In this document: positions 1 to 64,000 of the stretch, piece after piece
Position numbering within the stretch: the first letter of the stretch is position 1
How the letters are laid out: each line of letters starts with the position of its first letter
Source of the DNA: a candidate division WWE3 bacterium
GTDB taxonomy: Bacteria > Patescibacteriota > WWE3 > UBA101185 > UBA10185
DNA: 64,000 nt
Direction of reading: 5' to 3'
Assembly (NCBI GenBank): GCA_014729135.1
Contig: WJKK01000001.1
Location: 455,599 to 519,598, forward strand
Translations under genes and position numbers: made by a program
Notes under the pieces: generated by a model
Databases searched by the model: none
Told to the model about the DNA's origin: nothing
What the model saw: the letters and a program-made list of their open reading frames with translations, nothing else

Positions 1-1
1 T

Positions 2-157
2 TTGCTTCTGGGAGTTTTTCTACAGGCAGTGCTTATTTGGTTTTTCCATGATTCCATTTTGCAAGTGGTAAATATTAACGTGCTGGTAACAGGACTGGTA
101 CTTTTAGGCTTGATTTTGTATTATAAGCTTATGAATTTTAAAAAGGATTTGTTTTAA
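2..157 (+). CDS. 3' end of an upstream membrane-protein gene (partial; hydrophobic C-terminus ...LVTGLVLLGLILYYKLMNFKKDLF)
   Basis: Frame is open from the window edge to TAA at 155-157. The stop abuts the ATG at 158, which looks like translational coupling. The tail is hydrophobic. Confidence 0.3.
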   Translation: MLLGVFLQAVLIWFFHDSILQVVNINVLVTGLVLLGLILYYKLMNFKKDLF

Positions 158-391
158 ATGGGCTTTTCTTTGTCTGGTGCAATTCGCGAACGCCGTGCTG
201 CTCAAGAGCAACGTGCTCGTGAGGAAGAGTTAAAAAGAATTGCTGCTGCAGGAGGTTTTTCTAAAGATGAGGCTCAGAAAAGACTCGATGCTCTTCCCGA
301 GGAGGAGGCGCGTGGATATGTACCTACAGGAGATATTGAGAAGCAGCAGAAGAAAGATAGGCAGGAACGTTCAGATCCTTTGTATAACTAG
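158..391 (+). CDS. small charged hypothetical protein (77 aa, E/R/K/Q-rich)
   Basis: ORF with an ATG directly after the upstream stop. No recognisable domain. Confidence 0.4.
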   Translation: MGFSLSGAIRERRAAQEQRAREEELKRIAAAGGFSKDEAQKRLDALPEEEARGYVPTGDIEKQQKKDRQERSDPLYN

Positions 392-420
392 TTAAGGCAA
401 GCTTTATCTTAGTAGAATTA

Positions 421-573
421 TTAGTTTTTACCTGCTTTTTGCTTGTTAGGTCTTTTTAATGCCTCTTCAATAGACGCTTTAACTTCGTCGAATTCCTCTT
501 CCAGATCTTCATAAGACTTTTTAAACTTAGGATCTTTAAGTTGTTTTTTTCTCCACTTTTTAAATGAAATCAT
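421..573 (-). CDS. candidate 50-aa small ORF (MISFKKWRKKQLKDPKFKKSYEDLEEEFDEVKASIEEALKRPNKQKAGKN), not in the ORF track
   Basis: Hand translation of the reverse complement of 421-573. ATG is preceded by GGAG. The charged helical peptide is reminiscent of the N-terminal segments of small antitoxin-like proteins. The region would otherwise be a 240-nt non-coding gap. Confidence 0.25.
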   Translation of the reverse strand: MISFKKWRKKQLKDPKFKKSYEDLEEEFDEVKASIEEALKRPNKQKAGKN

Positions 574-632
574 AACTCCATTATAACTCTCAAATACTGA
601 TGGATTATTAAATCTGCTAAAATGACCCCAGA

Positions 633-1433
633 ATGTTAGTTTCAGTAATCATTCCCACTTACAAAAAGGAAAAAACCATTGCAAAAAACATCGAGCGCAT
701 CCACAAGGTCATGCAAGAAACTCGTTGGGACTTTGAACTCATTATTGTAGACGACGGCTCTCCCGATAACACCTTTAAAGAAGCCAAAAAAGTAAAAAAG
801 AATAACGTTTCAATTGTGGGTTATAAGACAAATCGAGGCAAAGGCTATGCTGTTCGCTACGGCATGGCCCGTGCTAAAGGGGATTATGTGGCTTTTATAG
901 ATGACAGCATGGAAATTGATCCCAATGGAATTTCCATGGTTTTAGAGCACATGCAATGGTATGAAGCCGACATTATTGTAGGCAGCAAAAGGCACCCCGC
1001 TTCAAAAACTAATTTTTCATGGATTCGCCGTTTATACAGTTGGGGCTATCACTTAATTACAAAGTTTTTGTTTAGGGTGCCGGTTAAGGACACTCAAGCA
1101 GGTCTAAAGGTTTTTAAGCGTGAGGTTTTAGAACATGTTTTACCGCGTTTGGTGATTAAGCAATTTGCCTTTGATGTGGAGCTTCTGGCGGTTTCTAAGT
1201 ATTTAGGTTTTAGACGAATCTACGAAGCGCCTGTAAGCATCCATTTAAATGAATCCGACTCCACTTTTGATAAGTTTTTGTTTTTAAGTCCGCATATTAG
1301 AAAGATGCTTCTTGATACTTTAGCCGTTTTTTATCGGATGTACTTGTTGCGCTATTATCATCCGGATTCGAAGCAGTTGTGGGAGTACGACGAGGAGTTG
1401 CAGCTGCGAGTTAATACCGGTGAGCTGGAGTAA
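633..1433 (+). CDS. GT2 glycosyltransferase, DPM1/GtrB-like polyprenyl-phosphate hexose synthase
   Basis: N-terminal GT-A signature 'VSVIIPTYKKEKTIAKNI...ELIIVDDGSPDNT', with 'YVAFIDDS' as the DxD-like motif. The ~260 aa length and the C-terminal amphipathic segment match polyprenyl-P sugar synthases. Confidence 0.8.
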   Translation: MLVSVIIPTYKKEKTIAKNIERIHKVMQETRWDFELIIVDDGSPDNTFKEAKKVKKNNVSIVGYKTNRGKGYAVRYGMARAKGDYVAFIDDSMEIDPNGISMVLEHMQWYEADIIVGSKRHPASKTNFSWIRRLYSWGYHLITKFLFRVPVKDTQAGLKVFKREVLEHVLPRLVIKQFAFDVELLAVSKYLGFRRIYEAPVSIHLNESDSTFDKFLFLSPHIRKMLLDTLAVFYRMYLLRYYHPDSKQLWEYDEELQLRVNTGELE

Positions 1434-1479
1434 TTGATTGAGTTGCCGGCGCGTATGTGATTTACAGGGGAGTACGGCA

Positions 1480-1510
1480 CCGGCGAGCGTAGACGTTCTA
1501 CGCCCGCCGG
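1480..1510. other. GC-rich perfect/near-perfect hairpin (CCGGCGAGCGTAGA-cgt-TCTACGCCCGCCGG)
   Basis: 14-bp stem with one mismatch and a 3-nt loop. It sits in a local GC-rich patch (1440-1530) within an otherwise AT-rich genome. No U-tract follows. Confidence 0.45.
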
Positions 1511-1532
1511 CGATAAGTCCTAGTGCTGCCGG

Positions 1533-1864
1533 TTGGGAGGTGCTTTAGCTGCCCTTTCCCGGTTTATTCGCTCTTTTTTCTTTTCTGGGCGAGTGGGTCT
1601 TTTTTTTCGTAATTCTTTTTGCTTTTTCTTCCCTCGCTCGCTTTTTCATCTCTTCCCCTTTCTCGTTTTTTTCCAAGTCTTCTTTTTTTCCTTTGCTCGA
1701 CTATGTTTGTCGAACTCTTTACGCTGTTTTTCCTTTGCAGCATTATGTTCGGTTTCAGGGTCTTGGGGCATTTCCTCACCTCCTTTTTGTTAGGATGTCA
1801 ACTTGGGCGCATAATAACACAACCTCCCTTAAAAACGCCAAAAAATAAGCCCATAAAAATCTGA
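1533..1864. repeat. ~330-bp pyrimidine-rich (CT, + strand) low-complexity tract. The minus strand encodes K/R/E-rich peptides: a 71-aa GTG ORF at 1564-1779 and a 41-aa ATG ORF at 1646-1771 with a well-spaced GGAGG.
   Basis: Strong strand compositional skew, with runs of T and CTT/CTC. The minus strand reads AAAAAGGAGGTGAGGAAATG-CCCCAAGAC..., giving MPQDPETEHNAAKEKQRKEFDKHSRAKEKKKTWKKTRKGKR. Confidence 0.5.
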
Positions 1865-1868
1865 TAAA

Positions 1869-2894
1869 ATGCACCGGATGACATTTTTTAGCATAGTAAT
1901 TCCCGTTAGAACCATTAACGACTACATAAAAGAAAACATTACCCATCTTAAAAAACTTGATTATCCTTCATTTGAAGTTCTAATAATAACCGATAAAAAA
2001 GAGGATCCTCCAACAAACGACAAACGTTTTAAATTCATCTCAAGTGGTCCTGTAGGTCCCGGTGAAAAAAGAAATCTTGGGGTAAAAAAGGCTCTAGGAA
2101 GTGTTATAGCTTTTCTTGATGATGATGCTTACCCTAAATCCAATTGGCTAAGGGAAGCTGAGCGAATATTTCAGGCAAATCCTACGCTTTATGCCCTGGG
2201 AGCTCCCGCAATTACACCAAAAGATTGTCCGTTAAGAGAGCGCATGTCCGGTCGAATTTATGAGTCTTATTTAACAGGGGGTAATACAACTTATCGTTAT
2301 TTACCTCAACAACAAAGAAAAGTTAGTGACTACCCAACCGTAAATCTCTTTGTAAAAAAAGAAGCCTTTGAAAAAGTCGGTGGTTTTCCTATAGAGTTTT
2401 GGCCCGGTGAAGATACTAAGCTTTGTCTTGATCTTGTGAAACTTCATGGGGCACCTTTCTTGTATGATCCTGCTCCCATTGTTTATCATCATAGGCGCGA
2501 TGTGTTTTTAAAGCATTTAAAGCAAGTTTCTCGATATGGTCAGCATAGAGGACAGTTTGCTCGCATATTTCCTGAAACTTCCAGATTGCCGTTTTATTTT
2601 GTGCCCTCGCTTTTTATTTTAGGGCTGTTTTTCGGGCCTTTAACCTTTTTACTTCATCCAATTTTTAAATTCATTTATTTTTCGGTGGTTTTTATATATT
2701 TGGGTTTACTGCTCTTGGAATCTTTGAAAGTAGGCTTAATGGAGAAAGGTTTGAAAGCCTTTTTTTACATGGCTGTGGGAATTTTTCTAACGCACGTTGT
2801 TTATGGATGGAATTTTATTTGGGGTTATTTAAAGAAGCCTTCACTTAAGCTTAGATCAGTTGACTTAAAAACCGGAAATTATGTCGGCGGTTAG
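1869..2894 (+). CDS. GT2 glycosyltransferase with a C-terminal multi-TM domain
   Basis: 'FFSIVIPVRTINDYIKENITHL...EVLIITD' and 'IAFLDDDAYP' (DxD), followed by 3-4 predicted TM helices at the C-terminus. Confidence 0.8.
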   Translation: MHRMTFFSIVIPVRTINDYIKENITHLKKLDYPSFEVLIITDKKEDPPTNDKRFKFISSGPVGPGEKRNLGVKKALGSVIAFLDDDAYPKSNWLREAERIFQANPTLYALGAPAITPKDCPLRERMSGRIYESYLTGGNTTYRYLPQQQRKVSDYPTVNLFVKKEAFEKVGGFPIEFWPGEDTKLCLDLVKLHGAPFLYDPAPIVYHHRRDVFLKHLKQVSRYGQHRGQFARIFPETSRLPFYFVPSLFILGLFFGPLTFLLHPIFKFIYFSVVFIYLGLLLLESLKVGLMEKGLKAFFYMAVGIFLTHVVYGWNFIWGYLKKPSLKLRSVDLKTGNYVGG

Positions 2895-2942
2895 GTAATA
2901 CTGGTACTCGTTCTGAAAAATTAAAGTGGTAGAATAATTTGT

Positions 2943-4535
2943 ATGAAAGTTGCCATAGCCTATCCCCCAATAGAAACCAACAAGGGAGTCCCTCTACTAT
3001 CGCAAAACCGCCAGTTTCAATACTTTAATACACCCACCTACATCTATCCCATGGTTCCGGCATATGCAGCTTCCTTGGCACAAAAGCGTGGTCATGAAGT
3101 CATTTGGATGGATGGGATAGCTTCAGAGCAAACTTATGCTCAATGGCTAGAGCAGCTGGATCAAGAAAGTCCCGATGTTTTAGTTATTGAATCTAAGGCC
3201 CCTGTTATTCGAAAGCATTGGGAAATCATCAAAGAAGTTAAGCAAAAGCATCCCAAGATGATAACGATTTTGGTGGGCGATCATGTTACCTATGATCCTA
3301 AAGAGAGCATGGAAAATAGTGTTGTAGATATGATTATTAGAGGAGGGGATTTTGATTTTGTTTTGGCGGATTTATTGGATGCTATTTCTAGTCAAAATAA
3401 AGAGGCAAAGATCCCGGGAGGAGTATGGCTTCGAAAAGACAAATCATTTTTAGAAATTCCCAAGGAGCAAGGCAACTATGACGGCGAATTTTGGATTTCC
3501 GGGCCAATGGAAATGCACCACAACCTTGATAGTTTACCTTTTATTGATCGCGATCTAACTCAATGGAAGCTTTATGCCTATGAAAACGGTAATTTTAAGT
3601 ACAAACCGGGAACTTATGTTTATTCAGGACGTGATTGCTGGTGGGGAAAGTGCACTTTTTGTATTTGGAATCACAGCCTGTTTCCTCAAGGAACTTATCG
3701 GCACTTTTCTCCTCATCGCCTCTTTGATGAAGTTAAGCACCTGGTAGATAACTACAGAGTTCGCGAAATTTTCGATGATGCTGGCACTATGTTTGTGGGA
3801 GAGGATCTTAAGACCTTTTGCCGCCTGCTGATAGATTCCGGTTATAACAAAAAAGTGGTTTACAGCTGTAACATGCGTCTTAAAGCGCTGGACCAAGAGA
3901 CTTATGATCTAATGGGGGACGCAAACTTCCGCTATATTTTGTACGGTTTTGAATCAGGAAATCAGGAGACTTTGGATCGTATTGATAAGGGTCTGCAGGT
4001 AGAGGAAATTGAACAGGGTCTTCGAATGGCTAAAAATGCAGGTTTAGAGCCCCACATTACTATTATGGTAGGGTATCCGTGGGAAACGGAGGAGATGGCC
4101 CGTAACACTATTAATCTGGCTAAGGAGATGTTTAAAAAAGGTCTTGTAGACACAATGCAGGCAACAATCACGGTTCCTTATCCGGGAACTCCTTTGTACA
4201 AGGAGTGTGTGGAAAAGGATCTTTTGTTGGTGGATCCAAAGGATTATGAGAAGTTTGACATGCGGGGTCCTGTTATGAAGGTGCCTTTTGACGAGTCAAA
4301 GCTGCATGATTTAACGCAGGAGCTTTATACGGTTTTTATGACGCCAAAGTTTATTTTGCGAAAGGTTATGTCGATTCGTTCTTGGGATGATATTGCGTTT
4401 TTTATTATGGCAGGGCGAAAGTTAATGGGTCATTTGTTGGATTTTGATCGCAGCCAGGAAGAGGCTGTTAAAGATCACGCCGGTTTATGGAAAAAGGGCC
4501 TACGAAAGCTAATGGGGAAAAAGCAAAAAGCTTAA
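2943..4535 (+). CDS. B12-binding-domain radical SAM protein
   Basis: N-terminal Rossmann-like B12-binding-type region, then a radical-SAM cysteine triad 'DCWWGKCTFC' (Cx4Cx2C). The ~530 aa size matches this family. Confidence 0.8.
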   Translation: MKVAIAYPPIETNKGVPLLSQNRQFQYFNTPTYIYPMVPAYAASLAQKRGHEVIWMDGIASEQTYAQWLEQLDQESPDVLVIESKAPVIRKHWEIIKEVKQKHPKMITILVGDHVTYDPKESMENSVVDMIIRGGDFDFVLADLLDAISSQNKEAKIPGGVWLRKDKSFLEIPKEQGNYDGEFWISGPMEMHHNLDSLPFIDRDLTQWKLYAYENGNFKYKPGTYVYSGRDCWWGKCTFCIWNHSLFPQGTYRHFSPHRLFDEVKHLVDNYRVREIFDDAGTMFVGEDLKTFCRLLIDSGYNKKVVYSCNMRLKALDQETYDLMGDANFRYILYGFESGNQETLDRIDKGLQVEEIEQGLRMAKNAGLEPHITIMVGYPWETEEMARNTINLAKEMFKKGLVDTMQATITVPYPGTPLYKECVEKDLLLVDPKDYEKFDMRGPVMKVPFDESKLHDLTQELYTVFMTPKFILRKVMSIRSWDDIAFFIMAGRKLMGHLLDFDRSQEEAVKDHAGLWKKGLRKLMGKKQKA

Positions 4536-4541
4536 TATTTT

Positions 4542-5036
4542 GTGTTTTTAAATATGTCTTACCTTCTTTTTACTGAAATCCTTCACTTTTTGGGAGCTTT
4601 GGCTTTATTTTTACTCTTTCTCCGTTTTTACAAGTGGTATATAGCAGGATTTTCCTTTCTATTTGGTTTTCTAATAGATGTAGATCATCTTTTTGATTAC
4701 TTTTATTTTATGAAATTTTTTAATAGGGGCTTTAACTTACGGGATTTTCTTTCAGCACAGTCTGTTACAACCGGAAAAATTTTTATTCCTTTTCATGGAT
4801 GGGAATGGGTTGTCCTACTGCTTCTCTTAGCATTGCTTTTTAGGGCTCTTCTTAACAGTGGAACTTTAAAAAAGGACTTTTGGAAAATTTTGGCTCAGAT
4901 TCTTTTTGTTGCAGGTACTTCTTTATTTACACATATTTTAACGGATTACTTTACTAACGAGGTGGGTTTTGGGGCCTATTCTTTCTTTTGGCGTTGGAGC
5001 AATGGTTTCTATACATCTTTAATCTGTGGAAAGTAA
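4542..5036 (+). CDS. small polytopic membrane protein (possibly DUF457/YdjM-like membrane metal-dependent hydrolase)
   Basis: Four hydrophobic segments and a 'FLIDVDHLFDYF' Asp/His motif. The family assignment is tentative. Confidence 0.45.
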   Translation: MFLNMSYLLFTEILHFLGALALFLLFLRFYKWYIAGFSFLFGFLIDVDHLFDYFYFMKFFNRGFNLRDFLSAQSVTTGKIFIPFHGWEWVVLLLLLALLFRALLNSGTLKKDFWKILAQILFVAGTSLFTHILTDYFTNEVGFGAYSFFWRWSNGFYTSLICGK

Positions 5037-5110
5037 TTTTTACTTGACACAACAAGCAGAAGTGTCCTGAAAGTTTGGTAAAAGTGCAATTTTAATGCAA
5101 TAATGCTTCT

Positions 5111-6013
5111 ATGAGTGGAAATGAAATAGACTTTATAGGTATTGGAGGGTACCGCTGTGCTACTACCTGGATTTCTCGTTGTTTGCAAGAACATCCCGAT
5201 ATTTTATTTTCTGCTCAGAAATCTCAAAAGGAGCTTCACTTCTTTAATGATCAAATAATTTCCGGGCTTTATTACAAGAAAAACCCACGTTATGCAAAAG
5301 GACTAAAATGGTATTTAAAACAATTTCCTAAAGCAAAACCGGGGAAGTTGCGAGGGGAATATTCCGTTAGTTATCTTCCTGACAAAAAAGCTCCCCAAAG
5401 AATTAAAGAGGCATTCTCGAACGTAAAATTGATAGTTTCTTTAAGGAATCCTGTAGATGTTTTATATTCCGGATTTAAGTATTCTCGAGGCGGCATTTTA
5501 TCTGAGGTGGATGAATTTCCTTCAATTTTTGAGAAGGTCCTAGAGAGCAACGATTATCTGGATTTGGGGTTTTATAGTAACCATTTGAAGCGTTATTTTG
5601 ACTTATTTCCTCGAGAAGATGTATTTATAATTATTTATGAAGAAGATATTTTGGAAAAGCCTGCGGAAACGATACAGAATTTATATCGCTTTTTGGGGGT
5701 TGTGGATGATGTTATTCCTCCCACTCTAGAGCAGAGAATAAATAAGTCTTTCCAGGTAAAAATGCCCTATTTGAAGAAGCTAGGGGAAATTGTTTATACT
5801 TATTTGGGTGATTGGAGGATTCCTGTGCTTAACAAGACTATCTTTCAAACTCGGTTTTTTCGGGATCTCTATTCTTTGATAAATAAAAAAGACTCTGCTA
5901 TAGAGGCGATGCGTCCGGAGGTACGTAGCAAGTTAGAAAAGTTTTATCATAAGGATATATCCAGGCTGGAGAATCTCATAGGGCGTGATCTATCTTGTTG
6001 GAGGTCTGACTAG
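5111..6013 (+). CDS. sulfotransferase-family protein
   Basis: 'IGIGGYRCATTWISRCL' resembles the 5'-phosphosulfate-binding loop (PKxGTTW). 'SLRNPVDVLYSGF' resembles the 3'-phosphate-binding RDP motif. ~300 aa. Confidence 0.6.
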   Translation: MSGNEIDFIGIGGYRCATTWISRCLQEHPDILFSAQKSQKELHFFNDQIISGLYYKKNPRYAKGLKWYLKQFPKAKPGKLRGEYSVSYLPDKKAPQRIKEAFSNVKLIVSLRNPVDVLYSGFKYSRGGILSEVDEFPSIFEKVLESNDYLDLGFYSNHLKRYFDLFPREDVFIIIYEEDILEKPAETIQNLYRFLGVVDDVIPPTLEQRINKSFQVKMPYLKKLGEIVYTYLGDWRIPVLNKTIFQTRFFRDLYSLINKKDSAIEAMRPEVRSKLEKFYHKDISRLENLIGRDLSCWRSD

Positions 6014-6015
6014 AT

Positions 6016-7119
6016 ATGCGGGTTCTTTCTTTTATGAACTCCTATTCTTATGGCCTTTCCGGTAGTGATGTAGTTTTAATTCGCATAGCTCCGCAAGTTT
6101 TTAAGGATTTTAATCAAACTGTTATAACTTCAAGAATGGGGCGTCTTGTTTGTGAGAAAAATGATTTTACTCCAAATTTCATAGTTACAACCAAGGAAGA
6201 AAGGTTTAAAAGTATAATTTGGACTTATATTAAGAGGATTTTTCTTGCTTCCTTGAGCGTACTAAGGGAGCCTATTCCTAATATTTGTTTTGCTTCGTCT
6301 GATTTTTTGCCGGATGTTTTTCCCTGCTTTCTGCTCAAACTTAAAAATCCCGATACTTTATGGGTGCAGCACATTTATCATTCTATACCTAGGCAACGCG
6401 TAATTCCTTTTTTAGCTCAAAGAATAAGCTTTATTCTAATTCGTTTTCTAGCAGATAAAGTGGTTGTGGATAATAAAATTTTAAAGCAGGATCTTATTGA
6501 AATGGGTTTTAAGCCCTCCAGATTATATTTAAATTATCCGGGATTGGATTTTGAGAAGTTTGAAAATTTACCGGAACCCAAGAAAGAATATACCGCTTCT
6601 TTTATTGCCCAATTAAGGCGCTCTAAAGGTGTTTTAGATTTGCCGGAGATTTGGGCTCATGTTGTTAAAGACTTTCCCGATGCAAATTTAGCTATTATTG
6701 GAAGTGGTACTAAGGAACTTCTTGAGGAATTAAAACAAAGGATTCTATTTTTAGATTTGCAGGAGAATATAGATGTTTTAGGGTTCTTGCCTAATAAAGA
6801 GGCCTTTTCCATTATTAAGGATTCGGATGTTTTTGTCTTTCCCAGTTATGAGGAGGGTTTTGGGTTAGCTCCTTTAGAAGCACAGGCGTGTGGTACTCCG
6901 GTGGTGGCTCGGGATCTTCCGGTTTATGAGGAGATTTTCCCGGAGGGTATGGTTAAGGCTTCTTTGGGTGATTATAGGGGTTTTTGGCAGGCGGTTCTTG
7001 AGGTTCTGGTAGATCCAAGACTAGCTGATGATTTAGTTGAAGCATGTCATGTGAACTCCGCACTTTTTAGCTGGTCTAAAACCATTTCTCGAGAGAAGGA
7101 AATATTAGAACTGGCTTGA
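6016..7119 (+). CDS. GT4 (group-1) glycosyltransferase
   Basis: C-terminal 'FVFPSYEEGFGLAPLEAQACGTPVVARDLPVYEEI' (EX7E-type motif). Confidence 0.8.
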   Translation: MRVLSFMNSYSYGLSGSDVVLIRIAPQVFKDFNQTVITSRMGRLVCEKNDFTPNFIVTTKEERFKSIIWTYIKRIFLASLSVLREPIPNICFASSDFLPDVFPCFLLKLKNPDTLWVQHIYHSIPRQRVIPFLAQRISFILIRFLADKVVVDNKILKQDLIEMGFKPSRLYLNYPGLDFEKFENLPEPKKEYTASFIAQLRRSKGVLDLPEIWAHVVKDFPDANLAIIGSGTKELLEELKQRILFLDLQENIDVLGFLPNKEAFSIIKDSDVFVFPSYEEGFGLAPLEAQACGTPVVARDLPVYEEIFPEGMVKASLGDYRGFWQAVLEVLVDPRLADDLVEACHVNSALFSWSKTISREKEILELA

Positions 7120-7150
7120 TATAGTTAAGATAAATGGAGACAATAAACAT

Positions 7151-8173
7151 ATGAAATGGCCAAAAGTAACTATAGTAACCCCCACTTTAAATGCTGCTTC
7201 TGTAATGAAGGAGGAGTTAGAGTCAATAGCTAAACAGGATTATCCTAGAGATAAAATTGAAATTGTTGTTGCTGATGGAGGATCTACAGATAATACAAGG
7301 GAATTAGCTAAAGAATATGGTGCCAGAGTTGTTGATAATCCGTTAAAGACGGGCGAAGCAGGTAAGGCTGTTGGTGTTAGGGCGGCAACCGGGGATTTTA
7401 TTGCACTTATTGATTCGGATAACATTTTGCCCACCAAGAATTGGCTAAAGGAAATGATTAAGCCCTTGTTGGAAAATTCTGAAGCAGTTGGAAGCGAACC
7501 TTGGAAATACACATGGCGTGAAGAAGATAGCTTTATTACTCGTTATAGTGCCTTGATTGGTATGAATGATCCGTTTGTTCACTTTTTGGGTAACTACGAT
7601 CGGATGAACTCACTTACCGGAAAATGGACGGAAGTTCCTCATAAGGAAGAGGACAAAGGTGACTACTTGCTGGTAACCTTAGGCAACCGTGGAGTTCCTA
7701 CAATTGGGGCTAACGGGACGGTTTTTCGTGCTGAGTTCTTAAAACAAAACTTAACGGGAGATTACCTTTTTGACATAGACATTATCGCCAAGGCCATTAA
7801 AGAACAGGGGAGTGTTCAGTTTATAAAGACTAAAAATGGCATTATCCACACTTTTTGTGAAGCTAACATAGGTAAATTTGCTCGAAAGCAGAGAAGGCGC
7901 GTAAGAGATTTCTTGTATCACAAAGGAGTTAAGAAAGACCGCGAGTTTGATTGGGAGACCGGAAGTAACTTGGGAATGGTCAAGTTTTTGCTCTCTTGTG
8001 TAACGGTTGTGCCTTTGGTTGTGCAAGCGGTAAAGGGTTATAGCAAAAAGCCTGATTTAGCATGGCTTTTTCATCCTTTAGCCTGTGAAATTACACTTTG
8101 GGAGTATGGGTGGGGTACAGTTAGGAGTCTTTTCAATCGTAGTGAGTTGAGTAGGGAAGGTTGGGGGCAGTGA
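7151..8173 (+). CDS. GT2 glycosyltransferase
   Basis: 'VTIVTPTLNAASVMKEELESI...KIEIVVADGGSTDNT' and 'IALIDSDN'. Confidence 0.8.
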   Translation: MKWPKVTIVTPTLNAASVMKEELESIAKQDYPRDKIEIVVADGGSTDNTRELAKEYGARVVDNPLKTGEAGKAVGVRAATGDFIALIDSDNILPTKNWLKEMIKPLLENSEAVGSEPWKYTWREEDSFITRYSALIGMNDPFVHFLGNYDRMNSLTGKWTEVPHKEEDKGDYLLVTLGNRGVPTIGANGTVFRAEFLKQNLTGDYLFDIDIIAKAIKEQGSVQFIKTKNGIIHTFCEANIGKFARKQRRRVRDFLYHKGVKKDREFDWETGSNLGMVKFLLSCVTVVPLVVQAVKGYSKKPDLAWLFHPLACEITLWEYGWGTVRSLFNRSELSREGWGQ

Positions 8174-9195
8174 AAAGCCGGCCTATTTTTAGCATTCTAA
8201 TTCCCACATACAAAGGTGCAGAAGTTATTGGTGATACTCTGCGCAGTATATTGTCTCAAGATTTTCAAGACTTTGAAATTATTATTAATGAAGATTGTTC
8301 CGGAGATAATATTGAAGAAGTAGTTAAGTCTTTTGACGACTCCAGGATTAAATATTATGAAAACTACGAAAATTTGGGCTATCCAGGAAATCTTGAATCT
8401 GCTCGTAGGAAGGCTTCTGGTGAGTTTCTTTATTTAATGGGCCAGGATGATATTTTAGGGAAAGGCGCTCTGGAGGACACTTATGAAGCATTTCAACTTT
8501 CTGAGGATATTGGAGCGGTTACGCGGCCTTATTTCTGGTTTGATGAGGACATAAATAAGCCCGTCAGAGCAAAAGAGCAACTAAACCCAAGAGAAAATGA
8601 GGTAGTCACACTAGATGACTCTTTGGAACGAATAATAAAAATGTTTTCGACTTTAGACCAGCTTTCAGGTCTCGCTTACCGACGTGAGTTTGTTGATGTT
8701 CCTTTTCACCCGGATATTTTTCCCTGCCATGTTTATCCTTTTGCTTCAATTTTCAAAAGGCATCCGGTTGTTTTTTTAAGTGATTACAATATTGCAGTAA
8801 GAATAGCTACAAGTCAAACCCGCCATGTCTCTTCAATCTACGATAAATCGCCTATTCAAACTTGGGTAGATTTATTTAAGAATATCTATAATGAGGCTAG
8901 GTTTGTGGAGTTTAGAGAAAAGATGATTAGAGAATTTGTTGCAATTAATTATGTTGGTTTAATTCAAATTCGTAATTATGCTAAATACAAATATTTATTG
9001 AGAGAGATTTTTAAGCTAATAGAGTACCGCCCTAAGAACCTTTTCCATCCTGCCTTTTGGTTTTTTTCTTTTGGTACAATAGTCATGCCTCCAAAACTGT
9101 TAATTCCTTTGGTTGATTTTTATAAGAGTAGGGTGAATTCGAGGTTTCTTAAAAATATTAAGTTTGAATATGAATTGGCATGCTTAAATCAGTGA
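8161..9195 (+). CDS. GT2 glycosyltransferase (module A, paralog of 17538-18530)
   Basis: 'FSILIPTYKGAEVIGDTLRSI...EIIINEDCSGDN' and 'YLMGQDDIL'. Non-ATG start (TTG/GTG), overlapping the upstream gene. Confidence 0.75.
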   Translation: MGAVKSRPIFSILIPTYKGAEVIGDTLRSILSQDFQDFEIIINEDCSGDNIEEVVKSFDDSRIKYYENYENLGYPGNLESARRKASGEFLYLMGQDDILGKGALEDTYEAFQLSEDIGAVTRPYFWFDEDINKPVRAKEQLNPRENEVVTLDDSLERIIKMFSTLDQLSGLAYRREFVDVPFHPDIFPCHVYPFASIFKRHPVVFLSDYNIAVRIATSQTRHVSSIYDKSPIQTWVDLFKNIYNEARFVEFREKMIREFVAINYVGLIQIRNYAKYKYLLREIFKLIEYRPKNLFHPAFWFFSFGTIVMPPKLLIPLVDFYKSRVNSRFLKNIKFEYELACLNQ

Positions 9196-9881
9196 TAAAT
9201 AAGTTGCACAAATCTAAACTTTTAGGGACTATCTTTCATACACTCGATTATTGTTTACAAAAAGAGCTTGGTGATTGTAGGAGTGCTTTAGATTTAGGAT
9301 GTGGCCCCAATTCCCCTATTACTAAGTGTGTAAATATTGAACATTCTGTAGGCGTTGAGCTTTTCAAGCCTTATCTTAAAGAGGCTAGGGAAAATAGGAC
9401 ACATGATGAGTTCATTGAAGGAGATATTTTAGAGTTAGATTTTGAAGAGAATTCTTTTGATGCAGTTATTTTAATTGATGTTTTGGAGCATTTAAATAAA
9501 TCTTCCGGAAAGGCTGTTTTAGAGAGAGCCAAGAAGTGGGCTAAGAAGAAAGTGGTCGTAACTACGCCTAATGGTTTTATTGAGCAGGCTCCCGTGGATG
9601 AAAATCCCCATCAAGCGCATAAATCCGGTTGGAATTATAATGATATGCTTTCCTTAGGTTTTGAGGTTTATGGGTTGGCTGGGTTAAAATATTTGAGAAG
9701 AGCTAAAGAGGAGGATGACTCCATGGATGATAATTTACTTGTTTCTATAAAATATAAACCCAAGTTTTTCTGGTTTGGGATTGCTACTTTTAGTCAGATT
9801 TTTACTTATTTCTTTCCAGAACATGCTTTCGAGCTGTTTTGTGTTAAACATGACAATTTCAGTGGTAATACCTCTCCATAA
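9180..9881 (+). CDS. class I SAM-dependent methyltransferase (module A, paralog of 18520-19188)
   Basis: Motif I 'ALDLGCGPNSP' and post-I/II 'AVILIDVLEHL'. Confidence 0.8.
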   Translation: MLKSVINKLHKSKLLGTIFHTLDYCLQKELGDCRSALDLGCGPNSPITKCVNIEHSVGVELFKPYLKEARENRTHDEFIEGDILELDFEENSFDAVILIDVLEHLNKSSGKAVLERAKKWAKKKVVVTTPNGFIEQAPVDENPHQAHKSGWNYNDMLSLGFEVYGLAGLKYLRRAKEEDDSMDDNLLVSIKYKPKFFWFGIATFSQIFTYFFPEHAFELFCVKHDNFSGNTSP

Positions 9882-10809
9882 TGGTTCAACTACCATAATT
9901 GAAACTCTAAAAAGTTTGGAGTCTCATATAGGTTTGGTTGATGAGGTCTTTATTATGGAAAATGGATCTACTGATAACTCTCTGCAGCTTGTCCAAGATT
10001 ATGTGGATAGGAGTACCCACGGAAAGTATGTTCTATTCTCTACCTCCACTTCGCTTGGATTGTCTGGGGCATACAACAAGGGTATAGAAATGTCATCTGG
10101 TGATTTAATCATTACTCTTCATCAGGATGTCCTCCTAAAGGATTATGCAGTAGCCTCTTTGTTAGAACCTTTTTTTTCTGCAGAGAAAGGCGTTGTAGCT
10201 ACAAGTCATTGTGTTGAACATCCTAGCTTTGTATGGCGTGCATATCCTTTTTGGCAGAGATGCTTGTTCTCACGGCTTCTTGGCAAGACTTACTGTGGTT
10301 TGGACGGGAAGTTTGACTGTTTTTCCAGGGCTGCCCTTTATGAGGTGGGATTGTTTGATTCATTAAGGTTTAGGACTGCAGGTGAGGACGGGGATATAAG
10401 AAAGCGTTTATTAAAGAAAGGTAGAATTTCAAAAACGGAAAGCTTGATAATTCATTTACATGCCGTATCTGATAAATTCTCCATTTGGGATTACTTTTAC
10501 AAACATATGCAGTATAGTGAAGCCCAGGGTGTGCTTTTAAGGAAACACGGTATTGATAGCATCCAGAATTTTCTAAAGTCTTTTTTCAGAGAAGTTCTAG
10601 CTGTAGGTGTTCTTTTTCCCTATGTGCGCCTCATTTTTCTCCCTTTAACTCTTTTTTACGCTATTTGGTATTGTAAGAACAGCATTATTCACTGTGATAA
10701 AGAAGACCTCGCTAAATTACTTCTGATAGTTCCTGTAAATGTAGTGTTATTGTACGTCAGTTTTTTTTGTTCGCTAAAGGGATTTTTGTTAAAGAGACAG
10801 CGATTTTAG
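9850..10809 (+). CDS. GT2 glycosyltransferase (module A, paralog of 19190-20149)
   Basis: Probable start at ATG 9850 ('MTISVVIPLHNG'), inside the 3' end of the MTase gene. The track ORF starts at 9775. 'CVEHPSFVWRAYPFWQRCLFSRLLGKTYCGLDGKFD' is conserved with its paralog. Confidence 0.75.
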   Translation: MTISVVIPLHNGSTTIIETLKSLESHIGLVDEVFIMENGSTDNSLQLVQDYVDRSTHGKYVLFSTSTSLGLSGAYNKGIEMSSGDLIITLHQDVLLKDYAVASLLEPFFSAEKGVVATSHCVEHPSFVWRAYPFWQRCLFSRLLGKTYCGLDGKFDCFSRAALYEVGLFDSLRFRTAGEDGDIRKRLLKKGRISKTESLIIHLHAVSDKFSIWDYFYKHMQYSEAQGVLLRKHGIDSIQNFLKSFFREVLAVGVLFPYVRLIFLPLTLFYAIWYCKNSIIHCDKEDLAKLLLIVPVNVVLLYVSFFCSLKGFLLKRQRF

Positions 10810-10880
10810 TCACTATGTTGCTTGCATAGTTGGCCAGGACTTTGAAACGCTCTTAAAGAATTTTTATTTGATTTTTATCA

Positions 10881-12077
10881 TTGTATAATAGCTACGTTAT
10901 GCCAGTAAAAAGAGTAGCGTTTTTTATGTTGCCCAGACTTACCAGCGCAGCTGGGGCTGGGAAGTATTTTATCGAAATGGCCAGAAATGTAGGCAAATCC
11001 GGTAAAAGGGTTGATGTCATTACTCTTAATAAGAAGGATTTCTTAGTTTTCAGGCGCTTGCTTAGAATTTTCTACCATTTAGACTTTTTTTCACCGCTTG
11101 ACGCCAGTGGAACCGAGACAGAAGAGGCCATAAATGCTTTACTGGGACCTGCTAATTGGTTAGAACTTTCCCTCTCTGCTCTTAAGAAATCTCTTCGGAG
11201 TTATGATGTTATATATACCAAGAATGAGTTAGTGGAACTTTTAGTTTTAAAAATGTTGGGTTACTCAGAGTTACCCCCTATTGTAGTTGGTGTACATACG
11301 CCCCTCCGCTATGAAAGAGGTTCCTCTTTACTATCAAAGTTTCATAATTTCATATATGCTGGGTTTGTATATAGATGGCTTCTCTCTGGTGTTTCCTGTG
11401 TGCATGCCTCTAACAGATATACTAAGGATTTTGTGGAGAGAAGATTTAAGGTCCCTTGTATCCTAGTTAACTATCCTTTTTCTAGCAAAGAAATGTTAAC
11501 AACCGCAAAAGAATACCATTTTGATGATTATGATTTCTCTGATGAAAAGTTAAACTGTGCATTTATTGCGCGTTTAGGAGAACAGAAGGGTGTAGGAACC
11601 TTAGTACGATTATTACATAGAGTAGCAGAATTTTCAGAGCTAAAAAGTCGAGTTAGATTTAATATATTTGGGGAGGGGGATATGCGCTCTTTGGTCGAGA
11701 CTGCGGCCTCTCAATACGAGTTTGTCAATTATTTTGGTTATGTGGAAAATAGATACGTACCTTCGATTCTATCCGACCAAGATCTTTTTATTTCTACTTC
11801 TGGGTGGGAGGTTTTTCCCTTTAATATACTGGAAGCCCAGTCCATGGGTGTTCCTGTTATAGCTTTCAAGATCCCAGGTCCTGAGGATATAATAGAGCAT
11901 TCGAGAACAGGCTATCTCGCCAATGATTTTGAAGATTTCTTCCATTATTTGACTCTTGTCGTCCGAGGGAAGGTGGATTTTTCTCAGGATTTTATTATCC
12001 AACGAATAGATGAAAAGTATGCTCCCCCTATAATCATTAAAAAATTCATAAATATGCTCGAGGAGTTTTCAAATTGA
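10881..12077 (+). CDS. GT4 glycosyltransferase
   Basis: 'FISTSGWEVFPFNILEAQSMGVPVIAFKIPGPEDII'. An alternative start is at 10899. Confidence 0.8.
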   Translation: MYNSYVMPVKRVAFFMLPRLTSAAGAGKYFIEMARNVGKSGKRVDVITLNKKDFLVFRRLLRIFYHLDFFSPLDASGTETEEAINALLGPANWLELSLSALKKSLRSYDVIYTKNELVELLVLKMLGYSELPPIVVGVHTPLRYERGSSLLSKFHNFIYAGFVYRWLLSGVSCVHASNRYTKDFVERRFKVPCILVNYPFSSKEMLTTAKEYHFDDYDFSDEKLNCAFIARLGEQKGVGTLVRLLHRVAEFSELKSRVRFNIFGEGDMRSLVETAASQYEFVNYFGYVENRYVPSILSDQDLFISTSGWEVFPFNILEAQSMGVPVIAFKIPGPEDIIEHSRTGYLANDFEDFFHYLTLVVRGKVDFSQDFIIQRIDEKYAPPIIIKKFINMLEEFSN

Positions 12078-12138
12078 ACACAGGTATTTCCACTTTTTAT
12101 GCCGTATAGTCTTTTTTTAATCTGGGGTTTTACTTTCT

Positions 12139-15100
12139 ATGCTTAAATTCTTTTCTATTTTTAGGGATTATTCGGGATTCATTGGGGGTGACCAACTTTG
12201 GCTTCTTAATCCCTCTTTCAAGGGTATTTTACAGTCCGTCGCAACCTTTAATTACGGATCTGTTTCTTTTATTTCTGAGTTTTTCCCGTTGCAGGCCCTA
12301 TATTTGTTGTTTTCTGGGGTTGACCTAATTTACTTTCAATTGTTTTATGTCCTTTTTTTACACATAGTTGCTATTGTATCCTTTCATTTTTTATTACGCA
12401 CTCTTTTCAAGAGGGTATTTTTAGGGGTATCTCTCCTTTATGGCGCGAATTGCTTTGTAGTATCCTCATTTTTTCAGGATCGCTTAATGCCCATTTTTGC
12501 ACTATTTCCTCTTATATTCTTACTGTACTACAGACTGTTACACCAAAGAGATCTGAAATCTATTCTTTTTATCTCTCTATTAACCCCATTTTTCTCTGGG
12601 TCGTTGATTAACCCCCCTGTTGTTTTGTCTTTCTGTCTAATCCTCTTTCTTTATTTTGTCCACTATATCTATACTGAGAGAGATGTCGACTGGTCTTTCC
12701 TTTTACTCAGTCATTTTGCGTTGGGTTTTTTACTGATACTTGTTAATTTTTGGCACTTGACTACTTTAATTCCCTTTTTATTGTCTGGCTCGGATATCTC
12801 TTCTAAGGTTAATAGTTTTCGTGCTACAGGATCAGGTTATCTCTTTGATCACTTTAGGCTGCTGGGGCGTTGGTCCTGGTATACAGGCCATTACAAGTAT
12901 CCCTATTATTTGCATGCTTCCGACTACTATAAATTTCCCCTGATAGTTATTACTTATAGCACGCTTCTTTTTCCCTTGATATTCCTATACAAACTGTTGT
13001 CTTCCTGGCAGTATTCTAAGAAAGATAAAAGGTTGTACTCCTTTGCTGCTTTCCTATATCTGGTATCCATTTTTTTGGTTAATGGTTCAAAGCATCTTTT
13101 AGGTGTCCTGTTCAATTTGGTCTATTTATCTCATCCCTATTTTTGGATATTCCGGGAGCCTTATACCAAGTTTATGCCCCTCGCTGTATTCTCTCTGCCT
13201 ATAATATATAATGGTGCTTTTCTTTACGCTAGCCGTAAATTTAAGAGAGTAACTTACAGGCTTATCGCTGCTCTTTTCTTTCTGTTTATTTCTCTTGGGG
13301 TATACCCCATTGTCCTGGATAAGTTCAGCCCTGGTTATTGGAATGGAAATATGCGGTCTACCTTCTTCAAGATACCTAAGTACTGGGTGGAACTACGTTC
13401 TTACCTGCAAAAGGATTTTGGGGGTCATAAGAGGTTATTTGCTTTCCCTTATACAACTTATGGTACTGCCTACAATTGGTTGGAAGGGCTGTCCTCTACC
13501 ACTGACTTTGGCCGGCTCTATTTAGATATGTCTAACGTAAGTGCCACTCCCTTTAGTCTTAAATACTCCGACTTCATTATAAATAGCATTTACTCTCCCA
13601 GCGAGGCTACCTATTCTGCAAATTTTTTAGGTTTTCTCAATATCTTTTATGTTATTCAAGAAAACGATGTAGATTGGCGTTATGCCAGCTCCCGTACATT
13701 AGATCCTCAAAAGATGAATCAAATCATTTCCTCTATGGATTTAGAGCTTATAGAAACTTTTGGTCAATTTACCCCTAATTACTTGGAGCAGATTCCAAAT
13801 GAGGAACCTGATGATTCTCTCCGTAACGAAATGTACGTTAAGCTTTTGGGAGAGCCCGGCCTTGAGCTATATAAAATTCCTGATAAATACTACCTTCCGA
13901 AATTTTACGTTCCTAATCAGTACAATCATGTTTCTGGAAACTTTGATGATTTATTGAAACTGTATTCCGCCGAAAATACTGTTCGTGAGCCTGTCTACTA
14001 TTTTAGTTCAGAAGGATATCCTCAGACAGACTTTAGTGCACGTCCCCAACCTAGCAGGACCTTTGTGATAGGTTATTTGGATGAACCTCGTATAGATTTC
14101 GGTAAGCTTTTTTGGCATGAAGGCTGGGGTCTTCCTTCTGTGTCGGTAAATCCTAAAGATTCGAAGTACCGGCTGGTGCTATTAAAAGAGGGTGTGGAAA
14201 TTTTCAAAGAGCGGGACTATCTGCAGGAGGCCGATTTGCACGTTTGGTTTGCCTCCAAGCGTGTTGCCGAAATACAGGAGTTTGAGTTAAAAGGTGCTGC
14301 TTTAGAGCGCGCCGTTGATAACCTAGAAGGTCACTTGAATAGGGCTATGTTCTTACTTGAAGAGAATCCTGTTTTGGAATTTGATGCCGAAGCATATGAG
14401 ACTTATTGGGGTATGGTCGCAAAGGTGTTGATGTATAGCCAGAACAATATTGCTGCTCTGAAGGACTATCCTGCAGTAGAGTCTTCTGCCATTGAAGCTT
14501 TAATAGAGCGGTGTCATGCGTTTTACACATGGATAGAATCCCGCAATGATTACTCCTGTGAAGATACCTCTGTACCTTGTTACGTCTTTGATGTTCCCGT
14601 TGGCGGGGAGTATGAGTTTTCCGGGGGAGATGCGCGGATATTCCTGGAATCAGGCGAGTATAGCCGTAATGTACCTTCTGACTTTCCTTTAGTGAAGGCG
14701 GTGGAATCTCTTCCTTTGGAGGTTTTGTCTCCTACTGTGGAGATCCCTAATTGGGATGCGGACAAGGACTACCGTGTTTCCTTTGATTACAAGATTTTAA
14801 ATAGTTCCGTAGAAGTGGGTGTGCTTGAAGAACAATGGGACTATGGTGTGATAGGAGATGAGATTGGAAAGGTGGATTGGGAAAAAGTTCGCCAGGGCGA
14901 TTTTCCCGTGAGGAGGGAGCGGACTCAAGAACATGTTTTGAACTCTTCTCAAATCTGCTTCAGGGAAGGTGCGGTTTGTTATTCCAACTTCGAAATGATA
15001 GTAAATCCCTCTCGGAATAGTGTCGCCGGTTCCATTTATTTTAAGTTACCCTTGGAACAGGATTTTACAAAGAAGATTGAGATTAAGAATATTAAAATAG

Positions 15101-15663
15101 AGGAGTATACTGAGCCCTTTGTTTACTTGAAAGCTTTGGAGGTGTTGTCTCCCAAAGAACAGACTCCCCAAATAGAGTTTGAACGGGTAAATCCGACCAA
15201 ATATAAAGTACAGGTCTCCGGAGTGACCTCGCCTTTTGATTTGGTTTTTATTGAAAGCTATCATAAAGGGTGGAAACTTTATGCTCCTCAAAGTTCCAGG
15301 AGTATCGCTTTAAGGGATAGGTTTTTTGCATTGTTTGCAAATATCGGGCGCGGCTTGGTAGATGTTTTTGAATTAAATCTAGTAGCTGACTCGGGAATAT
15401 TCTTAGATAGTAAGACTTTTGAAACTTGGGGTAAGGAAGCGGTTCCTTTTGAAAATCACTTTATAGCAAATGGTTTTGCCAATTCCTGGAGAGTTACACC
15501 TGAAATGGTTGAGGATGGGGAAGGTACCTTTATTGTTGAATTTTGGTATCAGAGGTTGTTTTATGTGGGAATTTTTATTTCTGGTTTAACCTTTATTTTA
15601 GTTTGTACGTACTTAGTTATTGTTTTTCTAAAGAATGCCTACACCCAAGTGGTTAAAAGATAA
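12139..15663 (+). CDS. 1174-aa polytopic membrane protein with a GT-C-like architecture (YfhO/AftD-like): ~420-aa multi-TM N-terminus, ~700-aa extracytoplasmic domain, C-terminal TM anchor
   Basis: Hydrophobicity pattern. The C-terminal segment 'ESYHKGWKLY...FIANGFANSWRV...FIVEFWYQRLFYVGIFISGL' resembles the conserved C-termini of YfhO/AftD-type glycosyltransferases. Confidence 0.55.
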   Translation: MLKFFSIFRDYSGFIGGDQLWLLNPSFKGILQSVATFNYGSVSFISEFFPLQALYLLFSGVDLIYFQLFYVLFLHIVAIVSFHFLLRTLFKRVFLGVSLLYGANCFVVSSFFQDRLMPIFALFPLIFLLYYRLLHQRDLKSILFISLLTPFFSGSLINPPVVLSFCLILFLYFVHYIYTERDVDWSFLLLSHFALGFLLILVNFWHLTTLIPFLLSGSDISSKVNSFRATGSGYLFDHFRLLGRWSWYTGHYKYPYYLHASDYYKFPLIVITYSTLLFPLIFLYKLLSSWQYSKKDKRLYSFAAFLYLVSIFLVNGSKHLLGVLFNLVYLSHPYFWIFREPYTKFMPLAVFSLPIIYNGAFLYASRKFKRVTYRLIAALFFLFISLGVYPIVLDKFSPGYWNGNMRSTFFKIPKYWVELRSYLQKDFGGHKRLFAFPYTTYGTAYNWLEGLSSTTDFGRLYLDMSNVSATPFSLKYSDFIINSIYSPSEATYSANFLGFLNIFYVIQENDVDWRYASSRTLDPQKMNQIISSMDLELIETFGQFTPNYLEQIPNEEPDDSLRNEMYVKLLGEPGLELYKIPDKYYLPKFYVPNQYNHVSGNFDDLLKLYSAENTVREPVYYFSSEGYPQTDFSARPQPSRTFVIGYLDEPRIDFGKLFWHEGWGLPSVSVNPKDSKYRLVLLKEGVEIFKERDYLQEADLHVWFASKRVAEIQEFELKGAALERAVDNLEGHLNRAMFLLEENPVLEFDAEAYETYWGMVAKVLMYSQNNIAALKDYPAVESSAIEALIERCHAFYTWIESRNDYSCEDTSVPCYVFDVPVGGEYEFSGGDARIFLESGEYSRNVPSDFPLVKAVESLPLEVLSPTVEIPNWDADKDYRVSFDYKILNSSVEVGVLEEQWDYGVIGDEIGKVDWEKVRQGDFPVRRERTQEHVLNSSQICFREGAVCYSNFEMIVNPSRNSVAGSIYFKLPLEQDFTKKIEIKNIKIEEYTEPFVYLKALEVLSPKEQTPQIEFERVNPTKYKVQVSGVTSPFDLVFIESYHKGWKLYAPQSSRSIALRDRFFALFANIGRGLVDVFELNLVADSGIFLDSKTFETWGKEAVPFENHFIANGFANSWRVTPEMVEDGEGTFIVEFWYQRLFYVGIFISGLTFILVCTYLVIVFLKNAYTQVVKR

Positions 15664-16000
15664 AAAGAGTATTTTGCAGAAATTTCGGAGTGTGGGAGTT
15701 GCGGGCACACTAACACCTATCCTGGCCTTGGGAATGTTTGTTGATATTTTCCTTTTAGAAAAAGATGCAAATCTTCTAGTGGCATTTCTTTTGATTATTG
15801 TGCTTATTCTTATGCGCTCTCTTTCTTTAGGGTGGGAGTTCTTTATGAAGGTTGGTTTGGGATTCTTAGCCACTTTTCCTTTTTTTGTTTGGATTGATGC
15901 CTGGGCCATTGCAGAAAAGATGGCTGTTTGGTGTTACCTTTCTTTGTTTATTTCCTGCGTGAAACTGTTGGTGCGGGTGCGAGAGGAGAATTCATGCTAG
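15635..16000 (+). CDS. small membrane protein (121 aa)
   Basis: ATG overlaps the 3' end of the upstream gene. Its TAG (15998-16000) overlaps the next ATG (15994). Three hydrophobic segments. Confidence 0.45.
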   Translation: MPTPKWLKDKKSILQKFRSVGVAGTLTPILALGMFVDIFLLEKDANLLVAFLLIIVLILMRSLSLGWEFFMKVGLGFLATFPFFVWIDAWAIAEKMAVWCYLSLFISCVKLLVRVREENSC

Positions 16001-17541
16001 TTCTGGGCGGTTTGGATGATCAACTTTCATTTTTAATATGGACAAAAGTTTCTGAGAGCGTTTTTCAGCTGCCTTCTGCGTATAGTTTTTACCAAGATAA
16101 GCTCTGGGGTTTTATTCGGCCATTTGCCACAAGTAGACCGCTGTTCTCTTTTTTAAGTTCTGTCCTGGGTACTTTACTGGGGAGTTATGCTTATCCTCTG
16201 TTGATTGTTGTTTCAATAACTTTGGGGTTTTACTTTGTGCACAGGTTTTTTGGTCGTAGGAGATATACGATCGGTTATGCCCTGCTGTTTGTTTTTTCCG
16301 CCTACTTTTGGAATCATTACGATATTCATTTACCCTTGGCGCAGCTGTGGTTGGTCCCGCTGCTTCTTATGGATCTCAAAAAACGTTGTGTTTTACTTAT
16401 TGGCTTCCTTTTTGCCGCATCTTTGGCCGTTTCCAACTACATCGGATTCTTTCTCTTGATTTACTTTACACTTTACTCCTTCCTTAAATTTATTTATGAA
16501 AAAGATTGGAGATATGTTAAGAAATTTGCAGTAGTCTCAGCTCTTACGGCACTGTTTTCGCTCCCTTTTCTGTTTCCCTTTATTCGCGCCAATTATATCC
16601 GCCCGCCGATGGAGGTTGTCTCCACGGTGCAAGTCGTTCAGCGCCCCTACGAAGACTTTTTCCACTTCAGCTCTCGTCCTTGGTATTTTTTCATCCCTCC
16701 TGTTAAGAATCCTTGGTTAGGAGAGGTGGGACAAAAGATGGTTGCGCGTTTGGAGGCTACAAATTATTTTTTGGCGGATGATTATTTTCCGGGGGAACAT
16801 TCAGCTAATTACTTTGGCTTAATCTTTCTTATTTCTGTTACGGTTTTATCTATACTTGTTCTTCGAAGTGATTCTTCTGCTCCGAAGAAAAAGATAACCT
16901 TTTATTGGGTTTTGAACTTTTTGCTTTACCTTTTTATGCTTCCCCCGTTTTTTACTATTTCCGGGATAAAGATCTATACACCCGGAGAGTTGATGTACCG
17001 CTTTTTCCCTATGTTTAGGGTGACTACTAGGATGGCTCCGTTGTTGCTCTTAAATTTTCTGATTATCTTGGCAACTTCTGTGGATTACCTTTCGCGCCAG
17101 TCCGAAAAGTATAAGAAGTTCTTTCGGGTTTTTGTGCCGGTTTTAACCCTGATTACTTTAGCTGAGACTTTTATTCCCCCCAAAATTGTTTATTACAATG
17201 AACCCCCTGCCGTCTACTCCTATTTAGGTGAAATAGCCTCTCAGAAGAAGTTCGCCGTCTATCCCTATAGCCAAACGGATGAGGCTTTCTTCTGGTTAGA
17301 TGCTCATAAGGCCTATTTATTGAACCTCCGTGGTTATTCGGAGGAGGTTTATAACACAGAAGTTTTTACTAAGTCCCTTCCTACTCTAGGGGGAATCTCG
17401 ATCCTGGGGTCCCTAGGGGGAGAGTATCTGGTGGTATATAGGGATATTCCAAAAGAAGAGTTTGAATTTTTTTCAACAACCTCTCAGTTAGTGAGGGTGA
17501 AGGAGTTCCCAAATTCGGTGATCTATAAGGTGGTTAAATGA
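15994..17541 (+). CDS. polytopic membrane protein (515 aa; GT-C-like?)
   Basis: Start chosen at ATG 15994, which is preceded by AGGAG (15984-15988). The track shows an in-frame upstream start at 15928. More than 10 predicted TM helices. Confidence 0.6.
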   Translation: MLVLGGLDDQLSFLIWTKVSESVFQLPSAYSFYQDKLWGFIRPFATSRPLFSFLSSVLGTLLGSYAYPLLIVVSITLGFYFVHRFFGRRRYTIGYALLFVFSAYFWNHYDIHLPLAQLWLVPLLLMDLKKRCVLLIGFLFAASLAVSNYIGFFLLIYFTLYSFLKFIYEKDWRYVKKFAVVSALTALFSLPFLFPFIRANYIRPPMEVVSTVQVVQRPYEDFFHFSSRPWYFFIPPVKNPWLGEVGQKMVARLEATNYFLADDYFPGEHSANYFGLIFLISVTVLSILVLRSDSSAPKKKITFYWVLNFLLYLFMLPPFFTISGIKIYTPGELMYRFFPMFRVTTRMAPLLLLNFLIILATSVDYLSRQSEKYKKFFRVFVPVLTLITLAETFIPPKIVYYNEPPAVYSYLGEIASQKKFAVYPYSQTDEAFFWLDAHKAYLLNLRGYSEEVYNTEVFTKSLPTLGGISILGSLGGEYLVVYRDIPKEEFEFFSTTSQLVRVKEFPNSVIYKVVK

Positions 17542-18530
17542 GTGTAAGTGTAGTAATACCAGCCTATAAAGGTACTCCTTACATAAGAGAAACCTTAGAT
17601 TCCATATTTTCCCAAACGCACACGAAATTTGAGCTTATAATTTGCAATGATTCCCAAGAAGACGAAGAAAAGCTTCAAGAAATTCTAAGCGAGTACCCAC
17701 AAGAACAAATAAAATTCTATCAGAATGAAAAGAACCTAGGGTATCCATTGAACTTAAAAAAATGTGTTGAAAAGTCCACAGGAGATATTCTCTTTTTAAT
17801 GGGGCAGGACGATATTTTACTTGACCCTAAAGTTTTTGAGAAAGCCCTGGAAATATTTGAAAAACATCCCCGGATAGGAGCTATCACTCGCCCTTATTAT
17901 TGGTTTGAGGAGAAAGTAACTCAGCCAATTAGACAAGTTCCCAAATACCACAAAAGGATAATAAACCCTCAGGAAGCCACTTCAACAGACTTAAAAGCCG
18001 TATTAGAAACACTTGGGCAGCTTTCCGGCTTGGTTTATAGAAAAAAGCTAATCACGCATCCCTTTAACGAAAATGTTTTCACTGCTCACATTTACCCTTT
18101 TTTATCTATTATGAAAACAAACTATATTTACTTTTGGGAAGATTTTATGGTTGCAGTAAGAACTTCCAGTAGCCAAACTCGTTCTAAAGCAAGTATTTAT
18201 AATCCTTCACCTACTAAGACTTGGGTGGAGATGTTTAAAACTGTTTTTCCCGAGAAAGAATTTACCCACATTAGGAGAATCGGTATTGACCACATTACGC
18301 AAAATTACATTGGTTTGGTTCAAATAAAAAATTACGGGCGTTTTAAGGATTTAATTATAGATATTTATTATTTAATAAAACATCGTCCAAAAAATTTGCT
18401 TAGTCCTAGCTTTTGGTTAATTGGTTTAGGAGTTTTACTTATTCCCAAAGTTTTTTTACGCAGTTTAGTAGACTGGTATAAAAACGTGCTCAATAAAAGT
18501 AGGTTAAAAAATTTACTACATGAAAATTAA
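17538..18530 (+). CDS. GT2 glycosyltransferase (module B)
   Basis: 'VSVVIPAYKGTPYIRETLDSI...ELIICNDSQED' and 'LFLMGQDDIL'. Aligns along its length with the 8161-9195 product. Confidence 0.8.
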   Translation: MSVSVVIPAYKGTPYIRETLDSIFSQTHTKFELIICNDSQEDEEKLQEILSEYPQEQIKFYQNEKNLGYPLNLKKCVEKSTGDILFLMGQDDILLDPKVFEKALEIFEKHPRIGAITRPYYWFEEKVTQPIRQVPKYHKRIINPQEATSTDLKAVLETLGQLSGLVYRKKLITHPFNENVFTAHIYPFLSIMKTNYIYFWEDFMVAVRTSSSQTRSKASIYNPSPTKTWVEMFKTVFPEKEFTHIRRIGIDHITQNYIGLVQIKNYGRFKDLIIDIYYLIKHRPKNLLSPSFWLIGLGVLLIPKVFLRSLVDWYKNVLNKSRLKNLLHEN

Positions 18531-19188
18531 GTCTCTTTATCAAAATGCATTTTTAGAAAGAATCTTTAAGACACATTTGTACTTATTGAAAAGGGAATTG
18601 GCAGAAATGAATAGTGTTTTAGATTTGGGTTGTGGTCCCAATTCTCCATTGCAAAATTGCCCCGGTATTCAGTATAGTCTAGGTGTTGATGCTTTTTCCC
18701 CCTATTTAGAAAGGAGCAGGGAAAAAAATATTCACAACGATTATCTTTTGCAGAACATTAAAGATTTGAAATTTGATGAGAATAGTTTCGAGGCTGTGTT
18801 GTTATTGGATGTGTTAGAGCACTTACCCAAGGAAGAAGGCTTAGCTATGTTGGGAAAAGCTCAGAGGTGGGCTAAGAATAAAGTTATAGTAAGTACCCCT
18901 AATGGTTTTATTAAGCAGCCTTCCGTAGACAAAAATCCCCTACAGAAACATCTTTCCGGCTGGACTGTAAAGGATTTTAAGAATCTGGGTTTTAGTGTGC
19001 GGGGCTTGGCTGGTTTAAGGTTCCTTAGAAAAGCAAAGGAAGAGGGGGATTCAATGGATGATGATATTCTGGTTTCCATGAAGTACAAACCCCGCCTATT
19101 TTGGTTTTTTATAGCCGTGCTAAGTCAAACAATTACTTACTTTTGGCCAAAGAAAGCGTTTGGGCTTTTTTGCGTGAAAGACTTGTGA
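18520..19188 (+). CDS. class I SAM-dependent methyltransferase (module B)
   Basis: 'VLDLGCGPNSP' and 'AVLLLDVLEHL'. The C-terminus 'RRAKEEGDSMDDDILVSMKYKPRLFWF' is near-identical to 'RRAKEEDDSMDDNLLVSIKYKPKFFWF' of 9180-9881. Confidence 0.8.
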   Translation: MKIKSLYQNAFLERIFKTHLYLLKRELAEMNSVLDLGCGPNSPLQNCPGIQYSLGVDAFSPYLERSREKNIHNDYLLQNIKDLKFDENSFEAVLLLDVLEHLPKEEGLAMLGKAQRWAKNKVIVSTPNGFIKQPSVDKNPLQKHLSGWTVKDFKNLGFSVRGLAGLRFLRKAKEEGDSMDDDILVSMKYKPRLFWFFIAVLSQTITYFWPKKAFGLFCVKDL

Positions 19189-19189
19189 A

Positions 19190-20149
19190 ATGGATTCGAT
19201 AAGTGTTGTAATACCTGTTTATAATTCTGCTAGCACCCTAAAACGTACTTTGGGTTGTTTGCTTGATGCATCCCGTTTTATAGACGAGGTTTACATAGTA
19301 GATGATGCTTCTAATGATGATTCAGTAGAAATTGTTAAACAGTTTATCGAGAACCTTTCTTCCAAAATGCGAACTAAGTTTAATTTTATAACCCACGGTA
19401 AAAACCTTGGTTTGGCAGGGACCTACAATGATGGTTTAAGGAGATGTAAGGGGGATATCATTATTACCATTCATTCTGATATTATTTTTGGCTCTGAGGA
19501 AATACCCAAGCTTTTGAAACCTTTTAGCAGTGCTGATGTTGTTGCTTCCTGTCATTGTGTTAAACATCCTCTTAAAACTTGGAAAACTTACACCTTCTGG
19601 CAGAAATGCTTATTTTCACGCCTTTTGGGAAGAACTTCCTGTGGTTTAGATGGGAAATTTGATGCCTACCGTAGAAAGGCCCTGGAGCAGGTTGGTTATT
19701 TTGACGACAACCATTTTTATAGAGCAGGGGAGGATGGTGATTTACGTGAGAAGCTCTCTAGAATTGGAAAAATCGAAAAATCAGGAGCTGTCATAGTTCA
19801 TATTCATAATCAGAGCTCTAATTTTTCCTTGGAGGATTATATTTACAAACATGCTCAGTATGCAGAGGCCTTTGGTGTTTTATTAAGAAGACATGGAATA
19901 ACTAATTTCCCACGTTTTATTAGGACTCATTTTAGAGAGTTGATTTTTATTGCCTTATTAGTACCTTTTATAAGAATATTTGGAGCGTTTATTGCCTTGT
20001 CCTTTGCTTTTTTCTATACCAAAGCTGTTTTTATCTCCGAATTTCCGGATAGACGTTTGTTTTATCTTCCTTTAGTAAATTTGTTTCTTTTACCCATTTC
20101 CTTTATTTTTAGTCTAAAGGGATTTATACATGGTCAACAAACAGTTTGA
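19190..20149 (+). CDS. GT2 glycosyltransferase (module B)
   Basis: 'ISVVIPVYNSASTLKRTL' and 'CHCVKHPLKTWKTYTFWQKCLFSRLLGRTSCGLDGKFD'. Confidence 0.75.
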   Translation: MDSISVVIPVYNSASTLKRTLGCLLDASRFIDEVYIVDDASNDDSVEIVKQFIENLSSKMRTKFNFITHGKNLGLAGTYNDGLRRCKGDIIITIHSDIIFGSEEIPKLLKPFSSADVVASCHCVKHPLKTWKTYTFWQKCLFSRLLGRTSCGLDGKFDAYRRKALEQVGYFDDNHFYRAGEDGDLREKLSRIGKIEKSGAVIVHIHNQSSNFSLEDYIYKHAQYAEAFGVLLRRHGITNFPRFIRTHFRELIFIALLVPFIRIFGAFIALSFAFFYTKAVFISEFPDRRLFYLPLVNLFLLPISFIFSLKGFIHGQQTV

Positions 20150-20774
20150 AGCAGAAAAGTACGATGGGGTTTTTAATCCTATCGTGTTCTCAGAGGTTTC
20201 CCCGGATTCAAAAATCCTGGATGTTGGGTGTTGGAAAGGTGGCTTGGGTAAGGCTCTTATAAAGAAGAAGTCTTGTGTGGTAGATGGTGTGGATCTTAAC
20301 CCTGAGGCTTTAGAGGTAGCTTCTCAACGGGGTTATAGAGAGGTTTATGATTTTGATTTGAATCAGGGGAATCTGGACAAGCTTCCTTTAGAAGAGACTT
20401 ATGATTATATAGTCTTTGCAGATGTTTTGGAGCATTTGATAAATCCGGCTGAGGTTTTAGAAGCTTTTGCTCCCTTTCTTTCTAAGGAGGGTAGAATAAT
20501 AATTTCGATTCCAAATATTGCTTTTATTAAACAAAGATGGGACTTGCTTTGGGGTAAATTTGAGTATAACCCTTCCGGTGGGATAATGGATGAGAAACAC
20601 CTCCGATTTTATACTTATTCCAGCTTTAAGGATTTGGTAAATAATGCCGGTTTTAGAGTGAAAAAAAGCTATGGTTATTCCTTGGTTAAACCACGATTCA
20701 AATTCCTGAAACCCTTGAGTAAATTGTTTCCCTCACTTTTTGCCCTACAGTTCATTTTTGTTTTAGAGAGTTAG
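20130..20774 (+). CDS. class I SAM-dependent methyltransferase
   Basis: 'ILDVGCWKGGLGKAL' and 'YIVFADVLEHL'. Confidence 0.75.
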   Translation: MVNKQFEAEKYDGVFNPIVFSEVSPDSKILDVGCWKGGLGKALIKKKSCVVDGVDLNPEALEVASQRGYREVYDFDLNQGNLDKLPLEETYDYIVFADVLEHLINPAEVLEAFAPFLSKEGRIIISIPNIAFIKQRWDLLWGKFEYNPSGGIMDEKHLRFYTYSSFKDLVNNAGFRVKKSYGYSLVKPRFKFLKPLSKLFPSLFALQFIFVLES

Positions 20775-20861
20775 CATCTTTATTAGGGTATATTTACCTG
20801 TTATACTCTGCTTGTTTTTAAGATATTGAAAATCTAAGGAGATGGAAGGAGGGTGAGTGAG

Positions 20862-21662
20862 ATGGATAAGCGAGAAATTGGAGTTACGAGTATGGCGTTT
20901 TTCCCCTGGGTTTTACTACCGGGGGGACTGTTACTGGTAAATAGGTGGTCGCGAAAAGCCGGCTATGATTTTTTGCAGCCGGTTCCCTCTCGCGGGATTT
21001 TTCCATTTGTATTGCGAAGGATCCCCGCGGATCGAATTCCCCACACCCAGGGTTCGTGGCACCCGCGTCCGGGCCGTCCTCTTATGGCAGTTGCGCGGCA
21101 GTTTGGGTTGGTGGGGGACGAGTGGCCCTTGCCCGAAGATTGGATAGTCTTTGCCTCCGCGCGGCTGGTTGAGTGTCGCCTAAAACTTTTTCAGAGGAAC
21201 TTTCCGGATGTTCGTCGTGTAGGCCACAGCTGGGGAGACCCCCTTTTGGAGGTGAATCCCGACCTATTGACTTCCGCAGGGGAGCAGCCTGCTCTCGGTG
21301 ATCTTCTGGACTATCCGGGAGATCTAGTGATTGATCTCTGGCATGTTCGAAGAGAAGGTTGGCAGGGACAAGCTCCCTTGACCTCCGAACCCGTGGAGTT
21401 TTTTCAACAACTCCTATTTTCGGGTAAAGTAGTCCTTGTCCATTTTCAACCAGCGCGAGATGGTGCAGAGCTGGGAAGGTTTCTCCGGGGGGAACCAACG
21501 GTTTTGGATGAATTACTAGCTCTCCTACGTTTGTACCCGCGGATTCCTCTAGTGGTGGAGCTGGCTCCGCCCTCCACTGCGCCTGCCTCCTGGATGTTCC
21601 CCAGGTCGGCAATTCAGGGCCTGATTCAGGTCCGTCAGCGCATAGAAGAGGTCCTAACCTAG
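20862..21662 (+). CDS. hypothetical protein encoded on a GC-rich island (no recognisable domain)
   Basis: 266-269 aa ORF (GTG 20853 or ATG 20862), preceded by GGAGATGGAAGGAGGG. Local GC is ~58-62% against ~40% flanks. Pro/Arg/Ala/Gly-rich codon usage. A strong terminator follows. Confidence 0.55.
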   Translation: MDKREIGVTSMAFFPWVLLPGGLLLVNRWSRKAGYDFLQPVPSRGIFPFVLRRIPADRIPHTQGSWHPRPGRPLMAVARQFGLVGDEWPLPEDWIVFASARLVECRLKLFQRNFPDVRRVGHSWGDPLLEVNPDLLTSAGEQPALGDLLDYPGDLVIDLWHVRREGWQGQAPLTSEPVEFFQQLLFSGKVVLVHFQPARDGAELGRFLRGEPTVLDELLALLRLYPRIPLVVELAPPSTAPASWMFPRSAIQGLIQVRQRIEEVLT

Positions 21663-21669
21663 ATTAACC

Positions 21670-21718
21670 CGGATCTCGGGAGACAGCGTAACAGCTCCCG
21701 AGATCCTGCTTTTTGCTA
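21670..21718 (+). terminator. rho-independent terminator: GGATCTCGGGAG-(12-nt loop)-CTCCCGAGATCC + TGCTTTTTGC
   Basis: Perfect 12-bp inverted repeat followed by a T-run, 8 nt after the stop of the GC-rich ORF. Confidence 0.65.
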
Positions 21719-21729
21719 AAATACCCCTA

Positions 21730-23220
21730 ATGAGAGCCATCCTAAAAAAACACCCCTTCCTTACAATCGTAATCTCAGCCACACTTGTATACTTTTTCTC
21801 CTGGTTTTTTGCATGGAAAATTGGCGTTAACGACTTACCTATTCAATCCGAAGACACTTTACCCGCCATTTTTATGCCCGTTACAATCCTAAAAGAAGGC
21901 ACAATTTACCTTGACTCCTATTACGACATGCTTCTTTCGCGCTATCCTCACCCTGATGATAAGAGTTATGAAAAGGGGTTAGTTCCTTTTTATTTGCGGG
22001 AAGTGATTTCAGATTCACGGAATGACACACACTACGTCTCTGCATTTACTATAATAACGCCTCTGCTGGCTTTGCCGGTTTATTTTCTTCCGGTTCTTTT
22101 GGGAGTTTCTATAAATTGGACAAACTTGATTGTCCTTTCTCATTTAGCAGCTTCCTTCATTGTTGCTTTATCCGGTGGGTTTCTCTATTTGCTTTTAAGG
22201 AAGCACTTTTTTTCTCAAGATTCCGGCAAAACCTTTTTTAAACAAAAATCTCTATTGCTTACTGCAATTTATTTATTTGCAACCATAAATTTTGCGCACA
22301 TTTCTCAAGCTCTTTGGCAACACGGGACAGTTCAACTTTTTACGATTTTGGCTCTTTGGGCAATTTACGAAAAACGCTACCCTCTCACCGGACTCTTTTT
22401 TGGCTTAATGATCCTTTCTCGCCCCACCTCCGCCATCCCTGTCACCCTTCTTGGTTTAGCAGCCCTGACGAATTTGTTCAATACTTCTCCCTCTTCACAG
22501 GTTGAAGCCTCAGAAAGGAAAACTGAGAACACCTCTTTTAAGCGAACTTTTGCAGACCGCTATTGCGGTCGAAACGTGAGTCTAAAAGATGGTGTTCTCA
22601 GTTTAATTGCGCTTTCTTTAGGTTTCTTGCCTACCTTAATCTTCTTCCTCTGGTACAACAAAACCTACTACGGCAACATCTCCAATCAAGGCTACTCCAA
22701 CCAAATCTTCACCGAATGGAAAGGACGCTTCCCTGAAGGCTTCCTAGGCCTTTGGATCTCCCCATCAAAAGGAATCCTAATTTACTCACCAATCTTTATC
22801 TTTTCTCTTGCCGGCCTCTATTTAGCCGTCAAAAACCGGAAACAAAACTTAAACTGCATAATCCTTGGCTTAATCGTCTTAATTCACACACTTGTCCTTG
22901 GAAAATGGAAGCACTGGTATGGGGGATGGTCCTTTGGCTATCGCATGGCCTCCGATGTAATTCCCTTTTTAATCTTACTAATGGTCCCCTTTATAAAATC
23001 CTCCCATTTTCAAAAAGCAAAAAACTTATTTTTCATACTTTTTGGCCTTTCAATTTTTGTCCAATTCTTTGGAATAGTCTTTTACGATGGAACTTGGCAT
23101 TCTGCTTATGATCTGGGATATGAAAACACCTCTTGGCTTTGGTCCTTAAAAAATAGCGAACTAATCTTCAACATTCGTAGAGTACTTGTAAAAACAGGCT
23201 TACGCGCCACACCTTTTTAG
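21730..23220 (+). CDS. polytopic membrane protein (496 aa; possible GT-C/mannosyltransferase-like)
   Basis: About 12 predicted TM helices with a large loop. No soluble domain. Confidence 0.55.
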   Translation: MRAILKKHPFLTIVISATLVYFFSWFFAWKIGVNDLPIQSEDTLPAIFMPVTILKEGTIYLDSYYDMLLSRYPHPDDKSYEKGLVPFYLREVISDSRNDTHYVSAFTIITPLLALPVYFLPVLLGVSINWTNLIVLSHLAASFIVALSGGFLYLLLRKHFFSQDSGKTFFKQKSLLLTAIYLFATINFAHISQALWQHGTVQLFTILALWAIYEKRYPLTGLFFGLMILSRPTSAIPVTLLGLAALTNLFNTSPSSQVEASERKTENTSFKRTFADRYCGRNVSLKDGVLSLIALSLGFLPTLIFFLWYNKTYYGNISNQGYSNQIFTEWKGRFPEGFLGLWISPSKGILIYSPIFIFSLAGLYLAVKNRKQNLNCIILGLIVLIHTLVLGKWKHWYGGWSFGYRMASDVIPFLILLMVPFIKSSHFQKAKNLFFILFGLSIFVQFFGIVFYDGTWHSAYDLGYENTSWLWSLKNSELIFNIRRVLVKTGLRATPF

Positions 23221-23240
23221 TAGACTCTCTACGGTATAAT

Positions 23241-24167
23241 TTGGGTATGTCTAAAGACCAGGGTCTTCCAAAAGTTACTGTAATCATCACCACCTATAAC
23301 GATGGAGCTTTTGTTTCTAAGTGCCTTAATAACCTCAAAAAAATAAAGGAAGCAAGCTACTCCAATTTAGATGTTATTGTTAAGGATCAAAACACAACAG
23401 ATGGAACAAAAGAGCTAATTAAGCAGGATTATCCGTGGGTTACTTTAATTGAAGGTGAAAATGTTGGCTTATCTAAAGCCTATAACACTTCTTATAGGCA
23501 GGCCGATTCGGAATACTTGCTGTTTTTAGGTATGGATGCTTTTCCTGAGGAGAATGCGATAAAAACTTTGGTAGATTACTTTGAGGCACATTCTAAAGTA
23601 GGCGCAGCAACATGTAAGCTGGTTTTGGAGGATGGTTCCCTAGATATGGATGCTCATCGTGCTTTTCCAACTCCTTGGATTTCGTTAACTAAGTTTTTAG
23701 GCCTGAGTAAACTTTTTCCGCATTCTCCCTTGTTTAATGGATACTTTCTTCCCGGAAAAGACATGGAAAAGCCCCATGAAATTGACATGTTAATTTCGCA
23801 TTTTATGTTTACACGCAAGAGTGTTTTGGATGAAGTGGGCGGTTTTGATGAAGATTACTTTTTGTATGGTGAGGATGTTGACATTTGTTATCGTATTAAG
23901 GAGGCGGGTTGGAGGATTATGTATTTGCCCCAATGTCAGGCAATCCATGCTAAGGGAGGGGGTATAGGTATTCGTAAGACTACCCGAAATCGTGTTAAAA
24001 AGCCTTTAAAGCACAGGTTGAAGATGCAGCGTTTGTCTGCAGAGGCTATGGAAACGTTTTTGCGAAAGCATTATATGGAAAAGTATTCTAAGTTTTTAGT
24101 GCATCTGATGATCTTTTCTTCGCGTCTACTTGGGAAGCTGCGTGTTTTTATGGAGTCGTTTAGGTAA
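23241..24167 (+). CDS. GT2 glycosyltransferase
   Basis: 'VTVIITTYNDGAFVSKCL' and 'DEDYFLYGEDVDICYRIKEAGWRIMYLP'. Confidence 0.8.
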   Translation: MGMSKDQGLPKVTVIITTYNDGAFVSKCLNNLKKIKEASYSNLDVIVKDQNTTDGTKELIKQDYPWVTLIEGENVGLSKAYNTSYRQADSEYLLFLGMDAFPEENAIKTLVDYFEAHSKVGAATCKLVLEDGSLDMDAHRAFPTPWISLTKFLGLSKLFPHSPLFNGYFLPGKDMEKPHEIDMLISHFMFTRKSVLDEVGGFDEDYFLYGEDVDICYRIKEAGWRIMYLPQCQAIHAKGGGIGIRKTTRNRVKKPLKHRLKMQRLSAEAMETFLRKHYMEKYSKFLVHLMIFSSRLLGKLRVFMESFR

Positions 24168-24377
24168 ATTTAGTCAGCCTGCTTTTGTGTTTTTTGGTTT
24201 GGCGCTTTTCTTTAATGTTGATTCTAAAGTCTTAAACCACATTCTATCCTAACGGGAGTTTCTGTTGCCACTGCTTCTCCCTTCATTGGAGTCTCTTTTA
24301 CGTCCTTACCCCAAAAATTCCAGTTTTACTGGAAAATACCTCCTTTAAAACCCTCTAATTTTTGTTAAAATATATTT

Positions 24378-24611
24378 ATGTTTGGGAAGTTTATGAGAAA
24401 TTTAAAAAAGGATTCTAATCGAGAATACATTGATTCCTTGAACAAGGGGCTTATAAATTTTCCGGAGTTAAGGAAGCAATTTGTTCCGGAGGACCTTCCG
24501 GAAGAAGGTGATTATTCCGGGTGGATGGGTGCCCTTGATACTCCCGGTAAAACTATAACTACAGAAGATATTCTCACAACTTTAAAAAGATACAAAGGAT
24601 ACGACGTTTAA
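24378..24611 (+). CDS. small hypothetical protein (77 aa)
   Basis: ORF only; no domain recognised. Confidence 0.3.
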   Translation: MFGKFMRNLKKDSNREYIDSLNKGLINFPELRKQFVPEDLPEEGDYSGWMGALDTPGKTITTEDILTTLKRYKGYDV

Positions 24612-24728
24612 TTTCTCGATATGAAATGCCCTTAACAAATCCCCTTACCAAGCAGTTAGCGCCATCCCTTATCTACCTGTATAATTATCTAAAGGTCATT
24701 TATTTTCCTTGGCTGCTTCTAACTAAAT

Positions 24729-25928
24729 ATGCCAAAAGACAAACAAAAATTTAATATTATTGCCTTTTCCAATCAGCTCTGGGATTTTCCAAACTGGACT
24801 AACAAACGGCATGTAATGTCACGCATGGCAAAACTTGGACATAACGTTTTGTTTGTAGACCCTCCTATAAATCTAGGTAGAGTTTTCTTACGCCAGGTTC
24901 TACGCGGTCATTGGAGTTTAAAGCGTCTCTTAACGCAAACAAAAAAGGACCCTTCCGGGGCAATTATTTACTCTCCCGTTAACGTAATCCCAATTAAGTC
25001 AATAACAGCCTGGATTCATGCTCAAAGGCTTAAGCTCCTTGCTAAGAAGCATCTAAAAACTGAACAAAAAACACTAGTGTGGATTTATCATGTGGAAATA
25101 GCCCACCTTCCTACTTATTTAGAGGCTTTGGACAAAGATCTTTTAATTTATGACTGTGTCGACAATTACGAGGCCTTTCCAAAGTATGATACTGAAGAAA
25201 AAAAGGAAGTGGTTCGAAAGAAGGAGCGTTATTTAGCTTCAAAAGCAGATTTGATTTTTGCTACGGCACCGGGCCTATTGGATAAACTCAAAAAGTACAA
25301 CAAGAATGTGTTTTTTGCCCCTAACGTAGGTGATTTTGAGCGTTTCTATAAAGTAAAAGAGCGCATAAAAGATCTGCCGAAAGAATTTGCGGATATTCCT
25401 CAGCCACGCGTTGGTTATATTGGTGCAATGGATGAGTACAAATTTGATGCTGATCTAATGAGAAAAGTGGCTCAAGACCATCCCCACATTTCATTTGTAC
25501 TAATTGGTCAAATTGCTCTAAAAGATCGTTCTGCTACATTGGATGACATAGGTCTTGCCGGTTTAGATAACATTCATTTCCTGGGGTATCGCCCCTATCC
25601 TATTAGTGATGGTTACCATGCCGGTTTTGATGCTTACATTATTCCTTATCAGCTTAACGAATATACTGTAGGCGGTTGTTTTCCCGTTAAGTTTCATAAT
25701 GCACTTGCTGCAGGTTTGCCTACGGTGGTAACAGATCTGCCGGCTTATCTACCTTTTAAGGATGTTTGTTATATTGCAAAGACGCCTGAAGAGTTTTCGG
25801 AAATGGTTCAAAAGGCCTTAATTCAAGATGATGCCGATAAGATTAGAGCGCGTCAAAAGGTAGCTAAGGAAAATAGTTGGGATGGTAAAGTGCGTAAAAT
25901 GTTGGATATTGTTAAGCAACATCTTTAG
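24729..25928 (+). CDS. glycosyltransferase, GT1/GT4-like fold
   Basis: 'IIAFSNQLWDFPNWTNKRHVMSRMAKLGHNVLFVDPP' and C-terminal 'VKFHNALAAGLPTVVTDLPAY'. Confidence 0.6.
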   Translation: MPKDKQKFNIIAFSNQLWDFPNWTNKRHVMSRMAKLGHNVLFVDPPINLGRVFLRQVLRGHWSLKRLLTQTKKDPSGAIIYSPVNVIPIKSITAWIHAQRLKLLAKKHLKTEQKTLVWIYHVEIAHLPTYLEALDKDLLIYDCVDNYEAFPKYDTEEKKEVVRKKERYLASKADLIFATAPGLLDKLKKYNKNVFFAPNVGDFERFYKVKERIKDLPKEFADIPQPRVGYIGAMDEYKFDADLMRKVAQDHPHISFVLIGQIALKDRSATLDDIGLAGLDNIHFLGYRPYPISDGYHAGFDAYIIPYQLNEYTVGGCFPVKFHNALAAGLPTVVTDLPAYLPFKDVCYIAKTPEEFSEMVQKALIQDDADKIRARQKVAKENSWDGKVRKMLDIVKQHL

Positions 25929-25952
25929 CGGAGGGCTTTCTCGGAGGTACTT

Positions 25953-27098
25953 ATGAACATTCTTTATACTTTAAATTCAGGTCATCCGGGAGGCATGGAG
26001 CAGCATGTTTTGGATTTGGTGGAGGGGATGGTTCAGGAGGGTCACGAGGTTTATGTTTGGTGTAGGTCCGGTGCTATTGTTGATTGGTATGGGGATGCCG
26101 GGGCTTTGGTTACAGTAGCTGATATTAAAACCGATTTGGATCCTTTTTACATTTTCAAACTGGCACGCTTTTTAAAGCAAAAAAAGATTGATGTTTTACA
26201 TGCGCATGAGCTTAAGGCAGTTGGTAATAGTTTGATTGCAGGCTTTTTGGCGGGAACCTCCGTTAGAATTTCGCATACACATACTCCGCTTTCGGAATGG
26301 CAAGTTCCAAATGTGCAAAAAAGGCTAAACATTTTATTTAATAGCTTTGTTGTTAATACCTTTTCAACTAAGGAAATTGCTCTAACTGAAAGTAGAAAAC
26401 GTGTAAAAATTGAGGAAGGTATCAAAGAAGAGAAACTGGCTACCATTCCTAATGCTCTTCGTTTTGAGGATTTTTCGCTTACTTCTGCGGAGCGCCTGGA
26501 ATATAAAGATGAGATTGTTTCGCGTTATGACATTCCCAAAGGGAGTTACATATTTGGCAATGTTAGTCGTGTTAGTAAGGAGAAGGGTCACGAAGTTTTG
26601 ATTTCAGGTTATGCTCGATTTTGTAAACTTTTGGAAGCTCGTAGAGAGGAAAATAATTCGTTTTTGTTTATTGGTGGTGGTGGCCCTTTGGAGCAGGATT
26701 TGCGAGAGAAGGTTAGTTCCATTGGGTTGGAAGATCATGTGGTTATTACAGGACGCTTTTCCAAGGAAGATCACAAAAAGTTTTATGCTGCTTTTGATAG
26801 TTTTGTTTTTCCTTCGTTGGCTGAGGGCTTTGGCATTGTTTTAATTGAGGCTATGGCTTTTTGTTTGCCGGTGATTTGTTCCGATTTGGAGGTTTTACAG
26901 GAAGTGGGGGGCTCCACTGTTCGCTACTTTGAAACCGGATCCTCTGAGGACTTGAGCGAAAAGCTTTATGACCTTTACACACGCAAAGATCAGTATTACG
27001 ATTTTGGAGAGAAAGCTTGTGCTCGTGTTGAGGAGCTTTACACTATGGAACGCTTTGTAAAAAAGTATTTGGATTTATATCGAGAACTTTTAGCATGA
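25953..27098 (+). CDS. GT4 glycosyltransferase
   Basis: 'FVFPSLAEGFGIVLIEAMAFCLPVICSDLEVLQEV'. Confidence 0.8.
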   Translation: MNILYTLNSGHPGGMEQHVLDLVEGMVQEGHEVYVWCRSGAIVDWYGDAGALVTVADIKTDLDPFYIFKLARFLKQKKIDVLHAHELKAVGNSLIAGFLAGTSVRISHTHTPLSEWQVPNVQKRLNILFNSFVVNTFSTKEIALTESRKRVKIEEGIKEEKLATIPNALRFEDFSLTSAERLEYKDEIVSRYDIPKGSYIFGNVSRVSKEKGHEVLISGYARFCKLLEARREENNSFLFIGGGGPLEQDLREKVSSIGLEDHVVITGRFSKEDHKKFYAAFDSFVFPSLAEGFGIVLIEAMAFCLPVICSDLEVLQEVGGSTVRYFETGSSEDLSEKLYDLYTRKDQYYDFGEKACARVEELYTMERFVKKYLDLYRELLA

Positions 27099-28237
27099 GC
27101 AAAATAAAGGTTTTAATGTTAGGCCGTATAGGCCTTTTGGAGCAGGGGGGCGGCGATAAGGTTCAAATTGAAAATACGGCAAAAGAGCTTCGCAAACTTG
27201 GAATTGAGGTCGATATTGCAACCGGTTTAAAAACAGATATTAGTTCTTACGATCTTGTTCATGTATTTCAATTGGATTGGACTCCGGAAACATACCTCTA
27301 TGCCAAAAAAGTTAAGGAGGCTAACAAGCCCCTGATCCTTTCGCCCATTCACCACTCCGTAAAAGAAGTGATTAAGTTTGATGAGACTTATGCCTTTGAC
27401 TTGCGCCGTCTGTCTAAACTTCTTTTTAGAAAGCAGCATGCACGAGACACTTTTAAGAATGTTTATCGCTCCTTTTTTGATCTACGTAAATTTGGTCCCA
27501 CAGCAAAAAGCATTCTAGTTGGTTTAAAAAAGATGCATCGAAAAACGCTAAATTTGGCAGATACCGTTTTGGTGCAAACTAATCTGGAAGCCTTTGATTT
27601 AAAAGATACTTACGGGGTTGATTTTAATTGGGTTAAAGTTCCCAATGGAGTAGGGGAGCAATTTTTGAATTTAGGTGATGTAGAAGATCCCTTTGAGGAG
27701 GAGGAAATTCAGGATTATTTATTTTGTGTGGGAAGAATAGAGCCTCGTAAAAATCAGCTAAATATTATTGAAGCAGCTAAGTTAATGCGTGCGGAATTTA
27801 ACAAGGAAATTCCGCTTGTTTTTGTGGGCACTAAAAGTACAAAACGTCACTTTGAGTATGTTTGGCGATTTAATCGTGCTTTAAAGGCCAATCCCTGGAT
27901 CAAGCACATTTCCCGTGTTCCTTATGAGGAAATTCCGGCTTACTTTCACTTTGCAAAAGTAGGTGTGTCTGCCAGCTGGTTTGAAACTACCGGATTAACC
28001 AGTCTAGAAGCCTTGTTTTGTGGTACTAATGCTGTTGCTGCAGGACCTCGTGCAAAAGAGTACTTAGGGGATAAAGCGTTTTATTGCCGTCCTGATGACG
28101 TTACTTCCATTAAAGATGCTCTAGTTAAGGCCTACAAAGCCTCTCCACCAAAGATAGATTCCGCCATGAAAAAAGAATACACCTGGAAAAACGCCGCCAA
28201 AAAAACATTAGAAGTATATGAAAATAGTTTAAAATAG
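27095..28237 (+). CDS. GT4-like glycosyltransferase
   Basis: 4-nt start/stop overlap with the upstream gene. 'KVGVSASWFETTGLTSLEALFCGTNAVAA'. Confidence 0.7.
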   Translation: MSKIKVLMLGRIGLLEQGGGDKVQIENTAKELRKLGIEVDIATGLKTDISSYDLVHVFQLDWTPETYLYAKKVKEANKPLILSPIHHSVKEVIKFDETYAFDLRRLSKLLFRKQHARDTFKNVYRSFFDLRKFGPTAKSILVGLKKMHRKTLNLADTVLVQTNLEAFDLKDTYGVDFNWVKVPNGVGEQFLNLGDVEDPFEEEEIQDYLFCVGRIEPRKNQLNIIEAAKLMRAEFNKEIPLVFVGTKSTKRHFEYVWRFNRALKANPWIKHISRVPYEEIPAYFHFAKVGVSASWFETTGLTSLEALFCGTNAVAAGPRAKEYLGDKAFYCRPDDVTSIKDALVKAYKASPPKIDSAMKKEYTWKNAAKKTLEVYENSLK

Positions 28238-28244
28238 GTCTGAA

Positions 28245-31139
28245 ATGAGTTTGGAAATGGTTTTTGCAATTTTAATATTTGTTACTTCGTTGATTCTGAT
28301 TGTTTGGGACAAGAAACTTTCTATTTATATTTTGCTGATTCTATCTGTTCTTTTGCATAAAGAGCTTTTTAGCATTTATCGATGGAATCTGCTGCCGGTG
28401 CGAATTTTCATGTTCGCCTTTTTAGTATGGGCGGTTTACGAATTTACAAACTGGCTTTTTTACAATCGCAACTTTAAGGTGCTGTGGAATTACTTAAGAA
28501 AGCCTTTTATTGTGCTTTTAACAAGTATGTGGCTAATTCGCGGAGTCTCCATTATTTTCACTAAAAATCTATTTAGCAGTGTTACGCTTTTTGGCTTTTT
28601 TACTACAATGGTGGCTTTGGGTGTCTTTTTATATTTTCAACTAAAAGATAAGCCCGAGGAGGTTTTGGATTATCTTAAATTTTATATTCATGTGGTTTTT
28701 GCGCTTTGTTTATTTGCCTATTTACAGGCCTTTTTATATTTGCGCTATGAAATTATTATTGGGGCTTTATGGAATATTCCGGGAAAGTTCCCGCGTTTGG
28801 GGGCAATCTTTTGGGATGTAAATCATTTTGGAGGTTTGTTAGCTGCCTTGTTGCCTGTCTTAGGAGTTTTTATTCTTATTGCTAAATCCTGGAAAAAGCG
28901 TATTTGGTATTCATTTATGTTTTTGTCTATGACAGGTGTTTTGTTCTTGACTAACTCGCGCACTTCCTGGATTTTAGGCTTTGTAGCTTTTGTGGTGTTT
29001 TTAGGAATTCTTTTGTTTAGGCGTTTTGGAACAAAAGGTATTTTAGCTATTATGGCTGTTTTGATGTTAATTTCCTCCTTGGTTTTTGCTGAATACATGG
29101 ATAAGGATAGCCCCTTTCGCAAGCGCGTAAAGGATTTTTTCCACTATCGCATTGATTCTTTTGCTTCTCATATGATGCTTTTGGAGGGTTCTTATGAAAT
29201 TTTTGAGGAATATCCTGTTTTAGGTGGTGGTTATGGCGGCTTTTTTGAACACTTCTCTAAGACGGATGTAGCAGCTCGTTATTTCGGGAGGGACCCCGCT
29301 GCTCTTAACACCCGTGTTCCTGCGCATACAATTTGGGGAGAGGCTATTGCAGAAACCGGAGTCTTAGGCCTTGTATCTTTCGTCTTATTTGTAGGGTTGA
29401 TTTTAACTACGCTTTTATATCTTGCTTTAAATGGAGCTTCAACTGATTCGGTTTTAATTTCAGCAGCTATGTTTTCCGCTGTTCTGGGATGGTTGGTAGC
29501 CGGGACTTTTTATTCTTACAACAGTGAATTTTTCTTTATTGTTTTGTTTTTGTACTTCATTTATGCCGTTTCTGTTCTAGGAGAGGATTATGACGTTAAT
29601 CGCATCCTAGGCTTTTTTGGAAAGTTGGGTAAATTGCCTTTTCTTCTAGTGGGTGTCTCAAGCATTGTTTTAATCTTGTTTAGTTTAGGTAAAAACCATC
29701 TTATCCCTTGGGATGAGGCAATTTATGCCGGTATTGCCAAAAACATGGTTAAAAGTGGAGAGTATTTGATTCAGCAATGGCATAATCTTGATGTTTGGTA
29801 CGAGAAACCTCCTTTGTATATGTGGTTAATGGCAGGATTAATGCGTGTTTTTGGATTTTCTTCTTTGGCTGCACGTTTGCCCTCCGCTTTGTTTGGAGTG
29901 GGTATTGTTTTATCGGTGTATGCTTTTGCTAAGAAGTACTTTGGTAAGGTGGTTGGATTTTTTGCCTCTTTGGTGCTTTTAACAACTGTTCACTTTTTGT
30001 ATTACTCTCGCGCAGCAATGCTGGATGTTACTACGACTTTTTTTATTTCTGTTTCTCTGTTTTTATATTTTTCTGCTCGGAGTCGCTTGCTTTCTGTCGA
30101 AGGTTTAAAAGGCTTGTTAAAAGACATGGGCACTGTTTCGAGCTCTGACAAAAAGCTTAAAGCGCAATTTCCTTTCCGCTGGATTTTTTCCGGAGCTTTT
30201 GTAGGTTTAGCAGTTATGACCAAGGGAGTTGTGGGCTTTCTACCCCTGCCCGTTATGGCGTTGTATGAGCTTTACCTGTTAATTACTAAGCAATCCAATT
30301 TAAGTTGGAAACTTGTTTCTCGTTATGCATTCTTATTTGTAGCTGCTTGCCTAGTATTTTTACCCTGGCATGTTTACATGTATTTCCGCTTTGGCCCCGC
30401 CTTTATACAAAATTACATCGGTTATCACGTTTTAGATCGGGCTATGACCGCTATAGAGGATAAGGGGCGTCCTTTTTGGTGGTATACGGTCGTTTTAAAG
30501 GTAAGTATGCGCATCTGGTTTTTAGTGCTTATTCCGGCTTTGGTTTTTGCTGTTGTACGTGTTTTTAGACGTGATAACCGCATTGTATTTTTAAGCCTCT
30601 GGGCAGTTTTTGTATTTTTGTTTTTCTCTGCAGCCAAATCCAAATTGATCTGGTACATTATGCCTTTGTATCCTGCTTTGGCTTTATTAATTGGAGCCTT
30701 TGTTAAGCAGGCCTTAGATTTTATTTTTTCATTTTCCTTAAAACTTGATACTCCTTTGAATAGATTTCTGGTTTACTTTTTTATTGCTGTAGGAGCTGTT
30801 TTTTACCTGTTTTTAAATAAGGAATTGGTTTATACTTCTGACTTAACAGAGGAGCAGGCGCGTTTGCTGATGTTAAAGGATGAGGTTTATGGAGTGGATG
30901 CTAAGGTTTATGCAGATCGTATAGAGCTGCCTTTAGTTTTGTATTATACGGAGGGTCCCTTTGAGATTGTTGATTTTGGGCCTTTAAAGAGGACTCTAGA
31001 AAGTGCTCCTCTGAATGTAGAGATAGTTTTTATTACCAAGGAGAGTCGTTTTCGCGCTTTTAAAGAGATTCATCCATCTTTAAGGCTGGATATGCAAATT
31101 AACGAATGGGTTTTAGGTTCTCTTCCCGCTAGTCGCTAA
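28245..31139 (+). CDS. 964-aa fusion: O-antigen-ligase/Wzy_C-like polytopic domain + GT39/GT83 (ArnT/PMT)-like GT-C domain
   Basis: The N-terminal half carries 'FLTNSRTSWILGF' and many TM helices. The second half starts with 'IPWDEAIYAGIAKNMVKSGEYLIQQWHNLDVWYEKPPLYMWLMA' (ArnT/PMT first-loop motif), followed by further TM helices. Confidence 0.65.
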   Translation: MSLEMVFAILIFVTSLILIVWDKKLSIYILLILSVLLHKELFSIYRWNLLPVRIFMFAFLVWAVYEFTNWLFYNRNFKVLWNYLRKPFIVLLTSMWLIRGVSIIFTKNLFSSVTLFGFFTTMVALGVFLYFQLKDKPEEVLDYLKFYIHVVFALCLFAYLQAFLYLRYEIIIGALWNIPGKFPRLGAIFWDVNHFGGLLAALLPVLGVFILIAKSWKKRIWYSFMFLSMTGVLFLTNSRTSWILGFVAFVVFLGILLFRRFGTKGILAIMAVLMLISSLVFAEYMDKDSPFRKRVKDFFHYRIDSFASHMMLLEGSYEIFEEYPVLGGGYGGFFEHFSKTDVAARYFGRDPAALNTRVPAHTIWGEAIAETGVLGLVSFVLFVGLILTTLLYLALNGASTDSVLISAAMFSAVLGWLVAGTFYSYNSEFFFIVLFLYFIYAVSVLGEDYDVNRILGFFGKLGKLPFLLVGVSSIVLILFSLGKNHLIPWDEAIYAGIAKNMVKSGEYLIQQWHNLDVWYEKPPLYMWLMAGLMRVFGFSSLAARLPSALFGVGIVLSVYAFAKKYFGKVVGFFASLVLLTTVHFLYYSRAAMLDVTTTFFISVSLFLYFSARSRLLSVEGLKGLLKDMGTVSSSDKKLKAQFPFRWIFSGAFVGLAVMTKGVVGFLPLPVMALYELYLLITKQSNLSWKLVSRYAFLFVAACLVFLPWHVYMYFRFGPAFIQNYIGYHVLDRAMTAIEDKGRPFWWYTVVLKVSMRIWFLVLIPALVFAVVRVFRRDNRIVFLSLWAVFVFLFFSAAKSKLIWYIMPLYPALALLIGAFVKQALDFIFSFSLKLDTPLNRFLVYFFIAVGAVFYLFLNKELVYTSDLTEEQARLLMLKDEVYGVDAKVYADRIELPLVLYYTEGPFEIVDFGPLKRTLESAPLNVEIVFITKESRFRAFKEIHPSLRLDMQINEWVLGSLPASR

Positions 31140-31145
31140 CACTTA

Positions 31146-31170
31146 AGGATGATCCTTCATCCTTTCTTTC
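31146..31170 (+). terminator. hairpin GGATGA-tcct-TCATCC + TTTCTTTC after the 964-aa gene. Further AAGGAT/ATCCTT inverted repeats lie up to 31290, giving a convergent terminator region.
   Basis: Inverted repeats read directly from the sequence between two convergent genes. Confidence 0.4.
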
Positions 31171-31276
31171 AGAACATTATCACTAAGCTCAAACCGTACT
31201 TTTTAGCAAGGATTATCTTTGTGTCCGAAGGCACTCATCCTTGTTATCGTGGGTTTTGCTGAGGTTGTTTGAAGGA

Positions 31277-32488
31277 TTATCCTTGGATTTTTGGAAGGGT
31301 TTTTAAGGGAGATTCGTTTTTAGCAAATATAAACACAGCTGTTCCCAGGACAGCAACAATTGAGGCTAAAAGCTGTGCCAAAGCCAGCCCTCTTAATTGC
31401 ATTCCAGGTACCAGAAGTAACACACTTAAAATAAAGGTTCCCAGTTTTAACCCGTTAATCGCCAAAATTTTTCCCGTACTTTCCTCAATAAAAAAATAGT
31501 TTTCCATAAAGGAGGCTACAGCTGCTAAAGCTCCTGCAAAAACCAGAATATTTAAAAGATCCAAAGACGCCTCAAATTGGGGTCCAAAAAAATTCGCAAT
31601 AACAAATTTTGACCCAATAACTCCTAAAACGCCCATAACTAAAAGCAGCATGGCAAGTAACGCTGCCTCATCAAAACTATACTTAAGCTCTTGCTTTTTA
31701 CGCTTTGCATTTTTAGGAAGTAGAACCGAAAAGATTGAAAGTGACAGCAAAGCAAAAACTACCGAAACCTTGTTAGCCAATGCAAAAACTCCCACATCTG
31801 AAAACCCCTGAATTATTTTAGCTATAGCATTTGAAAGAGGTGACCATATTTCCGTAATTGTTTGCGACACTCCCGCAGGCCATGCCTCCAGTAAAAGTTT
31901 CCACGTAGATTTATCAATTTTTAGATTTAATTTTTTCAAGGGATTGTCTTTAAGGACAAGCAAAGCGCCTCCAAAAATAGAAAGCCCAAAAATTGCTGTT
32001 GTTAAAGGAACTGTTGGATTTACAATTCCAAAATAAAACAAGGGAGCTGCTAAGGCTTTTATTAAAGCGGGAAGTGTATACAAGAGAACAAGATAAGTGT
32101 ATTTTTCTTCCTTTTGGTAGAAGGCATATAAGGTGTAGTTAAGCGCATAAGCTAGGACACTTCCCAAGAAGATTAGTATTAAAGCCATGGTTGCCAGTTC
32201 AAGAACGTGCAAGGCGGTAACTCCCAAAATGATTGCCCCTATAAAAAGGGGGATTTTGGCAGGAACAAAGGCTTTCTTTTTAGACGGGTTTAGAATGGAG
32301 CCGGCAACAAAAGTGGAGTTGGTTCCAAAGTCGGTTAAGCGCCCTATGACAACGGTTAAGCTAATAAAAAGTGAGTATTTTCCAAAGTCTTCAACCGGAA
32401 GTGAGTTGGCAACTGCCCAAAGATAAATGAAACCGAGAAGGGCGTTAAACATGTTGCCTACAGCAACAAAGGATATCTTTTTTAACAT
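31277..32488 (-). CDS. Wzx-like polysaccharide/oligosaccharide flippase (MOP superfamily)
   Basis: 403 aa with about 12 TM helices. The N-terminus 'FVAVGNMFNALLGFIYLWAVANSLPVEDFGKYSLFISL' is typical of Wzx/PST flippases. Confidence 0.7.
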   Translation of the reverse strand: MLKKISFVAVGNMFNALLGFIYLWAVANSLPVEDFGKYSLFISLTVVIGRLTDFGTNSTFVAGSILNPSKKKAFVPAKIPLFIGAIILGVTALHVLELATMALILIFLGSVLAYALNYTLYAFYQKEEKYTYLVLLYTLPALIKALAAPLFYFGIVNPTVPLTTAIFGLSIFGGALLVLKDNPLKKLNLKIDKSTWKLLLEAWPAGVSQTITEIWSPLSNAIAKIIQGFSDVGVFALANKVSVVFALLSLSIFSVLLPKNAKRKKQELKYSFDEAALLAMLLLVMGVLGVIGSKFVIANFFGPQFEASLDLLNILVFAGALAAVASFMENYFFIEESTGKILAINGLKLGTFILSVLLLVPGMQLRGLALAQLLASIVAVLGTAVFIFAKNESPLKTLPKIQG

Positions 32489-32556
32489 GTGCTCATCTTA
32501 ACACACTGCTCTTGTGTAAGTTGCTTTTTGTTTCGGCGTAACTGTAAGATTAGATC

Positions 32557-33744
32557 ATGTCCAGAGATACTTCCTCGCTACCTTCTAAAAATTCTCCAAA
32601 ACACCTTCGAGATTTAAAAATAGCACTTGTTTTTGATGATTTAATTCAACAGGGAGGTGCGGAAAAGCTCCTTTTAGCTGTGCATGAAATGTGGCCAAAG
32701 GCTCCTGTTTTTACTTCGCTAGCTTCCAAAGAGTGGCAGGAAAAATGCCGCCAAAAAAACATCTCACTTAAAACCTCCTTTATGCAGGAACTGCCCTTTA
32801 AAAAACAACTTAATCGTTTTTATTCTATTTTAGGTTTGCACATGGTTGCTTTTGAGAGTTTTGATCTTTCCAATTATGATGTGATCCTTTCAATTTCCTC
32901 ACGATATGCTCATGGAATTATTACATCTCCAAATACAAAACATATTTGTTACATGAATTCCCCCTCGCGTCAGTTTTGGCAGTCTCGGGAATATTTCAGC
33001 CAAGAAGGTACTCTTATTAAAAAGTTACAGGGTCTTTTATTACCTTTTTTAAATCATGCACGCCTTTGGGATTACACCGCAGCCCAAAGAGTGGATTATT
33101 TCATTGCTAACTCTCCAATACCACATGCACGAATTAAGAAGCTTTACAAAACAGAGTCCGAAATAGTCTTTCCTTTTTTTGATCCTCCCATGGGTATGGA
33201 TGCTCTATCAAATTTAAGCGCGTCAAAAAACAAAGACGACTACTTTCTAGTGCTAACACGCCTTTCAGCATGGAAACGAGTCGATGTAGCAATTAAAGCC
33301 TGCGGTGCTCTAAAGCACTCCCTGAGAATAATAGGGGAAGGTCCTGCAGAAAAGAAACTTCAGAAACTTGGCTCTACATATGAAAATATTGAATTTCTTG
33401 GCTACGTCTCCGAAAAAGGAAAATGGAAACTTTTAAGAAACTGCAAAGCTTTAATAATGACCCAAAAAGAAGACTTTGGAATAACCGCATTAGAAGCAAT
33501 GTATGCGGGCAAACCTGTTATAGCTTATAAAAAAGGAGGGGCTCAAAGCACAGTTCTTCCCCAAAAAACAGGCGAATTCTTTTCGCAACAAACACCTCAA
33601 TCCCTTAGAGAAGTTCTCCAAAAATTTAACCCTCAAGCCTATAAGTCTCAAGACTGTAAAGATCAAGCAAATCGCTTTACAAAAGACAAATTCCAAGAAT
33701 CCCTCCAAGAAGCCGTAAATAAGGTATACTTTAATTTACTATGA
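32557..33744 (+). CDS. GT4 glycosyltransferase
   Basis: 'LKIALVFDDLIQQGGAEKLL' N-domain and 'GITALEAMYAGKPVIAYKKGG'. Confidence 0.75.
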   Translation: MSRDTSSLPSKNSPKHLRDLKIALVFDDLIQQGGAEKLLLAVHEMWPKAPVFTSLASKEWQEKCRQKNISLKTSFMQELPFKKQLNRFYSILGLHMVAFESFDLSNYDVILSISSRYAHGIITSPNTKHICYMNSPSRQFWQSREYFSQEGTLIKKLQGLLLPFLNHARLWDYTAAQRVDYFIANSPIPHARIKKLYKTESEIVFPFFDPPMGMDALSNLSASKNKDDYFLVLTRLSAWKRVDVAIKACGALKHSLRIIGEGPAEKKLQKLGSTYENIEFLGYVSEKGKWKLLRNCKALIMTQKEDFGITALEAMYAGKPVIAYKKGGAQSTVLPQKTGEFFSQQTPQSLREVLQKFNPQAYKSQDCKDQANRFTKDKFQESLQEAVNKVYFNLL

Positions 33745-34382
33745 AATTTTACGACGTGGGTAAACGACTCATGGATTTGATAGGCTCAATTATTGCACTC
33801 ATTCTTTTTTGGCCAATTATGGTCATTACGGCAATTCATATAAAGCGTGTCTCTAAGGATGGCCCGGTTTTAGCCGATATTCCCAAGCGCCAAGGCAAGG
33901 ATGGCAAAAAATTCACCTTTTATAAATTTCGCTCCATGATTCCCAATGCAACGCAATGGCTTTATGATCATCCGGAGTTTCACGAAAAGTATAAAAACAA
34001 TAACTACAAAATAGCAGCTGAGGAAGATCCGCGAATAATTAAAGGGGGGATTTTTATGCGTAAATACAGCATCGATGAGCTTCCTCAATTTTTAAATGTG
34101 CTTAAAGGGGATATGAGTATAGTTGGTCCGCGTGCTTATTATCCGTACGAAATAAAGGAGCAGTTGGAAAAGCATCCCGAGGCTAGACAACACGTAGAAG
34201 CTTTAGCAACAGTGAAGCCGGGAATTACAGGTCCTTGGCAAGTAAGCGGTCGTTCAGAAATTGGTTTTATGGAGCGTGTTAAAATGGACGCTGAATATGC
34301 AAAAAAGCGTTCACTATTGTATGATTTAGGGGTGATCTTAAAAACGCCCTACGTAGTTATTACAAAGAAAGGAGCTGAGTAA
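33741..34382 (+). CDS. small monotopic polyprenyl-phosphate phosphoglycosyl transferase (PglC/WbaP C-terminal type), the initiating enzyme
   Basis: 'KRLMDLIGSIIALILFWPIMV', 'YKFRSM' and 'DELPQFLNVLKGDMSIVGPRA'. Confidence 0.85.
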   Translation: MKFYDVGKRLMDLIGSIIALILFWPIMVITAIHIKRVSKDGPVLADIPKRQGKDGKKFTFYKFRSMIPNATQWLYDHPEFHEKYKNNNYKIAAEEDPRIIKGGIFMRKYSIDELPQFLNVLKGDMSIVGPRAYYPYEIKEQLEKHPEARQHVEALATVKPGITGPWQVSGRSEIGFMERVKMDAEYAKKRSLLYDLGVILKTPYVVITKKGAE

Positions 34383-34391
34383 TCAGTAATC

Positions 34392-36488
34392 ATGGCAGCA
34401 ACTAAATTTTGGAATCCCGGTAAAGGTAATAAGTTAGGACAGAAGTTTTCAGGAAAGGATCGTAAGCGTCAAAAGGCTGAGGGTCTTAAGGATTTATCGG
34501 CGGATGCTTCTACTGAGGCTTCCGGTGACGCAGGTGCTTCTTCGGTTAAGCCTGCGAAAGGTTTTAAAAATATGAAAAAAGGTAAATTTAGTGGAGCAAA
34601 GAATATGAAAAAGGTTAAAAATGGTAAAAAGGTAGGTAAAGCTGCCTTAAAACTTTCAGGTGGAGTAGTGGTTTTGTTGGCAGTTGTGGCACTGGCAGGT
34701 TACTTTTTTGTGGTGCGGCCTGCTACTAAGGTTTTGGCAAAGACTGCTGCGTTAAAGCGAGATGCACAGTTAATTAGCGAAGGCTTTGTTGGGCGGGATT
34801 TGGTTCAAGTGTCCGAGGGTTTAGATAAGATGGAAAATGATATGCACGAACTTGAGAAGGCGCGTGATGAGAATTTAGGTTGGCTTTCTAAGTTTGGTCC
34901 TACTAAGCCTTATTATCAAGACTCTGAAAGTTTCTTTAAAGCGGGGGAGCATTTAATTGCAGCCGGTAGAGAGGCTGTTGTTTTGTCAGAGCCTTTTGCG
35001 GATGCTGTTGGTTTACGCGTTTCTTCTGATGAGGAAGTAGTAGAGCAAAGTTTAATGGATGCTTTTTCCAGCTGGGTTTCGGTTATGCCTAAAATTGCCG
35101 AAGACTCCGATGAGATTATTAGCCAGCTTTCCATGGCCGGTGAGGCGTTAGAACGGGTGGATCCTTCGCGCTATCCTAAAGAGATTCGCGGTATGGAAAT
35201 TCGTTCTAATATTAAGCGTGGGCAATCGGTTTTAACTCAGCTAAATGAAGCTGCTCCCGATGTTAAGAAGGCTTTAACTTTAATTCCGGTTTTGCTAGGT
35301 ACGGAAGGCGAGGAAATCCGTTATATGATTATTATGCAAAACGATAAGGAAATTCGCCCTACAGGAGGTTTCTGGACTAACTATGCTACTTTTAAAGTTA
35401 AAAATGCCCTTTTAACTTCTGATTTTACTTCTAAGGATATGTACAGCATTGACTTGGCCTTAGAATCCATTGACTCCTATTATGACTTTCCCGATGCTCC
35501 TGCGCCTTACACAAAATATCTAAAAGTAGAGCATCTGTTTGCTCGTGACACTAACACCTCCCCCGATTATCCCACCTCTATAGCAAATTTTATGGAGTTT
35601 TATGACATGGGTATGAAGGTAGTTCCTTCTGAAATCAAGCCGGTAAGTGGTGTTTTTGCTATTGATACAAATGTTTTGGCTGAAATTATGGAGATTACCG
35701 GACCTGTTACTGTGAATGGGGTTACTTATGATTCAGACAATGTAGTTTTGGAGCTAGAGAGAATTGCTAGTTTAACTTTAGCCCAGCAGTCCGGTCGTAA
35801 GCGTGTTTTGGGATATTTAATGGAGGCTATGCTTATTAACCTTTTTGAATCTGATAAGAATCTTTGGCCAAAGCTAATTGAAAAAGGTGTGGATTTAGCT
35901 GTTAGAAAGCATGTTTTGGTTTACTTGGATGATTCCGAGGCGCAGGCTTTAGTAGAAAAGTACAATTTGGGAGGCACTATTCGTGAAGATGTTGAAGGGG
36001 ATTATGCCTATGTTGTGCAGACTAATTTGGGAGGGGATAAGACTAACTGGTTTGTTGAGAAAGATGTAACCCACAATTTGAGTCAAGAGGGTAATCGTTG
36101 GGTTAAGACGGTTTCTGTGACCTATTCTTATCCGGAGCCTTCCGGTGAGTATGCTGCTTTTGTTAAGCGTTTTGCGGATTGGACTCGTTTGTATGTTCCT
36201 TCAGGGAGTGAGTTGATTGCTAAAGAAGGCTTTGAGGATGAGTTTGGAGGAGGTTCTGAAAGCGGTAAGGATTACTTTGATGGTTATTTAACGCTTGGTC
36301 CGGGAGAAACAAAGACGGTGACTTTTAAGTATTATCTTCCGGAGGGTGTGATAGTTGAAGGTGCCCCTTATAAGTTTTTGATTCAGAAGCAGCCGGGAAT
36401 TGTTAGCGAAGATCATTTTATTGAGATTGGCGGAGAGACTACGGAGGTTGAGTTGACGAAGGATTTTGAGTTTACAAAAGTTCTCTAA
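34392..36488 (+). CDS. 698-aa type-II membrane-anchored exported protein with a lysine-rich cytoplasmic tail (DUF4012-like?)
   Basis: ~95-aa K/G-rich N-terminus, one TM helix 'VVVLLAVVALAGYFFVV', then a ~590-aa extracytoplasmic domain. The family assignment is tentative. Confidence 0.5.
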   Translation: MAATKFWNPGKGNKLGQKFSGKDRKRQKAEGLKDLSADASTEASGDAGASSVKPAKGFKNMKKGKFSGAKNMKKVKNGKKVGKAALKLSGGVVVLLAVVALAGYFFVVRPATKVLAKTAALKRDAQLISEGFVGRDLVQVSEGLDKMENDMHELEKARDENLGWLSKFGPTKPYYQDSESFFKAGEHLIAAGREAVVLSEPFADAVGLRVSSDEEVVEQSLMDAFSSWVSVMPKIAEDSDEIISQLSMAGEALERVDPSRYPKEIRGMEIRSNIKRGQSVLTQLNEAAPDVKKALTLIPVLLGTEGEEIRYMIIMQNDKEIRPTGGFWTNYATFKVKNALLTSDFTSKDMYSIDLALESIDSYYDFPDAPAPYTKYLKVEHLFARDTNTSPDYPTSIANFMEFYDMGMKVVPSEIKPVSGVFAIDTNVLAEIMEITGPVTVNGVTYDSDNVVLELERIASLTLAQQSGRKRVLGYLMEAMLINLFESDKNLWPKLIEKGVDLAVRKHVLVYLDDSEAQALVEKYNLGGTIREDVEGDYAYVVQTNLGGDKTNWFVEKDVTHNLSQEGNRWVKTVSVTYSYPEPSGEYAAFVKRFADWTRLYVPSGSELIAKEGFEDEFGGGSESGKDYFDGYLTLGPGETKTVTFKYYLPEGVIVEGAPYKFLIQKQPGIVSEDHFIEIGGETTEVELTKDFEFTKVL

Positions 36489-36547
36489 CTTTTTCAGGTT
36501 TTGTTAGGTTCAGAAGCAGTTTACCTCAATAATCTATAATAAGGGAA

Positions 36548-37258
36548 ATGGCCTACCAAGACAGACGTTGCTTTGTACTCAAATCCGTTAACTACAAAGA
36601 CGCCGACAAAATATTTACACTTTATTCCGATAAAGACGGTAGAATTAGTGCCTCAGCTAGAGGTGTTCGCAAAATCAGTTCCAAAAGAGCCGGCAGCCTA
36701 GACCGTTTAAATCTTGTTAAATTAAGCTACTATCAAGGCGCCTCCGGATACAAAACTATAACTGAAGTTACAGGAGTTTTCTCTTTTCGCCATCTCAAAT
36801 CGAATCCTGATAAAGTTAAAATTTCATATCAAATTATAGAAGTCTTGTTGAAAACTTTAGAAGAAGATGCTCCCGATAGGCGTTTATTTAACCTTTTAGA
36901 GCGTACTTTTTTGCTGTTGGATACTGATGCGGTTTATGCGCAGGCAGTTTTAGGTTATTTTTTGCTTAATTTTATGGAAATTTTGGGCTATAAACTTTCT
37001 TTAGCGGGTTGTGTTTTATGTGGTCATCGCCTATCTAAGGAGTGGGGAAGTGCTGCTTTTAATTACGATAAAGGGGGTTTAGTTTGTTCCAATTGCAAGA
37101 CGTTTGAACCTGCTTTGGAGTTGAAGTCAGCTGCTTTAATGGCTAAGTTAAAGGATTTAGCTGAAGTAGATTTCAGGTTTTTTCAAAAGGAGACGGTTTA
37201 TTTGCACAGTTTAATGGATGTTTTGCATCAGTATGTTCGTTTTAAGCTGGAAGGGTAG
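36548..37258 (+). CDS. recO: DNA repair protein RecO
   Basis: OB-fold N-terminus, then a zinc-finger 'CVLCGH...CSNCK'. 236 aa. Confidence 0.8.
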   Translation: MAYQDRRCFVLKSVNYKDADKIFTLYSDKDGRISASARGVRKISSKRAGSLDRLNLVKLSYYQGASGYKTITEVTGVFSFRHLKSNPDKVKISYQIIEVLLKTLEEDAPDRRLFNLLERTFLLLDTDAVYAQAVLGYFLLNFMEILGYKLSLAGCVLCGHRLSKEWGSAAFNYDKGGLVCSNCKTFEPALELKSAALMAKLKDLAEVDFRFFQKETVYLHSLMDVLHQYVRFKLEG

Positions 37259-37300
37259 GGGTTAAACTCTCTCCCTAAAACCATGTGATATACTGTTTCC

Positions 37301-38677
37301 ATGCCACGACGAAAAAACCCTGTTGTAGACATGAAAGACATAGTTAGCCTTTGCAAACGCCGAGGTTTTATTTTCCCCGGCTCCGAAATTTACGGTGGCT
37401 TAGCTAACACATATGACTTAGGACCTTTAGGTGTAGAAATGTTAAGAAACATAGTTGACTCTTGGTGGGAGTTTTTTGTCCATCAACGAGAGGAAATTTA
37501 TGGCTTGGACACCTCCATTCTAATGTCTCCTCGAGTTTGGGAAGCTTCCGGCCATACAGAAAGCTTTAACGATCTTTTAGTGGATTGTAAAAATTGTCAG
37601 TTACGCACACGCGCTGATCATATTATTGAGGATTATCTAACCAAAAACGGTAAAAGTGAAAAGGTAGAAGGGCGCTCTGCAAAGGAATTAGATACTCTTA
37701 TCAACAAGTACAAAATAGAGTGTCCCGAATGTGGAGAATTTGATTGGACACCTGCGCGCGCTTTCAACCTCTTATTTAAAACCCATATAGGCATAATTCC
37801 CGGTGAAAAATCCACCGCTTACCTCCGTGGAGAAATCGCCCAAGGAATGTTTGTAAACTTCAAAAACGTACTAGACACCATGCACCCAAAACTCCCTTTT
37901 GGTTTAGCTCAATTTGGTAAAGCATTCAGAAACGAAATAACCCTAGGAAACTACATTTTTAGAACCTTAGAATTTAACTTAGCCGAATTTGAATACTTTT
38001 TTGATCCTAATGAGCAGGATTGGATGGAATATTTCAAGTTTTGGAAAGAGCAAATGGTTAAATGGATTGTTGGTTTAGGTGTTAATGAAGATCATCTTCG
38101 TTGGCGGGTTCATACAGATGATGAGCGCTCCCACTACTCCGAAAGGACTGAGGATTTAGACTTTAGGTTCCCAATGGGATATAAGGAAATGTTTGGACTA
38201 GCTTATCGAACTGATTTTGATTTGCGTAATCACATGGAAAAGTCGGGGGTTGACATGACCTATACAAATCACAAGACGGGCGAAAAGATTATTCCACATG
38301 TTGTTGAGCCTACCTTTGGAATAAATCGTGTTTTGTTTGCGCTTCTAACGGATGCCTATAATGAGGATGGAAAGCGAACGGTTTTGGAGTTGGCTCCTGA
38401 GATAGCTCCTTATAAGTTTGCAGTTTTTCCTTTGGTGCGCAATAAGCCGGAGATAGTGGAGAAGGCTCGCGAGGTGTTTAAGCATCTAAATAAGGATTAT
38501 AACGTGGCATGGGATGATCGCGGAAACATTGGTAAGCGCTATTTAAGCCAGGATGAGATTGGTACGCCTTATTGTGTGACGATTGATTATGATACGTTGG
38601 AGGATGATACGGTTACGGTGCGTGATCGTGATACTACGGAGCAGGAGCGTGTGCCTTTTAGAGATATTGCTATTTAA
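37301..38677 (+). CDS. glyQS: glycine--tRNA ligase, dimeric class II (GlyQS type)
   Basis: 'IVSLCKRRGFIFPGSEIYGGLANTYDLGPLGVEM', 'FRNEITLGNYIFRTLEFNLAEFEYF' and the anticodon-binding C-terminus. An alternative start is at 37331. Confidence 0.9.
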   Translation: MPRRKNPVVDMKDIVSLCKRRGFIFPGSEIYGGLANTYDLGPLGVEMLRNIVDSWWEFFVHQREEIYGLDTSILMSPRVWEASGHTESFNDLLVDCKNCQLRTRADHIIEDYLTKNGKSEKVEGRSAKELDTLINKYKIECPECGEFDWTPARAFNLLFKTHIGIIPGEKSTAYLRGEIAQGMFVNFKNVLDTMHPKLPFGLAQFGKAFRNEITLGNYIFRTLEFNLAEFEYFFDPNEQDWMEYFKFWKEQMVKWIVGLGVNEDHLRWRVHTDDERSHYSERTEDLDFRFPMGYKEMFGLAYRTDFDLRNHMEKSGVDMTYTNHKTGEKIIPHVVEPTFGINRVLFALLTDAYNEDGKRTVLELAPEIAPYKFAVFPLVRNKPEIVEKAREVFKHLNKDYNVAWDDRGNIGKRYLSQDEIGTPYCVTIDYDTLEDDTVTVRDRDTTEQERVPFRDIAI

Positions 38678-38782
38678 TATTTTCTTTTGGATTACTTTTG
38701 CCACTGACCGATTTGTCTTTTTGGTTGTTTTGTAGTACTTTTCCCTCACGCAAGAGTTTTATAGGCTTCTAAAGGAGGTGAG

Positions 38783-39109
38783 ATGTACATGCCTAAGCAA
38801 CTGTCGTTTGTGCGCCCGTTCCGTGTCCGTTCTGGTGCAATAGGTGATCAGCTTTGGGAAATCCTGTATGAACTTGGTGTTCAGGATGGTGACGCAACCT
38901 TTACTGACCCCGAGGTTGAATTCGTGAGTAACCTACACGCCAACACGGCTCCCGGTGCTGAAATAGTCCTTATTACGGTGGCGGAACTATGGGAGGAGGC
39001 CTATCTTTTTCGCCGCAAAGTGGACTACCTCTATCGTGTTGATGTTGAGGGTCGCAAGCTAGCACTTCTTAAACGTCAGCTCCTTCGTATCCTTACTCAA
39101 CGCGATTAA
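38783..39109 (+). CDS. hypothetical 108-aa protein on a locally GC-richer segment
   Basis: Strong SD (AAAGGAGGTGAG-ATG). ~50% GC against ~40% surroundings. No recognisable domain. Confidence 0.45.
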   Translation: MYMPKQLSFVRPFRVRSGAIGDQLWEILYELGVQDGDATFTDPEVEFVSNLHANTAPGAEIVLITVAELWEEAYLFRRKVDYLYRVDVEGRKLALLKRQLLRILTQRD

Positions 39110-39352
39110 CGTTTTTATGGGGAGGCATCTCTGCAGCGGATGTCTCCCTATCCTCTGGTTAGATTGTAAATCAAGGTAAACTTCAGATTTCATACATATT
39201 CGACCCGTATATAATGGCAAAATCCTCATCTAATAAAAAAGTGCCCGTTTTTGAGTCAGATTTGATCCCAAATTTGGAGTAAATATTCATTTCGAGCGAA
39301 GCGAAACTGAACGAAAAACGAGTACTCCGAAGACTTTCGGGTTTTTTCTGTG

Positions 39353-39381
39353 TTGACATTGGATACTCTATGGTGGAATAT
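39353..39381 (+). promoter_or_regulatory. candidate sigma70-type promoter for mraZ: TTGACA (39353-39358), 17 nt, GAATAT
   Basis: Consensus -35 with correct spacing to an A/T hexamer, ~70 nt upstream of the mraZ ATG. Preceded by a weak hairpin+U6 (39327-39347). Confidence 0.35.
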
Positions 39382-39452
39382 AGATACAGATTGGTGATCA
39401 ATGGTGAAAAAGGACAGTCCTTTAAGAGGACTGTCCCTCCAGAAAAACGGGT

Positions 39453-39866
39453 ATGAAAATGTTTCTTGGGGAATACAACCCTAACATAACAAGTGGAAAT
39501 CGAATAGCGCTGCCCAAGAAACACCGCGAACAACTAGCGGGAGATACTGTAGTTTTAGCCAAAGGCTTTGAAAAATGCATATTGGTTTACGATCTAAATG
39601 ACTGGTCAGATCGTGTAGAACGCCAAGTAGACAACCTAGTTTCCGAGGGCGTTAAGCGCAGTAATTTGGAACGCTACCTCTACACATCAGCAGCGGAAGC
39701 CTCCGTTGATAGCCAGGGGCGTGTTGTAATTCCATCTGAACTTAGAGAATACTCTGGCATAAACGGAAAGACAGCAGTCATTGGAGTAGGCGATCACGTA
39801 GAAGTCTGGGATGACGAATCCTGGAAAAAGCACCTTAAAAAGATATCGGAAAAAATTCCGGAGTAG
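39453..39866 (+). CDS. mraZ: transcriptional regulator MraZ
   Basis: 'MFLGEYNPNITSGNRIALPKKHRE' (first SpoVT/AbrB-like half) and a second half 'SQGRVVIPSELREYSG'. Sits upstream of rsmH. Confidence 0.85.
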   Translation: MKMFLGEYNPNITSGNRIALPKKHREQLAGDTVVLAKGFEKCILVYDLNDWSDRVERQVDNLVSEGVKRSNLERYLYTSAAEASVDSQGRVVIPSELREYSGINGKTAVIGVGDHVEVWDDESWKKHLKKISEKIPE

Positions 39867-39878
39867 TTGGAGTAGCTT

Positions 39879-40799
39879 ATGCACTATCACGTTCCGGTTT
39901 TAAAAGACGAAGTTTTGACTTATTTGGCTCCTGCTGAAGGACAGAAGATTATTGACGCTACTTTGGGAGATGGAGGTCATACGCTTGCCCTTTTAAAAAA
40001 AGAGGCAGAGGTTTTGGGACTGGATTACAACCAAGAATCTTTGAAACGCGCGGAAAAAAGAATTAAAGAGCAGAGTTTAGAGAAAAATTTCACTCCAAAA
40101 TTAGGTAACTTTCGTAACATTGACAATTTAGCTACCAAAGAAGGTTTTGAGAAAGTTCATGGAATCCTTTTTGATCTCGGCTTTTCATCGACTCAGCTGG
40201 AACAAGATGAAACAGGCTTAAGCTTCCAAGAGAATCAACCTTTAGACATGCGCCTTGATAAAACATTGGGAGTTACCTCTAGCGATTTACTTCATGCGTT
40301 ATCTGAAGATGAGCTGGCTCGTTTATTTAAGGAATATTCCGATGAGCGCCATGCAAAGAGATTTGCAAGCGCAATAGTAAAGCATCGTGAATTGGAGAAG
40401 CTGCAGACCACTGAGCAACTTGCAAAATTGATTAGTGCTGCTGCCCCTCCAGGTTACGAAAAAGGGAGGATACATCCTGCTACCAGGGTTTTTCAAGCTC
40501 TGCGAATAGCAGTTAACGATGAAATTGAAAATTTGAAATTAGCACTGCCTCGGGCTGCACATTTATTACTGCCTGGCGGGCGAATGGTTGTTATAAGCTT
40601 TCATTCGCTTGAAGATAAAGCGGTCAAAGATTTTGGTCGCACTGTGCAGCCTGACCTAATTGAGCTTACTGATAGGCCTGTTACGCCATCCGATATTGAA
40701 TTGAAAAAAAATGTAAGGTCGCGAAGTGCTAAGATGCGTGTTTTTGAGAAGCAGGAGGCTGCTGAGAAAGAAGGCAGCGCTACCTCTGCCAATAATTAA
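39879..40799 (+). CDS. rsmH: 16S rRNA (cytosine1402-N4)-methyltransferase RsmH
   Basis: 'HVPVLKDEVLTYL...IDATLGDGGHT' and 'FDLGFSSTQLEQ'. Confidence 0.9.
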   Translation: MHYHVPVLKDEVLTYLAPAEGQKIIDATLGDGGHTLALLKKEAEVLGLDYNQESLKRAEKRIKEQSLEKNFTPKLGNFRNIDNLATKEGFEKVHGILFDLGFSSTQLEQDETGLSFQENQPLDMRLDKTLGVTSSDLLHALSEDELARLFKEYSDERHAKRFASAIVKHRELEKLQTTEQLAKLISAAAPPGYEKGRIHPATRVFQALRIAVNDEIENLKLALPRAAHLLLPGGRMVVISFHSLEDKAVKDFGRTVQPDLIELTDRPVTPSDIELKKNVRSRSAKMRVFEKQEAAEKEGSATSANN

Positions 40800-40811
40800 A
40801 AAATAAATAAA

Positions 40812-41150
40812 ATGAAAAAAATTAACCTAATAAACCGGAATATTCTCTCAGCAGATTTTCTAAAAAAGATTTGCAAAATTTCCGCAGCCATTTTTATTGG
40901 GTGTTTTATAGTTCAATTTTACTTAAGTAATCGCTATGCTGTGAAAAATGCATCCCTTCAGGGTTGTTTAAGTCAAAGTGCTTCCTTGGAAAAAGATCTG
41001 GCAAGACTTAAATATCGCGCCTCTCTGCTTTCTTCCCTTGAACATATAGAAAAGAAGGCAAAGGAACAGGGCTTTACTGAAATGGATCAAAATTTGTTGA
41101 CAATTGGGCCTACTACAGTGGCGTCAGCAGCTTCTTTAACAAATCGCTAG
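40812..41150 (+). CDS. FtsL-like cell-division protein (small bitopic)
   Basis: 112 aa with a single TM helix and a coiled-coil region, located between rsmH and ftsI. Confidence 0.5.
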   Translation: MKKINLINRNILSADFLKKICKISAAIFIGCFIVQFYLSNRYAVKNASLQGCLSQSASLEKDLARLKYRASLLSSLEHIEKKAKEQGFTEMDQNLLTIGPTTVASAASLTNR

Positions 41151-41216
41151 TTTCTGTGGGGAAAATTTCTATAGAGAAGCCATTAAAAGCGTCACCGGAA
41201 ACAGTAAATTTTTCCT

Positions 41217-42968
41217 TTGAAGACAGCTCTAAATAAATTTCCAAATCCAAACGTGCGAAAGTACAAAACTACAACATCTCAAAATCGAATAAAGTTCATT
41301 TCTGCTTGTTTTTTGGCAGCAGCTTCTCTTTTGGTGGCAAAGCTTTTTTACATTCAGGTGCTGTCGCATGAAAAATACGAGGCCTTGGCACAGGATCAGC
41401 ATTGGATAATAGAAGAAATTCCGGCCGGTCGTGGGACGATTTATACTAAAGATGGGGCGGTGTTGGCCTCAAATCAAGACTATTACCTTTTATATGGAGA
41501 GCCTTTGCGAGTTGATGATACGCCTTACTTGGCGGATAAATTGGCGCAGCTTCTTAGTGAAAGAGACTTTGGAACTTATGAGGAGCTTTATGCTAAGTAT
41601 GTTGATTTGTTGGATCGTGATCTCTGGTGGATTGCTTTGGAGCGCGATATTGATCCTTTAACTAAGGAGGCGCTTGAAAATCTGGAGTTGGCTGGCATTG
41701 GATTTGAGCTTGCTCCTAAGCGTTTTTATCCTGAGGAAACTTTAGCTTCGCACGTTTTGGGATTTGTGGCTTTTAACGAGGATGGCGAGCGGGTGGGCTA
41801 CTTTGGAGTTGAGGGTAATCTGGATGGTGATTTACGAGGTAAACCCGGAAAAGTAGTTCAGGAAAAAGATGCTGAAGGTAATCCCATTTTAGTAGGGGGT
41901 TATGAAAGAACTGATTCTATTAAAGGGCGTGATGTGGTTTTAACTTTGGAGCGTCCTGCTCAGTATTTAGTTGAGCGCGCCCTTGAGGATGCCGTAAAAA
42001 AATATGGAGCTGCTTCAGGAAGCGTTATTGTCATGGATCCTTTTACGGCCGAAATTATTGCCATGGCAAACTATCCGGAGTTTAACCCTGCTAAACTTGA
42101 GAGCGAATCTCAAGCTAAAAATTTGGCCATTGCAGACACTTACGAACCGGGTTCTGTTTTAAAAGCGTTCACTGTTTCTGCGGGTATTGACTCTGGTAAG
42201 ATCACGCCAGCAACTACTTTTGTGGATCGCGGTCCCGTAACTTATTCGGATTACACAATTGATAACTGGGATGGTAAACATCATGGTGTTCAGGATATAG
42301 CTCAACTCTTGCAAAAATCTAACAATATAGGAGCTGCTTGGATGGGTCATCAAGTTGGTTCTGACGACATTCACAAGTATTTTTCGCGTTTTGGTCTGGG
42401 GGAAAAGTCAGGAATTGGCCTAGAAGGTGAAGATACAGGAGTAATTCGCGATCCGGCTACTTGGACGGCAATTGATTTAGCTACTATTTCCTTTGGTCAA
42501 GGTATTTCTGCCACCCCTCTACAGGTTTTAAATGGTTTTAATGCTATTGCCAATGGAGGTGTTTTGTATCGCCCTCGAATTATTTCCGAAATTATTACAG
42601 AGGATGAGGCTTTAACAATGGAGACTAAAAAGATTCGCCGGGTTATTAGTTCAAAGACTTCGCAGACAATGGTTGATTTGTTGACTTCTGCGGTAGATCA
42701 AGGAGAGTCTAAGTTTTTTAACATTGATGGTTATAAAATAGCGGGTAAGACCGGTACGGCGCAGATTCCCGAGGAGGGTACTTATGATCCTTCGGAGACT
42801 AATGCTACGTTTGTGGGCTTTCTGGCGGGGTCTAAACAATTTTCTATGCTAGTTAGACTTGAGCGTCCTTCAACAAGTCCTTATGCAGCGGAGACGGCTG
42901 TCCCTTTATGGATGGATCTGGCGCACGAATTGGTGACTTATTACGGTATTCCCCCTGATAATTTGTAG
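41217..42968 (+). CDS. ftsI: peptidoglycan D,D-transpeptidase FtsI (class B PBP)
   Basis: N-terminal TM helix. Transpeptidase motifs 'GSVLK' (SxxK), 'KSNN' (SxN) and 'KTGTA'. Confidence 0.85.
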   Translation: MKTALNKFPNPNVRKYKTTTSQNRIKFISACFLAAASLLVAKLFYIQVLSHEKYEALAQDQHWIIEEIPAGRGTIYTKDGAVLASNQDYYLLYGEPLRVDDTPYLADKLAQLLSERDFGTYEELYAKYVDLLDRDLWWIALERDIDPLTKEALENLELAGIGFELAPKRFYPEETLASHVLGFVAFNEDGERVGYFGVEGNLDGDLRGKPGKVVQEKDAEGNPILVGGYERTDSIKGRDVVLTLERPAQYLVERALEDAVKKYGAASGSVIVMDPFTAEIIAMANYPEFNPAKLESESQAKNLAIADTYEPGSVLKAFTVSAGIDSGKITPATTFVDRGPVTYSDYTIDNWDGKHHGVQDIAQLLQKSNNIGAAWMGHQVGSDDIHKYFSRFGLGEKSGIGLEGEDTGVIRDPATWTAIDLATISFGQGISATPLQVLNGFNAIANGGVLYRPRIISEIITEDEALTMETKKIRRVISSKTSQTMVDLLTSAVDQGESKFFNIDGYKIAGKTGTAQIPEEGTYDPSETNATFVGFLAGSKQFSMLVRLERPSTSPYAAETAVPLWMDLAHELVTYYGIPPDNL

Positions 42969-43034
42969 CAAAAATTCTAGTTAAACTAGAATATTCCCCC
43001 TTGAAGTGTTTATTTGTGTTGCTATATTTAGTGT

Positions 43035-43403
43035 GTGGGTGTTTTAAGTTTAAAGTCAGGTGCTCAAGCGGAAAAAATTGCTGTTAAGTATCTGCAAAAA
43101 CTTGATTACGAAATTATAGATACAAACTGGAAGTGTAAGTGTGGCGAGATTGATATTGTTGCTTCTAAGGATTTTCAGCAGATTGTGTTTTTTGAGGTTA
43201 AGTATCGAAAGGATGCTCGTTTTGGTTATCCGGTGGAGTTTATTTCTGCCTCTAAGTTGGCTAAGTTGCGAAAGGCTATCGAGGTGTTTTTGCTTATGCA
43301 TGCTCCTGCTGACATTTCCTGGAGGCTTGATGGTTTGTGCCTTATGCCCAGGGAGGGTAAGTTGCGCCTTCGCTGGTATGAGTGTTTGTTCTCAGATATC
43401 TAA
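43035..43403 (+). CDS. YraN-family (UPF0102) endonuclease-fold protein
   Basis: 'GEIDIVA...FFEVKYRKD' core. GTG start. Confidence 0.7.
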   Translation: MGVLSLKSGAQAEKIAVKYLQKLDYEIIDTNWKCKCGEIDIVASKDFQQIVFFEVKYRKDARFGYPVEFISASKLAKLRKAIEVFLLMHAPADISWRLDGLCLMPREGKLRLRWYECLFSDI

Positions 43404-43416
43404 TATCAATATTTGT

Positions 43417-43555
43417 TGGAGAGATCTCGCTACTTCCTTACGTTTCGCCCGCACATATTTTTATAAATAAATGGACAGGCTGTGTTCATGGTAAATTTGC
43501 CCTTATATATTGGTTTTCGTGCGGGCTGCAAAAGTGCGTCAGTAGGAGATCTCTC
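43417..43555. repeat. 139-bp element bounded by 16-bp imperfect terminal inverted repeats (GGAGAGATCTCgCTACT ... AGTAGGAGATCTCTCC), with an inner 8-bp stem (GCCCGCAC/GTGCGGGC) and a ~64-nt AT-rich core
   Basis: Inverted repeats read directly from the sequence. Lies between the convergent yraN and LCP genes. Confidence 0.5.
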
Positions 43556-43563
43556 CACAAAGA

Positions 43564-44667
43564 TTAATTTGAAAGTATTACTAAATTTGGTTCTGTGGTT
43601 TTGCTAGTTGCCTGAGTTGTATCTTCCCCGGCGGGCCCAGCAGCTTCTTCCACAGGGAAAAGCATTTCCTGAATATCCTCATGCAAACTTGCAAAATCCG
43701 GCTCCCGTGGGATAAAAACCCACGCATGATACTCACTATTAGGATAAAGACCCGGATGATAAACATACTTCCCATCAACAACAAAGGAAACCACCTTGTA
43801 ATCCTCCCGATCCTTGTAAAAATCCCACAAATAGCGCACATCCTCCAATTTAAGCGTTGTGTACATCCGCTGAGCTGCCGTAACTGCCTTATAAAATTTC
43901 TCAATATCCATCGGCCAAAAATCACTTGCCGGTTGACTAACTCCCTCTACCATGCCTGCCAAAATTCTATGTTGTCTTTTAGCACGCATTAAATCACTAC
44001 CCTCACCATTAGTACCCTTACGGGAACGTGCAAAATCCAAAGCCCTCCAACCATCCATAACCTCACGACCCGCCTCAAAACTTACCGGCTTTAACCCCGT
44101 ATCCGTGTTATTTGGAAAGTGCGTATCTGTAAAACTTCGTTCAACCTCAACAGGAACACCTCCAAATGAGTCTACAATCCAACGGAAATCTTCAAAGTCG
44201 CAGCGAATATAACCATCCACCTCCAAACCGGTAACCTGCTCAAACGCATCAATTAAAGTTTCAGGACCCTTAACCGAATATAAAGCGTTAATCTTATTAC
44301 TATTTACCCAAAGATCCCGCGGTACTGAAGTTAAAAGCATAACATTATCCTCTGGATTTAAACTGGCAAGAATCATGACGTCGGTGTTATAAGTTGTAGC
44401 TGCTTTACTTCTGCGGTCTATGCCCAAAAGAAGCACATTAATAACATCTTTATTTGCAAGTTCGGACTTAGGTTTTTCTGCCTCTTTTGAGGCTAAATCT
44501 CCAAAACCAATGCCTCCGGAATTTTCATCTTCAGTACCTTCCTCCAAAGAACTTTTTGCCAAATTCTCCTCCTCCTGCCGAATAAAACGAGGCCTTAAAC
44601 CTAAAAAGATTCCTGTAGCAATTGCCCCTGTAACAACCGCTAATTGTATAAACAGTTTTTTGTTCAC
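43564..44667 (-). CDS. LytR-CpsA-Psr (LCP) family cell-wall glycopolymer ligase
   Basis: N-terminal TM helix, then 'INVLLLGIDRRSKAATTYNTDVMILASLNPEDNVMLLTSVPRDLWV'. Confidence 0.85.
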   Translation of the reverse strand: MNKKLFIQLAVVTGAIATGIFLGLRPRFIRQEEENLAKSSLEEGTEDENSGGIGFGDLASKEAEKPKSELANKDVINVLLLGIDRRSKAATTYNTDVMILASLNPEDNVMLLTSVPRDLWVNSNKINALYSVKGPETLIDAFEQVTGLEVDGYIRCDFEDFRWIVDSFGGVPVEVERSFTDTHFPNNTDTGLKPVSFEAGREVMDGWRALDFARSRKGTNGEGSDLMRAKRQHRILAGMVEGVSQPASDFWPMDIEKFYKAVTAAQRMYTTLKLEDVRYLWDFYKDREDYKVVSFVVDGKYVYHPGLYPNSEYHAWVFIPREPDFASLHEDIQEMLFPVEEAAGPAGEDTTQATSKTTEPNLVILSN

Positions 44668-44722
44668 CCTATCAGGATATTAGTGTTTACTTTTAGAGTC
44701 AAATTACTTATGATTAGTTCAT

Positions 44723-45121
44723 ATGAAAAAAATTCTCATCATAGAAGACGACCAATCCCTTTATAACGTTTACTCCGCTGAATTAAAGCTTCGAGGTTAC
44801 GAAGTAGAACATGAAGCCGACGGAATGAAAGCCATGGCTAAAATCGAGGATTACAAACCCGATTTAATCTTGCTTGACATAATCCTTCCGGGAAGAAACG
44901 GGCTGGAAATTCTGGAGGAAATGTTTAGTCGCGATGAATTTGAGGACATGAAAGTAATTATGGTTACAAATTACGGTAACGACTCTAATGTTAAAAAGGC
45001 TTTGGAGTTGGGCGCAATTGACTACGTATTAAAGTACAACATTGTGCCGTCTGAATTATCTGCCCGAGTAGCTGAGGCTTTGGGGGAGAGTGAAGATACT
45101 CCGGTTAAAATAACAAGCTAA
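44723..45121 (+). CDS. single-domain response regulator (CheY-like receiver)
   Basis: 'KILIIEDD', phospho-acceptor 'LILLDIILPG' and 'KVIMVTNYG'. Confidence 0.8.
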   Translation: MKKILIIEDDQSLYNVYSAELKLRGYEVEHEADGMKAMAKIEDYKPDLILLDIILPGRNGLEILEEMFSRDEFEDMKVIMVTNYGNDSNVKKALELGAIDYVLKYNIVPSELSARVAEALGESEDTPVKITS

Positions 45122-45136
45122 ACTACTAAAACACCA

Positions 45137-46783
45137 ATGGATTTGTGGGTTAAGATCTTAATAGGAATATCAATTCCCTTTTTTGCTCTTGTAGCTGTTG
45201 TAGTTTATCGCCTTCTAACTCTTCAGAAAAGCTTAGGTAAAACAAAATACCTGACGCTTGATCCTTCTGTCATTCATGCTTTGGTTACACGTGTAAGTAA
45301 AGAGTATGCAGAGGATTTGGATCTTAAGGCTGCTTTAGACTTGCTGATAGAAGTTTTAATTGACAATGTGTCTTTTACTGCAGCTTCGTTTTTAATTCCT
45401 GTTACGGAAAATAGTTCTGATTTTAATTTCAAATCTCACTTGGTTTATGAGGTTCCCGAGGCTTACGTTAAAGGCAATATTGACGTTTTGAAAAAGTATG
45501 TGGAAGAGCATATGGAGGTTTCCGTTGAGAATATTAATCGGGAGGTTGAAGGTGGGCCTATTAATTCTTCCAGTAATGTGCAAGCTTTATCTCGGGTTAT
45601 TTTGCCTATAGAGGTAGGCCTTCTGAGAGGGGCTTTATGCATAACTTCGCGAAAGCGTGATCATTTTTCTGAACAATTAACGGAGGATCTTAAAGAGCTT
45701 ATTCATTCGGTTTCAGAGTGTTTGGAGTTGTTATGGGGAGTGGCCCGTAGAGAGCGTCGCAAGTTTAAGGCCATGGTTGATAGCATGCGTGATGGTGTTT
45801 TTATGGTAGACGAGGAGTATCGCTTTTTAATTGCTAATCCTGCACTGAAGGACATGTTAGGGCTTTATTCATCTGAGTCCGTAAATGTTGTACGCGTTTC
45901 TAGCTTTTTTTCACGCCATCTTTCCTTTGAGGATTTGGTTTCGGAAGTTTTTGTTATGGGTAAGACCAAAAAGATTGAGCATCTGGAGCTCGAAGACAAG
46001 ATTTATACGCTTACGGTTATTCCGGTGAAGGTGAAAAATGTTGTGTCTGCAGTGGTTTGCCTTTTGGAGGATCAAACAAAAGATGCTGAACTTGAAGAAA
46101 TGCGTCGGGACTTTTCAGCCATGATTATCCATGAACTTCGTTCTCCTTTGTCGGTTATTCGAGGGACTTCTGACTTTTTGTTGAAGGAATCGGCTAATAT
46201 GGATGATTCACAAGAAATGACTTTTATGGAGCAGATTAAAGAGTCTTCTACTAAGCTTTTGGCTTTGGTTAACAATTTGCTGGATTCTGCAAAGATAGAA
46301 AGTGGAAAGATAGAATTGTCCAAAAAGATGACAGACTTGGCCAAGCTGATTAAGAGTGAGGTTGAATACTATGCTTATTCTGCCCGCCAAAAGAAGATAA
46401 ACTTAAAGTCAGATGTTGAGGTTGGTCTAGCCGAGGTGAACGTGGATTCGGAGAAGATTCAACAGGTGCTTAATAACCTTATTTCTAATGCGCTTAAATA
46501 CACTCCGGATGGTGGGGAGATAGTGGTTGGGGCTTTGCATACGGGGGACACTGTTCGTCTCTATGTATCTGATACGGGAAGGGGTATAGCAGATGAAAAT
46601 AAGGATCAGATATTTGATAAATATAAGCGTGTTGAAGGCGGCTCTTTAACTTCGGATGGTGAAAAGAGTACGGGGCTTGGTTTGGCTATTTCCAAGGGAA
46701 TTGTGGAGGCTCATGAAGGAAAGATTTGGGTTGAGGATAATGAGCCTAAAGGATCTCGCTTTATTGTTGAGTTGCCCGCTTAA
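45137..46783 (+). CDS. sensor histidine kinase (TM, PAS-like, HisKA, HATPase_c)
   Basis: H-box 'HELRSPLSVIRG', N-box 'NLISNALKYTPDGG', G1 'DTGRGI' and G2 'GLGLAI'. Confidence 0.8.
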   Translation: MDLWVKILIGISIPFFALVAVVVYRLLTLQKSLGKTKYLTLDPSVIHALVTRVSKEYAEDLDLKAALDLLIEVLIDNVSFTAASFLIPVTENSSDFNFKSHLVYEVPEAYVKGNIDVLKKYVEEHMEVSVENINREVEGGPINSSSNVQALSRVILPIEVGLLRGALCITSRKRDHFSEQLTEDLKELIHSVSECLELLWGVARRERRKFKAMVDSMRDGVFMVDEEYRFLIANPALKDMLGLYSSESVNVVRVSSFFSRHLSFEDLVSEVFVMGKTKKIEHLELEDKIYTLTVIPVKVKNVVSAVVCLLEDQTKDAELEEMRRDFSAMIIHELRSPLSVIRGTSDFLLKESANMDDSQEMTFMEQIKESSTKLLALVNNLLDSAKIESGKIELSKKMTDLAKLIKSEVEYYAYSARQKKINLKSDVEVGLAEVNVDSEKIQQVLNNLISNALKYTPDGGEIVVGALHTGDTVRLYVSDTGRGIADENKDQIFDKYKRVEGGSLTSDGEKSTGLGLAISKGIVEAHEGKIWVEDNEPKGSRFIVELPA

Positions 46784-46789
46784 TCTTTT

Positions 46790-48211
46790 ATGAAGGTACC
46801 GCAGCACATTTTTAGAAAATATGACATTCGCGGTTTATATCCTGAAGATATTAATAAGGATAATGCCTATTTGATTGGCTTGGCTATTGGTTCCATTTTT
46901 AAGGCGAGGGGTTATGCCTCTTGTGCTTTGGGGTGGGACAATAGAGATAGTTCTGAGGCCCTTCGTGATTCTGTTTCTTTTGGGCTTTCTGATATGGGAA
47001 TAAACGTGAAGCAGTTGGGGATAGTGCCTACTCCGCTTGTGTATTTTATGACTTGTGAGGATGACGTTGATTGTGGTGTGCAAATTACGGCAAGCCATAA
47101 TCCGAAGCAATTTAATGGGGTTAAGTCTGTGCACAATGATGCCTATAAGTTTGCACCTGAGGAGACTCAAGAGATTTATAAGCGTGTTTTGGAGTTTAAA
47201 GAGCAGGGGATTTCTTTGGAGGATCGGTTTGAAGATGCTTCTGCCACTGCGTCTGGTGAAATTTCGGATTTTTCCGATGCCGTAAGTCGTTATGTTAGTT
47301 ATTTTGTGAATCATTTTGAATTTGACCGTCCTTTAAAAGTAGTTTTAGGTTGCGGGCATGGCTCTTGTAGTGAAATTGCTCCTTTAATTTTTGAGAGTTT
47401 GGGTTGCGAAGTGATTTCAGAGGATTGTTTCTTGGATTCCGATTTTCCCAATGGAATGGCTAATCCGGAGGATCCTGCTTTTATGGAGCGTTTATCGTCT
47501 TTGGTAACAAAACACGACGCAGATCTAGGCATCGGTTTTGATAGTGATGGTGATAGAGTTGGCTTTATTGATGAGAAAGGGAGGCCTGTTCCTATGGCGG
47601 AAGTTTTGGCGCTTTTTACGCAGGAGGTTATGGAAGTTTATCCGGGGGAGGATGTAATTTATGATGTTAAGTTTAGTCCTTTAGTAGGAGATGTAATTGA
47701 GTCTTTGGGAGGTAATCCTATTCAGGTGGCTACGGGGCATCCTAATATTGACCCGCGTATCAAAGGGGGAGCAGCTTTGGGGGCGGAGTTTTCAGCACAC
47801 ATTTATTTTGGGCATGTTTATAGGAATCACGATGATGGGATTTATGCAGCTGCGCGCCTTTTGAAGGTTTTAGACGCGCGCAGTAAGCCTCTTTCTAGTT
47901 TGGTGGGGTTTTTACCGGAACGTTCTTCTTCTCCCGAGTACAAGATTCCCTGTCCCGAAGAGGATAAATGGCGGGTGATTGACTCCTTGGTTGACACGGT
48001 AAAAAAGGATTTTTCAGATGTTCTTACTTTGGATGGTGTAAAAGCTCGATTAACAAAGGGTGCTTGGTTTTTAATTCGTGCTTCCAATACATCGCCTTAT
48101 TTAAGTGTTCGCATGGAGGGTTCTTCACCGGAAGAGCTTGAAATGGTGAAGTCTAATGTTTTGCAAATTTTACGGAAGCATCCTGTGTTGGATTTAACTT
48201 CTTTGGTCTAG
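46790..48211 (+). CDS. phosphomannomutase/phosphoglucomutase (alpha-D-phosphohexomutase)
   Basis: Active-site 'ITASHNP', metal-binding 'GFDSDGDR' and sugar-binding 'GAEFSAHIYF'. Confidence 0.85.
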   Translation: MKVPQHIFRKYDIRGLYPEDINKDNAYLIGLAIGSIFKARGYASCALGWDNRDSSEALRDSVSFGLSDMGINVKQLGIVPTPLVYFMTCEDDVDCGVQITASHNPKQFNGVKSVHNDAYKFAPEETQEIYKRVLEFKEQGISLEDRFEDASATASGEISDFSDAVSRYVSYFVNHFEFDRPLKVVLGCGHGSCSEIAPLIFESLGCEVISEDCFLDSDFPNGMANPEDPAFMERLSSLVTKHDADLGIGFDSDGDRVGFIDEKGRPVPMAEVLALFTQEVMEVYPGEDVIYDVKFSPLVGDVIESLGGNPIQVATGHPNIDPRIKGGAALGAEFSAHIYFGHVYRNHDDGIYAAARLLKVLDARSKPLSSLVGFLPERSSSPEYKIPCPEEDKWRVIDSLVDTVKKDFSDVLTLDGVKARLTKGAWFLIRASNTSPYLSVRMEGSSPEELEMVKSNVLQILRKHPVLDLTSLV

Positions 48212-48359
48212 GGGGATCTTCTTTCTAAGGTGACAAACCCCTTTTCGTTTCCACGACTTCGCTTCGCTCCGAAATGTCACCGAAAAGGGGCCCATCACCT
48301 TATACGTATTTTCCAAATCATTGCAGGAAAAACCCACCTTGTATATACTTTAGTTATAT

Positions 48360-50628
48360 GAATAAATCCACTGCCCACATTCTCAAATTTTCCGATATTA
48401 GAAAAGCCGACCTTCCCTATGTTGGAGGTAAAGGGGCAAACCTTGGTGAGATGTTTGCTGCAGGCATTCCCGTTCCTGATGGTTTTGTAGTTACAGCAAA
48501 AGCTTATTTTGATTTTCTGGATACCACTTCTCTTAGACAAAAGATTCTCACAGAACTATCCGGTTTAAATACAGATGACTCTAATGCTCTATCTCAGGCG
48601 TCTAAAAATATAAAAACTGCAATTTTAGCAGCAAAAATGCCTGATTCTCTAAAAGAAGAAATCCGCAAAGCCTATCATCATCTTTCAGGAGATCACAATG
48701 CTTTGGTAGCTGTTAGATCCTCCGCTACGGCTGAAGACCTTCCGGATGCCTCGTTTGCAGGTCAACAGGAGACCTATCTAAATATTGAAGGAACTGAGGA
48801 TGTTGTTGAACATGTGCAAAAATGTTGGGCATCCCTTTTTGAGGCTCGGGCAATTTTTTACCGTACGGAAAATGGATTTGATCATCTTAAGGTTGGCATA
48901 GCAGTTCCGGTGCAGCTAATGGTTCAGTCGGAAGTTTCCGGAATTATGTTTACGGTTAATCCGCTGACTAACAATCGTGACGAGGTCTCTGTGGAGGCTG
49001 CTTTTGGGTTAGGTCAGCCCATTGTTTCCGGAGAGGTCACGCCGGATCAATTCATAGTTGACAAAGAATCCGGTGAAATAAAGTCAAAACATCTCTCCTT
49101 GCAGAAGTGGCAGCTGACTCAAGCCGGTAAAACTCCTATAGCAAAGGCACATCAAAAGGTTCAGAAGCTGGATGATTCTCATGTGAAGGAGCTTGCTCAA
49201 CTGGGTGTGAAAATTGAAGATCATTATGGGCGTCCTCAGGATATCGAGTGGGCTATGGAGGGTGGAGAGCTTTTAATAGTGCAGTCGCGTCCGGTTACAA
49301 CTTTGAAGCGCAAAAAAGAGGAGGAGGTTACAGTAGTAAATCCTGATGAAGCTGCAAAGTTTATTCTGGAGGGTTTGGGGGCTTCTCCGGGAGTAGCTTC
49401 AGGCCCGGTTAAAGTGATAAAGGATGCTTCCGAAATTTCCAAAGTTAAAAAAGGTGATGTTTTGGTTGCGGTTATGACTAATCCGGATTTTGTGCCGGCA
49501 ATGCGTAGAGCCTGTGCAATTTTAACGGATGAGGGTGGGCGAACTTCTCATGCTGCTATTGTTAGTCGCGAGCTTGGAATTCCCGCTATAGTTGGCTCTC
49601 AACAGGCTACTTCTATGCTAAGTCCCGGTGAGGTTATAACGGTGGATGGCTCCAATGGGAAGGTTTATTCAGATGATGTTACCAAAGTAGAAAAGGTGGA
49701 AGTTGAGGATATTGATTATGAAAGTCTAAAGACGGCTACAAAGATTTATATGAACTTGGCAGAGCCTGATTTGGCTGCGGAAATGGCTGAAAAAAATGTG
49801 GATGGTGTGGGGCTTTTGCGCGCGGAGTTTATGATTGCTCAAATTGGGAAGCATCCACGAAAGTTTATTAAGGAGGGTAAGCAGCAGGAGTTTATTGATG
49901 CATTAACGGAGGGTCTTACTCGATTTGCCGAAGCTTTTGATCCTCGTCCTGTGGTCTACAGATTTACGGACTTTCGAACTAATGAATATGCTAATTTGGA
50001 GGGCGGTCAGGAGTTTGAAAAAGATGAGCCTAATCCAATGATTGGCTTTAGAGGAGTTAGCCGTTACATAGAAGATGACGATGTTTTTGAGTTGGAACTT
50101 GAGGCAATTAAGAAGGTTCGCAATAAGTTGGGGCATAAGAATTTGCATGTGATGTACCCTTTTGTACGTACAGTGGATCAGCTTAAAGAAGTTAAAAAGA
50201 TTACAGCTGCTTCCGGTTTACAGCGAGGTCCCTCTTTTAAGGTCTGGATGATGGTGGAGATTCCCTCTAACGTAATTTTGCTGGATGACTTCATTGACGT
50301 GGGAATTGATGGCGTTTCTGTTGGTACCAATGATTTGACGATGCTTACTTTGGGAGTTGATAGGGATAATGAGCGTGTTGCTAACGTTTATAGCGAGATG
50401 AATCCGGCGGTTTTGCAGAGTTTGGAAAAAATTGTTAAGACTTGTAGAAAACGTAAAGTTACATGTTCGATTTGTGGTCAGGCGCCCTCTGTTTATCCTG
50501 AATTGGTTAAGATGTTGGCGGATTGGGGAATTACTTCCATTTCGGTGAGTCCCGATGTTTTAAACAAAACACGAAAGATTGTTTATGATGCTGAACATGA
50601 GGTTTTAAAGAAGGCGGGTAAGAAGTAG
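48360..50628 (+). CDS. ppsA: phosphoenolpyruvate synthase (pyruvate, water dikinase); a PPDK-like alternative is not excluded
   Basis: 'YVGGKGANLGEM', phosphohistidine domain 'GGRTSHAAIVSRELGIPAIVG' and PEP-utilizing C-terminus 'CGQAPS'. Start taken at ATG 48360; the track ORF opens at 48274. Confidence 0.75.
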
Positions 50629-50676
50629 TGGTTTTTGGCGGAGTTTCAGAAGCCTTTAACTTTAGCAACAGATTTT

Positions 50677-51939
50677 ATGAGTTTAATTAAGTCAATTACT
50701 GCCTATAAAGTTTTAAATTCCCGTAGTGACTGGACGGTTAGGGCGCAGGTGACTCTAGAGGATGGTACGGTTGCAAGTCAGACGGTTCCTGAAGGTGCTT
50801 CTAAAGGGGAAAATGAGTCTATTTCGGTTCCTATTGATGAGGCAATTAGAAATATTCGCATTGACATAGCGCCTGCTCTTGTAGGCAAGTCTCCTTTTAA
50901 TCAGCGTGATATTGACGAAACCATGATTAAGCTGGATGGTACTGATAATGACTCTAATTTAGGTGGGAATGCGGTTTTGGCGGTTTCTTTAGCTGTTGCT
51001 AAGGTGGCTGCTAAGTCTCAAGGGAAGGAGCTTTATACGTATTTGCGGGATTTGTATTTGGAAGGTAATGATAGTGCTGATTCCGGCGAGGCTCCTAAGG
51101 GCTCGGACTTTAAGTTTCCAACTCCGGTTTTTAACATTTTAAATGGTGGAAAGCATGCGCAAAATGGGCTTCCCTTTCAGGAGTTTATGGTTATTCCTGC
51201 TATGAATTTATCTTACGAGAAAAAGTTGGAGGTTGGTGTTGCTTGTTACAAGACTTTAAAGGAGCATCTTCATTCGGAGGATCTTTCCATTGGTGTTGGT
51301 GATGAGGGTGGTTTTGCTCCTGTAGGTTTGTCGGTTAAGGAGGCTTTGGATAAGCTGGTTTCTGCTGTTAAGGAGGCAAATTTTACTTTAGGCAAGGATG
51401 TTTTTTTGGGAACGGATGTGGCAGCGGGCAGTTTTTATGATCAGGAGCGTAGTTTGTACATTTTTGAGGATGCCGGTATGGAGCTTACTACTGATGAGTT
51501 TTTTGACTTTTATGAAGGCCTTTTAAAGGATTATCCTTTGATTTACGTGGAGGATCCCTTATTTGAAGCTGATTTTGCTGCTTGGCATAAGTTTTTTGGT
51601 CGCTTTAAGGAGAAAACCATGGTAGTTGGGGATGATTTGGTTGTAACTAATGCTAAGATTTTGGAAAAGGCTCTGCAGGAAAAGACTATTAATGCGGTTA
51701 TTGTGAAGCCTAATCAGGTGGGCAGTTTAACGGAGACTTTTGATTTTGTTCGTTTAGCACAGGAAAATGGTTTGGTGGTTACGGTTTCTCACCGGAGTGG
51801 TGATACAGCAGAGGATACCTTTGTTTCGGATTTAGCGCTGGCTGTGGGAGCTGACTTTGTTAAGTTTGGTGCTACAGCACGTGGAGAGCGTGTTGTTAAG
51901 TACAACCGAATTCTGGAAATCTACCACCAAAAAACTTAG
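50677..51939 (+). CDS. eno: enolase
   Basis: 'KPNQVGSLTETFDFVRLAQENGLVVTVSHRSGDTAEDTFVSDLALAVGA' plus N-terminal 'ITAYKVLNSRSDWTV'. ATG 50677 is preferred over the TTG at 50635 used by the track. Confidence 0.85.
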   Translation: MSLIKSITAYKVLNSRSDWTVRAQVTLEDGTVASQTVPEGASKGENESISVPIDEAIRNIRIDIAPALVGKSPFNQRDIDETMIKLDGTDNDSNLGGNAVLAVSLAVAKVAAKSQGKELYTYLRDLYLEGNDSADSGEAPKGSDFKFPTPVFNILNGGKHAQNGLPFQEFMVIPAMNLSYEKKLEVGVACYKTLKEHLHSEDLSIGVGDEGGFAPVGLSVKEALDKLVSAVKEANFTLGKDVFLGTDVAAGSFYDQERSLYIFEDAGMELTTDEFFDFYEGLLKDYPLIYVEDPLFEADFAAWHKFFGRFKEKTMVVGDDLVVTNAKILEKALQEKTINAVIVKPNQVGSLTETFDFVRLAQENGLVVTVSHRSGDTAEDTFVSDLALAVGADFVKFGATARGERVVKYNRILEIYHQKT

Positions 51940-52055
51940 ATCTCAATTACGACTATTGCTGTTTATCTGGATATATTTTTTATGACTTGCATAAACTTAT
52001 CTTGGATTTTAGTATTGGTGTATATCAAATTATTTAGTAAAGGAAAGGGCAAATC

Positions 52056-53166
52056 ATGTTGAAGGATCCTAGAAATACAAATTTAGCTAAGGTGTTAGTT
52101 GAGCATTCCCTAGAGGTTGGTAAAGGTGATAATGTAGTTATTTCTACTTCCGATCTTTCCACCGGGTTGTTGGGTATTAAAGTATGATTCTGATGATTTT
52201 GGGGACAAAATTTTTGTACGAAGTAATGGGACTAAGGTTTATACTGCAAAAGATACCGCTTATCATCTTTGGAAGTTTGGCCTTTTGGGTAAGGACTTTT
52301 TATATAAATTATGGGATTCTGAATCCTTGACTCAGCCGACTTATCGGACTTCCCTGGAAGGTAAATCTTTCGATTCCTTCGGTAGTGCGGATATCATTGT
52401 TAACTTGATCGATGAACGTCAAACATATCCTCAAGAGATGGTTAAGCATGCCCTACATAGTTTGGGTTATGCAGAAGAGGCTGCGGAATATAATCACATA
52501 GCGTATGGAGTTGTTTCACTTTCAAAGGATACCGCGGAAGCTCTCGGAGTGGAAGTTTCGGATGACAAAGAAGTTTATGCTATGTCCGGTCGTAAGGGAA
52601 TCGGAGTAAAGGTTACCGATTTACTTGATTTATTGTGTAAGGAAATTTCGCAAATCCAGAGGAAATCCGGAGTTGATTTAACAGATCCAGATCTTGCCTC
52701 CTCTCAAGAGATAGCATTGGCAGCTATAAAGCACTATATGCTAAAAAATAATCCCTACACACCTATCTTGTTTGATTACAAGCAGGCGCTGAAATTAGTG
52801 GGGAATACAGGTCCTTACCTTCAGTATTCTCATGCACGTGCTTGCAGTATCTTAAAGAAATTTGAGCCCTTTGACACTAGTTGTACTAAGGGAGCGGAAC
52901 TTGCCTCAACTGAAGAGGCATTGTTAAAAGATTTGGAAAGTTGGCCTTTTATAGTAGGTCGTGTCTTGGAGGACTTCAACTTAGCCATTTTGTCGGAGTA
53001 TGCCTTTACTTTAGCGCAATCTTTCCACACGTTTTATGAGCATAACAATGTCTCTCAGTCAGAAGGTTCTGTTAAAAATTTTCGTCTAACCTTGATTCTG
53101 GCTTTTACTAAAGTTATGCAAGAGGTTTTGCAGGTTATGGGTATTTCTGCTCCTAAAAGGATGTAG
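52056..53166 (+). pseudogene. argS: chimeric gene remnant. The first ~29 codons (ATG 52056) look like an M29 aminopeptidase N-terminus and are fused in frame to the middle of arginine--tRNA ligase. A +1 frameshift (extra T at ~52258-52261) follows, then an intact 293-aa ArgRS C-terminal half. The HIGH region is absent.
   Basis: Frame 0: 'MLKDPRNTNLAKVLVEHSLEVGKGDNVVI' is AmpS/PepS-like. 'GCWVLKYDSDDFGDKIFVRSNGTKVYTAKDTA' is the ArgRS 'GALWFDL..FGD..V.RKSDGT.TY.TRDIAYH' block. Frame +1: 'YHLWKFG...', 'AMSGRKGIGVKVTDLLDL' and the DALR anticodon-binding 'GPYLQYSHARACSILKKF'. Only 340 nt separate the enolase stop from this block, so about 280 N-terminal ArgRS codons are missing. Confidence 0.6.
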
Positions 53167-53170
53167 TTTC

Positions 53171-54550
53171 TTACTCAATCACATAAGCAGCATAGTCTTG
53201 GCCTAGTTGAGTTTCTATAGTTGCAGTTTCCTCATCGCTTAATTCTTCAAAGTACTTTCTAAAACATCGAATAGAGTTTCCATGACAAGAAACTGCTACA
53301 TTAATCTGTTTTTCCTTCATTTCCTTAACGAGATCCTCTGCAAAAGCGCTAACACGTTTATAAACCATGCCAATGCTTTCTCCATGTGGGGGCTGTCCAT
53401 GATAAGTCCTTCTAATACGATGCAAAAACTCCGGATCCTTTTTATGCCACTCTAACTTACTTTGTCCCTGTAAATCACCATAGGAGCGCTCTTTAATACG
53501 TTCATCCTTTTCAATTTTTAAGTTCTTAGCGCTTTCATTTTTAGACATTGCAATTTTCATAGTTTGGAGTGCTCGCTTTTGCGGGGAAGATATTAGCTTA
53601 TCTATTTTTTTATCCTTTAACTTTTCTGCCAAAACTTCCGCCTGCTCTTCTCCTCTTTCTGTTATTGGAGCTGTTCTCCATCCGCTAAAGACGTATTTTT
53701 TATTGTCTACACTTTCACCATGCCTAAAAATATACAAAGTAGGTTTCTCATTGGATTCCTCTTTAGGCAGTTCATCTACCTCACGATACTCTAAACGAGC
53801 TTCTACTTCTGCTAATTCTTCCTTTGTTATTTCAGGAACCGGCTTATTCTTTAACTCTTTGTACTTTGCTAAAATCTCCGGATGATCTTTTTCATTTGGA
53901 ACTTCTTTCAACAGAGTTCCCTTCTCGCGCTTTCTATAAAAGTAGTAAAACCCTACGGCTAGGGCAGCTAAAAACAGTATTTCCATAATAGTAGAAGCAC
54001 TCTCAATCCCCTCAGATAACTGCTCGGAAGCAGCTAATCCCGTAAAGCCTAAATAAAGGAAAAACAAGTTTCTAACAATGCTTCCTAAAAAAGTTCCAAC
54101 AGCAAAAACTTTATAGTTTAATTTAATTAATCCGCAAACCACCGAAATAGGGGAGCTTGGCATAACAGGGATGCTTCTTAAAATTGTAAGAGTGGTGTAG
54201 TCTCTGGTGGTACCTTCAAAGCGGGAGCCAATTTTTTCTACATGTTTATGAGAGATTCCTAAGAACTTGCCAAATTTGCCAACGACTAAGTCTTCTCCCA
54301 AGTCAGCTAAAAAGTATAAAACGCTTGCACCTATGACTCTTCCAAAAGCGCCAAAAACTGCTACTACTCCTAAATACCAAAGAGCCTTTTGCTGCGCCTG
54401 CGCTATGCTTCCTGTGGCGGTCATTACAAAGGGGGAGGGGATTGGTGCAATAATCTCCTCGACAATTGTTCCTAGGACGCTAAAAAGTTCTAAGGGAATT
54501 GATCTTGCTAATGTTTCCAGATATGTGGTTATTTCAGTTATGAAATGCAT
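53171..54550 (-). CDS. fusion protein: DedA/SNARE-associated (TVP38-like) membrane domain + 2,3-bisphosphoglycerate-dependent phosphoglycerate mutase-like histidine phosphatase domain
   Basis: Residues 1-200 have DedA-like TM helices. Residues ~265-459: 'LYIFRHGESVDNKKYVFSGWRTAPITERGEEQA' (RHG catalytic motif; compare GpmA 'RHGESQWNKENRFTGW'), 'ERSYGDLQG' and 'HGNSIRCF'. Single uninterrupted frame with no internal Met/RBS. Confidence 0.7.
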   Translation of the reverse strand: MHFITEITTYLETLARSIPLELFSVLGTIVEEIIAPIPSPFVMTATGSIAQAQQKALWYLGVVAVFGAFGRVIGASVLYFLADLGEDLVVGKFGKFLGISHKHVEKIGSRFEGTTRDYTTLTILRSIPVMPSSPISVVCGLIKLNYKVFAVGTFLGSIVRNLFFLYLGFTGLAASEQLSEGIESASTIMEILFLAALAVGFYYFYRKREKGTLLKEVPNEKDHPEILAKYKELKNKPVPEITKEELAEVEARLEYREVDELPKEESNEKPTLYIFRHGESVDNKKYVFSGWRTAPITERGEEQAEVLAEKLKDKKIDKLISSPQKRALQTMKIAMSKNESAKNLKIEKDERIKERSYGDLQGQSKLEWHKKDPEFLHRIRRTYHGQPPHGESIGMVYKRVSAFAEDLVKEMKEKQINVAVSCHGNSIRCFRKYFEELSDEETATIETQLGQDYAAYVIE

Positions 54551-54601
54551 GTAATTAGCTTACATGAGGTTTTATGCAAAGCCAAGTTATTTCCGATCTT
54601 G

Positions 54602-55234
54602 TTATTTAGCGTATTTTCTTACAACTCCTGTGACCTTACCCTGAATTTGCAAGTCTTTAGCGTCAACAAAAATAGGATCCATCTTTGAATTTGCCGGTTG
54701 CAATCTAATTTGACCCTTACCTTCATTATAGTAGCTTTTAAGTGTTGCAAATCCGTTGTCAATAAGTGCCACAACAATATCTCCATCTTTTGCTGTGTTT
54801 TGCTGCTGAATAACAACGTAATCTCCATCAAAGATTCCCTGATCAATCATAGAATCTCCCTTTACTTGCAAAACATAACATCTTCGATTTTTAGAAACCA
54901 AATCAGCTGAAACCATTACAGTTTCCAGCGAGTTTTCAATAGCCTCAATTGGTTCTCCTGCGGCAATATAACCAACCAAAGGAAGTTCTATACCCTGTAA
55001 AGAAGTGTCAATAAGCTCCGTAATGATTTCAATTCCTCTAACTGCTCCATCGTAGCGCTTAATAAAACCTTTCTTTTCTAAAGCACTTAAATGTTCATGC
55101 ACTGTTGCTAGTGAGGAAAGCCCCATGGCATCAGCAATTTCTTGTAAAGTGGGAGAAGTATTATTCTTTTGAATAAACTGGGAAACGAAATTTAGTACTT
55201 GTTTTTGCCTTTTGTAAAGAGTTACGGGACTCAT
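54602..55234 (-). CDS. lexA: LexA repressor (S24 peptidase)
   Basis: wHTH N-terminus 'LQEIADAMGLSSLATVHEHLSALEKKGFI', catalytic 'GDSM' Ser and 'ATLKS' Lys. Confidence 0.9.
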   Translation of the reverse strand: MSPVTLYKRQKQVLNFVSQFIQKNNTSPTLQEIADAMGLSSLATVHEHLSALEKKGFIKRYDGAVRGIEIITELIDTSLQGIELPLVGYIAAGEPIEAIENSLETVMVSADLVSKNRRCYVLQVKGDSMIDQGIFDGDYVVIQQQNTAKDGDIVVALIDNGFATLKSYYNEGKGQIRLQPANSKMDPIFVDAKDLQIQGKVTGVVRKYAK

Positions 55235-55333
55235 TAGACCTCCTTTGTTAAATTGTTAAGTAATTCCCAAACTCATTTGTGACTTTGGGTTTTGTTTGTG
55301 TAAATTTAGTGTACCGAAAATTTTACGAAGGTG

Positions 55334-55939
55334 TCAAGAGTTTTGTTTTTTTAGGACATTTTCAAAGCTTATATTCAGATGTCGTTGTATAAAACGGATG
55401 TCCTCGGTATTGGTTGTTATTTGTCTGTGATTTGCAAAGTAGACTCTGGTTAAGTCTTTAATATCGTCCCTTATTCTTCTTTCTGTGGATTCGATCAGGG
55501 TTCTTAATGTTTTGTGATCTTGGAAGCGCTCGTCACTTGTTTTATAGTCAATCTCTTTAATTTCCTCCTTAAGATTTTTCTCCATGTTTTTCAGGTCATT
55601 TTCTACTTGTTTTAATTTATTTGCCAGCTTAGTCTGTTTTCCTTTAACTGACTTTAGGTCTGTTTTGACGCCTTTGATATCCGTTTTTAGGTCTGTTTTA
55701 ACGCCTATGATGTCCTCTTTTAAGTTTGCTTTAACGGCTTTGATATCCTCTTTCAGGTTTGTTTTAACACCTATGATATCCTCTTTTAGATCTGTTCTAA
55801 CGCTTTTGATATCCTCTTTTAACTCTTTTCTCAGAGCGTCAATCTTTGTGTTCAACTTAGTATCCAAGTCATTTATAAGGTTTGCTATTTCTTCAATTTG
55901 CATTACTTTAAATTTACCAAAACCCCCTAAACATGTCAA
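55334..55939 (-). CDS. hendecad (11-residue) repeat, K/D/E-rich coiled-coil/amphipathic-helix protein
   Basis: Six or more tandem 11-aa units 'VKTDLKEDIKG' (LKEDIKSVRTD / LKEDIIGVKTN / LKEDIKAVKAN ...). True start is probably Met13 (MQIEEIANL), directly behind TTGACA-17-TAAATT (leaderless). Confidence 0.6.
   Translation of the reverse strand: MTCLGGFGKFKVMQIEEIANLINDLDTKLNTKIDALRKELKEDIKSVRTDLKEDIIGVKTNLKEDIKAVKANLKEDIIGVKTDLKTDIKGVKTDLKSVKGKQTKLANKLKQVENDLKNMEKNLKEEIKEIDYKTSDERFQDHKTLRTLIESTERRIRDDIKDLTRVYFANHRQITTNTEDIRFIQRHLNISFENVLKKQNS
55625..55822. repeat. about six tandem 33-bp DNA repeats (e.g. GTCTGTTTTAACGCCTATGATGTCCTCTTTTAA) encoding the hendecad units
   Basis: Units phased at 55658, 55691, 55724, 55757 and 55790, with a degenerate unit at 55625. 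Confidence 0.75.
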
Positions 55940-56018
55940 TAGGAATTGTATTGTTTTAACAACAGCAATAAATCACATTAACAAATAAAACCCGAAAATA
56001 ATGTGCTAAAATCTGCAT

Positions 56019-58082
56019 GTGTTTAAGTTAATTTCAGACTACAAACCTACCGGTGATCAACCGCAAGCAATTAAGCAGCTTACAGAAGGTATCGAAAAAG
56101 GCAAAAAGCATCAGGTTCTTTTGGGTACTACAGGTAGCGGTAAAACTTATTCTGCTGCAAATGTTATAGCCAATGTAAACAAACCCACACTTGTGATTTC
56201 GCATAATAAAACCCTAGCAGCGCAACTTTATCAGGAATTTAGAGATTACTTTCCTGAAAATGCTGTTGAATATTTTGTAAGTTATTACGATTATTATCAG
56301 CCGGAAAGTTACATTCCTTCAACAGATACTTACATAGAAAAGGATGCAGATATAAATGAGGAAATTGACAAGTTGCGCCTTTCTACAACAACTTCTTTAA
56401 TGACGCGTGAGGATGTTATTGTTGTGGCTTCAGTTTCGTGTATTTATAACTTGGGATCTCCCGCAGAGTATTCAAAAATTGCTTTGGAGTTGCGGGAAGG
56501 TATGAAGCTTCGTATGACGGATTTGCTGACACGTTTAACGCAGCTTTTTTATGAAAGAAATGATGTTAACTTTACCCGCGGGGCTTTTAGAGTTAAGGGC
56601 GATGTAGTTGATGTTTTCCCGGCTTATCAGGATTACGCTACTCGTTTGGAAGTGTTTAACGACGTTTTAACTAAGGTTAGTTTTTTTGATCCTTTAACGG
56701 GAGAGATCTTGAATAAAAAGGGTCTTCCGGTTAAGCGTAAAGGAAGCGCCACTCGAAAAAACACTCAAGATGAAAAGGATTATGCAGATCATATGGCAGC
56801 TCAACCGGGTTTAGTTCTAATTTATCCCGCAAAGCACTATGTTGCTGCAGAGGAAAATCGCGAAGAGGCTTTTGAGCAAATCCAAAAAGATCTAAAGTCT
56901 CGTTTAAAGGTTTTGCGTCAGGCCGGCAAAGATTTGGAAGCCTATCGTTTAAAGCAAAAGACTGAATATGATCTGGAAATGATGCGCGAAATAGGTTATT
57001 GCAAAGGTATTGAAAATTACTCTCGTTACTTTGATGGACGTTCTCCGGGGGAAGCGCCTTATACTCTTCTGGACTTTTTTCCTGAGGACTATCTAACAAT
57101 AATAGACGAGTCTCACATAACGGTTCCGCAAATTAGAGGCATGCACAATGGTGATCGCTCTCGAAAGGAGACGCTTATTGATTACGGTTTTAGGCTTCCA
57201 TCTGCGCTAGATAATCGCCCCTTAAACTTTACGGAGTTTCAAAAGCGTATGAATCAAGTGATTTACACAAGTGCAACTCCGAAGGATTGGGAGATAAACA
57301 AGTCGCGTGGTCGTGTTATAGAGCAAATAATTCGCCCTACAGGAATTGTGGATCCGGAAATTCAGGTTTTACCCACGGAGAATCAGGTTCCTGATTTGTT
57401 GCAGCGTATTAAGGAGCGCATTGATCGAAAAGAGCGCGTTCTTGTTACAACTTTAACCAAAAAGATGGCGGAGGAGTTGGCAAATTACTTTATAGAAAAG
57501 GGTATTAAGGCCACTTATTTGCATTCTAATATTGATACTTTGGAGCGTACTGATATTTTGGATGATTTGCGCAAAGGTAAACATGACGTTTTAGTGGGGA
57601 TTAATTTGTTACGGGAAGGTCTGGATTTGCCTGAAGTTTCCCTAGTGGCAATTTTAGATGCTGATAAAGAAGGTTTTTTGCGATCTGAAGGCGCTTTAAT
57701 TCAGATTATGGGAAGGGCTGCTCGCCACATTTCAGGTGAGGTGGTTATGTATGCGGATAATATGACGGGAAGTATGCAACGTGCTATTGATGAGGTTAAT
57801 CGTCGTCGTGAGATTCAGCTAGCCTATAATGAGGAGCATAATATTACACCTCAGCAGATTGTTAAGCCTATTAGAGAGCGTTTAATTCAGCAGCTTTCCT
57901 CTGAGAAGGGGGATGAAGAGGCTGTTCTAAAGCAGGAGTTGTCGCAGCTGCCTCCGGATGAGTTAGAGGAGGAAAGAGCTCGTTTAGAAAAGCTTATGCA
58001 CTACGAAGCGGAGGTTTTAAACTTTGAGAAAGCTGCAGAGTATCGGGATCTCATTAGGAAAATCAACAAACTTATAGTATAA
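56019..58082 (+). CDS. uvrB: excinuclease ABC subunit B
   Basis: 'LLGTTGSGKT' Walker A, 'YYDYYQPE', helicase motifs and C-terminal UVR domain 'NFEKAAEYRDLI'. GTG start. Confidence 0.9.
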   Translation: MFKLISDYKPTGDQPQAIKQLTEGIEKGKKHQVLLGTTGSGKTYSAANVIANVNKPTLVISHNKTLAAQLYQEFRDYFPENAVEYFVSYYDYYQPESYIPSTDTYIEKDADINEEIDKLRLSTTTSLMTREDVIVVASVSCIYNLGSPAEYSKIALELREGMKLRMTDLLTRLTQLFYERNDVNFTRGAFRVKGDVVDVFPAYQDYATRLEVFNDVLTKVSFFDPLTGEILNKKGLPVKRKGSATRKNTQDEKDYADHMAAQPGLVLIYPAKHYVAAEENREEAFEQIQKDLKSRLKVLRQAGKDLEAYRLKQKTEYDLEMMREIGYCKGIENYSRYFDGRSPGEAPYTLLDFFPEDYLTIIDESHITVPQIRGMHNGDRSRKETLIDYGFRLPSALDNRPLNFTEFQKRMNQVIYTSATPKDWEINKSRGRVIEQIIRPTGIVDPEIQVLPTENQVPDLLQRIKERIDRKERVLVTTLTKKMAEELANYFIEKGIKATYLHSNIDTLERTDILDDLRKGKHDVLVGINLLREGLDLPEVSLVAILDADKEGFLRSEGALIQIMGRAARHISGEVVMYADNMTGSMQRAIDEVNRRREIQLAYNEEHNITPQQIVKPIRERLIQQLSSEKGDEEAVLKQELSQLPPDELEEERARLEKLMHYEAEVLNFEKAAEYRDLIRKINKLIV

Positions 58083-58098
58083 TGTACCCCATAATCTT

Positions 58099-60759
58099 AT
58101 GCTAGGGGATGTAATAAATAAGTTAATACAATTTCAGATTTTTCTTGGACGCTTAGTTATTAATGCGGTATTGGGTGTATTGAAAGGACTTTTCTTTCTA
58201 ACTTTTTATTCTTTAAAGCTTTTGCTTACAGGACTATTGTGGGTACTAGATGCTTTAGCTCATCTTAAGTTTTTACCTCAGGTAGGCTATTCTTGGGGGC
58301 AAAAAGCTGCTTTATTTGTGAAGCGTTCCTTGGAGGTGTTTAAAGAAAAAAGGCAGGAACGAAGAGCTCAGAAACAGCTTGTTTGGGAGAGGTGTTTGGA
58401 GGAGAAGTTGAGAAAACAGGCGCAGAGGAAGCTTGAGGAAGGCAGTTCTGTTGAGGAGGGTGTCGATTTAACTGAAGAAGTAGAAACTGATTTTCCCGAG
58501 GAGTCCGCTGGTTTTGAACAAAATTTAGAAAGCTTATCAAAGGCAAATATTTCACCACCACTCCAGCTCCTTCAACTGACAGCTCCTCCCTTTGGAAGAC
58601 GCTTTTTACAGCAGCTGAAAAAAGCCTTAAAAAATACGTTTAATTTTCTGTTAAAAACTATTCTGAAGGCCCTTGGGTTTTTAGTTCTTCTTATAGATGT
58701 CACTTTTTCAACACTTAAAAACATTTTCATCTTTATAATTAGTTTTCCGCTAAATTTGCTAAAAAGGCTACTTCAGCCGGACTTTCTCTTTTTTGTATCT
58801 GGAGTCATTTTTGCGATAGTCTTTATTGTTGCTCCTTTTGAAATTTATCTTTTAGCGGATAGTTTGCCTTCCACAGATTTGTTGGTAGAAAAAGGTAACC
58901 GCCGATCTACTAAGATTTTAGATAGAAATGGAAACCTTCTTTATGAAATTTATGAGGATCGGAAGTACGAACCGGTTGAGTTAGATCAAATTCCTGAACA
59001 CGTTATTCAGGCAACTCTAGCTGTTGAGGATGCTCACTTTTACAAGCACAATGGAATTCGTCCGCTTAGTATGCTCCGCGCTGTTAAAGCAATAGTATTT
59101 GAAGACGATCTTCAAGGAGGTTCTACCATAACGCAGCAGCTTATTAAAAATGTTTTACTGACCCCTGAGCGCACCATTTCACGAAAACTTAAAGAAGTGG
59201 TTTTGGCTGTTTTAGTAGAGAATCGTTATTCCAAAGATCAGATTTTAGAGCTTTACTTGAACAATATTTCTTATGGTGGAACTGCTTGGGGAATCGAGGC
59301 TGCTTCCCAAAAGTTTTTTGACAAGCCTGTTTGGGAGTTGAATTTAGCAGAAGCTTCTATGCTAGCCGGGCTTCCCTCGGCTCCATCGGTTTATTCGCCG
59401 TTAAATAAGGACAGCACTCTAGCTAAGCAGCGTCAAAGATTTGTTCTGGATCGTATGGTGAGGGAGGGCTATATAACAGATGAAGATGCTACTGAAGCTT
59501 CCGAGAAGGACCTGAAGTATGCTTCTCAAAATACATTTATACGTGCGCCCCATTTTGTGTACTATGTACGTTCTTTGTTAGAGCAAAAATATGGTTCTCG
59601 GTTTGTTACGTTTGGGGGACTTACGGTTAAGACAAGTTTAGACCTGGAGTTACAGGAGAAAGTTCAAGATTTGGTTGCTGAAGGTGTGGCGGAAAATTCT
59701 TATTTAAATCTAACTAATGGTGCTGCTGTAGTTTTAGATGCTGAAACGGGTGAAATTTTGGCTTATGTTGGTTCTGTTGACTTTTTTGGAGAGGAGTGGG
59801 GAGCCTTTGATGTTGCCTCTGCAGAGCGTCAGCCGGGTTCTTCCCTAAAGCCTATTACATACGCGCTTGCTATGGAAAGGGGAGATACTCCCGCTACTTT
59901 AATTAATGACTCTCCTACGGCGTTCCCTATTCAGGGTCAAGAACCTTATAAGCCTGTTAACTATGATGGCCGCTTTCATGGGATGGTAACAATTCGGCAG
60001 GCTTTGGCAAATTCCTATAACATTCCTGCAGTTAAGACGGTGCAAAAAGTAACTCCTGAGGGTATGGCAGAATTGGCGCATGAAATGGGATTAAGTACAT
60101 GGACTGAAGACGCTTTCTATGGATTGTCCGTAACTTTAGGCGGGAAAGAGGTTCGTCTAGTAGATTTAACTAATGTTTATGCTACTTTTGCTCGTGGAGG
60201 TGTGTATAAAGATACTAAGCCGCTTTTAAGTGTTAAAGATTCTAACGGTAAGGAGTTGGTAGCCGGATGGTATGAAGAGCCTCGCCGAGTTTTAAGTGAG
60301 GGCGTGTCCTTTTTAATAACGCATATATTGTCCGATAATAATGCGCGTGCGCCTACATTTGGTTATCGCAGTCCTTTGTATATTTCGGAAAATCAGGTAG
60401 CTGTAAAGACGGGTACTACGGATAACAAGCGGGATAACTGGACTTTGGGTTATTCGCCTTCTTATGTAGTGGGAGTTTGGGTCGGGAATAACGATAATAC
60501 TCCGATGAATCAGAATTTGGCTTCAGGTTTAACGGGGGCTGCTCCTATTTGGAACGATATTATGACGCTTGTTTTGGAGGAGGAGACGCAAAATAAGTTC
60601 GTTAAGCCGGATAGTGTTTTCTTAAAAGTGGATGAGGAGTGTGGTCGTCGGGAGTATTTTGTGAAGGGATCTAATGTGCCTGCATTTTTGTGCCCTCAAA
60701 AGGATGATGTTGACGATAAGGATTCTGATAAAGACGACGATTCTGATGATGAACGCTAG
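58099..60759 (+). CDS. class A penicillin-binding protein (GT51 transglycosylase + transpeptidase), with a long N-terminal extension and an acidic C-terminal tail
   Basis: GT51 motifs 'EDAHFYKHNGI' and 'GGSTITQQL'. Transpeptidase motifs 'GSSLKP', 'NSYN' and 'KTGTT'. Tail 'DDVDDKDSDKDDDSDDER'. Confidence 0.85.
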   Translation: MLGDVINKLIQFQIFLGRLVINAVLGVLKGLFFLTFYSLKLLLTGLLWVLDALAHLKFLPQVGYSWGQKAALFVKRSLEVFKEKRQERRAQKQLVWERCLEEKLRKQAQRKLEEGSSVEEGVDLTEEVETDFPEESAGFEQNLESLSKANISPPLQLLQLTAPPFGRRFLQQLKKALKNTFNFLLKTILKALGFLVLLIDVTFSTLKNIFIFIISFPLNLLKRLLQPDFLFFVSGVIFAIVFIVAPFEIYLLADSLPSTDLLVEKGNRRSTKILDRNGNLLYEIYEDRKYEPVELDQIPEHVIQATLAVEDAHFYKHNGIRPLSMLRAVKAIVFEDDLQGGSTITQQLIKNVLLTPERTISRKLKEVVLAVLVENRYSKDQILELYLNNISYGGTAWGIEAASQKFFDKPVWELNLAEASMLAGLPSAPSVYSPLNKDSTLAKQRQRFVLDRMVREGYITDEDATEASEKDLKYASQNTFIRAPHFVYYVRSLLEQKYGSRFVTFGGLTVKTSLDLELQEKVQDLVAEGVAENSYLNLTNGAAVVLDAETGEILAYVGSVDFFGEEWGAFDVASAERQPGSSLKPITYALAMERGDTPATLINDSPTAFPIQGQEPYKPVNYDGRFHGMVTIRQALANSYNIPAVKTVQKVTPEGMAELAHEMGLSTWTEDAFYGLSVTLGGKEVRLVDLTNVYATFARGGVYKDTKPLLSVKDSNGKELVAGWYEEPRRVLSEGVSFLITHILSDNNARAPTFGYRSPLYISENQVAVKTGTTDNKRDNWTLGYSPSYVVGVWVGNNDNTPMNQNLASGLTGAAPIWNDIMTLVLEEETQNKFVKPDSVFLKVDEECGRREYFVKGSNVPAFLCPQKDDVDDKDSDKDDDSDDER

Positions 60760-60811
60760 TAGCCCGATTTTTTTCGATATGCTAACATTTTATTTATAAA
60801 TAGCCATTACA

Positions 60812-61753
60812 GTGAAGAACCTTAGCTTAAAAACAAATTACTCTGTTAATCTTTTCCATTTCGTGGATTCTCTCTCTCGTTGGGATTATTATGTGTCGCC
60901 TCATATACTGGAATTTTTTCAAAGAAATTGGGAGGTTACAGAAGAGGATAAAAAGTTACTAGGGGAGTATAGAAAAAGCAGAAAAGTTTTTGGGTGGGCT
61001 GCTATCTCGGAATTACTTGCATGGTCTTACGCAAAGTTTCCCCACCACAAGGAGTATTCTCCGCTATTTTCTATAATTTCTCACTTCGAATTTCGAGAAG
61101 ATTTATCCGGAAATTCCCTACAATGTAACATCAGCGCCATACTTGAGGAGCTGAATTTTGGAATTGCTTATATGAGGAAAATGATGGTGGACTCTCACCT
61201 TGAAGAAAGGCTGATTAAGATACAGGAACTTTTTGATTCAGAAAGTCCTGATAGCCCTATACCTGTTTATGTTCTCTATTCTTACGAAGAGGGCTCTAGT
61301 TCCGGAAATGCAGATGGTAATTCTATCTATGTTGAGATTCCTAAAGGGGGTGAATTTGAACGGGCCTATCAGATACTTGTACATGAATACGCACATAAGA
61401 TAATACATCCAAATAGTTATTTTCGGGAGTCCTCCTCTGCGCTCGTTCGGGATCTTTCACGGAAAGTGTACCCGCACGTATATAAGGACGAACTCTACGG
61501 CTTTTTTGAGGAAGCCGTAATCTATGCGCTATGTGAAATCCTTTTCTTTTCCCACGATCCTGATCAGAAGATTCAAAATTTGAAAAGGTCTTCTTCCTTA
61601 TCTGATGTAGCTAAGGGTAGATATGCCCACATCTGGAGACTTTCTAAGAACCTAACTTCTCTTTTTGATTTGTATCTACGCGGTATCAAATCCGCTGATG
61701 TGACAATAAAGGATCTAGAAAGAACGCTGGTGAATTATATTGGAGGTGTCTAG
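60812..61753 (+). CDS. hypothetical protein with an HExxH motif ('ILVHEYAHKIIHP'), possibly a zinc metallopeptidase-like fold
   Basis: 313-aa ORF. The single HExxH is followed by a downstream Glu/His. No other family signature. Confidence 0.45.
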   Translation: MKNLSLKTNYSVNLFHFVDSLSRWDYYVSPHILEFFQRNWEVTEEDKKLLGEYRKSRKVFGWAAISELLAWSYAKFPHHKEYSPLFSIISHFEFREDLSGNSLQCNISAILEELNFGIAYMRKMMVDSHLEERLIKIQELFDSESPDSPIPVYVLYSYEEGSSSGNADGNSIYVEIPKGGEFERAYQILVHEYAHKIIHPNSYFRESSSALVRDLSRKVYPHVYKDELYGFFEEAVIYALCEILFFSHDPDQKIQNLKRSSSLSDVAKGRYAHIWRLSKNLTSLFDLYLRGIKSADVTIKDLERTLVNYIGGV

Positions 61754-61790
61754 GGGCTGGGTTTTTTGTCCCCCTAGTTTTTTTGTGAGT
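61752..61790 (+). terminator. hairpin CTAGGGG-(loop ctgggttttttgt)-CCCCTAG, followed by a T-run
   Basis: Inverted repeat directly after the stop of the 313-aa gene. The uvrA -10-like TATAAT at 61816 follows. Confidence 0.45.
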
Positions 61791-61831
61791 ATGTTTGCAA
61801 ACCCGAAGAAATACCGTATAATTTTGACTTG

Positions 61832-64000
61832 ATGTCGTCTAAAAATCTTGAAAAGCTACAAAAAAATCCTAGAAGCTCTAAAACTTTAGACAAAATAACC
61901 GTAAAAGGTGCTCGGCAGCATAACCTTAAAAACGTAAATCTGGAAATTCCTAAAAATCAATTCGTTGTTTTCACAGGAGTCTCGGGTTCGGGAAAATCTT
62001 CCTTAGCTTTAGATACTCTTTATGCAGAAGGGCAGCGTCGTTATGTTGAAAGCTTATCTTCATATGCGCGTCAGTTCTTGGGTGTCATGGACAAACCTGA
62101 TGTGGACAGCATTGAGGGGCTTTCTCCGGCAATTGCAATTGACCAAAAAACCACCTCCGCTAATCCCCGCTCCACCGTAGGAACCGTAACCGAAATATAC
62201 GACTTTTTCCGCCTTCTATTTGCACGCATTGGCCATCCTCACTGTCCTGAATGCGGCAGGGAGGTTAAACGGCAAAGTTCCGATCAGATTCTTGAGGCAG
62301 TTTTAGACACGATAAAAAGTCAACCTGAATTTTCATCGTCTAAAGGCGTGCGTTTTATGCTTTTAGCTCCTCTAGTTCAAGAGCGCAAGGGGGAATATAC
62401 AGATCTCTTCCAAAACCTGCAGAAACAGGGAATAGTTCGTGCTCGTATAGACGGCCAAATTCGTCGACTTGACTCCGATTTTACACTTCTAAAAAATAAT
62501 AAGCATACAATTGAAGCTTTAATTTCACGGCAGGTGCTGACAAAGAAAAAATATGAAAAAGAAACATCCCAAGTAGAGAGCCTCCTTTTTGGCTCTATGG
62601 AAACAGCTTTAGAATTAAGCGAAGGGCTTTTAATTTTAGCAATAGTAAAGGATGCCTCTTTTGATTTTCCCGAGAATCCTGAAAAAACGGAGGACTTTTT
62701 GTTTTCCGAAAAATTTTCCTGCCCTGTTTGTGATGTGTCTCTTCCTGAAGTAGAGCCCAGAAACTTTTCTTTTAACTCTCCCCAAGGGGCTTGTGAAGAA
62801 TGTGACGGCATTGGAAGCAAGTTGGCAATAGATCCCGATTTAATACTAAATCCAAAGCTTTCGGTTAATGAAGGTGGGATACTCCCTTGGGCAAAGCTTT
62901 CTACAGGAAATACGTGGACTTACCAGAAAATTAAGACGGTAGCCGATGCCCATGACATTTCACTGGATGAGCCTTTAGAAGACCTACCTCCTAAAAAGCT
63001 GGAAATTCTCCTTCAAGGAACCGGAAACAAAACTTACGATGTTTCTTACTTTAAAAATGGGCGTAAAAAAACTTACACAACTCGTTTTGAAGGGGTCATT
63101 CCCAATTTAACCCGCCGCTACCATGAAACAAGCTCAGACTACAGTCGGCGTCAAATTCAAAACTACATGGTTAAAGAGCCTTGTCCTGTTTGTAATGGCG
63201 CGCGTTTAAAGCAGGAGTATCTAGGCGTGACTATAGAAGGCAAAAGTATTCATGATGTTACGCAAATGCCTTTAGGTGAAACGCAACGTTGGTTAAATAA
63301 TCTTTCGCATCAAATAGAACCCACGGAAAAGGAGATAGCAGAGATTATTCTTCGTGAGGCCAATTATCGTCTGAAGTTTTTGCTGGACGTGGGTTTAGGG
63401 TATTTGAATCTGGCTCGTACAGCAGGGCATCTTTCCGGCGGAGAATCTCAAAGGATTCGTCTAGCCTCGCAAATTGGTACCGGACTTTCAGGGATTATGT
63501 ACGTGCTGGATGAGCCCTCAATTGGGCTTCATCAAAAGGACCAAGGACGCCTCATTAACACTTTAAAGCACCTTCGTAATATTGGAAATACTGTCATTGT
63601 GGTGGAGCACGACAAGGACACCATGTTAGAAAGCGATTACATTTTCGACTTTGGTCCGGGAGCCGGTGAGAACGGTGGAGAGATTGTAGCGGAAGGGACT
63701 CCACAGGAGTTGCAGCAAAACAAGAAATCTTTAACAGGTGCTTATCTGTCAGGTCGAAAAGTAGTAGGTCAGGTTGAAGTTTCAACAAAAAAGCAGAAAA
63801 CTGCAGATAATTCAGGAAAATGGCTAAATCTTAAAAAAGCTTCAGGGCGCAACTTAAAAAACATCAATCTGGAGATTCCTCTAGGAAAGTTTACTTGTAT
63901 TACAGGCGTTTCAGGCTCGGGCAAATCTACTTTAATTATGGACACGCTTTTGAAAGCAGTTAAAGAACATTTTGGGTTAAAGGTGGAAGAACGTCCTCTG
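61832..64000 (+). CDS. uvrA: excinuclease ABC subunit A (5' ~723 codons; continues beyond the window)
   Basis: 'GVSGSGKSSLALDTLYAEGQRRYVESLSSYARQFLG', zinc-finger cysteines and a second ABC signature 'LSGGESQRIRLA'. Open to the window end, so absent from the ORF track. Confidence 0.9.
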   Translation, partial: MSSKNLEKLQKNPRSSKTLDKITVKGARQHNLKNVNLEIPKNQFVVFTGVSGSGKSSLALDTLYAEGQRRYVESLSSYARQFLGVMDKPDVDSIEGLSPAIAIDQKTTSANPRSTVGTVTEIYDFFRLLFARIGHPHCPECGREVKRQSSDQILEAVLDTIKSQPEFSSSKGVRFMLLAPLVQERKGEYTDLFQNLQKQGIVRARIDGQIRRLDSDFTLLKNNKHTIEALISRQVLTKKKYEKETSQVESLLFGSMETALELSEGLLILAIVKDASFDFPENPEKTEDFLFSEKFSCPVCDVSLPEVEPRNFSFNSPQGACEECDGIGSKLAIDPDLILNPKLSVNEGGILPWAKLSTGNTWTYQKIKTVADAHDISLDEPLEDLPPKKLEILLQGTGNKTYDVSYFKNGRKKTYTTRFEGVIPNLTRRYHETSSDYSRRQIQNYMVKEPCPVCNGARLKQEYLGVTIEGKSIHDVTQMPLGETQRWLNNLSHQIEPTEKEIAEIILREANYRLKFLLDVGLGYLNLARTAGHLSGGESQRIRLASQIGTGLSGIMYVLDEPSIGLHQKDQGRLINTLKHLRNIGNTVIVVEHDKDTMLESDYIFDFGPGAGENGGEIVAEGTPQELQQNKKSLTGAYLSGRKVVGQVEVSTKKQKTADNSGKWLNLKKASGRNLKNINLEIPLGKFTCITGVSGSGKSTLIMDTLLKAVKEHFGLKVEERPL

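Follow-up and report, generated by a model that had tools for sequence, protein, structure and literature searches.

The many glycosyltransferases of candidate division WWE3 have already been taken as a sign that these bacteria make polysaccharides, glycoproteins or S-layer glycans (Kantor et al. 2013, PMC3812714), and the sulfate-activation genes sat and cysC have been reported from dozens of genomes of CPR and DPANN organisms (He et al. 2021). A literature search returned no account of sulfotransferases or AftD-like enzymes from CPR bacteria, in agreement with an initial annotation that called such a locus uncharacterised in bacteria of this kind. Here, we report a 36-kb island, found in a 64-kb window (the whole stretch of DNA analysed) of the chromosome of a tiny-genome WWE3 (CPR) bacterium. 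Its probable role is to make a glycan of the cell surface that carries methyl and possibly sulfate groups, with part of the assembly outside the membrane.

Genes were assigned by profile searches against Pfam and NCBIfam (gathering scores or cut-offs), and transmembrane (TM) helices were predicted by hydropathy scan. Positions 633 to 36488 of the window hold a near-continuous run of 29 genes, almost all co-directional, at least 25 of which are glycan-related; such a back-to-back series lies far beyond chance, and the island proposed initially is real. All but one gene (28/29) are on the + strand, the exception being that for a Wzx flippase (31277-32488), and junctions are mostly short or overlapping, apart from two gaps of ~440 and ~560 bp. 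The left edge may lie beyond the window start. Promoter and terminator scans performed no better than shuffled sequence and do not set operon boundaries. Pfam assigned 14 glycosyltransferases (sixteen had been counted initially), eight of them GT2 (gene starts 633, 1869, 7151, 8161, 9775, 17538, 19190, and 23241) and six GT4 (Glycos_transf_1; 6016, 10881, 24729, 25953, 27095, and 32557), together with the three expected SAM methyltransferases (9180, 18520, and 20130). Within the island, no nucleotide-sugar synthesis genes were found, nor did Pfam searches find a chain-length regulator (PCP/Wzz). The island is flanked by genes for PBPs, MraZ, RsmH, and an LCP ligase.

We consider the island best explained, with fair confidence, as a two-block envelope-glycan super-locus of a monoderm bacterium, working by the steps proposed below. 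What is observed is the family or fold to which each enzyme belongs, the gene order, and the recurrence of modules in other genomes; substrates, step order, the number of polymers (one or two), the acceptor, and actual sulfation are what we infer.

Block B (~20850 to 36490) would encode a lipid-linked (Und-PP) oligosaccharide pathway. The chain would be initiated on polyprenyl phosphate at the cytoplasmic face by a small monotopic PglC-type polyprenyl-phosphate hexose-1-phosphate transferase (33741-34382, + strand; Bac_transf, 187.3 bits), a 213-aa protein with one N-terminal hydrophobic helix that matches the EPS_sugtrans, WbaP, and WcaJ models only over its C-terminal catalytic domain. Lengthening would fall to soluble GT4 and GT2 enzymes. 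The block holds a GT2 (23241-24167, +; Glycos_transf_2, 76.3 bits; 63 to 74% identity to syntenic genes in assemblies L006 and L007), three consecutive GT4 genes (24729-25928, 25953-27098, and 27095-28237, +; Pfam, the first match being weaker at 38.8 bits) that are collinear in both assemblies at 59 to 70% identity, and a further GT4 (32557-33744, +; Glycos_transf_1, 98.5 bits). The chain would then be flipped by Wzx (31277-32488, −; Polysacc_synt, 49.3 bits against a cut-off of 28.2; ~10 TM helices), which has an equivalent position and strand in L007, and polymerised or transferred by the Wzy_C half of a 964-aa fusion protein (28245-31139, +; ~22 TM helices). Outside the membrane, the fused PMT_2 domain and a 496-aa GT39-like enzyme (21730-23220, +) may attach sugars from polyprenyl-monophosphate donors. 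The phosphoglycosyltransferase, Wzx, and Wzy_C all match profiles, bearing out the Wzx-type toolkit first annotated, and the ligase::GT39 fusion is Wzy_C::PMT_2 by Pfam, with Wzy_C in the N half (51.4 bits, residues 225 to 380) and a PMT_2/ArnT-like GT-C in the C half (PMT_2, 61 bits; PMT, 45 bits; ArnT 5ezm, 65 bits, residues 467 to 819; NCBIfam ArnT, 91.7 bits). The fusion also occurs in L007 (65% identity). The last gene before RecO encodes a 698-aa DUF4012 protein (34392-36488, +; 65.8 bits) with one N-terminal TM helix and no NCBIfam match. Upstream of the GT39-like gene, in a conserved position, lies a gene for a 269-aa protein (20853-21662, +; 30% identical to its syntenic counterpart in L007) with no family match in Pfam or NCBIfam. 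This gene is anomalously GC rich (55%, against 39% for the island), as is its L007 copy (53% against 38.5%).

The locus, or at least block B, could instead serve mainly protein O-glycosylation and not a peptidoglycan-anchored polysaccharide, with Wzy_C acting as a PglL/WsaB-type O-oligosaccharyltransferase and the PMT_2 and GT39-like enzymes modifying S-layer, pilin, or other surface proteins. Against this, a Wzy_C match in Pfam takes in polymerases, ligases, and O-oligosaccharyltransferases alike, ArnT and ALG-type enzymes (lipid or glycan acceptors) score equal to or above Pmt, the 64-kb window showed no gene for an S-layer or pilin protein, and an LCP-family glycopolymer-to-peptidoglycan ligase lies nearby (43564-44667, −; LytR_cpsA_psr, 113 bits; TIGR00350, 95.4 bits against a cut-off of 62.3). 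We hold mainly protein O-glycosylation possible, though doubtful. The LCP gene had been noted initially; it is outside the island, 7 kb off on the opposite strand, and adjoins the mraZ/rsmH/PBP cluster, and its product may be tied to the island glycan. In the two-block reading that we prefer, the glycan, or glycans, would carry methyl groups and, given a supply of PAPS, sulfate, and would be destined for peptidoglycan via this ligase, for surface proteins, or for both.

In block A (633 to ~20800), which varies between genomes, a soluble 266-aa DPM1/GtrB/ArnC-like GT2 (633-1433, +; Glycos_transf_2, 107.8 bits) is a candidate polyprenyl-phosphate sugar synthase that would make the polyprenyl-P-sugar donor. 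The DPM1-like assignment made initially holds, in that the best full-length PDB match is the Pyrococcus furiosus Dol-P-Man synthase 5mlz (60.6 bits, residues 1 to 201), followed by GtrB (5ekp) and ArnC. NCBIfam scores are far below every equivalog cut-off (PgfS, 62.6 bits; PpgS, 51.9 bits), and no TM helix or membrane anchor is predicted. Orthologues in L003 (61% identity) and L012 (65%) adjoin sulfotransferase and GT-C genes, so the gene travels with them elsewhere.

All four GT-C enzymes that had been predicted were confirmed, the fusion by Pfam and the other three, which have no Pfam match of their own, through homologues, profiles, and structure. Two AftD-family enzymes in block A would consume polyprenyl-P-sugar donors extracytoplasmically. 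The larger (12139-15663, +; 1,174 aa) has an N-terminal membrane domain (~7 TM helices), a large extracytoplasmic domain, and one C-terminal TM helix; PF11847 is found in 11 of 18 non-self homologues (self hit P0248 left out), the family profile retrieves Mycobacterium abscessus AftD (6w98 and 6wbx; E value, 3.4e-13), and the long open reading frame is supported by a 1,174-aa homologue at 56% identity. The smaller (15994-17541, +; 515 aa) is a short relative of the AftD-like family (hhalign probability, 96.9%; E value, 1.7e-10; 432 columns); none of the 42 members of its own family has a Pfam match, and the top 18 Foldseek hits of its AF2 model (pLDDT, 93) are all GT-C (STT3, AftD, AftA, PglB, and ALG9). 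The third (21730-23220), the 496-aa enzyme of block B, is GT39/GT83-like (PMT_2/ArnT-like) and conserved across WWE3. Between the AftD-family genes, a 121-aa protein with four TM helices (15635-16000, +) has no Pfam match and is kept downstream of AftD-like genes, its L008 homologue directly following one (45 bits); speculatively, it might be a lipid-linked sugar flippase or an accessory subunit.

Further GT2 and GT4 enzymes would also act in block A. These include a GT2 with a C-terminal membrane segment (1869-2894, +; Glycos_transf_2, 53 bits; Glyco_trans_2_3, 44.5 bits; a single strong TM peak near residue 265), 55% identical to its syntenic counterpart in L012 and 67% identical to L088; a GT4 (6016-7119, +; Glycos_transf_1, 102.6 bits); a GT2 (7151-8173, +; Glycos_transf_2, 80.4 bits; 66% identical to its syntenic counterpart in L012); and a GT4 kept directly upstream of the AftD-like gene (10881-12077, +; Glycos_transf_1, 79.9 bits; 45% identity to the L012 gene at the equivalent position). 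A 164-aa membrane protein (4542-5036, +; ~3 TM helices) had no Pfam or NCBIfam match even at an E value of ≤1. Two of the three methyltransferases, all confirmed by profiles, belong to a duplicated GT2-methyltransferase-GT2 module (Pfam and TM scan), present at 8161-10809 (+; GT2 8161-9195, SAM methyltransferase 9180-9881, and GT2 9775-10809) and at 17538-20149 (+; GT2 17538-18530, SAM methyltransferase 18520-19188, and GT2 19190-20149). Gene by gene, the copies share 42, 56, and 43% identity, and the last GT2 of each has two C-terminal TM helices, with that at 19190-20149 showing a weak likeness to ArnC (36 bits). The third methyltransferase (20130-20774, +; 67.5 bits) is Methyltransf_23/MetW-like. 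With a PAPS-type sulfotransferase and a B12 radical-SAM enzyme, these three would form the cytoplasmic tailoring set of block A; the scan predicted no TM helix in any of them, which fits tailoring at the cytoplasmic face.

Both of the more unusual tailoring calls passed profile searches. The sulfotransferase (5111-6013, +) has a PAPS-dependent, carbohydrate-sulfotransferase-like fold (Sulfotransfer_1, 61.5 bits against a cut-off of 22; Sulfotransfer_3, 39.9 bits), is predicted to be cytoplasmic, and in the PDB matches 3rnl over its full length (94 bits), then heparan-sulfate 3-OST and NDST. It has 736 homologues (best, 45% identity), and comparison within the family shows that PAPS-binding and catalytic motifs are kept (R/K15, T18-T19, E83, R112, P114, and S120), with E83, R112, P114, and S120 invariant in the family. 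E83 corresponds in the alignment to the Glu in VEKTP of 3-OST, the catalytic base of that enzyme. The 5'-PSB loop reads RCATTW, in which R and A stand where most of the family has K and G. The radical-SAM enzyme (2943-4535, +) is of the B12-binding class (class B), with Radical_SAM (68 bits) and B12-binding (38.8 bits) matches both above gathering scores, and has 64% identity to L012 and 85% to L088. Its earlier labelling as a probable C-methyltransferase was a guess, given a best NCBIfam score of 161 bits (HpnJ) against a cut-off of 577.6 and a cluster motif (CWWGKCTFC) of Cx4Cx2C spacing, common to L012 and L010.

Tailoring might differ from what was proposed initially, with the sulfotransferase inactive, or idle for want of PAPS, or the radical-SAM enzyme not a C-methyltransferase, leaving an ordinary methylated, unsulfated polysaccharide. 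The PAPS genes sat, cysC, and cysDN are absent from the 64-kb window, the loop departs from the majority residues, and the island of a close relative has no sulfotransferase gene; the radical-SAM enzyme falls far below every equivalog cut-off, its cluster spacing is non-canonical, and its nearest PDB entries are 9ccb and the non-methylating AprD4, a match to TokK being confined to the B12 domain. However, about one-third of the family has R and A at these loop positions, all other catalytic and PAP-binding residues are invariant, and the sulfotransferase open reading frame is intact and inside the operon. PAPS-synthesis genes also lie in cis at 7 of 80 homologous sulfotransferase loci (four CPR labelled, two DPANN labelled, and one Saprospiraceae); in the CPR- and DPANN-labelled loci an APS kinase, ATP sulfurylase, or CysN::CysC gene is within ~5 kb, and in L023, L056, and L069 such a gene directly adjoins the sulfotransferase. 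This shows that small-genome organisms use the family together with PAPS, and sat and cysC are reported widely in CPR and DPANN genomes, as cited above. We consider this reading as a whole rather unlikely.

The initial annotation had read the whole 36 kb as one integrated pathway to a single mannose-containing, methylated and possibly sulfated glycopolymer, made by a rare combination of enzymes. The genes are indeed contiguous, co-directional, and tightly packed, the initiating phosphoglycosyltransferase, Wzx, and the Wzy_C domain each occur only once, and the DPM1-like GT2 stands alongside four GT-C enzymes. Against this, mannose rests on a gene outside the island (46790-48211, +; four PGM_PMM domains) that encodes a hexose-phosphate mutase of the PGM/PMM/GlmM superfamily and not specifically a phosphomannomutase, its NCBIfam matches (archaeal GlmM, 298 bits; PgmG, 287 bits; PMM/PGM, 249 bits) all being below their own cut-offs. 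The halves also differ in distribution. The right part (21730-32488) is collinear at 60 to 74% identity in L006 and L007, probably WWE3 relatives, with both the Wzy_C::PMT_2 fusion and the inverted Wzx retained; L007 and L006/L088 conserve this part but lack the sulfotransferase. The left half varies between genomes, and its core (DPM1-like GT2, GT2, radical SAM, GT2, sulfotransferase, GT4, and AftD-like) recurs in other Patescibacteria. One Patescibacteria MAG (L012) has the order GT2, GT2, radical SAM, an intervening gene, GT2, sulfotransferase, then, further on, GT4, AftD-like, and small TM protein (26 to 66% identity); no right-half genes were seen in the 20.9 kb of this locus examined. 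A single integrated pathway accordingly seems quite unlikely. The relative L088/L006 retains the GT-C genes and, at 85% identity, the radical-SAM gene but has no sulfotransferase, so the tailoring set is interchangeable and not an obligate unit.

Judged by sequence comparison, the island is a mosaic of two evolutionary blocks. Pieces of the left-half core are found in L003, L008, L009, L010, and L018, and related enzyme combinations occur in L010, L003, L001, and L023, so the tailoring chemistry described as rare together recurs, in L012 in the same gene order. Each enzyme type in the island is familiar, and its gene combinations recur in related bacteria.

The envelope glycan island of this WWE3 genome (window positions 633 to 36488) comprises 29 genes, with a left half running from 633 to about 20800 and a right half from about 20850 to 36490. 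It lies on a contig of 864,248 bp, and the genome measures ~0.9 Mb or more. All its enzymes are from known families, and it is not a new kind of system, its overall logic being that of known glycopolymer pathways. What is unusual is the presence of AftD-family enzymes outside the Actinobacteria, a Wzy_C::PMT_2 fusion, a B12 radical-SAM enzyme with a Cx4Cx2C motif, and a carbohydrate-type sulfotransferase in a genome of this size. Pfam searches agreed with nearly all domain calls of the initial annotation, including three SAM methyltransferases (9180, 18520 and 20130); glycosyltransferases numbered 14 (8 GT2 and 6 GT4) rather than the sixteen first counted.

The final island gene encodes a DUF4012 protein (34392-36488), and core chromosomal genes lie to its right: RecO, a class II aminoacyl-tRNA synthetase, MraZ, RsmH, a PBP2-type transpeptidase, an LCP ligase, a two-component system, a PGM/PMM-family mutase, a PEP-utilising enzyme, enolase, LexA, UvrB and PBP1A. 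GC content was ~39 to 40% throughout the window, and scans of its 64 kb found no tRNA genes or Rfam families. Promoter and terminator scans (20 to 37 kb) performed no better than on shuffled sequence (22 versus 32 expected; 22 versus 19) and were thus uninformative on operon boundaries. In the same flank, an arginyl-tRNA synthetase open reading frame (ORF; 52285-53166, plus strand) of only 293 aa spans the final third of the catalytic domain together with the DALR anticodon-binding domain; because the gap to enolase is only 346 bp, the N-terminal half is missing here. Next to it, 53171-54550 (minus strand) fuses a VTT/DedA-type membrane domain to a histidine-phosphatase domain. DedA-family proteins are implicated in undecaprenyl-phosphate recycling, and the fusion could perhaps be relevant to a cell with several lipid-carrier pathways.

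Loci related to the island were sought with one genome per species, using as query a closer set of sulfotransferases than the 34-sequence family alignment described below. Of the 80 loci returned, 15 were labelled Saccharibacteria, WWE3, Patescibacteria or Paceibacteria and 5 Nanoarchaeota, Pacearchaeota or "archaeon"; the other labels included many Chthoniobacterales/Verrucomicrobia and some Proteobacteria and Bacteroidota. A locus from a Patescibacteria metagenome-assembled genome (L012) retains the order of the left half (percentages are identity to the window genes): GT2 (65%), GT2 (55%), radical SAM (64%), an unrelated small gene, GT2 (66%), sulfotransferase (37%), three other genes, GT4 (45%), AftD-like (26%) and a small ORF. 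Parts of this set also occur in five further loci (L003, L008, L009, L010 and L018). The right half (21730-32488), including the Wzy_C::PMT_2 fusion and the inverted Wzx gene, has a collinear counterpart (60 to 74% identity) in each of two related assemblies, L006/L088 and L007, which we take as WWE3 relatives; in L088, the radical-SAM gene (85% identity) is followed by amino-sugar genes in place of the sulfotransferase. The different conservation of the two halves makes the island a mosaic, in which a replaceable tailoring and glycosyltransferase cassette sits among conserved anchor genes, as in other surface-polysaccharide loci. The tailoring enzymes had been described as rare together, which the recurrence of the gene set in L012 and related loci contradicts; that recurrence strengthens the view that the genes work together.

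The island carries two copies (8161-10809 and 17538-20149) of a module of three genes: GT2, SAM methyltransferase and a second GT2, which ends in two C-terminal transmembrane helices. Gene by gene, the copies share 42, 56 and 43% protein identity (BLASTP among island proteins), and they reflect either an old duplication or a double acquisition. Four ORFs (4542-5036, 15635-16000, 20853-21662 and 24378-24611) had no Pfam match at E ≤ 1. One of them, 20853-21662 (plus strand, 269 aa), has a GC content of 55% against 39% for the island and was considered as a spurious ORF or as foreign DNA; the former was rejected on a syntenic homologue in L007 (2125-2907, 30% identity; GC content, 53% against 38.5% for its locus), both genes lying directly upstream of the conserved GT39-like gene. 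The intergenic region 1433-1869 (436 bp) has a GC-rich hairpin-like segment (~1445-1515) followed by ~300 nt of T/C-rich low-complexity sequence, and its ORFs all look spurious. The gap at 24167-24729 (562 bp) holds a single ORF of 77 aa; at the equivalent position, the related assemblies carry a small ORF and a PIN-domain toxin gene (L006, 12471-13141; L007, 7116-7720), and L006 has a HepT/MNT pair just upstream of its GT39-like gene. Module junctions thus seem to be where toxin-antitoxin cassettes insert.

The sulfotransferase (5111-6013; NCBI MBD3366164, publicly annotated as "hypothetical") was confirmed by profile (PF00685, 61.5 bits, cut-off 22; PF13469, 39.9 bits, cut-off 27). Its best solved relative is a bacterial sulfotransferase (PDB 3rnl; 94 bits, full length), followed by heparan-sulfate 3-O- and N-sulfotransferases, and 736 homologues were found at E ≤ 1e-5, none above 45% identity. 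Motifs were checked in an alignment of 34 family sequences. The 5'-phosphosulfate loop of the family reads K/R-x-G/A-T/S-T, and residues 15 to 19 of the window enzyme are R-C-A-T-T; at position 15, 23 sequences have K and 11 have R, and at position 17, 22 have G and 12 have A, so that the R and A variants are each common to about a third of the family. R112, P114 and S120 (the 3'-phosphate-binding motif R...S) and E83 are invariant in all 34. E83 aligns (HMMER) to the Glu of the 3-OST-1 "VEKTP" segment, which we take to be the catalytic base. No transmembrane helix was predicted, consistent with cytoplasmic, PAPS-dependent action. The enzyme thus shares with the PAPS-dependent carbohydrate sulfotransferases (3-OST, NDST, 3rnl and NodH) the fold, both the 5'-phosphosulfate-binding and 3'-phosphate-binding motifs, and the invariant Glu; it differs from the characterised enzymes in being less than 30% identical to any of them and in having no PAPS genes in the window.

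Using Sat and CysC of a Saccharibacteria-labelled locus (L023) as tblastn queries, no ATP sulfurylase or APS kinase was found in the 64-kb window (E > 1). Related loci place a homologous sulfotransferase within ~5 kb of PAPS-synthesis genes, as direct neighbours in L023 and in two DPANN-labelled loci (L056 and L069). In L023 (4282-16148), APS kinase (201 bits) and ATP sulfurylase (291 bits) lie on either side of the sulfotransferase; its wider neighbourhood holds another sulfotransferase, two B12 radical-SAM genes, GT4 genes, a methyltransferase and a deacetylase. Other Saccharibacteria-labelled loci carry CysN::CysC fusions (L025, 2654-4522; L038, 4637-6442) or CysC (L020, 9817-10362). Directly adjoining the sulfotransferase in the DPANN-labelled loci (L056, 2847-5063, minus strand; L069, 7707-9986, minus strand) is an unusual fusion of ~740 to 760 aa, pyruvate-kinase barrel::PUA_2::ATP sulfurylase. 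As in NodH/NodPQ systems, the related CPR loci thus place the sulfotransferase gene beside CysN::CysC (NodQ-like) or Sat and CysC. The genes sat, cysC and cysN were reported in dozens of CPR and DPANN genomes and interpreted as sulfate reduction (He et al. 2021). Because the homologous sulfotransferase is linked to PAPS-synthesis genes in glycan loci, our data suggest that the sat and cysC genes so reported provide PAPS for glycan sulfation, not for sulfur assimilation or sulfate reduction. A Ryanbacteria-type CPR glycan locus (L001/L002) also carries a homologous sulfotransferase, with Wzx, a sulfatase-fold protein, a PMT_2 GT-C enzyme, a carbamoyltransferase, a GT2-methyltransferase fusion, several methyltransferases and deoxy-sugar enzymes.

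The second tailoring enzyme (2943-4535; NCBI MBD3366162) has, as initially annotated, a B12-binding domain (PF02310, 38.8 bits, cut-off 32.1; residues 40-134) and a radical-SAM core (PF04055, 68 bits, cut-off 29.5; residues 229-392). It lacks the canonical CxxxCxxC [4Fe-4S] motif, the sole candidate being CWWGKCTFC (Cx4Cx2C). This spacing, in CWWGKCTFC or variants of it, is common to the window enzyme, L012 (6545-8176) and L010 (10846-12303), the L023 radical-SAM genes being Cx3Cx2C; it is a spacing variant that retains the three cysteines. The protein had been proposed as a probable C-methyltransferase. It falls far below every curated NCBIfam subfamily cut-off and does not group with a characterised methyltransferase subfamily (such as TokK, GenK, Fom3 or HpnR): HpnJ scores best (161 versus a cut-off of 577.6), with HpnR at 69 versus 650 and PhpK at 77 versus 600, and the TokK match is confined to the B12 domain. 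Among solved structures it is closest to AprD4, which does not methylate, and to an uncharacterised radical-SAM protein. With these scores, the AprD4-like similarity and the Cx4Cx2C motif, C-methylation is only one possible activity.

An initiating phosphoglycosyltransferase, a Wzx flippase and a Wzy_C-family protein, the toolkit of a Wzx/Wzy-dependent pathway, were confirmed, each profile scoring above its cut-off (Bac_transf, 187 bits; Polysacc_synt, 49; Wzy_C, 51). The Wzx-type Polysacc_synt protein (31277-32488) is on the minus strand, and Wzy_C is fused to PMT_2/PMT in 28245-31139 (Pfam; NCBI MBD3366185). WbaP and WcaJ models match 33741-34382 (213 aa) in their catalytic C-terminal domain only, which makes it a small monotopic phosphoglycosyltransferase of the PglC type. 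No island ORF has the domain of a chain-length regulator (Wzz/PCP). The LCP ligase (43564-44667) was upheld (PF03816, 113 bits; TIGR00350, 95.4 versus a cut-off of 62.3) and may act on the island product. The mutase at 46790-48211 had been called a phosphomannomutase, and the polymer mannose-containing; the mutase scores alike for archaeal GlmM (298, cut-off 439), PgmG (287, cut-off 600) and PMM/PGM (249, cut-off 618), with CpsG at 173 (cut-off 801), and since the first three scores are similar and all lie below their cut-offs, mannose is unsupported.

All four GT-C candidates proposed initially were substantiated through homologue domains, profiles, structural models and a match to ArnT. Taken singly, 12139-15663, 15994-17541 and 21730-23220 had no Pfam or NCBIfam match. 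The family sequence profiles of the 496-aa and 515-aa proteins found nothing among PDB sequences, so that fold-level and profile-profile comparisons were needed for these two families. The 496-aa protein (21730-23220, GT39/GT83-like) has the GT-C membrane fold and 375 homologues, which are spread over many genomes of WWE3 and other Patescibacteria at ~50% identity; PMT_2 (PF13231) does not match the protein itself at E ≤ 0.01, and some of the homologues at ~50% identity carry that domain or are named GT39. Its AlphaFold model (38-sequence input) had a pLDDT of 84 and a pTM of 0.88. S40-E41-D42, directly after TM1 in the first extracytoplasmic loop, is invariant in the 38 sequences and may be catalytic.

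The 1174-aa protein (12139-15663) belongs with AftD. PF11847 (AftD family) was found on 11 of its 18 non-self homologues (the self match, P0248, being left out), and its family profile matches Mycobacterium abscessus AftD (6w98 and 6wbx; E, 3.4e-13). Its architecture is that of AftD, with N-terminal transmembrane peaks at 68-371, ~750 non-membrane residues and a C-terminal helix at 1145. No genes for the DPA pathway (the decaprenyl-P-arabinose donor) were found in the window by Pfam. The public annotation of this gene (P0248) is 770 aa long; the window ORF is intact at 1174 aa and is matched end to end by a homologue of 1174 aa (56% identity), and the deposited gene model is probably truncated at its N terminus. 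The 515-aa protein (15994-17541) has relatives with no Pfam family (0 of 42). It aligns with the AftD-like family (hhalign; probability, 96.9%; E, 1.7e-10), and the top 18 Foldseek matches of its AF2 model (pLDDT, 93) are all GT-C, including AftD (6wbx) and AftA. Two of the four island GT-C enzymes therefore belong to the AftD family, whose study has until now been confined to mycobacteria. The fourth, the C-terminal half of the fusion 28245-31139, matches ArnT (65 bits).

These enzymes would draw on a polyprenyl-P sugar, for which 633-1433 is the candidate synthase (266-aa GT2, no predicted transmembrane helix). Among solved structures, the Pyrococcus Dol-P-Man synthase (5mlz; 60.6 bits, residues 1-201) matches it best over the full length, followed by GtrB and ArnC, and the PpgS model aligned over 3-200 of 226 positions. 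It stayed far below every equivalog cut-off (PgfS, 62.6 versus 500; PpgS, 51.9 versus 370; ArnC, 48.1 versus 529), and chondroitin synthase scores equal to DPMS over the N-terminal half. The strongest support for a polyprenyl-P sugar synthase is genomic association: orthologues of 61 to 65% identity share loci with AftD-like or GT39-like genes in L003 and L012 and occur together with the sulfotransferase in L009, L010 and L018. The membrane-anchored GT2s at 9775 and 19190 are weakly similar to ArnC (36 bits over the catalytic domain).

On the observed family and fold membership and synteny of these enzymes, a pathway can be proposed in which substrates, the order of steps, the number of products, the acceptor and sulfation itself are what we infer. 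The phosphoglycosyltransferase would prime polyprenyl phosphate, and cytoplasmic GT4 and GT2 enzymes would build an oligosaccharide, with the methyltransferases, sulfotransferase and radical-SAM enzyme acting in the cytoplasm on it or on sugar precursors. Wzx would flip the oligosaccharide, and the Wzy_C domain would polymerise or transfer it. The DPM1-like GT2 would load sugar onto polyprenyl phosphate, and after flipping, the four GT-C enzymes would use this donor outside the membrane. The final acceptor might be peptidoglycan, through the LCP ligase, or surface proteins, or the two together.

On what CPR envelopes consist of and how they are assembled, published CPR/WWE3 genome papers note a richness in glycosyltransferases and go no further (PMC3812714 and PMC5220378), and the open literature searched held nothing relevant on sulfotransferases or AftD-like enzymes in Patescibacteria/CPR. 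The island now supplies defined components that can be put to the test: four extracytoplasmic GT-C enzymes, an Und-PP pathway, and predicted cytoplasmic methylation and sulfation. Because its modules recur across Patescibacteria and sulfotransferases adjoin PAPS genes in other CPR/DPANN genomes, sulfated surface glycans are suggested to be a repeated investment of organisms with minimal metabolism. A wider reading, which we put forward tentatively and hold to be rather improbable, is that CPR and DPANN share a laterally exchanged surface-glycan toolkit, with a carbohydrate-type sulfotransferase often accompanied by its own PAPS genes, for displaying sulfated, methylated glycans; under the same tentative reading, the CPR version adds DPM1-like synthases, AftD-like GT-C enzymes and B12 radical-SAM enzymes. 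If true, ultra-small episymbionts spend scarce ATP on sulfated, methylated glycans that perhaps help them attach to hosts or evade phages; glycan sulfation, and not sulfur assimilation or "sulfate reduction", is what sat, cysC and cysN serve in such genomes; and the WWE3 island is one full-size example of the toolkit.

Among known systems, mycobacterial arabinogalactan/LAM assembly uses WecA, cytoplasmic glycosyltransferases, Ppm1 or DPA donors, AftA-D, Emb, PimE and the Lcp1 ligase. Like it, the island would combine a cytoplasmic lipid-linked primer with extension outside by several GT-C enzymes using polyprenyl-monophosphate sugars, and it has an AftD-family enzyme in which a C-terminal transmembrane helix follows a large extracytoplasmic domain, a soluble DPM1-like synthase and an LCP ligase nearby. 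Unlike it, the island has a PglC-type phosphoglycosyltransferase as initiator instead of WecA, Wzx and a Wzy_C domain instead of an ABC transporter, and a window without DPA synthesis genes; it belongs to a CPR bacterium whose genome is ~0.9 Mb or larger, and it has in addition a sulfotransferase and a B12 radical-SAM enzyme. The AftD-like proteins are also only ~20 to 30% identical to one another, and the link to mycobacterial AftD needs a family profile. In three-component systems (GtrA/GtrB/Gtr*, streptococcal GacI/J/K/L, and CsbB/GtcA/YfhO of Bacillus/Listeria), the Und-P-sugar formed by a GT2 is exposed through a flippase or small membrane protein and is then the donor from which a GT-C enzyme glycosylates an extracellular polymer. 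The island likewise pairs 633-1433, and perhaps the anchored GT2s (9775 and 19190), with GT-C genes, and a 121-aa four-helix protein (15635-16000) is conserved beside AftD-like genes. It differs in that this protein has no detectable GtrA similarity (Pfam, E ≤ 1), the anchored GT2s resemble ArnC and GtrB weakly, the best DPM1-like candidate lacks a membrane anchor, and there are four GT-C enzymes rather than one. Compared with monoderm Wzx/Wzy capsule, O-antigen and S-layer-glycan loci, the island departs in its fusion of Wzy_C to a PMT_2 GT-C domain and in having no PCP/Wzz or tyrosine-kinase genes, with a DUF4012 protein at the expected co-polymerase position; it shares with them Wzx, a Wzy_C-family protein, an LCP ligase, GT2 and GT4 enzymes and a monotopic phosphoglycosyltransferase, as well as conserved anchor genes between which gene content is hypervariable. 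Its logic is that of mycobacterial arabinogalactan/LAM assembly and GtrABV/GacIJKL-type extracytoplasmic glycosylation, combined with a Wzx/Wzy pathway.

Follow-up and report, generated by a model that had tools for sequence, protein, structure and literature searches.

A candidate minus-strand small-peptide unit on a lineage-specific insertion between two glycosyltransferase genes of a candidate division WWE3 bacterium

The DNA is derived from a genome of candidate division WWE3 (Katanobacteria, CPR/Patescibacteria). The window, i.e. the whole stretch analysed, is 64 kb long, with 40% GC. Two GT2 glycosyltransferase genes are located on its plus strand, GT2a at 633–1433 (Pfam PF00535, E = 7e-31) and GT2b, annotated at 1869–2894 (341 aa). 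Both match Pfam GT2, in agreement with the initial annotation, which had placed the locus between two GT2 genes. The GT2a/GT2b junction is occupied by a spacer of 435 bp (1434–1868, assigned to no strand), of which GT2a is the left boundary. Other members of the long surrounding plus-strand cluster are a B12-radical-SAM enzyme, a sulfotransferase and more glycosyltransferases. Upstream of GT2a are found a 77-aa ORF rich in R, E and Q (158–391, plus strand) and a 50-aa ORF rich in K and E (421–573, minus strand), neither belonging to a Pfam or NCBIfam family. The latter begins with MISFKKWRKKQLKDPKFKKSYEDLEEEF, which we take to resemble the N-terminus of HigA/XRE-type antitoxins, and has a weak PHROG match of unknown function (E = 9e-4).

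Relatives of the GT2b protein are encoded in WWE3 and Patescibacteria MAGs. In about 25 relatives (genomes and metagenomes, 51–65% GT2b identity), GT2a overlaps GT2b by about 4–17 nt, no spacer is present, and the end of GT2a provides the ribosome-binding site for GT2b. The spacer is therefore a lineage-specific insertion. The same relatives answer a check proposed in the initial annotation, namely whether a pyrimidine-rich tract is shared between the orthologous GT2 genes: none of it is found there, and by the refuting condition set in that annotation conservation of the tract is not supported. The insertion is flanked by ACCGGTGA (1416–1423, end of GT2a) and ACCGGATGA (1873–1881, start of GT2b); in relatives, CACCGGAGA stands at the single overlapping junction. 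The flanking pair may be a junction duplicated by the insertion event, or may be due to chance.

A spacer at the junction occurs only in the subclade nearest to the window (65–81% mutual GT2b identity), and its contents differ each time. In locus L012, and likewise in L042, the order is GT2a, a minus-strand 34-aa basic ORF with SD and canonical terminator, a membrane-protein gene and GT2b. In locus L001, a different upstream gene is followed by a minus-strand 47-aa basic ORF with SD and canonical terminator, and then by GT2b. The SD is strong for both small ORFs. All five contigs L038–L042 (67–74% GT2b identity) break 0–190 nt upstream of GT2b, which suggests that the region equivalent to the spacer is hard to assemble or strain-variable in the subclade. 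The GT2a orthologue of L012 is apparently split into two overlapping frames (469–660 vs 81–542); a frameshift, pseudogenisation or faulty assembly could account for this.

Similarity searches reveal no DNA resembling the spacer in the window, the fetched loci, phages or plasmids. A repeat and self-similarity search reveals no second copy of the spacer or of its hairpin (described below) in the window or the fetched loci. No match is obtained in a tRNA/tmRNA scan, nor with Rfam at gathering thresholds over the whole window. With permissive E-values, positions 1300–2000 give nothing credible in Rfam, the best match being C4 antisense RNA (19.7 bits vs a threshold of 45, E = 0.46). Identities as attC site, REP-like element or MITE were considered and rejected: the element is single-copy, without conserved cores and without target-site duplication. 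By inspection of 1434–1545 for the integron attC cores RYYYAAC and GTTRRRY, the candidate ends GAGTTGCC and GTTGGGA fit neither core and are not mutual inverse complements. Tandem repetition is observed elsewhere in the window, at 55653–55855, where five 33-nt repeats encoding 11-residue repeats lie inside a minus-strand ORF (55334–55939); its protein matches the apolipoprotein A1/A4/E helical-repeat family below threshold (33.7 bits vs a cutoff of 90).

An extended -10 box, TGATAAAAT, is located on the plus strand at 1862–1870, 7 nt before ATG 1878, and the annotated GT2b start, ATG 1869, falls within it. The true start of GT2b is probably ATG 1878, because the proteins of relatives start with MTFF or MMTFF and the same box lies a few nt upstream; shortly before the GT2b ATG of relatives it reads TGGTAAAAT, TGGTAGAAT or TGCTAAAAT. 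A -10-like TAnn[AT]T box ending 4–12 nt before the start is found in 14 of 48 window genes, vs 10% at random positions (p = 2e-4); example starts examined are 633, 1878, 2943, 21730, 23241 and 56019. An SD core is present in only 6 of the 48. Since start-proximal -10 boxes are enriched and SD cores rare, the sequence suggests that leaderless or very-short-leader mRNAs are widespread in this WWE3 genome. Among the few window genes with a strong SD (AAAGGAGGT) is a LexA repressor gene (54602–55234, minus strand; Peptidase_S24 and LexA DNA-binding domain).

The proximal part of the spacer is a GC island at 1440–1530, as initially annotated. Its GC content is 62.6% vs 40% for the window, and the 64 kb contain only one other strong island. 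It contains a GC-rich hairpin at 1478–1512, with a 16-bp stem and a 3-nt loop; the stable hairpin reported earlier at 1480–1510 is thus located again, as the strongest local fold of the window. Its free energy, -30.7 kcal/mol, is the lowest of any 45-nt fold on either strand (mean -5.1, sd 3.2). As minus-strand RNA the stem is perfect, including two G-U pairs; as plus-strand RNA it has two A-C mismatches in their place. For the 127-nt hairpin context, z is likewise lower as minus-strand RNA (-3.99) than as plus-strand RNA (-1.24). No U-tract follows the hairpin, the downstream sequence being CCGUACUCCCC (minus) or CGAUAAGUCC (plus), and the terminator scan does not list it; other hairpins and terminators in the window do carry U-tracts. 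The identity of a canonical intrinsic (Rho-independent) terminator is rejected for 1478–1512: the GC-rich stem is present, the U-tract missing. The hairpin is presumably a 3'-end structure of a minus-strand transcript, terminator-like or stabilising.

GC content also rises, to as much as 70% in this 40% GC genome, over an island of 800 bp at 20853–21710. A canonical terminator lies there at about 21666–21710, together with several very stable hairpins and an ORF of 269 aa that has a strong SD and is without Pfam match; the island looks horizontally acquired. An ORF-poor intergenic gap at 38976–39445 contains strong hairpins at 39111–39155 (plus strand) and 39401–39445 (minus strand, with U-tract), without Rfam match.

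Beyond the hairpin, much of the spacer is rich in pyrimidines on the plus strand. The initial annotation had described a CT-rich tract of 330 bp at 1533–1864. The CT maximum of the window does lie here: the most pyrimidine-rich 200-nt window of the 64 kb is found in the tract (0.785; mean 0.504, sd 0.06). Compared with that description, the tract proves shorter and less pure, extending over 1546–1780 (235 nt, 76% C+T; core 1560–1700, 81% C+T), and no homopyrimidine run is present, the longest pure stretch being 17 nt. The segment 1533–1864 as a whole has 68% C+T, and 1781–1864 is not CT-rich. Most likely the plus-strand tract has no function of its own and is the complement of the Lys, Arg and Glu codons (AAR, AGR, GAR) of a minus-strand ORF and of the purine-rich region 3' of it.

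This ORF, ORF1, extends on the minus strand over 1646–1771 (ATG 1771). It would encode a highly basic peptide of 41 aa, MPQDPETEHNAAKEKQRKEFDKHSRAKEKKKTWKKTRKGKR (ORF1-derived peptide sequence, MPQDPETEHNAAK...), with pI 10.3 and net charge +9. GGAGG is located 7 nt upstream of the ATG, so that the well-spaced SD noted at first is borne out. The peptide is extremely hydrophilic (GRAVY -2.52; maximum Kyte-Doolittle value over an 11-residue window, -1.9) and has no hydrophobic segment. Single-sequence structure prediction yields one helix, residues 5–40 (pLDDT 81). The charge suggests that the peptide may bind nucleic acid or the ribosome. The kinship with nucleic-acid-binding or ribosome-associated small proteins proposed at first finds no match in Pfam, NCBIfam, PHROGs or PDB.

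Competing minus-strand frames are present. A 71-aa GTG ORF (1779–1564), whose GTG abuts the GGAGG of ORF1, is confirmed in the sequence. Three features absent from the initial annotation are added here: a third frame (1676/1649–1545; 34/43 aa, a possible 34-aa ORF2 from ATG 1649) in the purine-rich 3' region; an ATGA overlap of the ORF1 stop and the ORF2 start at 1649–1646, read directly from the sequence; and an inverted repeat, 1536–1554/1766–1783, that brackets the purine-rich part. In the ORF1 frame, the heptamer A_AAA_AAG (1688–1682) is, speculatively, a possible -1 slippery site into the second frame. All three minus-strand frames are partly open. Since T is scarce on the minus strand, openness alone proves nothing.

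Frames were compared by a codon-frame score, the log-likelihood ratio (LLR) of in-frame vs off-frame codon usage, trained on 44 window genes; p-values refer to stop-free shuffles. ORF1 scores 0.29–0.40 bits per codon, real window genes 0.38 ± 0.12. Its p-value is 0.0065, and its score is matched by 1 of 220 spurious ORFs of similar length; its third codon positions are enriched in T. The 71-aa GTG frame scores negative (p = 0.97) and looks non-coding, in line with the doubt first expressed about it. The third frame is like random (p = 0.27–0.6), without codon-position periodicity, so that coding is unsupported there. The best-scoring frame moves from that of ORF1 to the -1 frame around 1690–1660, and no stop interrupts the -1 frame between 1700 and 1545. 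The minus strand is thus supported as the meaningful one, and ORF1 as the best coding candidate among its ORFs, in line with the initial annotation.

No homologue of ORF1, or of an ORF1 + ORF2 fusion, is found in protein sets of 5.8 billion and 1.84 billion sequences. ORF1 itself is absent from both sets, and therefore no gene caller in those collections predicted it. The minus-strand ORFs have no match in sequence searches of Pfam, NCBIfam, PHROGs or PDB, and no known toxin family is recovered for ORF1 in Pfam, NCBIfam, PHROGs or an exhaustive HMMER search. The L001 peptide matches only itself in protein searches. Mutual similarity of the ORF1, L001 and L012 peptides is not significant once composition is controlled (best p = 0.055). 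Homology of the three via DKHS, HSPR and K-K-[ST]-W, seen by eye, was rejected: composition-preserving shuffles give p = 0.055–0.84, and BLASTP gives nothing.

Expression signals precede ORF1. An extended Shine-Dalgarno sequence of 11 nt, AAAGGAGGTGA, is located at 1776–1786 on the minus strand, conspicuous in a window whose genes so seldom have an SD core. A candidate extended -10 promoter, TGTTATTAT (1819–1811, minus strand), resembles the TGnTAnAAT boxes found in the window before other genes. On the plus strand, a consensus scan of the ORF region yields no promoter; a weak TTTACG-17-CATTAT is seen by eye only.

The predicted minus-strand RNA, from the -10 box through the hairpin, was folded. 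Its 5' and 3' parts are predicted to pair: the SD (1783–1777) with an anti-SD-like CACCUCC (1542–1536), and the start-codon region (1770–1766) with GGGCA (1554–1550). The two 3' elements form one arm of a closing helix (1536–1554) and flank the stop codon of the second frame. Predicted pair probabilities in the helix are 0.95–0.97. The closing duplex has -30.4 kcal/mol (z = -3.9), equalled in 0 of 600 shuffles, and pairing as good with the leader is found in just 0.8% of window segments. The fold of the whole predicted transcript gives z = -3.25, vs -1.78 for the plus strand. Because the closing helix is without G-U pairs, it would form equally in plus-strand RNA. In L001, the small-ORF transcript has a perfect 14-bp 5'–3' closing helix, GGUUAAUUAGGUUC with GAACCUAAUUAACC (z = -4.9). 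In the fold of the L012 small-ORF transcript no significant closing helix is observed.

The best, if tentative, reading of the spacer is an orphan minus-strand transcription unit for a small peptide. Its RNA would fold so as to sequester the SD and would have a stabilising hairpin at the 3' end; the unit would lie on the lineage-specific insertion, and the pyrimidine tract would be its complement. The insertion would have split a GT2–GT2 pair that normally overlaps. Transcription would start from the extended -10 box at 1819–1811 and give a leader of about 33 nt with a perfect SD, followed by the 41-codon ORF (1771–1646), whose product would be very basic and form a single helix, then by some 100 nt of purine-rich sequence on the 3' side, the segment complementary to the SD and start codon (1554–1536) and, last, the 16-bp hairpin (1512–1478). 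The full-length mRNA would fold back in vivo, its 3' anti-SD hiding the SD and start codon, so that translation would be low or conditional. The hairpin would end or stabilise the transcript and block antisense read-through into GT2a. Silencing of small-ORF mRNAs by SD/anti-SD pairing near the 3' end, followed by a terminal stem-loop, is established for type I toxins (PMC8594479).

The proposed unit is supported by the overlap of the GT2 genes in relatives, by the hairpin, perfect on the minus strand only, by the lower z of the whole-transcript fold on that strand, by the gene-like ORF1, the 11-nt SD, the closing helix, the positional analogues in L012 and L001 and the known SD/anti-SD parallel. 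Against it stand the lack of homologues, the gap of 130 nt between the ORF1 stop and the hairpin, unusually long for a compact genome, the missing U-tract, the helix without G-U pairs, the lack of a helix in L012 and the dissimilarity of the small ORFs. Open frames are moreover expected by chance, because purine-rich DNA has few stop codons.

The main rival, a serious one if rather unlikely, is that the spacer is a non-functional insertion scar: foreign or scrambled DNA that landed in a variable glycan-synthesis cluster, at a junction prone to recombination, with ORFs, SD and inverted repeats that are accidents of purine-rich composition, the hairpin being at most a generic barrier between the GT2 genes. 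A scar would agree with the absence of the spacer from relatives and of any kind of homologue, with the compositionally foreign GC island, with T scarcity that leaves all minus-strand frames open, with the non-coding appearance of the second and 71-aa frames, and with the variation of the junction in the subclade (differing neighbours in L001 and L012, contig breaks 0–190 nt upstream of GT2b in L038–L042). Several features argue against it: a frame score improbable for a spurious ORF, a perfect 11-nt SD at ideal spacing, pairing of SD and start codon with the anti-SD at z = -3.9, a strand-asymmetric hairpin that is the strongest in 64 kb, and the recurrence of small basic ORFs with SD and terminator at this junction in L001 and L012.

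Improbable is a non-coding minus-strand RNA, in which a purine-rich, mostly unstructured loop of about 230 nt, a 5'–3' closing helix and a stable 3' hairpin cap would act not via a peptide; its partners, if it served for example as a sponge or antisense, could be pyrimidine-rich sequences or an RNA-binding protein. The minus-strand fold (z = -3.25), the high-probability closing helix, the strong hairpin, the region 1646–1545 without coding signal and the lack of a protein homologue are consistent with such an RNA. The coding-like frame signal of ORF1 and its perfect SD argue against it; there is also no Rfam match, no second copy or homologue for covariation, and no target or binding protein identified.

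Two-product models are invited by the 130-nt gap between the ORF1 stop and the hairpin. ORF1 would either be coupled to the 34-aa ORF2 via the ATGA at 1649–1646 or undergo a -1 frameshift at A_AAA_AAG, giving a fusion of about 76 aa with the junction peptide ...KEKKKEDLEKNEK and a stop at 1545, 33 nt before the hairpin. The register of the heptamer suits tandem Lys-tRNA slippage, the -1 frame has no stop over 1700–1545, the best-scoring frame switches to it near 1690–1660, the stop at 1545 gives a normal distance to the hairpin, and the ATGA overlap is present. Both versions are nevertheless very improbable, because the second frame is without coding signal (p = 0.27–0.6, statistically like random). 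In A-rich Lys-coding sequence, heptamers and ATGA overlaps of this kind arise by chance; no homologue of the fusion product is found, and no stimulatory structure is found in the fold downstream of the heptamer, where the sequence is unstructured polypurine.

A role at the level of the plus strand or of DNA, as an H-DNA/triplex spacer or a protein-bound polypyrimidine RNA leader of GT2b (both raised in the initial annotation), is scarcely credible: the stretch is the most pyrimidine-rich of the window and lies upstream of GT2b, but it is interrupted (longest pure run 17 nt), its best mirror repeat (11-nt arms, one mismatch, 8-nt spacer) is no better than window background, plus-strand folding is unexceptional (z = -1.24 and -1.78), and an RNA leader is made unlikely by the extended -10 box of GT2b itself, which stands 7 nt before the probable start.

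The interest of the minus-strand ORF1 unit is modest: its parts are in tidy order and, for a CPR genome that mostly lacks SDs, somewhat unusual, and nothing is conserved. If the peptide is made, a lineage-specific, highly basic micro-protein, called by no annotator in the searched collections, would be added to a CPR genome. To our knowledge, the small proteins of CPR bacteria are almost wholly uncharted. The predicted SD-sequestering fold is notable because most window genes appear SD-less or leaderless; the locus would be a compact test case for the use and gating of SD-dependent translation in such organisms. Even as a mere insertion scar, the spacer would mark where a GT2 pair, otherwise tightly coupled, is broken at a site prone to recombination.

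A wider proposal has little probability at present. It holds that the WWE3/Katanobacteria subclade carries fast-evolving, self-silenced small-peptide modules at the GT2a/GT2b junction, each with a perfect SD, a very basic hydrophilic peptide of 34–47 aa, an SD-hiding 5'–3' helix and a terminal hairpin. The mRNA would be type-I-toxin-like, and the peptide would be non-membrane and target nucleic acid or the ribosome, possibly with a -1 slippage product. If true, CPR bacteria would possess a kind of RNA-gated small-peptide element that had not been described before.

Among known systems, the proposed unit is closest in layout to type I toxin mRNAs (hok, aapA1, T1TAdb descriptors), with which it shares an ORF of less than 60 codons and a strong SD (PMC8594479). 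The 41-aa ORF, its SD and the candidate promoter would place a small ORF on its own predicted transcript. Long-distance 5'–3' sequestration of the SD by a 3' anti-SD and a terminal stem-loop are likewise common to both (PMC8594479), for ORF1 as a prediction (1783–1777 with 1542–1536; hairpin 1478–1512). The possible overlapping or coupled frames of ORF1 and ORF2 recall mok/hok. The ORF1 peptide is unlike type I toxins, which are usually membrane peptides, small and hydrophobic: it is extremely hydrophilic (GRAVY -2.5), with no hydrophobic segment and no toxin-family homology. No antisense antitoxin RNA gene is found either; read-through from GT2a would be antisense to the unit but would not amount to a dedicated gene. 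Because the peptide is non-hydrophobic and no antitoxin RNA is found, the likeness would be functional only.

In size (30–50 aa) and very high pI, ORF1 resembles bS21, bS22, Sra, bTHX, bL34 and bL36. Ribosomal proteins are conserved across relatives, whereas ORF1 is unconserved even among WWE3 relatives and has no Pfam, NCBIfam or PDB match. The heptamer A_AAA_AAG is identical to that of the dnaX-type -1 frameshift and in the correct register; it differs in having neither a downstream stem-loop nor a properly spaced upstream SD-like stimulator, and the shifted frame is without coding signal and unconserved. Finally, ORF1 is like the orphan small ORFs of variable surface-polysaccharide loci in its restriction to one lineage, its lack of homologues and its position in a glycosyltransferase cluster of varying neighbourhood. 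It is unlike typical members of that group in its unusually complete expression signals and in the predicted regulatory fold of its mRNA.

Follow-up and report, generated by a model that had tools for sequence, protein, structure and literature searches.

A single gene in an AT-rich surface-glycan locus of a candidate division WWE3 bacterium (gene X hereafter) is strikingly rich in G and C, which raises the question whether it was recently imported, as a first-pass annotation of this DNA had proposed, or whether its odd composition has another source. In the window, i.e. the whole 64-kb stretch of DNA analysed here, the GC content of 800-nt intervals averages 0.400 (sd 0.029) and peaks at 0.559 at position 20901; a second peak does not occur in the 64 kb, since all other intervals stay at or below 0.47. 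Maximum-likelihood change points at 20903 and 21709 delimit a block with a GC content of 0.56, which starts about 40 nt into the open reading frame (ORF), ends with a hairpin, and is the only strong GC island of the window (0.55–0.58 versus 0.40, 5.5 sd). In 200-nt intervals GC rises from 0.34–0.36 (20600–20900) to 0.51–0.585 (20900–21700) and returns to 0.40 beyond. The sharp borders and the contrast in composition and codon usage that the first-pass annotation had described were thus borne out. Its estimate of about 60% GC was right insofar as the segment is strongly GC-rich, but the ORF itself has a GC content of 0.55 (0.67, 0.44, and 0.53 at the three codon positions). The 43 other long ORFs of the window all lie within 0.33–0.43, and the promoter and leader region of gene X (20775–20845) is at 0.30.

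Recent acquisition from a donor of roughly 55–60% GC outside the lineage, with the gene not yet ameliorated, would fit these sharp borders as well as the GC content, GC3, codon usage, and Arg/Lys ratio, all of which resemble a mid- to high-GC genome. The tetranucleotide comparison suggested in the first-pass annotation gave a divided answer. In raw tetranucleotide distance the block is an outlier (z 7.7), which would favor such an import, but its dinucleotide signature normalized for base composition is host-like (delta* 0.072 versus 0.089 ± 0.028 in the other 800-nt intervals, z = −0.6), and 215 of 308 such intervals deviate more than the block does. The promoter and leader, moreover, are AT-rich like host intergenic DNA, which also speaks against a foreign segment.

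Gene X occupies positions 20862–21662 on the plus strand. Its ATG at 20862, which is also the start chosen by NCBI (266 aa), lies 9 nt after a GGAGG (20848–20852), whereas a GTG at 20853 is the less likely start. The segment therefore holds one ORF with its own Shine-Dalgarno (SD) site, as had been noted. The encoded protein had been described as rich in Pro, Arg, Gly, and Ala; this is true for Pro (10.2% versus 4.2%) and Arg (9.4% versus 4.6%) and slightly so for Gly, but not for Ala (6.4% versus 6.3%), and Lys is strongly depleted (1.5% versus 7.3%). An antisense ORF of 176 aa (21082–21612, minus strand) was rejected as a gene. We interpret it as a shadow cast by the GC-rich sense frame, in favor of which both the conservation across the family and the confident fold speak; a scarcity of stop codons is expected to leave antisense frames open. 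GC islands in AT-rich genomes are often RNA genes, and one could suppose that the segment is a GC-rich structured RNA in which the ORF arose by chance, given that both strands are open and that the whole segment folds with a z of −1.9. However, a frame of 810 nt would stay open by chance at 55% GC with a calculated probability of about 2e-5, the fold z of the gene is not significant with a dinucleotide-preserving shuffle, and the segment lacks tRNAs as well as credible Rfam matches up to E = 10. With 62 protein homologs sharing conserved catalytic-type residues and a structural model at pLDDT 95, protein-level conservation effectively refutes this reading, which retains a negligible probability.

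A word-indexed protein search matched gene X protein only to itself, but the ORFan reading that this suggested was overturned by an exhaustive HMMER search, which recovered 62 full-length homologs. None among about 15 billion proteins is closer than 38% identity; the 90% cluster of the protein has a single member, and near-identical copies were not found in different genomes. The family is fast-evolving and previously unannotated, and we found no literature specific to it or its context. The protein alone matches no NCBIfam model and no Pfam model even at E = 10, AP_endonuc_2 (PF01261) included, so that the statement that it has no recognizable domain holds, but only for single-sequence HMM libraries. 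With homologs included, the fold can be recognized. AlphaFold with the family alignment returned a model with a pLDDT of 95.2 and a pTM of 0.91 (the single-sequence model, at pLDDT 43, was unusable), and the best Foldseek matches of this model are the L-xylulose-5-phosphate 3-epimerase UlaE and D-tagatose/allulose 3-epimerases (E 2e-6). PF01261 weakly matches 7 of the 63 family members (best E 2e-4), and sequence-profile matches to the PDB are weak as well (E 0.05–0.7). The model is a (beta/alpha)8 barrel superposable on solved xylose-isomerase-like members, with a Glu-Asp-His-Glu/DTxH site at the strand C-termini. Based on this model, the product can be assigned with confidence to the xylose-isomerase-like TIM-barrel superfamily as a predicted cytoplasmic enzyme, a fold assignment that replaces the earlier label of unknown function.

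Within the family D158 and E233 are invariant and E130, H161, and H194 are conserved at 95–98%; the conserved residues stand at or just after the model strands 128–131, 154–158, 190–195, and 230–232. Position 63, which is E in 92% of the family, is Q in the window copy. H194 and E233 align with the HVH and IEN motifs of MJ1311, and the family motif LVxDTxHxRR aligns with IDTAH of an endonuclease-IV-type AP endonuclease (PDB 6khy). Two enzyme groups therefore offer themselves for comparison. Gene X protein resembles the ketose and sugar-phosphate 3-epimerases (D-tagatose/D-allulose 3-epimerases and UlaE) in size (~260–290 aa), in its sugar-metabolism context, and in the spacing of E130, D158, H194, and E233, which we take to be like that of the epimerase metal tetrad. 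It differs from them in that identity is only 10–14% (some 200 of the 266 residues align, at a TM of about 0.5), in a set of additional conserved residues that are atypical there (Q39, E63, W66, D93, H122, H161, R163, and E203), and in its location in glycan-biosynthesis loci instead of catabolic operons. Two conserved Glu residues (E130 and E233) are candidates for the catalytic pair of such epimerases, but any epimerase activity is putative, and we do not assign gene X to this group. With endonuclease IV and AP endonuclease family 2 it has in common the motif that aligns with the metal-binding (I/L)DT(A/C)H, as well as His and Glu on successive strands. Of the nine ligands of the trinuclear Zn site, however, only the E/DTxH/H/E part aligns, no D-x-H pair follows H194 in the conserved columns, the genes around it serve glycan synthesis and not DNA repair, and the structural scores are below those of the epimerases.

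Gene X would be transcribed as a monocistronic unit, in which an extended −10 promoter is followed by a leader of some 50 nt with a strong SD, then by the 266-aa ORF and an intrinsic terminator. The promoter-like element TGTTATACT (20799–20807, plus strand) matches the extended −10 consensus and is located 63 nt 5' of the ATG, from which the ~50-nt leader is predicted; TGnTAnnnT recurs at −58 to −66 in five homolog loci (L039, L041, L004, L044, and L048). The leader carries the motif TTGAAAATCTAA (20826–20837, plus strand), which has no match in Rfam; L039 and L041 have an identical 12-mer (TTGAMAATCTAA) at −35 to −40. The SD site AAGGAGGG (20846–20853, plus strand) leaves a spacer of 9 nt between GGAGG and ATG. 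A strong SD is present in all 14 family loci examined, while just 6 of the window's 45 ORFs are preceded by any SD-like motif.

An intrinsic-terminator-like hairpin follows the stop codon (21671–21714 with its U-tract, plus strand). Its arms (21671–21682 and 21695–21706) form 12 perfect pairs around a 12-nt loop and are followed by UGCUUUUUGC, such that the transcript would continue from the hairpin (21671–21706) with UGC and then UUUUU (21710–21714). The perfect 12-bp stem described earlier is therefore real. The hairpin folds with −24 kcal/mol (z −4.4), and the 64 kb contain just four other perfect hairpins of at least 9 bp. A simple terminator scanner missed it because of the 12-nt loop and the interrupted U-tract (UGCUUUUU), but a GC-rich hairpin with a U-tract after a stop codon is the arrangement of a rho-independent terminator, and termination at this site is predicted. 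About 14 of 16 family loci have a comparable GC-rich hairpin after the stop codon, usually with a U-tract, although its sequence is not conserved. Inspection of 21660–21730 also led us to reject an integron gene cassette. The attC sites of such cassettes are imperfect palindromes with RYYYAAC and GTTRRRY cores after the ORF; here the stem is perfect and without extrahelical bases, no GTTRRRY follows, and the upstream GATTAAC is unlike RYYYAAC.

The glycan locus described in the first-pass annotation was confirmed, as gene X is surrounded by GT2, methyltransferase, GT-C-like, and GT1 genes. Upstream lies a class I SAM methyltransferase (20130–20774, plus strand) with a host-like GC content of 0.38; the conserved downstream partner, MEM (21730–23220, plus strand), encodes a 496-aa polytopic GT-C-like membrane protein. 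The window copy of MEM has no Pfam or PDB sequence match, but PMT_2 is detected in 6 of 22 orthologs (best E 4.8e-11), and E41-D42 in the first loop are invariant. An extended −10 motif, TGCTAAAAT (21714–21722, plus strand), is situated 7 nt 5' of the MEM ATG and overlaps with the U-tract of the terminator; from its sequence it is likely the promoter of a leaderless MEM mRNA. The arrangement of TGnTAnAAT, 6–7 nt, and a start codon is kept before the downstream gene in six other loci (L039, L041, L004, L024, L044, and L048), and 6 of the 12 extended −10 motifs in the window stand 6–9 nt before a start codon.

In at least eight other independent WWE3/Patescibacteria assemblies from different samples and assemblers (L002, L004, L024, L037, L010, L039, L041, and L065), a homolog of gene X immediately precedes MEM. 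For this reason the locus is not an assembly chimera, in which a fragment of a GC-richer organism would have been mis-joined into the WWE3 contig. The compositional break alone could suggest such an artifact, but the block starts inside an ORF that is continuous with an AT-rich 5' end, SD, and promoter, and it ends at the terminator whose U-tract reaches into the −10 element of MEM; we give a chimera almost no credence.

The syntenic homologs are deeply diverged (27–46% identity), and the contexts of the family vary (MEM, PGM/PMM, GT2, and rpoB). Members adjoin genes for GT2, UDP-glucose dehydrogenase, PGM/PMM plus NTP-transferase, NDP-sugar epimerases, PMT_2, and a flippase. The presence of gene X is patchy: it is found in about five of the eight closest loci and in a minority of the 38 + 48 MEM loci overall. 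In the slot between UDP-glucose dehydrogenase and the membrane gene, L001 carries a HEPN/nucleotidyltransferase (MNT) toxin-antitoxin pair and L002 carries gene X; the L047 copy adjoins a PIN gene. Gene X is accordingly an accessory gene in a variable slot and absent from most related loci. A search for its remnants in loci lacking it gave only noise, apart from a faint colinear signal at ~4400–4590 of L026. The neighbor-joining tree of the family is star-like, the MEM-adjacent copies are not monophyletic, and the pairwise identities of gene X and MEM correlate modestly (r 0.49), so that repeated lateral replacement at this slot is possible.

The composition of these relatives bears on the question of recent import. 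The comparison with related genomes proposed in the first-pass annotation showed that they do carry gene X, but that its composition is non-native there too. At every one of the 16 loci the family gene is richer in GC than its flanks (mean +0.111, sd 0.035), and its GC content tracks that of the host (slope 0.91, r 0.84, p 5e-5; hosts 0.31–0.57 GC). The neighboring genes, used as controls, show no such offset (MEM +0.002, GT1 +0.011, n = 33 each). Since the relatives are about 11 GC points above every sampled host, the odd composition is a trait of the gene family as a whole and no sign of a recent import. Gene X has a GC content of 0.552, compared to 0.398 for host coding DNA and 0.488 predicted if its amino acids were encoded with the codon usage of the host. 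About 60–70% of the GC excess stems from amino acid composition, in which Arg, Pro, Trp, Leu, and Gln are elevated and Lys, Asn, Tyr, and Ile reduced. What remains is synonymous, an excess at GC3 (0.528 versus 0.378 expected, z 4.3) that 10 of 12 other family loci likewise show.

The horizontal acquisition that the first-pass annotation had read from the GC anomaly thus conflicts with an offset shared by all 16 loci and with diverged syntenic homologs in at least eight assemblies. Like recent genomic islands, gene X has atypical GC, GC3, and codon usage and sharp boundaries, and it is missing in some close relatives, as an import would be. Unlike them, it combines a host-like normalized signature with syntenic relatives and a family-wide offset that scales with host GC. 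Signatures of mobility are lacking: the neighborhood contains no mobility genes and the segment no tRNA, direct or inverted repeats flanking gene X are at chance level only, and DNA searches of phages and plasmids yielded no match. No donor is visible, because no homolog is closer than 38% identity. Owing to the host-tracking offset of the family and the host-like signature, recent transfer from a GC-rich donor is unsupported, and we regard it as improbable.

Another conceivable origin is a portable cassette that is frequently exchanged among Patescibacteria via the variable glycan-locus slot and kept GC-rich at every codon position by a force acting at the nucleotide level. Such a force might be GC-biased gene conversion resulting from frequent recombination, or selection for stable, nuclease-resistant GC-rich mRNA that would be expressible in any host. 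By analogy only, gene X recalls the morons of phages, which are autonomous promoter–gene–terminator units of deviant base composition: it has its own promoter-like element, SD, and terminator, a composition unlike its flanks, and a patchy distribution in an otherwise syntenic locus. It differs from them by its location outside a phage, its family-wide host-scaled composition, and its conserved pairing with MEM. The patchy presence, the toxin-antitoxin pair in the same slot and the PIN gene mentioned above, the varied contexts, and a star-like tree incongruent with context would all agree with portability, as would SD-led translation against a genomic background of few SD sites and many leaderless starts. 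A single nucleotide-level force would also be the more economical explanation for GC being raised at synonymous and non-synonymous sites alike. Furthermore, the mRNAs of the family are folded somewhat more stably than their synonymously shuffled versions (mean z −1.85 versus +0.07 in 42 control genes with a plain synonymous shuffle; −1.22, p 0.012, with a dinucleotide-preserving one). For the window gene itself, however, the dinucleotide-preserving z is −0.58 and not significant, and extra mRNA structure was not accepted as the cause of its GC excess. Frequent exchange is also at odds with the lack of near-identical copies across genomes (the 90% cluster has one member) and with the conserved X–MEM adjacency, and no integrase, repeats, or attC-like site was found at the locus. 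Finally, the slope of about 0.9 and the host-like dinucleotides imply long residence or exchange among compositionally similar hosts only. We therefore consider this scenario rather unlikely, although less so than a recent import.

The explanation that we consider probable as a whole is a native-behaving, self-contained gene for a sugar enzyme that is intrinsically GC-rich and was not recently transferred. Judging from the conserved E130/D158(+H161)/H194/E233 site, the enzyme would bind a divalent metal and could isomerize or epimerize a keto-sugar via an enediolate intermediate, with a sugar phosphate as the most likely substrate, as for UlaE. It may thereby supply an unusual sugar to the adjacent glycan route, which would lead from a sugar nucleotide via GT2 to a polyprenyl-phosphate sugar and on to the GT-C-like membrane transferase.

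For composition-based calls of horizontal gene transfer (HGT) the family is a caution. It is a 5-sd outlier in every carrier genome, and yet its GC content tracks the host and its dinucleotides are those of the host; composition-based island callers would call gene X foreign everywhere. The synonymous GC excess is small but clean and conserved across hosts of 31–57% GC. If it were true, the portable cassette would give very AT-rich, reduced genomes a "false HGT signature" that is long-lived and specific to this family. Besides this, a family of "hypothetical proteins" outside all Pfam and NCBIfam models is now given a fold and a probable reaction class. The surfaces of Patescibacteria are thought to be important for their attachment lifestyle, and in the surface-glycan loci of WWE3 and other Patescibacteria the gene X family is a recurrent partner of the GT-C-like transferase.

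The GC content of the window, on average 0.40 (sd 0.029 in 800-nt windows), has a single peak of 0.559 (+5.5 sd) at position 20901 and does not exceed 0.47 anywhere else. In 200-nt windows it rises from 0.34–0.36 to 0.51–0.585 across 20900–21700 and then returns to 0.40, and a three-segment likelihood fit places the breakpoints at 20903 and 21709. The sliding-window analysis thus confirms the GC-rich segment with a sharp compositional break on both sides that the first-pass annotation had described, although its figure of about 60% was slightly too high. The block coincides with one ORF on the forward strand (20853/20862–21662), here called gene X, whose GC content of 0.55 (0.67, 0.44, and 0.53 at the three codon positions) lies outside the range of the 43 other long ORFs (0.33–0.43). 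The public record starts X at the ATG at 20862 and lists the product, GF360_02415, as a 266-aa hypothetical protein from a candidate division WWE3 bacterium, encoded on a contig of 864 kb. By our calculation, an 810-nt open frame would arise by chance at this GC content with a probability of approximately 2e-5. An antisense ORF of 176 aa (21082–21612) was judged to be a shadow frame, and a structured-RNA gene in place of a protein is excluded by the clear protein-level conservation and the lack of an Rfam match.

The protein has no match in Pfam or NCBIfam, and a word-indexed search of 5.8 billion clusters retrieved only the protein itself. At the level of domain libraries the earlier statement that no domain is recognizable therefore holds, but a fold emerges once homologs are used. 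An exhaustive HMMER search of 1.84 billion representatives yielded 62 full-length homologs (230–285 aa, 25–38% identity, E-values down to 3e-21). In their alignment, D158 and E233 are invariant, E130, H161, and H194 are conserved at 95–98%, and Q39, E63, W66, D93, H122, R163, and E203 are further conserved residues; the window protein has all of these except at position 63, where it carries Q instead of the E found in 92% of the family. With this alignment AlphaFold2 produced a model of eight strands alternating with helices (pLDDT 95.2, pTM 0.91; pLDDT 43 without the alignment). The first Foldseek match in the PDB is the L-xylulose-5-phosphate 3-epimerase UlaE, followed by D-tagatose, D-allulose, and L-ribulose 3-epimerases (E-values 2e-6 to 1e-4, UlaE included). 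Support at the sequence level is weak but consistent: PF01261 matches 7 of 63 family members (best E-value 2e-4), and in the family profile the motif LVxDTxHxRR aligns to IDTAH of an endonuclease-IV-type AP endonuclease, and H194 and E233 to HVH and IEN of MJ1311. Active sites of TIM barrels lie at the C-terminal ends of the strands, and this is where the model places the conserved acidic and histidine residues of X (strands 128–131, 154–158, 190–195, and 230–232). A TIM-barrel fold is very probable. We therefore file X in the known xylose-isomerase-like TIM-barrel superfamily, of which it represents a new, divergent family that is placed in no particular enzyme family.

X is preceded by genes for a GT2 (17538), a methyltransferase (18520), a second GT2 (19190), and, immediately 5′, another methyltransferase (20130–20774). 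Directly 3′ lies the gene of a 496-aa polytopic membrane protein, MEM (21730–23220), followed by a GT2 (23241), a 77-aa ORF, and a GT1 (24729). MEM of the window has no Pfam match, but PMT_2 matches 6 of 22 orthologs (best E-value 4.8e-11) and E41-D42 are invariant, which makes "GT-C-like" a reasonable label; MEM represents a well-conserved, unannotated GT-C-like family in WWE3. Its orthologs also share a striking invariant block, W393-K-H-W-Y-G-G-W400 ... F402-G-Y-R-M406. Among 38 genome and 48 metagenome loci fetched with MEM as query, an X homolog lies directly 5′ of MEM in at least eight (L002, L004, L024, L037, L010, L039, L041, and L065) and in the metagenome twins L053, L056, and L084. 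Since this order recurs in independent assemblies, an assembly chimera is ruled out. X occurs in approximately five of the eight loci that share 60% MEM identity or more with the window, and in a minority of loci overall. The site 5′ of MEM is a variable slot: L002 has the order UDP-glucose dehydrogenase, X, MEM, and L001 carries a HEPN and minimal-nucleotidyltransferase toxin-antitoxin pair (2347–3035, minus strand) between the dehydrogenase and MEM. X is thus an accessory gene. The gap 5′ of MEM in L026 (~4400–4590) has weak colinear tblastn matches from several family proteins (E-values 0.07–0.3) and may hold a decayed X remnant. A PIN-domain gene adjoins the X copy of L047, and L043 has a bAvd/23S-rRNA-intervening-sequence-protein-like gene (2485–2874, minus strand) two genes from X.

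Gene X has its own putative expression signals. A putative promoter, the extended −10-like element TGTTATACT (20799–20807), lies 63 nt 5′ of the ATG, and L039, L041, L004, L044, and L048 have a similar element at −58 to −66. The leader contains a 12-mer, TTGAAAATCTAA (TTGAMAATCTAA; 20826–20837), which has no Rfam match and is kept 35–40 nt 5′ of the ATG in the three closest X genes (that of the window, L039 ~473–484, and L041 ~887–898). The Shine–Dalgarno (SD) sequence noted earlier is present, with 9 nt from GGAGG (20848–20852) to the ATG, and all 14 family loci examined have a strong SD; across the window, an SD-like motif precedes only about 6 of the 45 ORFs. The terminator-like hairpin was likewise recovered: 12 perfect pairs (21671–21682/21695–21706), a 12-nt loop, and then UGCUUUUUGC, with a free energy of −24 kcal/mol (z −4.4). 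It is one of five perfect hairpins of at least 9 bp in the 64 kb and was missed by a simple terminator scan because of its long loop. Just 3′ of the stop codon, approximately 14 of the 16 family loci carry a GC-rich hairpin, mostly with a U-tract, and the hairpin sequences differ. In the window, an extended −10 element, TGCTAAAAT (21714–21722), begins with the final U of the tract and lies 7 nt 5′ of the MEM ATG; six other loci have TGnTAnAAT at this spacing from the next start codon. Six of the 12 TGnTAnAAT motifs in the window lie 6–9 nt 5′ of a start codon (among them 615–623, 2927–2935, 21714–21722, 24363–24371, and 56004–56012, often exactly TGCTAAAAT), and the motif is also found at the gene starts 31277 and 37301. 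Judged by these motifs and the few SD-like sites, much of the expression in this genome seems to run through leaderless mRNAs, and MEM probably has a leaderless transcript of its own. With its −10 element, leader, SD, and hairpin with U-tract, X appears to be a leadered, SD-dependent, self-terminated monocistron in a genome with mostly leaderless or SD-less starts.

The deviating composition had been taken as a sign of horizontal acquisition, and the raw tetranucleotide distance of the block is indeed an outlier (z 7.7). This value, however, arises because the GC content differs; in base-composition-normalized dinucleotides the block is host-like (δ* 0.072 versus 0.089 ± 0.028; 215 of 308 windows deviate more strongly). 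The promoter and leader (20775–20845, GC 0.30) resemble host intergenic DNA. Around X there are no mobility genes, tRNAs, or repeats and no phage or plasmid match, and inspection of the sequence revealed no attC-like site. Across 16 distinct loci, window included, X is richer in GC than the rest of its locus in every case (mean offset +0.111, sd 0.035, range +0.026 to +0.159), so that its syntenic homologs do not have native-like composition either. Control offsets are +0.002 ± 0.016 for MEM and +0.011 ± 0.018 for GT1 (n = 33 each). In a regression of X GC on host GC, genes from unrelated donors should show a slope near 0, and genes from related donors an offset of zero. The observed slope is 0.91 with an intercept of +0.148 (r 0.84, p 5e-5; hosts 0.31–0.57 GC), and X is therefore under the mutational regime of its host with an intrinsic surplus. 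The anomaly is a property of the X family rather than of this genome, and these results argue against recent acquisition. Of the proposed cassette, the anatomy and accessory status stand, whereas the recent foreign origin and the absence of a domain do not. Further GC-rich islands (at least 8 points over the locus median) lie just 3′ of GT1 in three WWE3 loci without X (L012 8601–9601, L013 8501–9701, and L029 11101–12201); their products are small, either hypothetical or membrane proteins, and have no relation to the X family.

Amino-acid composition accounts for approximately 9 of the 15 GC points in the window: with host codon usage the X protein would have a GC content of 0.488, versus 0.398 for host coding sequence. 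Pro (10.2 versus 4.2%), Arg (9.4 versus 4.6%), and Trp (3.4 versus 1.3%) are enriched compared to the host, and Lys (1.5 versus 7.3%), Asn (1.1 versus 3.8%), and Tyr (1.1 versus 4.4%) depleted; the family overall has 7.2% Arg versus 4.7% Lys. The remainder is synonymous (GC3 0.528, expected 0.378; z 4.3 among host genes), with G or C ending 83 of 150 four-fold codons. Across 12 other loci, amino-acid composition contributes 0.069 to a mean excess of 0.102, and GC3 is above expectation in ten of them. Family mRNAs fold more stably than plain synonymous shuffles (mean z −1.85, p 4e-4), an effect not seen in control genes (z +0.07 ± 1.08, n = 42). With dinucleotides preserved, the family mean is −1.22 (p 0.012), carried by L004 (5193–5915, z approximately −6.2), L049 (−3.6), and L002 (−2.4). 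For the window gene this z is −0.58, and mRNA structure as the explanation of its synonymous excess is not borne out. The host-independent GC surplus, synonymous sites included, is the remaining curiosity.

X evolves much faster than its neighbors: in the same loci, pairwise identities are 27–46% for X versus 53–73% for MEM. The correlation between the two identities is only modest (r 0.49, p 0.02 uncorrected), though the two loci most alike in MEM are also those most alike in X, and the neighbor-joining tree of the family is star-like with MEM-adjacent copies ungrouped. These data are compatible both with vertical descent accompanied by rapid divergence and gene loss and with an occasional replacement of the cassette in the slot 5′ of MEM.

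The genes around family members are consistent with sugar chemistry: X homologs adjoin a phosphogluco/mannomutase and a sugar-1-phosphate nucleotidyltransferase in L042 and L046, and GT2 and UDP-glucose dehydrogenase in L043–L045 and L047, and in L048 the homolog is part of a large glycan cluster that also encodes PMT_2, a flippase, and NDP-sugar epimerases. The most likely mechanism for X is that of a metal-dependent isomerase or epimerase, predicted to act on a keto-sugar or sugar phosphate. Substrate and pathway role can be proposed only tentatively: the product of X would supply an unusual sugar to the GT2 and GT-C-like glycan pathway.

Follow-up and report, generated by a model that had tools for sequence, protein, structure and literature searches.

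We consider it probable that two intergenic hairpin sites in a WWE3 genome are solitary, mutated relic units of a pan-bacterial hairpin repeat of the Ssn/CGTC-REP type, that they are recent arrivals and that they are likely inactive today. This reading builds on the sequence relationship between the two sites and the repeat family, on the grammar of the family units, on the association of the family with a small gene elsewhere and on the absence of both copies from relatives, all of which were observed directly. Counting against it, the two copies lack the tag and the tail of the family, and their well preserved part is the 18/19-nt core only.

A core shared by two intergenic spacers

The window (the whole 64-kb stretch of DNA that was analysed) contains the 12-mer GAGCGAAGCGAA exactly at 39294-39305 on the + strand and at 48258-48269 on the - strand, and the identity of the two sites noticed by the initial annotation is thus borne out, with no third match in the window at up to one mismatch. 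The core common to both sites is CATTTCG[G]AGCGAAGCGAA, 18 or 19 nt long with one indel, and is present at site 1 in the following form:

39288..39305, + strand: exact 18-nt core CATTTCGAGCGAAGCGAA, containing GCGAAGC at 39296-39302

Both copies are intergenic, located 3' of ORFs and solitary, giving a copy number of two in 64 kb. The spacer of site 1 is bordered by a 108-aa ORF on one side and by mraZ/rsmH on the other, that of site 2 by a phosphomannomutase gene and by ppsA, and all of these genes are on the + strand.

The chance expectation of less than 0.01 that had been given for this repetition is valid only for a 12-mer specified beforehand; as a pair found post hoc, it is at chance level. 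In a self-comparison of the window, the pair of sites scored 28.2 bits (rank 28), and 71 pairs reached at least this score, compared to 36-71 pairs in first-order Markov shuffles. The likeness of the flanks outside the core was not significant, since it was reached by 392 of 2000 shuffles on the left and 131 of 2000 on the right. A longer, WWE3-specific palindromic element shared by both sites (with outer CCCnTTTTnG/CGAAAA stems) was rejected on the same ground, and a metagenome scan for the core followed by N4-11 and ACGAAAA gave no match. The repetition within the window is at chance level, and its significance rests on matches outside the window.

Two other repeats of the window are recorded here as separate observations. 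A tandem repeat with a 33-nt unit (TTTAGGTCTGTTTTAACGCCTTTGATATCCTCT) covers 55653-55821 with 5.1 copies and 82% matches, and several collinear segments of 9282-10316 and 18613-19662, about 9.3 kb apart, are 83-87% identical, which suggests duplicated genes.

A large family of dispersed hairpin repeats

A scan of species-representative bacterial genomes (one per species) with the core retrieved at least 119 loci from many phyla. Among the matches listed are Coriobacteriia, Dialister, Verrucomicrobiota, Planctomycetota, Bacteroidota, Chloroflexota, Acidobacteriota, Desulfobacterota, Alphaproteobacteria and one Patescibacteria genome. GT directly precedes the core in 97 of the 122 matches listed, GTCGAGAAATC-like sequence follows 3' in most, and most of the matches listed run on into GCGGAGTCGAGAAATCTC or a shorter form of it. 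About one in five of the exact core matches listed has no family flanks, and many of these are located in ORFs; this is approximately the number expected by chance. The hairpin-repeat family of which the core is part is very large and dispersed, with thousands of related units in other bacteria. This supports the small repeat family proposed in the initial annotation, and the lack of further copies, which that annotation had named as counting against it, does not hold.

The grammar of the family was derived from 121 independent units of the listed core loci and from 225 units of loci chosen by protein (see below). A canonical unit consists of an unpaired (C/T)GTC tag, an eight-position stem around a loop built from CGAAG pentamers, and a C-initial tail. 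T or C precedes GTC in 117 of the 121 independent units, and the tails in the listed core loci are CTC (34), CCA (26), CTT (16) and CTA (15). The stem reads A-NNNN-G-A-G/C and pairs with C/G-G-A-N'N'N'N'-T, with a central tandem G.A/A.G; one type of unit is ATTTCGAG/ATTGCGAG. One variable stem position forms a Watson-Crick pair in 102 of 121 units (T-A 50, G-C 30, C-G 22), and the pair at position 8, which closes the tandem G.A, does so in 131 of 137. The stem variants of the 225 units in the protein-selected loci are compensatory as well (ATTCC 49, ATTCT 48, ATTTC 31, ATCCT 20, ATTGC 19, ACCCT 17, ATCCC 13 and ACCCC 7). By nearest-neighbour folding, one canonical unit taken singly is not predicted to form a stable hairpin (z +1.6), and therefore covariation is the sole basis of the stem. 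The loop comprises one to three CGAAG-like pentamers and the unit lengths peak at 28, 34 and 39 nt, from which it follows that the loop grows in steps of five. What had been read as "(GCGAA)2" is accounted for by these loops, that is, by a variable number of CGAAG pentamers rather than by a fixed duplication.

Canonical copies are extragenic, with 67% outside long ORFs compared to 12% of random positions. Units often pair up as inverted heterodimers (median length 106 nt), and 51 dimers were found. Wobble pairs in the dimers had no strand bias (77 versus 64), and therefore a role in DNA and a role in RNA are not told apart by this measure.

Two further arrangements were seen among these loci. 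In a Patescibacteria metagenome-assembled genome (L045, 4620-4740) and in Coriobacteriia (L001, L012, L018, L042, L085, L109), two to four repeats of the tag end and some 20 nt, with a C/G-rich spacer, adjoin a full unit, as in AAGCTTCAGTCGAGATGACAAAGAGAGGGGG x4; these partial-unit arrays look like repeated abortive copying at the tag end. In L004 (Dialister) and L070, L080 and L082 (Paludibacteraceae), an untagged 18-mer lies within a different element; the 60 nt upstream of the 18-mer are almost the same in a Firmicute and a Bacteroidota genome, and the element is probably mobile and shared by gut bacteria.

The two copies in the window

Both sites align to canonical units over their full length and pentamer for pentamer. 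Site 1 was read against the canonical long unit, TGTC-ATTTCGAG-CGAAG-CGAAG-CGGAG-T-CGAGAAAT-CTC, and site 2 against canonical units of loci L003 and L072, of the form TGTC-ATTTCGAG-CGAAG-CGAAG-T-CGAGAAAT-CTC:

39285..39322, + strand: site 1, full-length decayed long-type repeat unit, ATTC-ATTTCGAG-CGAAG-CGAAA-CTGAA-CGAAAAAC-GAG
39285-39288, + strand: tag-equivalent ATTC of site 1 (canonical TGTC/CGTC)
39289-39296, + strand: 5' stem ATTTCGAG of site 1
39297-39301, 39302-39306 and 39307-39311, + strand: loop pentamers CGAAG, CGAAA and CTGAA of site 1
39312-39319, + strand: 3' stem CGAAAAAC of site 1 (canonical CGAGAAAT)
39320-39322, + strand: tail GAG of site 1
39240..39326, no strand assigned: imperfect 87-nt palindrome around site 1, arms 39240-39262 and 39304-39326, 74% complementary
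48279-48244, - strand: site 2, full-length decayed mid-length repeat unit, TGAC-ATTTCGGAG-CGAAG-CGAAG-T-CGTGGAAAC-GAA
48279-48276, - strand: tag-equivalent TGAC of site 2
48275-48267, - strand: 5' stem ATTTCGGAG of site 2, with one inserted G
48266-48256, - strand: loop CGAAG-CGAAG-T of site 2, the same as in the canonical unit
48255-48247, - strand: 3' stem CGTGGAAAC of site 2 (canonical CGAGAAAT)
48246-48244, - strand: tail GAA of site 2
48226..48302, no strand assigned: 77-nt palindrome with the site 2 unit at its apex, arms TAAGGTGACAAACCCCTTTTCG and CGAAAAGGGGCCCATCACCTTA

The 5' halves of the stems are intact at site 1 (ATTTCGAG) and carry one insertion at site 2 (ATTTCGGAG), and the 3' halves match at six of eight positions. 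Tag, 3' stem and tail are changed at site 1, mainly from G to A or T, and the same three parts differ from the canonical unit at site 2. Searches of the window with the family profiles (nhmmer) gave E values of 2e-6 and 9e-5 for site 1 and 1.1e-4 and 1.8e-3 for site 2; with the profile built from independent copies (9e-5 and 1.8e-3), the two sites were the only matches in 128 kb, both strands counted.

The motif had been described as displayed in hairpin loops. Enclosing palindromes do exist at both sites, but the motif itself is the 5' stem plus the loop of a repeat unit. At site 1, the stem GGAGTA/TACTCC is present at 39276-39281 and 39323-39328 and extends to nine pairs; only its annotated end was one base off. 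The 87-nt palindrome has a DNA fold with z -2.0, and the RNA fold of the 83-nt region is no stabler than that of shuffles (z +0.39). The hairpin of site 2 is longer than had been claimed: its 22-nt arms (48226-48247 and 48281-48302) are 82% complementary, and the DNA fold of -20.4 kcal/mol was reached by 0 of 200 shuffles (z -5.4).

With these data, the simplest alternative can be weighed, namely that unrelated intergenic hairpins share an 18-nt purine-rich stretch by chance and have no tie to the family. The chance level of the pair within the window and the insignificant flank likeness would fit such a coincidence, as would the missing tag in both copies and the fifth or so of listed exact matches that have no family flanks. 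However, the 18-mer is the exact core of a family that is defined independently by flanks, covariation and gene association, the family profiles match just these two places, and the alignments span the entire units. We therefore regard a chance resemblance as very unlikely.

Linkage to small GIY-YIG genes

Clustering of ORFs of at least 100 aa from the 119 listed loci revealed no recurrent neighbour and no recurrent transposase-like ORF. With this cut-off, GIY-YIG genes of 95 aa are missed; a motif search and jackhmmer brought them to light. In two loci, units surround small GIY-YIG ORFs (Pfam PF01541, E 1.9e-13): the first locus is from Bradyrhizobium (L066), with four dimers around the ORF, and the second from Phycisphaerae (L023), with the exact 18-mer upstream of the gene. 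Downstream of the gene in L023, at about 150-260, we observed an inverted partner unit with the stem ACCCCGAG/CGAGGGGT; compared to the upstream unit (ATTTCGAG/CGAGAAAT), it has three compensatory pair changes within one gene-flanking pair.

The association was also found when the protein was the starting point. Eighty metagenomic loci, fetched purely by similarity to the two GIY-YIG proteins (44% identical to each other), contained 225 tagged units compared to 6-14 in shuffles, and 165 of these units were within 150 nt of the GIY-YIG gene. Units within 300 nt were present upstream in 60 of the 80 loci, downstream in 61 and on both sides in 52. The 12-mer GAGCGAAGCGAA is present in 19 of the 225 gene-flanking units, and GCGAAGC occurs in 37 of them as well as in the loop of both window units. 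In the 64-kb window and in the loci of the relatives, jackhmmer found no GIY-YIG ORF, and a generic search for tagged units was negative both for the window and for 62 kb of relatives.

Comparison with known hairpin repeats

The closest descriptions are those of the CGTC-tagged REP superfamily and of the targets of Ssn nucleases. Neisseria dRS3 and Rickettsia RPE-4/RPE-6 are counted among the superfamily (Di Nocera, De Gregorio, Rocco 2013, BMC Genomics 14:522), whose units are characterized in the text by a CGTC/TGTC tag, stems of 8-9 bp starting with AT, a short tail and a mostly dimeric arrangement, with members in several phyla and no dedicated transposase (PMC3733652). They are multi-copy and extragenic, as a rule located 3' of ORFs. 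The wider family found here matches this text description: its units have an unpaired CGTC/TGTC tag, a stem of about 8 bp that starts with A-T and a C-initial tail (CCA, CTC), and they are extragenic, mostly inverted dimers, often heterodimers, with no associated transposase. Furthermore, peptides reported there for intragenic copies (VIPAKAGI and SFLRKQES...RFRGND; PMC3733652) back-translate to GTCATTCC...GGAATC. In contrast to this description, the CGAAG-pentamer loops reach up to 16 nt instead of 4-5 nt, the stem contains a tandem G.A, and the distribution of the family is much wider than the five phyla listed there. The window copies deviate further, being solitary and devoid of tag and tail. 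Measured against the same description, they have ATTC (site 1) and TGAC (site 2) in place of the tag (CGTC, TGTC/CCTC), loops of 15 and 11 nt in place of 4-5 nt, and GAG and GAA in place of the 3-nt tail with the consensus CCA.

Ssn proteins are site-specific single-strand DNA endonucleases (Chenal et al. 2025, Nat Commun 16:2388; PMC11893778). The CGTC-tagged NTS hairpin has to be single-stranded DNA for SsnA, a single-domain GIY-YIG protein of 94 aa, to bind and cut it; NTS, the Neisseria member, has the sequence CGTCATTCCCGCGMAVGCGGGAATCYRG, and the gene is typically flanked by the repeats in the layout NTS-ssnA-NTS (PMC11893778). For cleavage, SsnA depends on the 3 nt that precede the palindrome, and for binding on the C directly after it (PMC11893778). 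In the family described here, tagged hairpins likewise flank a single-domain GIY-YIG gene of about 95 aa on both sides (the 52 loci above), and the units have an HGTC tag and a C after the palindrome, the features critical for cleavage and binding (PMC11893778). The window differs from the NTS/Ssn arrangement in having only decayed units and no GIY-YIG gene. The 95-aa GIY-YIG proteins are putative members of the Ssn clade (cd10448), and, given the mutational data of PMC11893778, the altered tag and 3' stem at the window sites predict a loss of cleavage and a weaker binding. The published degenerate pattern for Ssn-related motifs (SRM), HGTCWYN(0-2)YYVSBRHN(0-5)WNVSBRGN(0-2)RNCYNB, matched the NTS control and none of the canonical long, short and alpha-type units, nor either window site; the units thus form a subtype outside the published definition.

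GTAG-tagged REPs and REPINs are mobilised by RAYT tyrosine transposases (HUH Y1). They share with the present family short extragenic palindromic units that are often paired and spread via recognition of a single-stranded hairpin, but the tag and the partner enzyme are different, and the listed loci offered no transposase-like ORF that recurred. The heptamer d(GCGAAGC) is known as an extraordinarily stable DNA mini-hairpin (Hirao; PMC13037366). It is a biophysical motif and not a genetic element, and most family units are without GCGAAGC, so that the mini-hairpin is not a conserved feature of the family. A literature search by DNA strings and encoded peptides returned only papers on this mini-hairpin. 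In BLAST searches of canonical units against annotated plasmids and phages, the main type had no match and the alpha-type unit matched five plasmids, where it is not annotated; viral contigs gave one non-canonical match.

Neighbouring genes and related genomes

The surroundings of the two sites contain the following features:

38783..39109, + strand: orphan 108-aa ORF; the segment up to about 39332 is absent from relatives
39326..39347, + strand: terminator-like hairpin TCCGAAGACTTTCGGG and 3' T run, immediately adjoining site 1
39353..39407, + strand: conserved mraZ promoter region, with -35 TTGACA at 39353-39358 and GGTGG/GGTGA boxes
48321..48360, + strand: conserved ppsA promoter-like boxes and start, with -35 TTGCAG at 48321-48326, -10 TATACT at 48344-48349 and ATG at 48358-48360

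RsmH and phosphomannomutase of the window are 100% identical to NCBI entries on an 864-kb contig of a candidate division WWE3 assembly. Among the relatives available for comparison, the nearest show 69-72% identity in RsmH or 62-63% in phosphomannomutase. At site 1, their glycyl-tRNA synthetase gene is followed directly by mraZ, and both the 108-aa ORF and the motif are absent; they align with the window from about 39333 on, which is 3' of the motif and just 5' of the -35 box TTGACA and the GGTGG/GGTGA boxes. From what is known of MraZ, we take the GGTGG/GGTGA boxes to be MraZ operators. The 108-aa ORF has a GC content of 0.51 compared to 0.40 in the window and has no homologue besides itself among 5.8 billion clustered proteins; a strong ribosome-binding site was also noted. 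At site 2, the phosphomannomutase gene is missing in three relatives. In three others it occupies the same position, and the spacer, although similarly long, has neither palindrome nor motif; only the ppsA promoter boxes and the start codon are conserved. The palindrome at 48226-48302 is absent from six related loci, and the family profiles gave no match in the relatives' loci. Conservation of either site, one of the outcomes considered at the outset, was therefore not found at the same place in any of the six related loci. Judged by these alignments, both window copies are lineage-specific, and since relatives are without them, their arrival in the WWE3 genome would be recent. The relatives also speak against both sites as gene-cassette ends of the integron attC type, since the phosphomannomutase gene stands in the same place without a hairpin; GTTRRRY/RYYYAAC ends were not seen on reading both sites.

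The motif of site 1 had been placed in a 343-nt structured leader of the dcw cluster. This is wrong, because it lies 47 nt upstream of the conserved mraZ -35 box and hence outside the mraZ transcript. A perfect 10-bp hairpin, GGACAGTCCT-ttaag-AGGACTGTCC, was observed at 39412-39436, 3' of the MraZ boxes and ahead of the mraZ start codon; it is part of about 43 nt that relatives L124 and L125 lack and that are a lineage-specific insertion in the mraZ 5' UTR. The longest ppsA ORF begins at ATG 48274, within the palindrome; in the alignment with six relatives, the start is ATG 48358, behind the conserved TTGCAG/TATACT boxes, and ATG 48274 is probably not the true start.

The position of both sites next to promoters brings up a working cis-regulatory site. 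The initial annotation had proposed a protein-binding site with tandem GCGAA half-sites, and in this reading a protein would bind the tandem GCGAA about 45 nt 5' of the -35 boxes of mraZ and ppsA. Indeed, at both sites the distance from the end of the core to a conserved -35 hexamer downstream is 44-47 nt, and the 18-nt core was kept exact as the rest of the unit decayed. However, relatives retain both promoters and have neither site, the motif has opposite orientations at the two sites, and the number of pentamers varies freely across the family. The similar distance to the -35 boxes is explained by the space between gene end and promoter, the sole place where an insertion is tolerated. A regulatory function of this kind is highly improbable.

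The location directly 3' of + strand genes could also point to an element that acts as RNA, either as a 3'-end stabiliser or terminator of the ORF108 and phosphomannomutase transcripts or, at site 1, as part of a small RNA bounded by a TATAAT box (about 39213) and the terminator (39326-39347), with the repeat core co-opted. The motif hairpins themselves do not have the form of an intrinsic terminator; the separate hairpin at 39326-39341, which adjoins site 1, fits an intrinsic terminator (a GC-rich stem-loop and a T run); its 3' half (TTTCGGGTT..) is kept in relatives and its 5' half is lineage-specific. In other bacteria, REPs stabilise the 3' ends of mRNAs, as PMC3733652 summarises. On the other hand, site 2 has no intrinsic terminator and no T run on either strand, its RNA folds better on the untranscribed - strand (z -2.65) than on the + strand (z -1.29), and the RNA fold of site 1, as stated, does not exceed that of shuffles. 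Rfam gave no gathering-score match in the window or in 18 family loci apart from tRNAs, and only chance-level matches at E values up to 10, and the sites are not conserved in relatives. An RNA-level role is thus unlikely.

Model of origin and decay

We favour the relic reading and propose the following course of events. The family unit would fold as a hairpin in single-stranded DNA, and a cognate GIY-YIG nuclease would bind the stem and cut near the tag; cutting may both spread the repeat and mark single-stranded DNA for cleavage. Each window copy would have landed in or beside a palindrome, in the short spacer between the end of a gene and the next promoter. Both copies would then have lost the tag (now ATTC and TGAC) and part of the 3' stem, mostly by changes from G to A or T. 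The interaction with a nuclease, the mode of arrival and the present inactivity are what we infer from the comparisons above. The window copies are most likely no longer substrates of a nuclease. Possibly, they serve at most as passive 3'-end hairpins between transcription units, a role unsupported by conservation.

It is imaginable that decay did not end all function. The exact preservation of 18 nt in two decayed units may not be an accident, and an Ssn-like GIY-YIG protein encoded outside the window may still bind the untagged hairpins without cutting them. The hairpins might then mark gene boundaries and modulate the recombination of incoming single-stranded DNA in a CPR bacterium that depends on DNA uptake. 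In its broader part, this proposal takes the pentamer-loop units as an Ssn specificity clade that spans more than ten phyla and is missed by the SRM definition. Taken jointly, these steps make for an unlikely scenario, and we return to inactive relics as the probable reading.

In sum, the element is of a known kind, to which the window contributes a decayed member from a new lineage. A false lead is removed, as the motif is neither part of an mraZ leader nor a conserved operator. An intergenic motif of a tiny candidate-phylum genome would instead be a fossil of the CGTC-REP/Ssn hairpin system, whose footprint thereby extends to the Patescibacteria. The most useful by-product is the long-loop, tandem-G.A subtype with its tight link to a clade of 95-aa GIY-YIG genes; this subtype is missed by the published search pattern and may be of use in cataloguing Ssn specificities as single-strand DNA tools.
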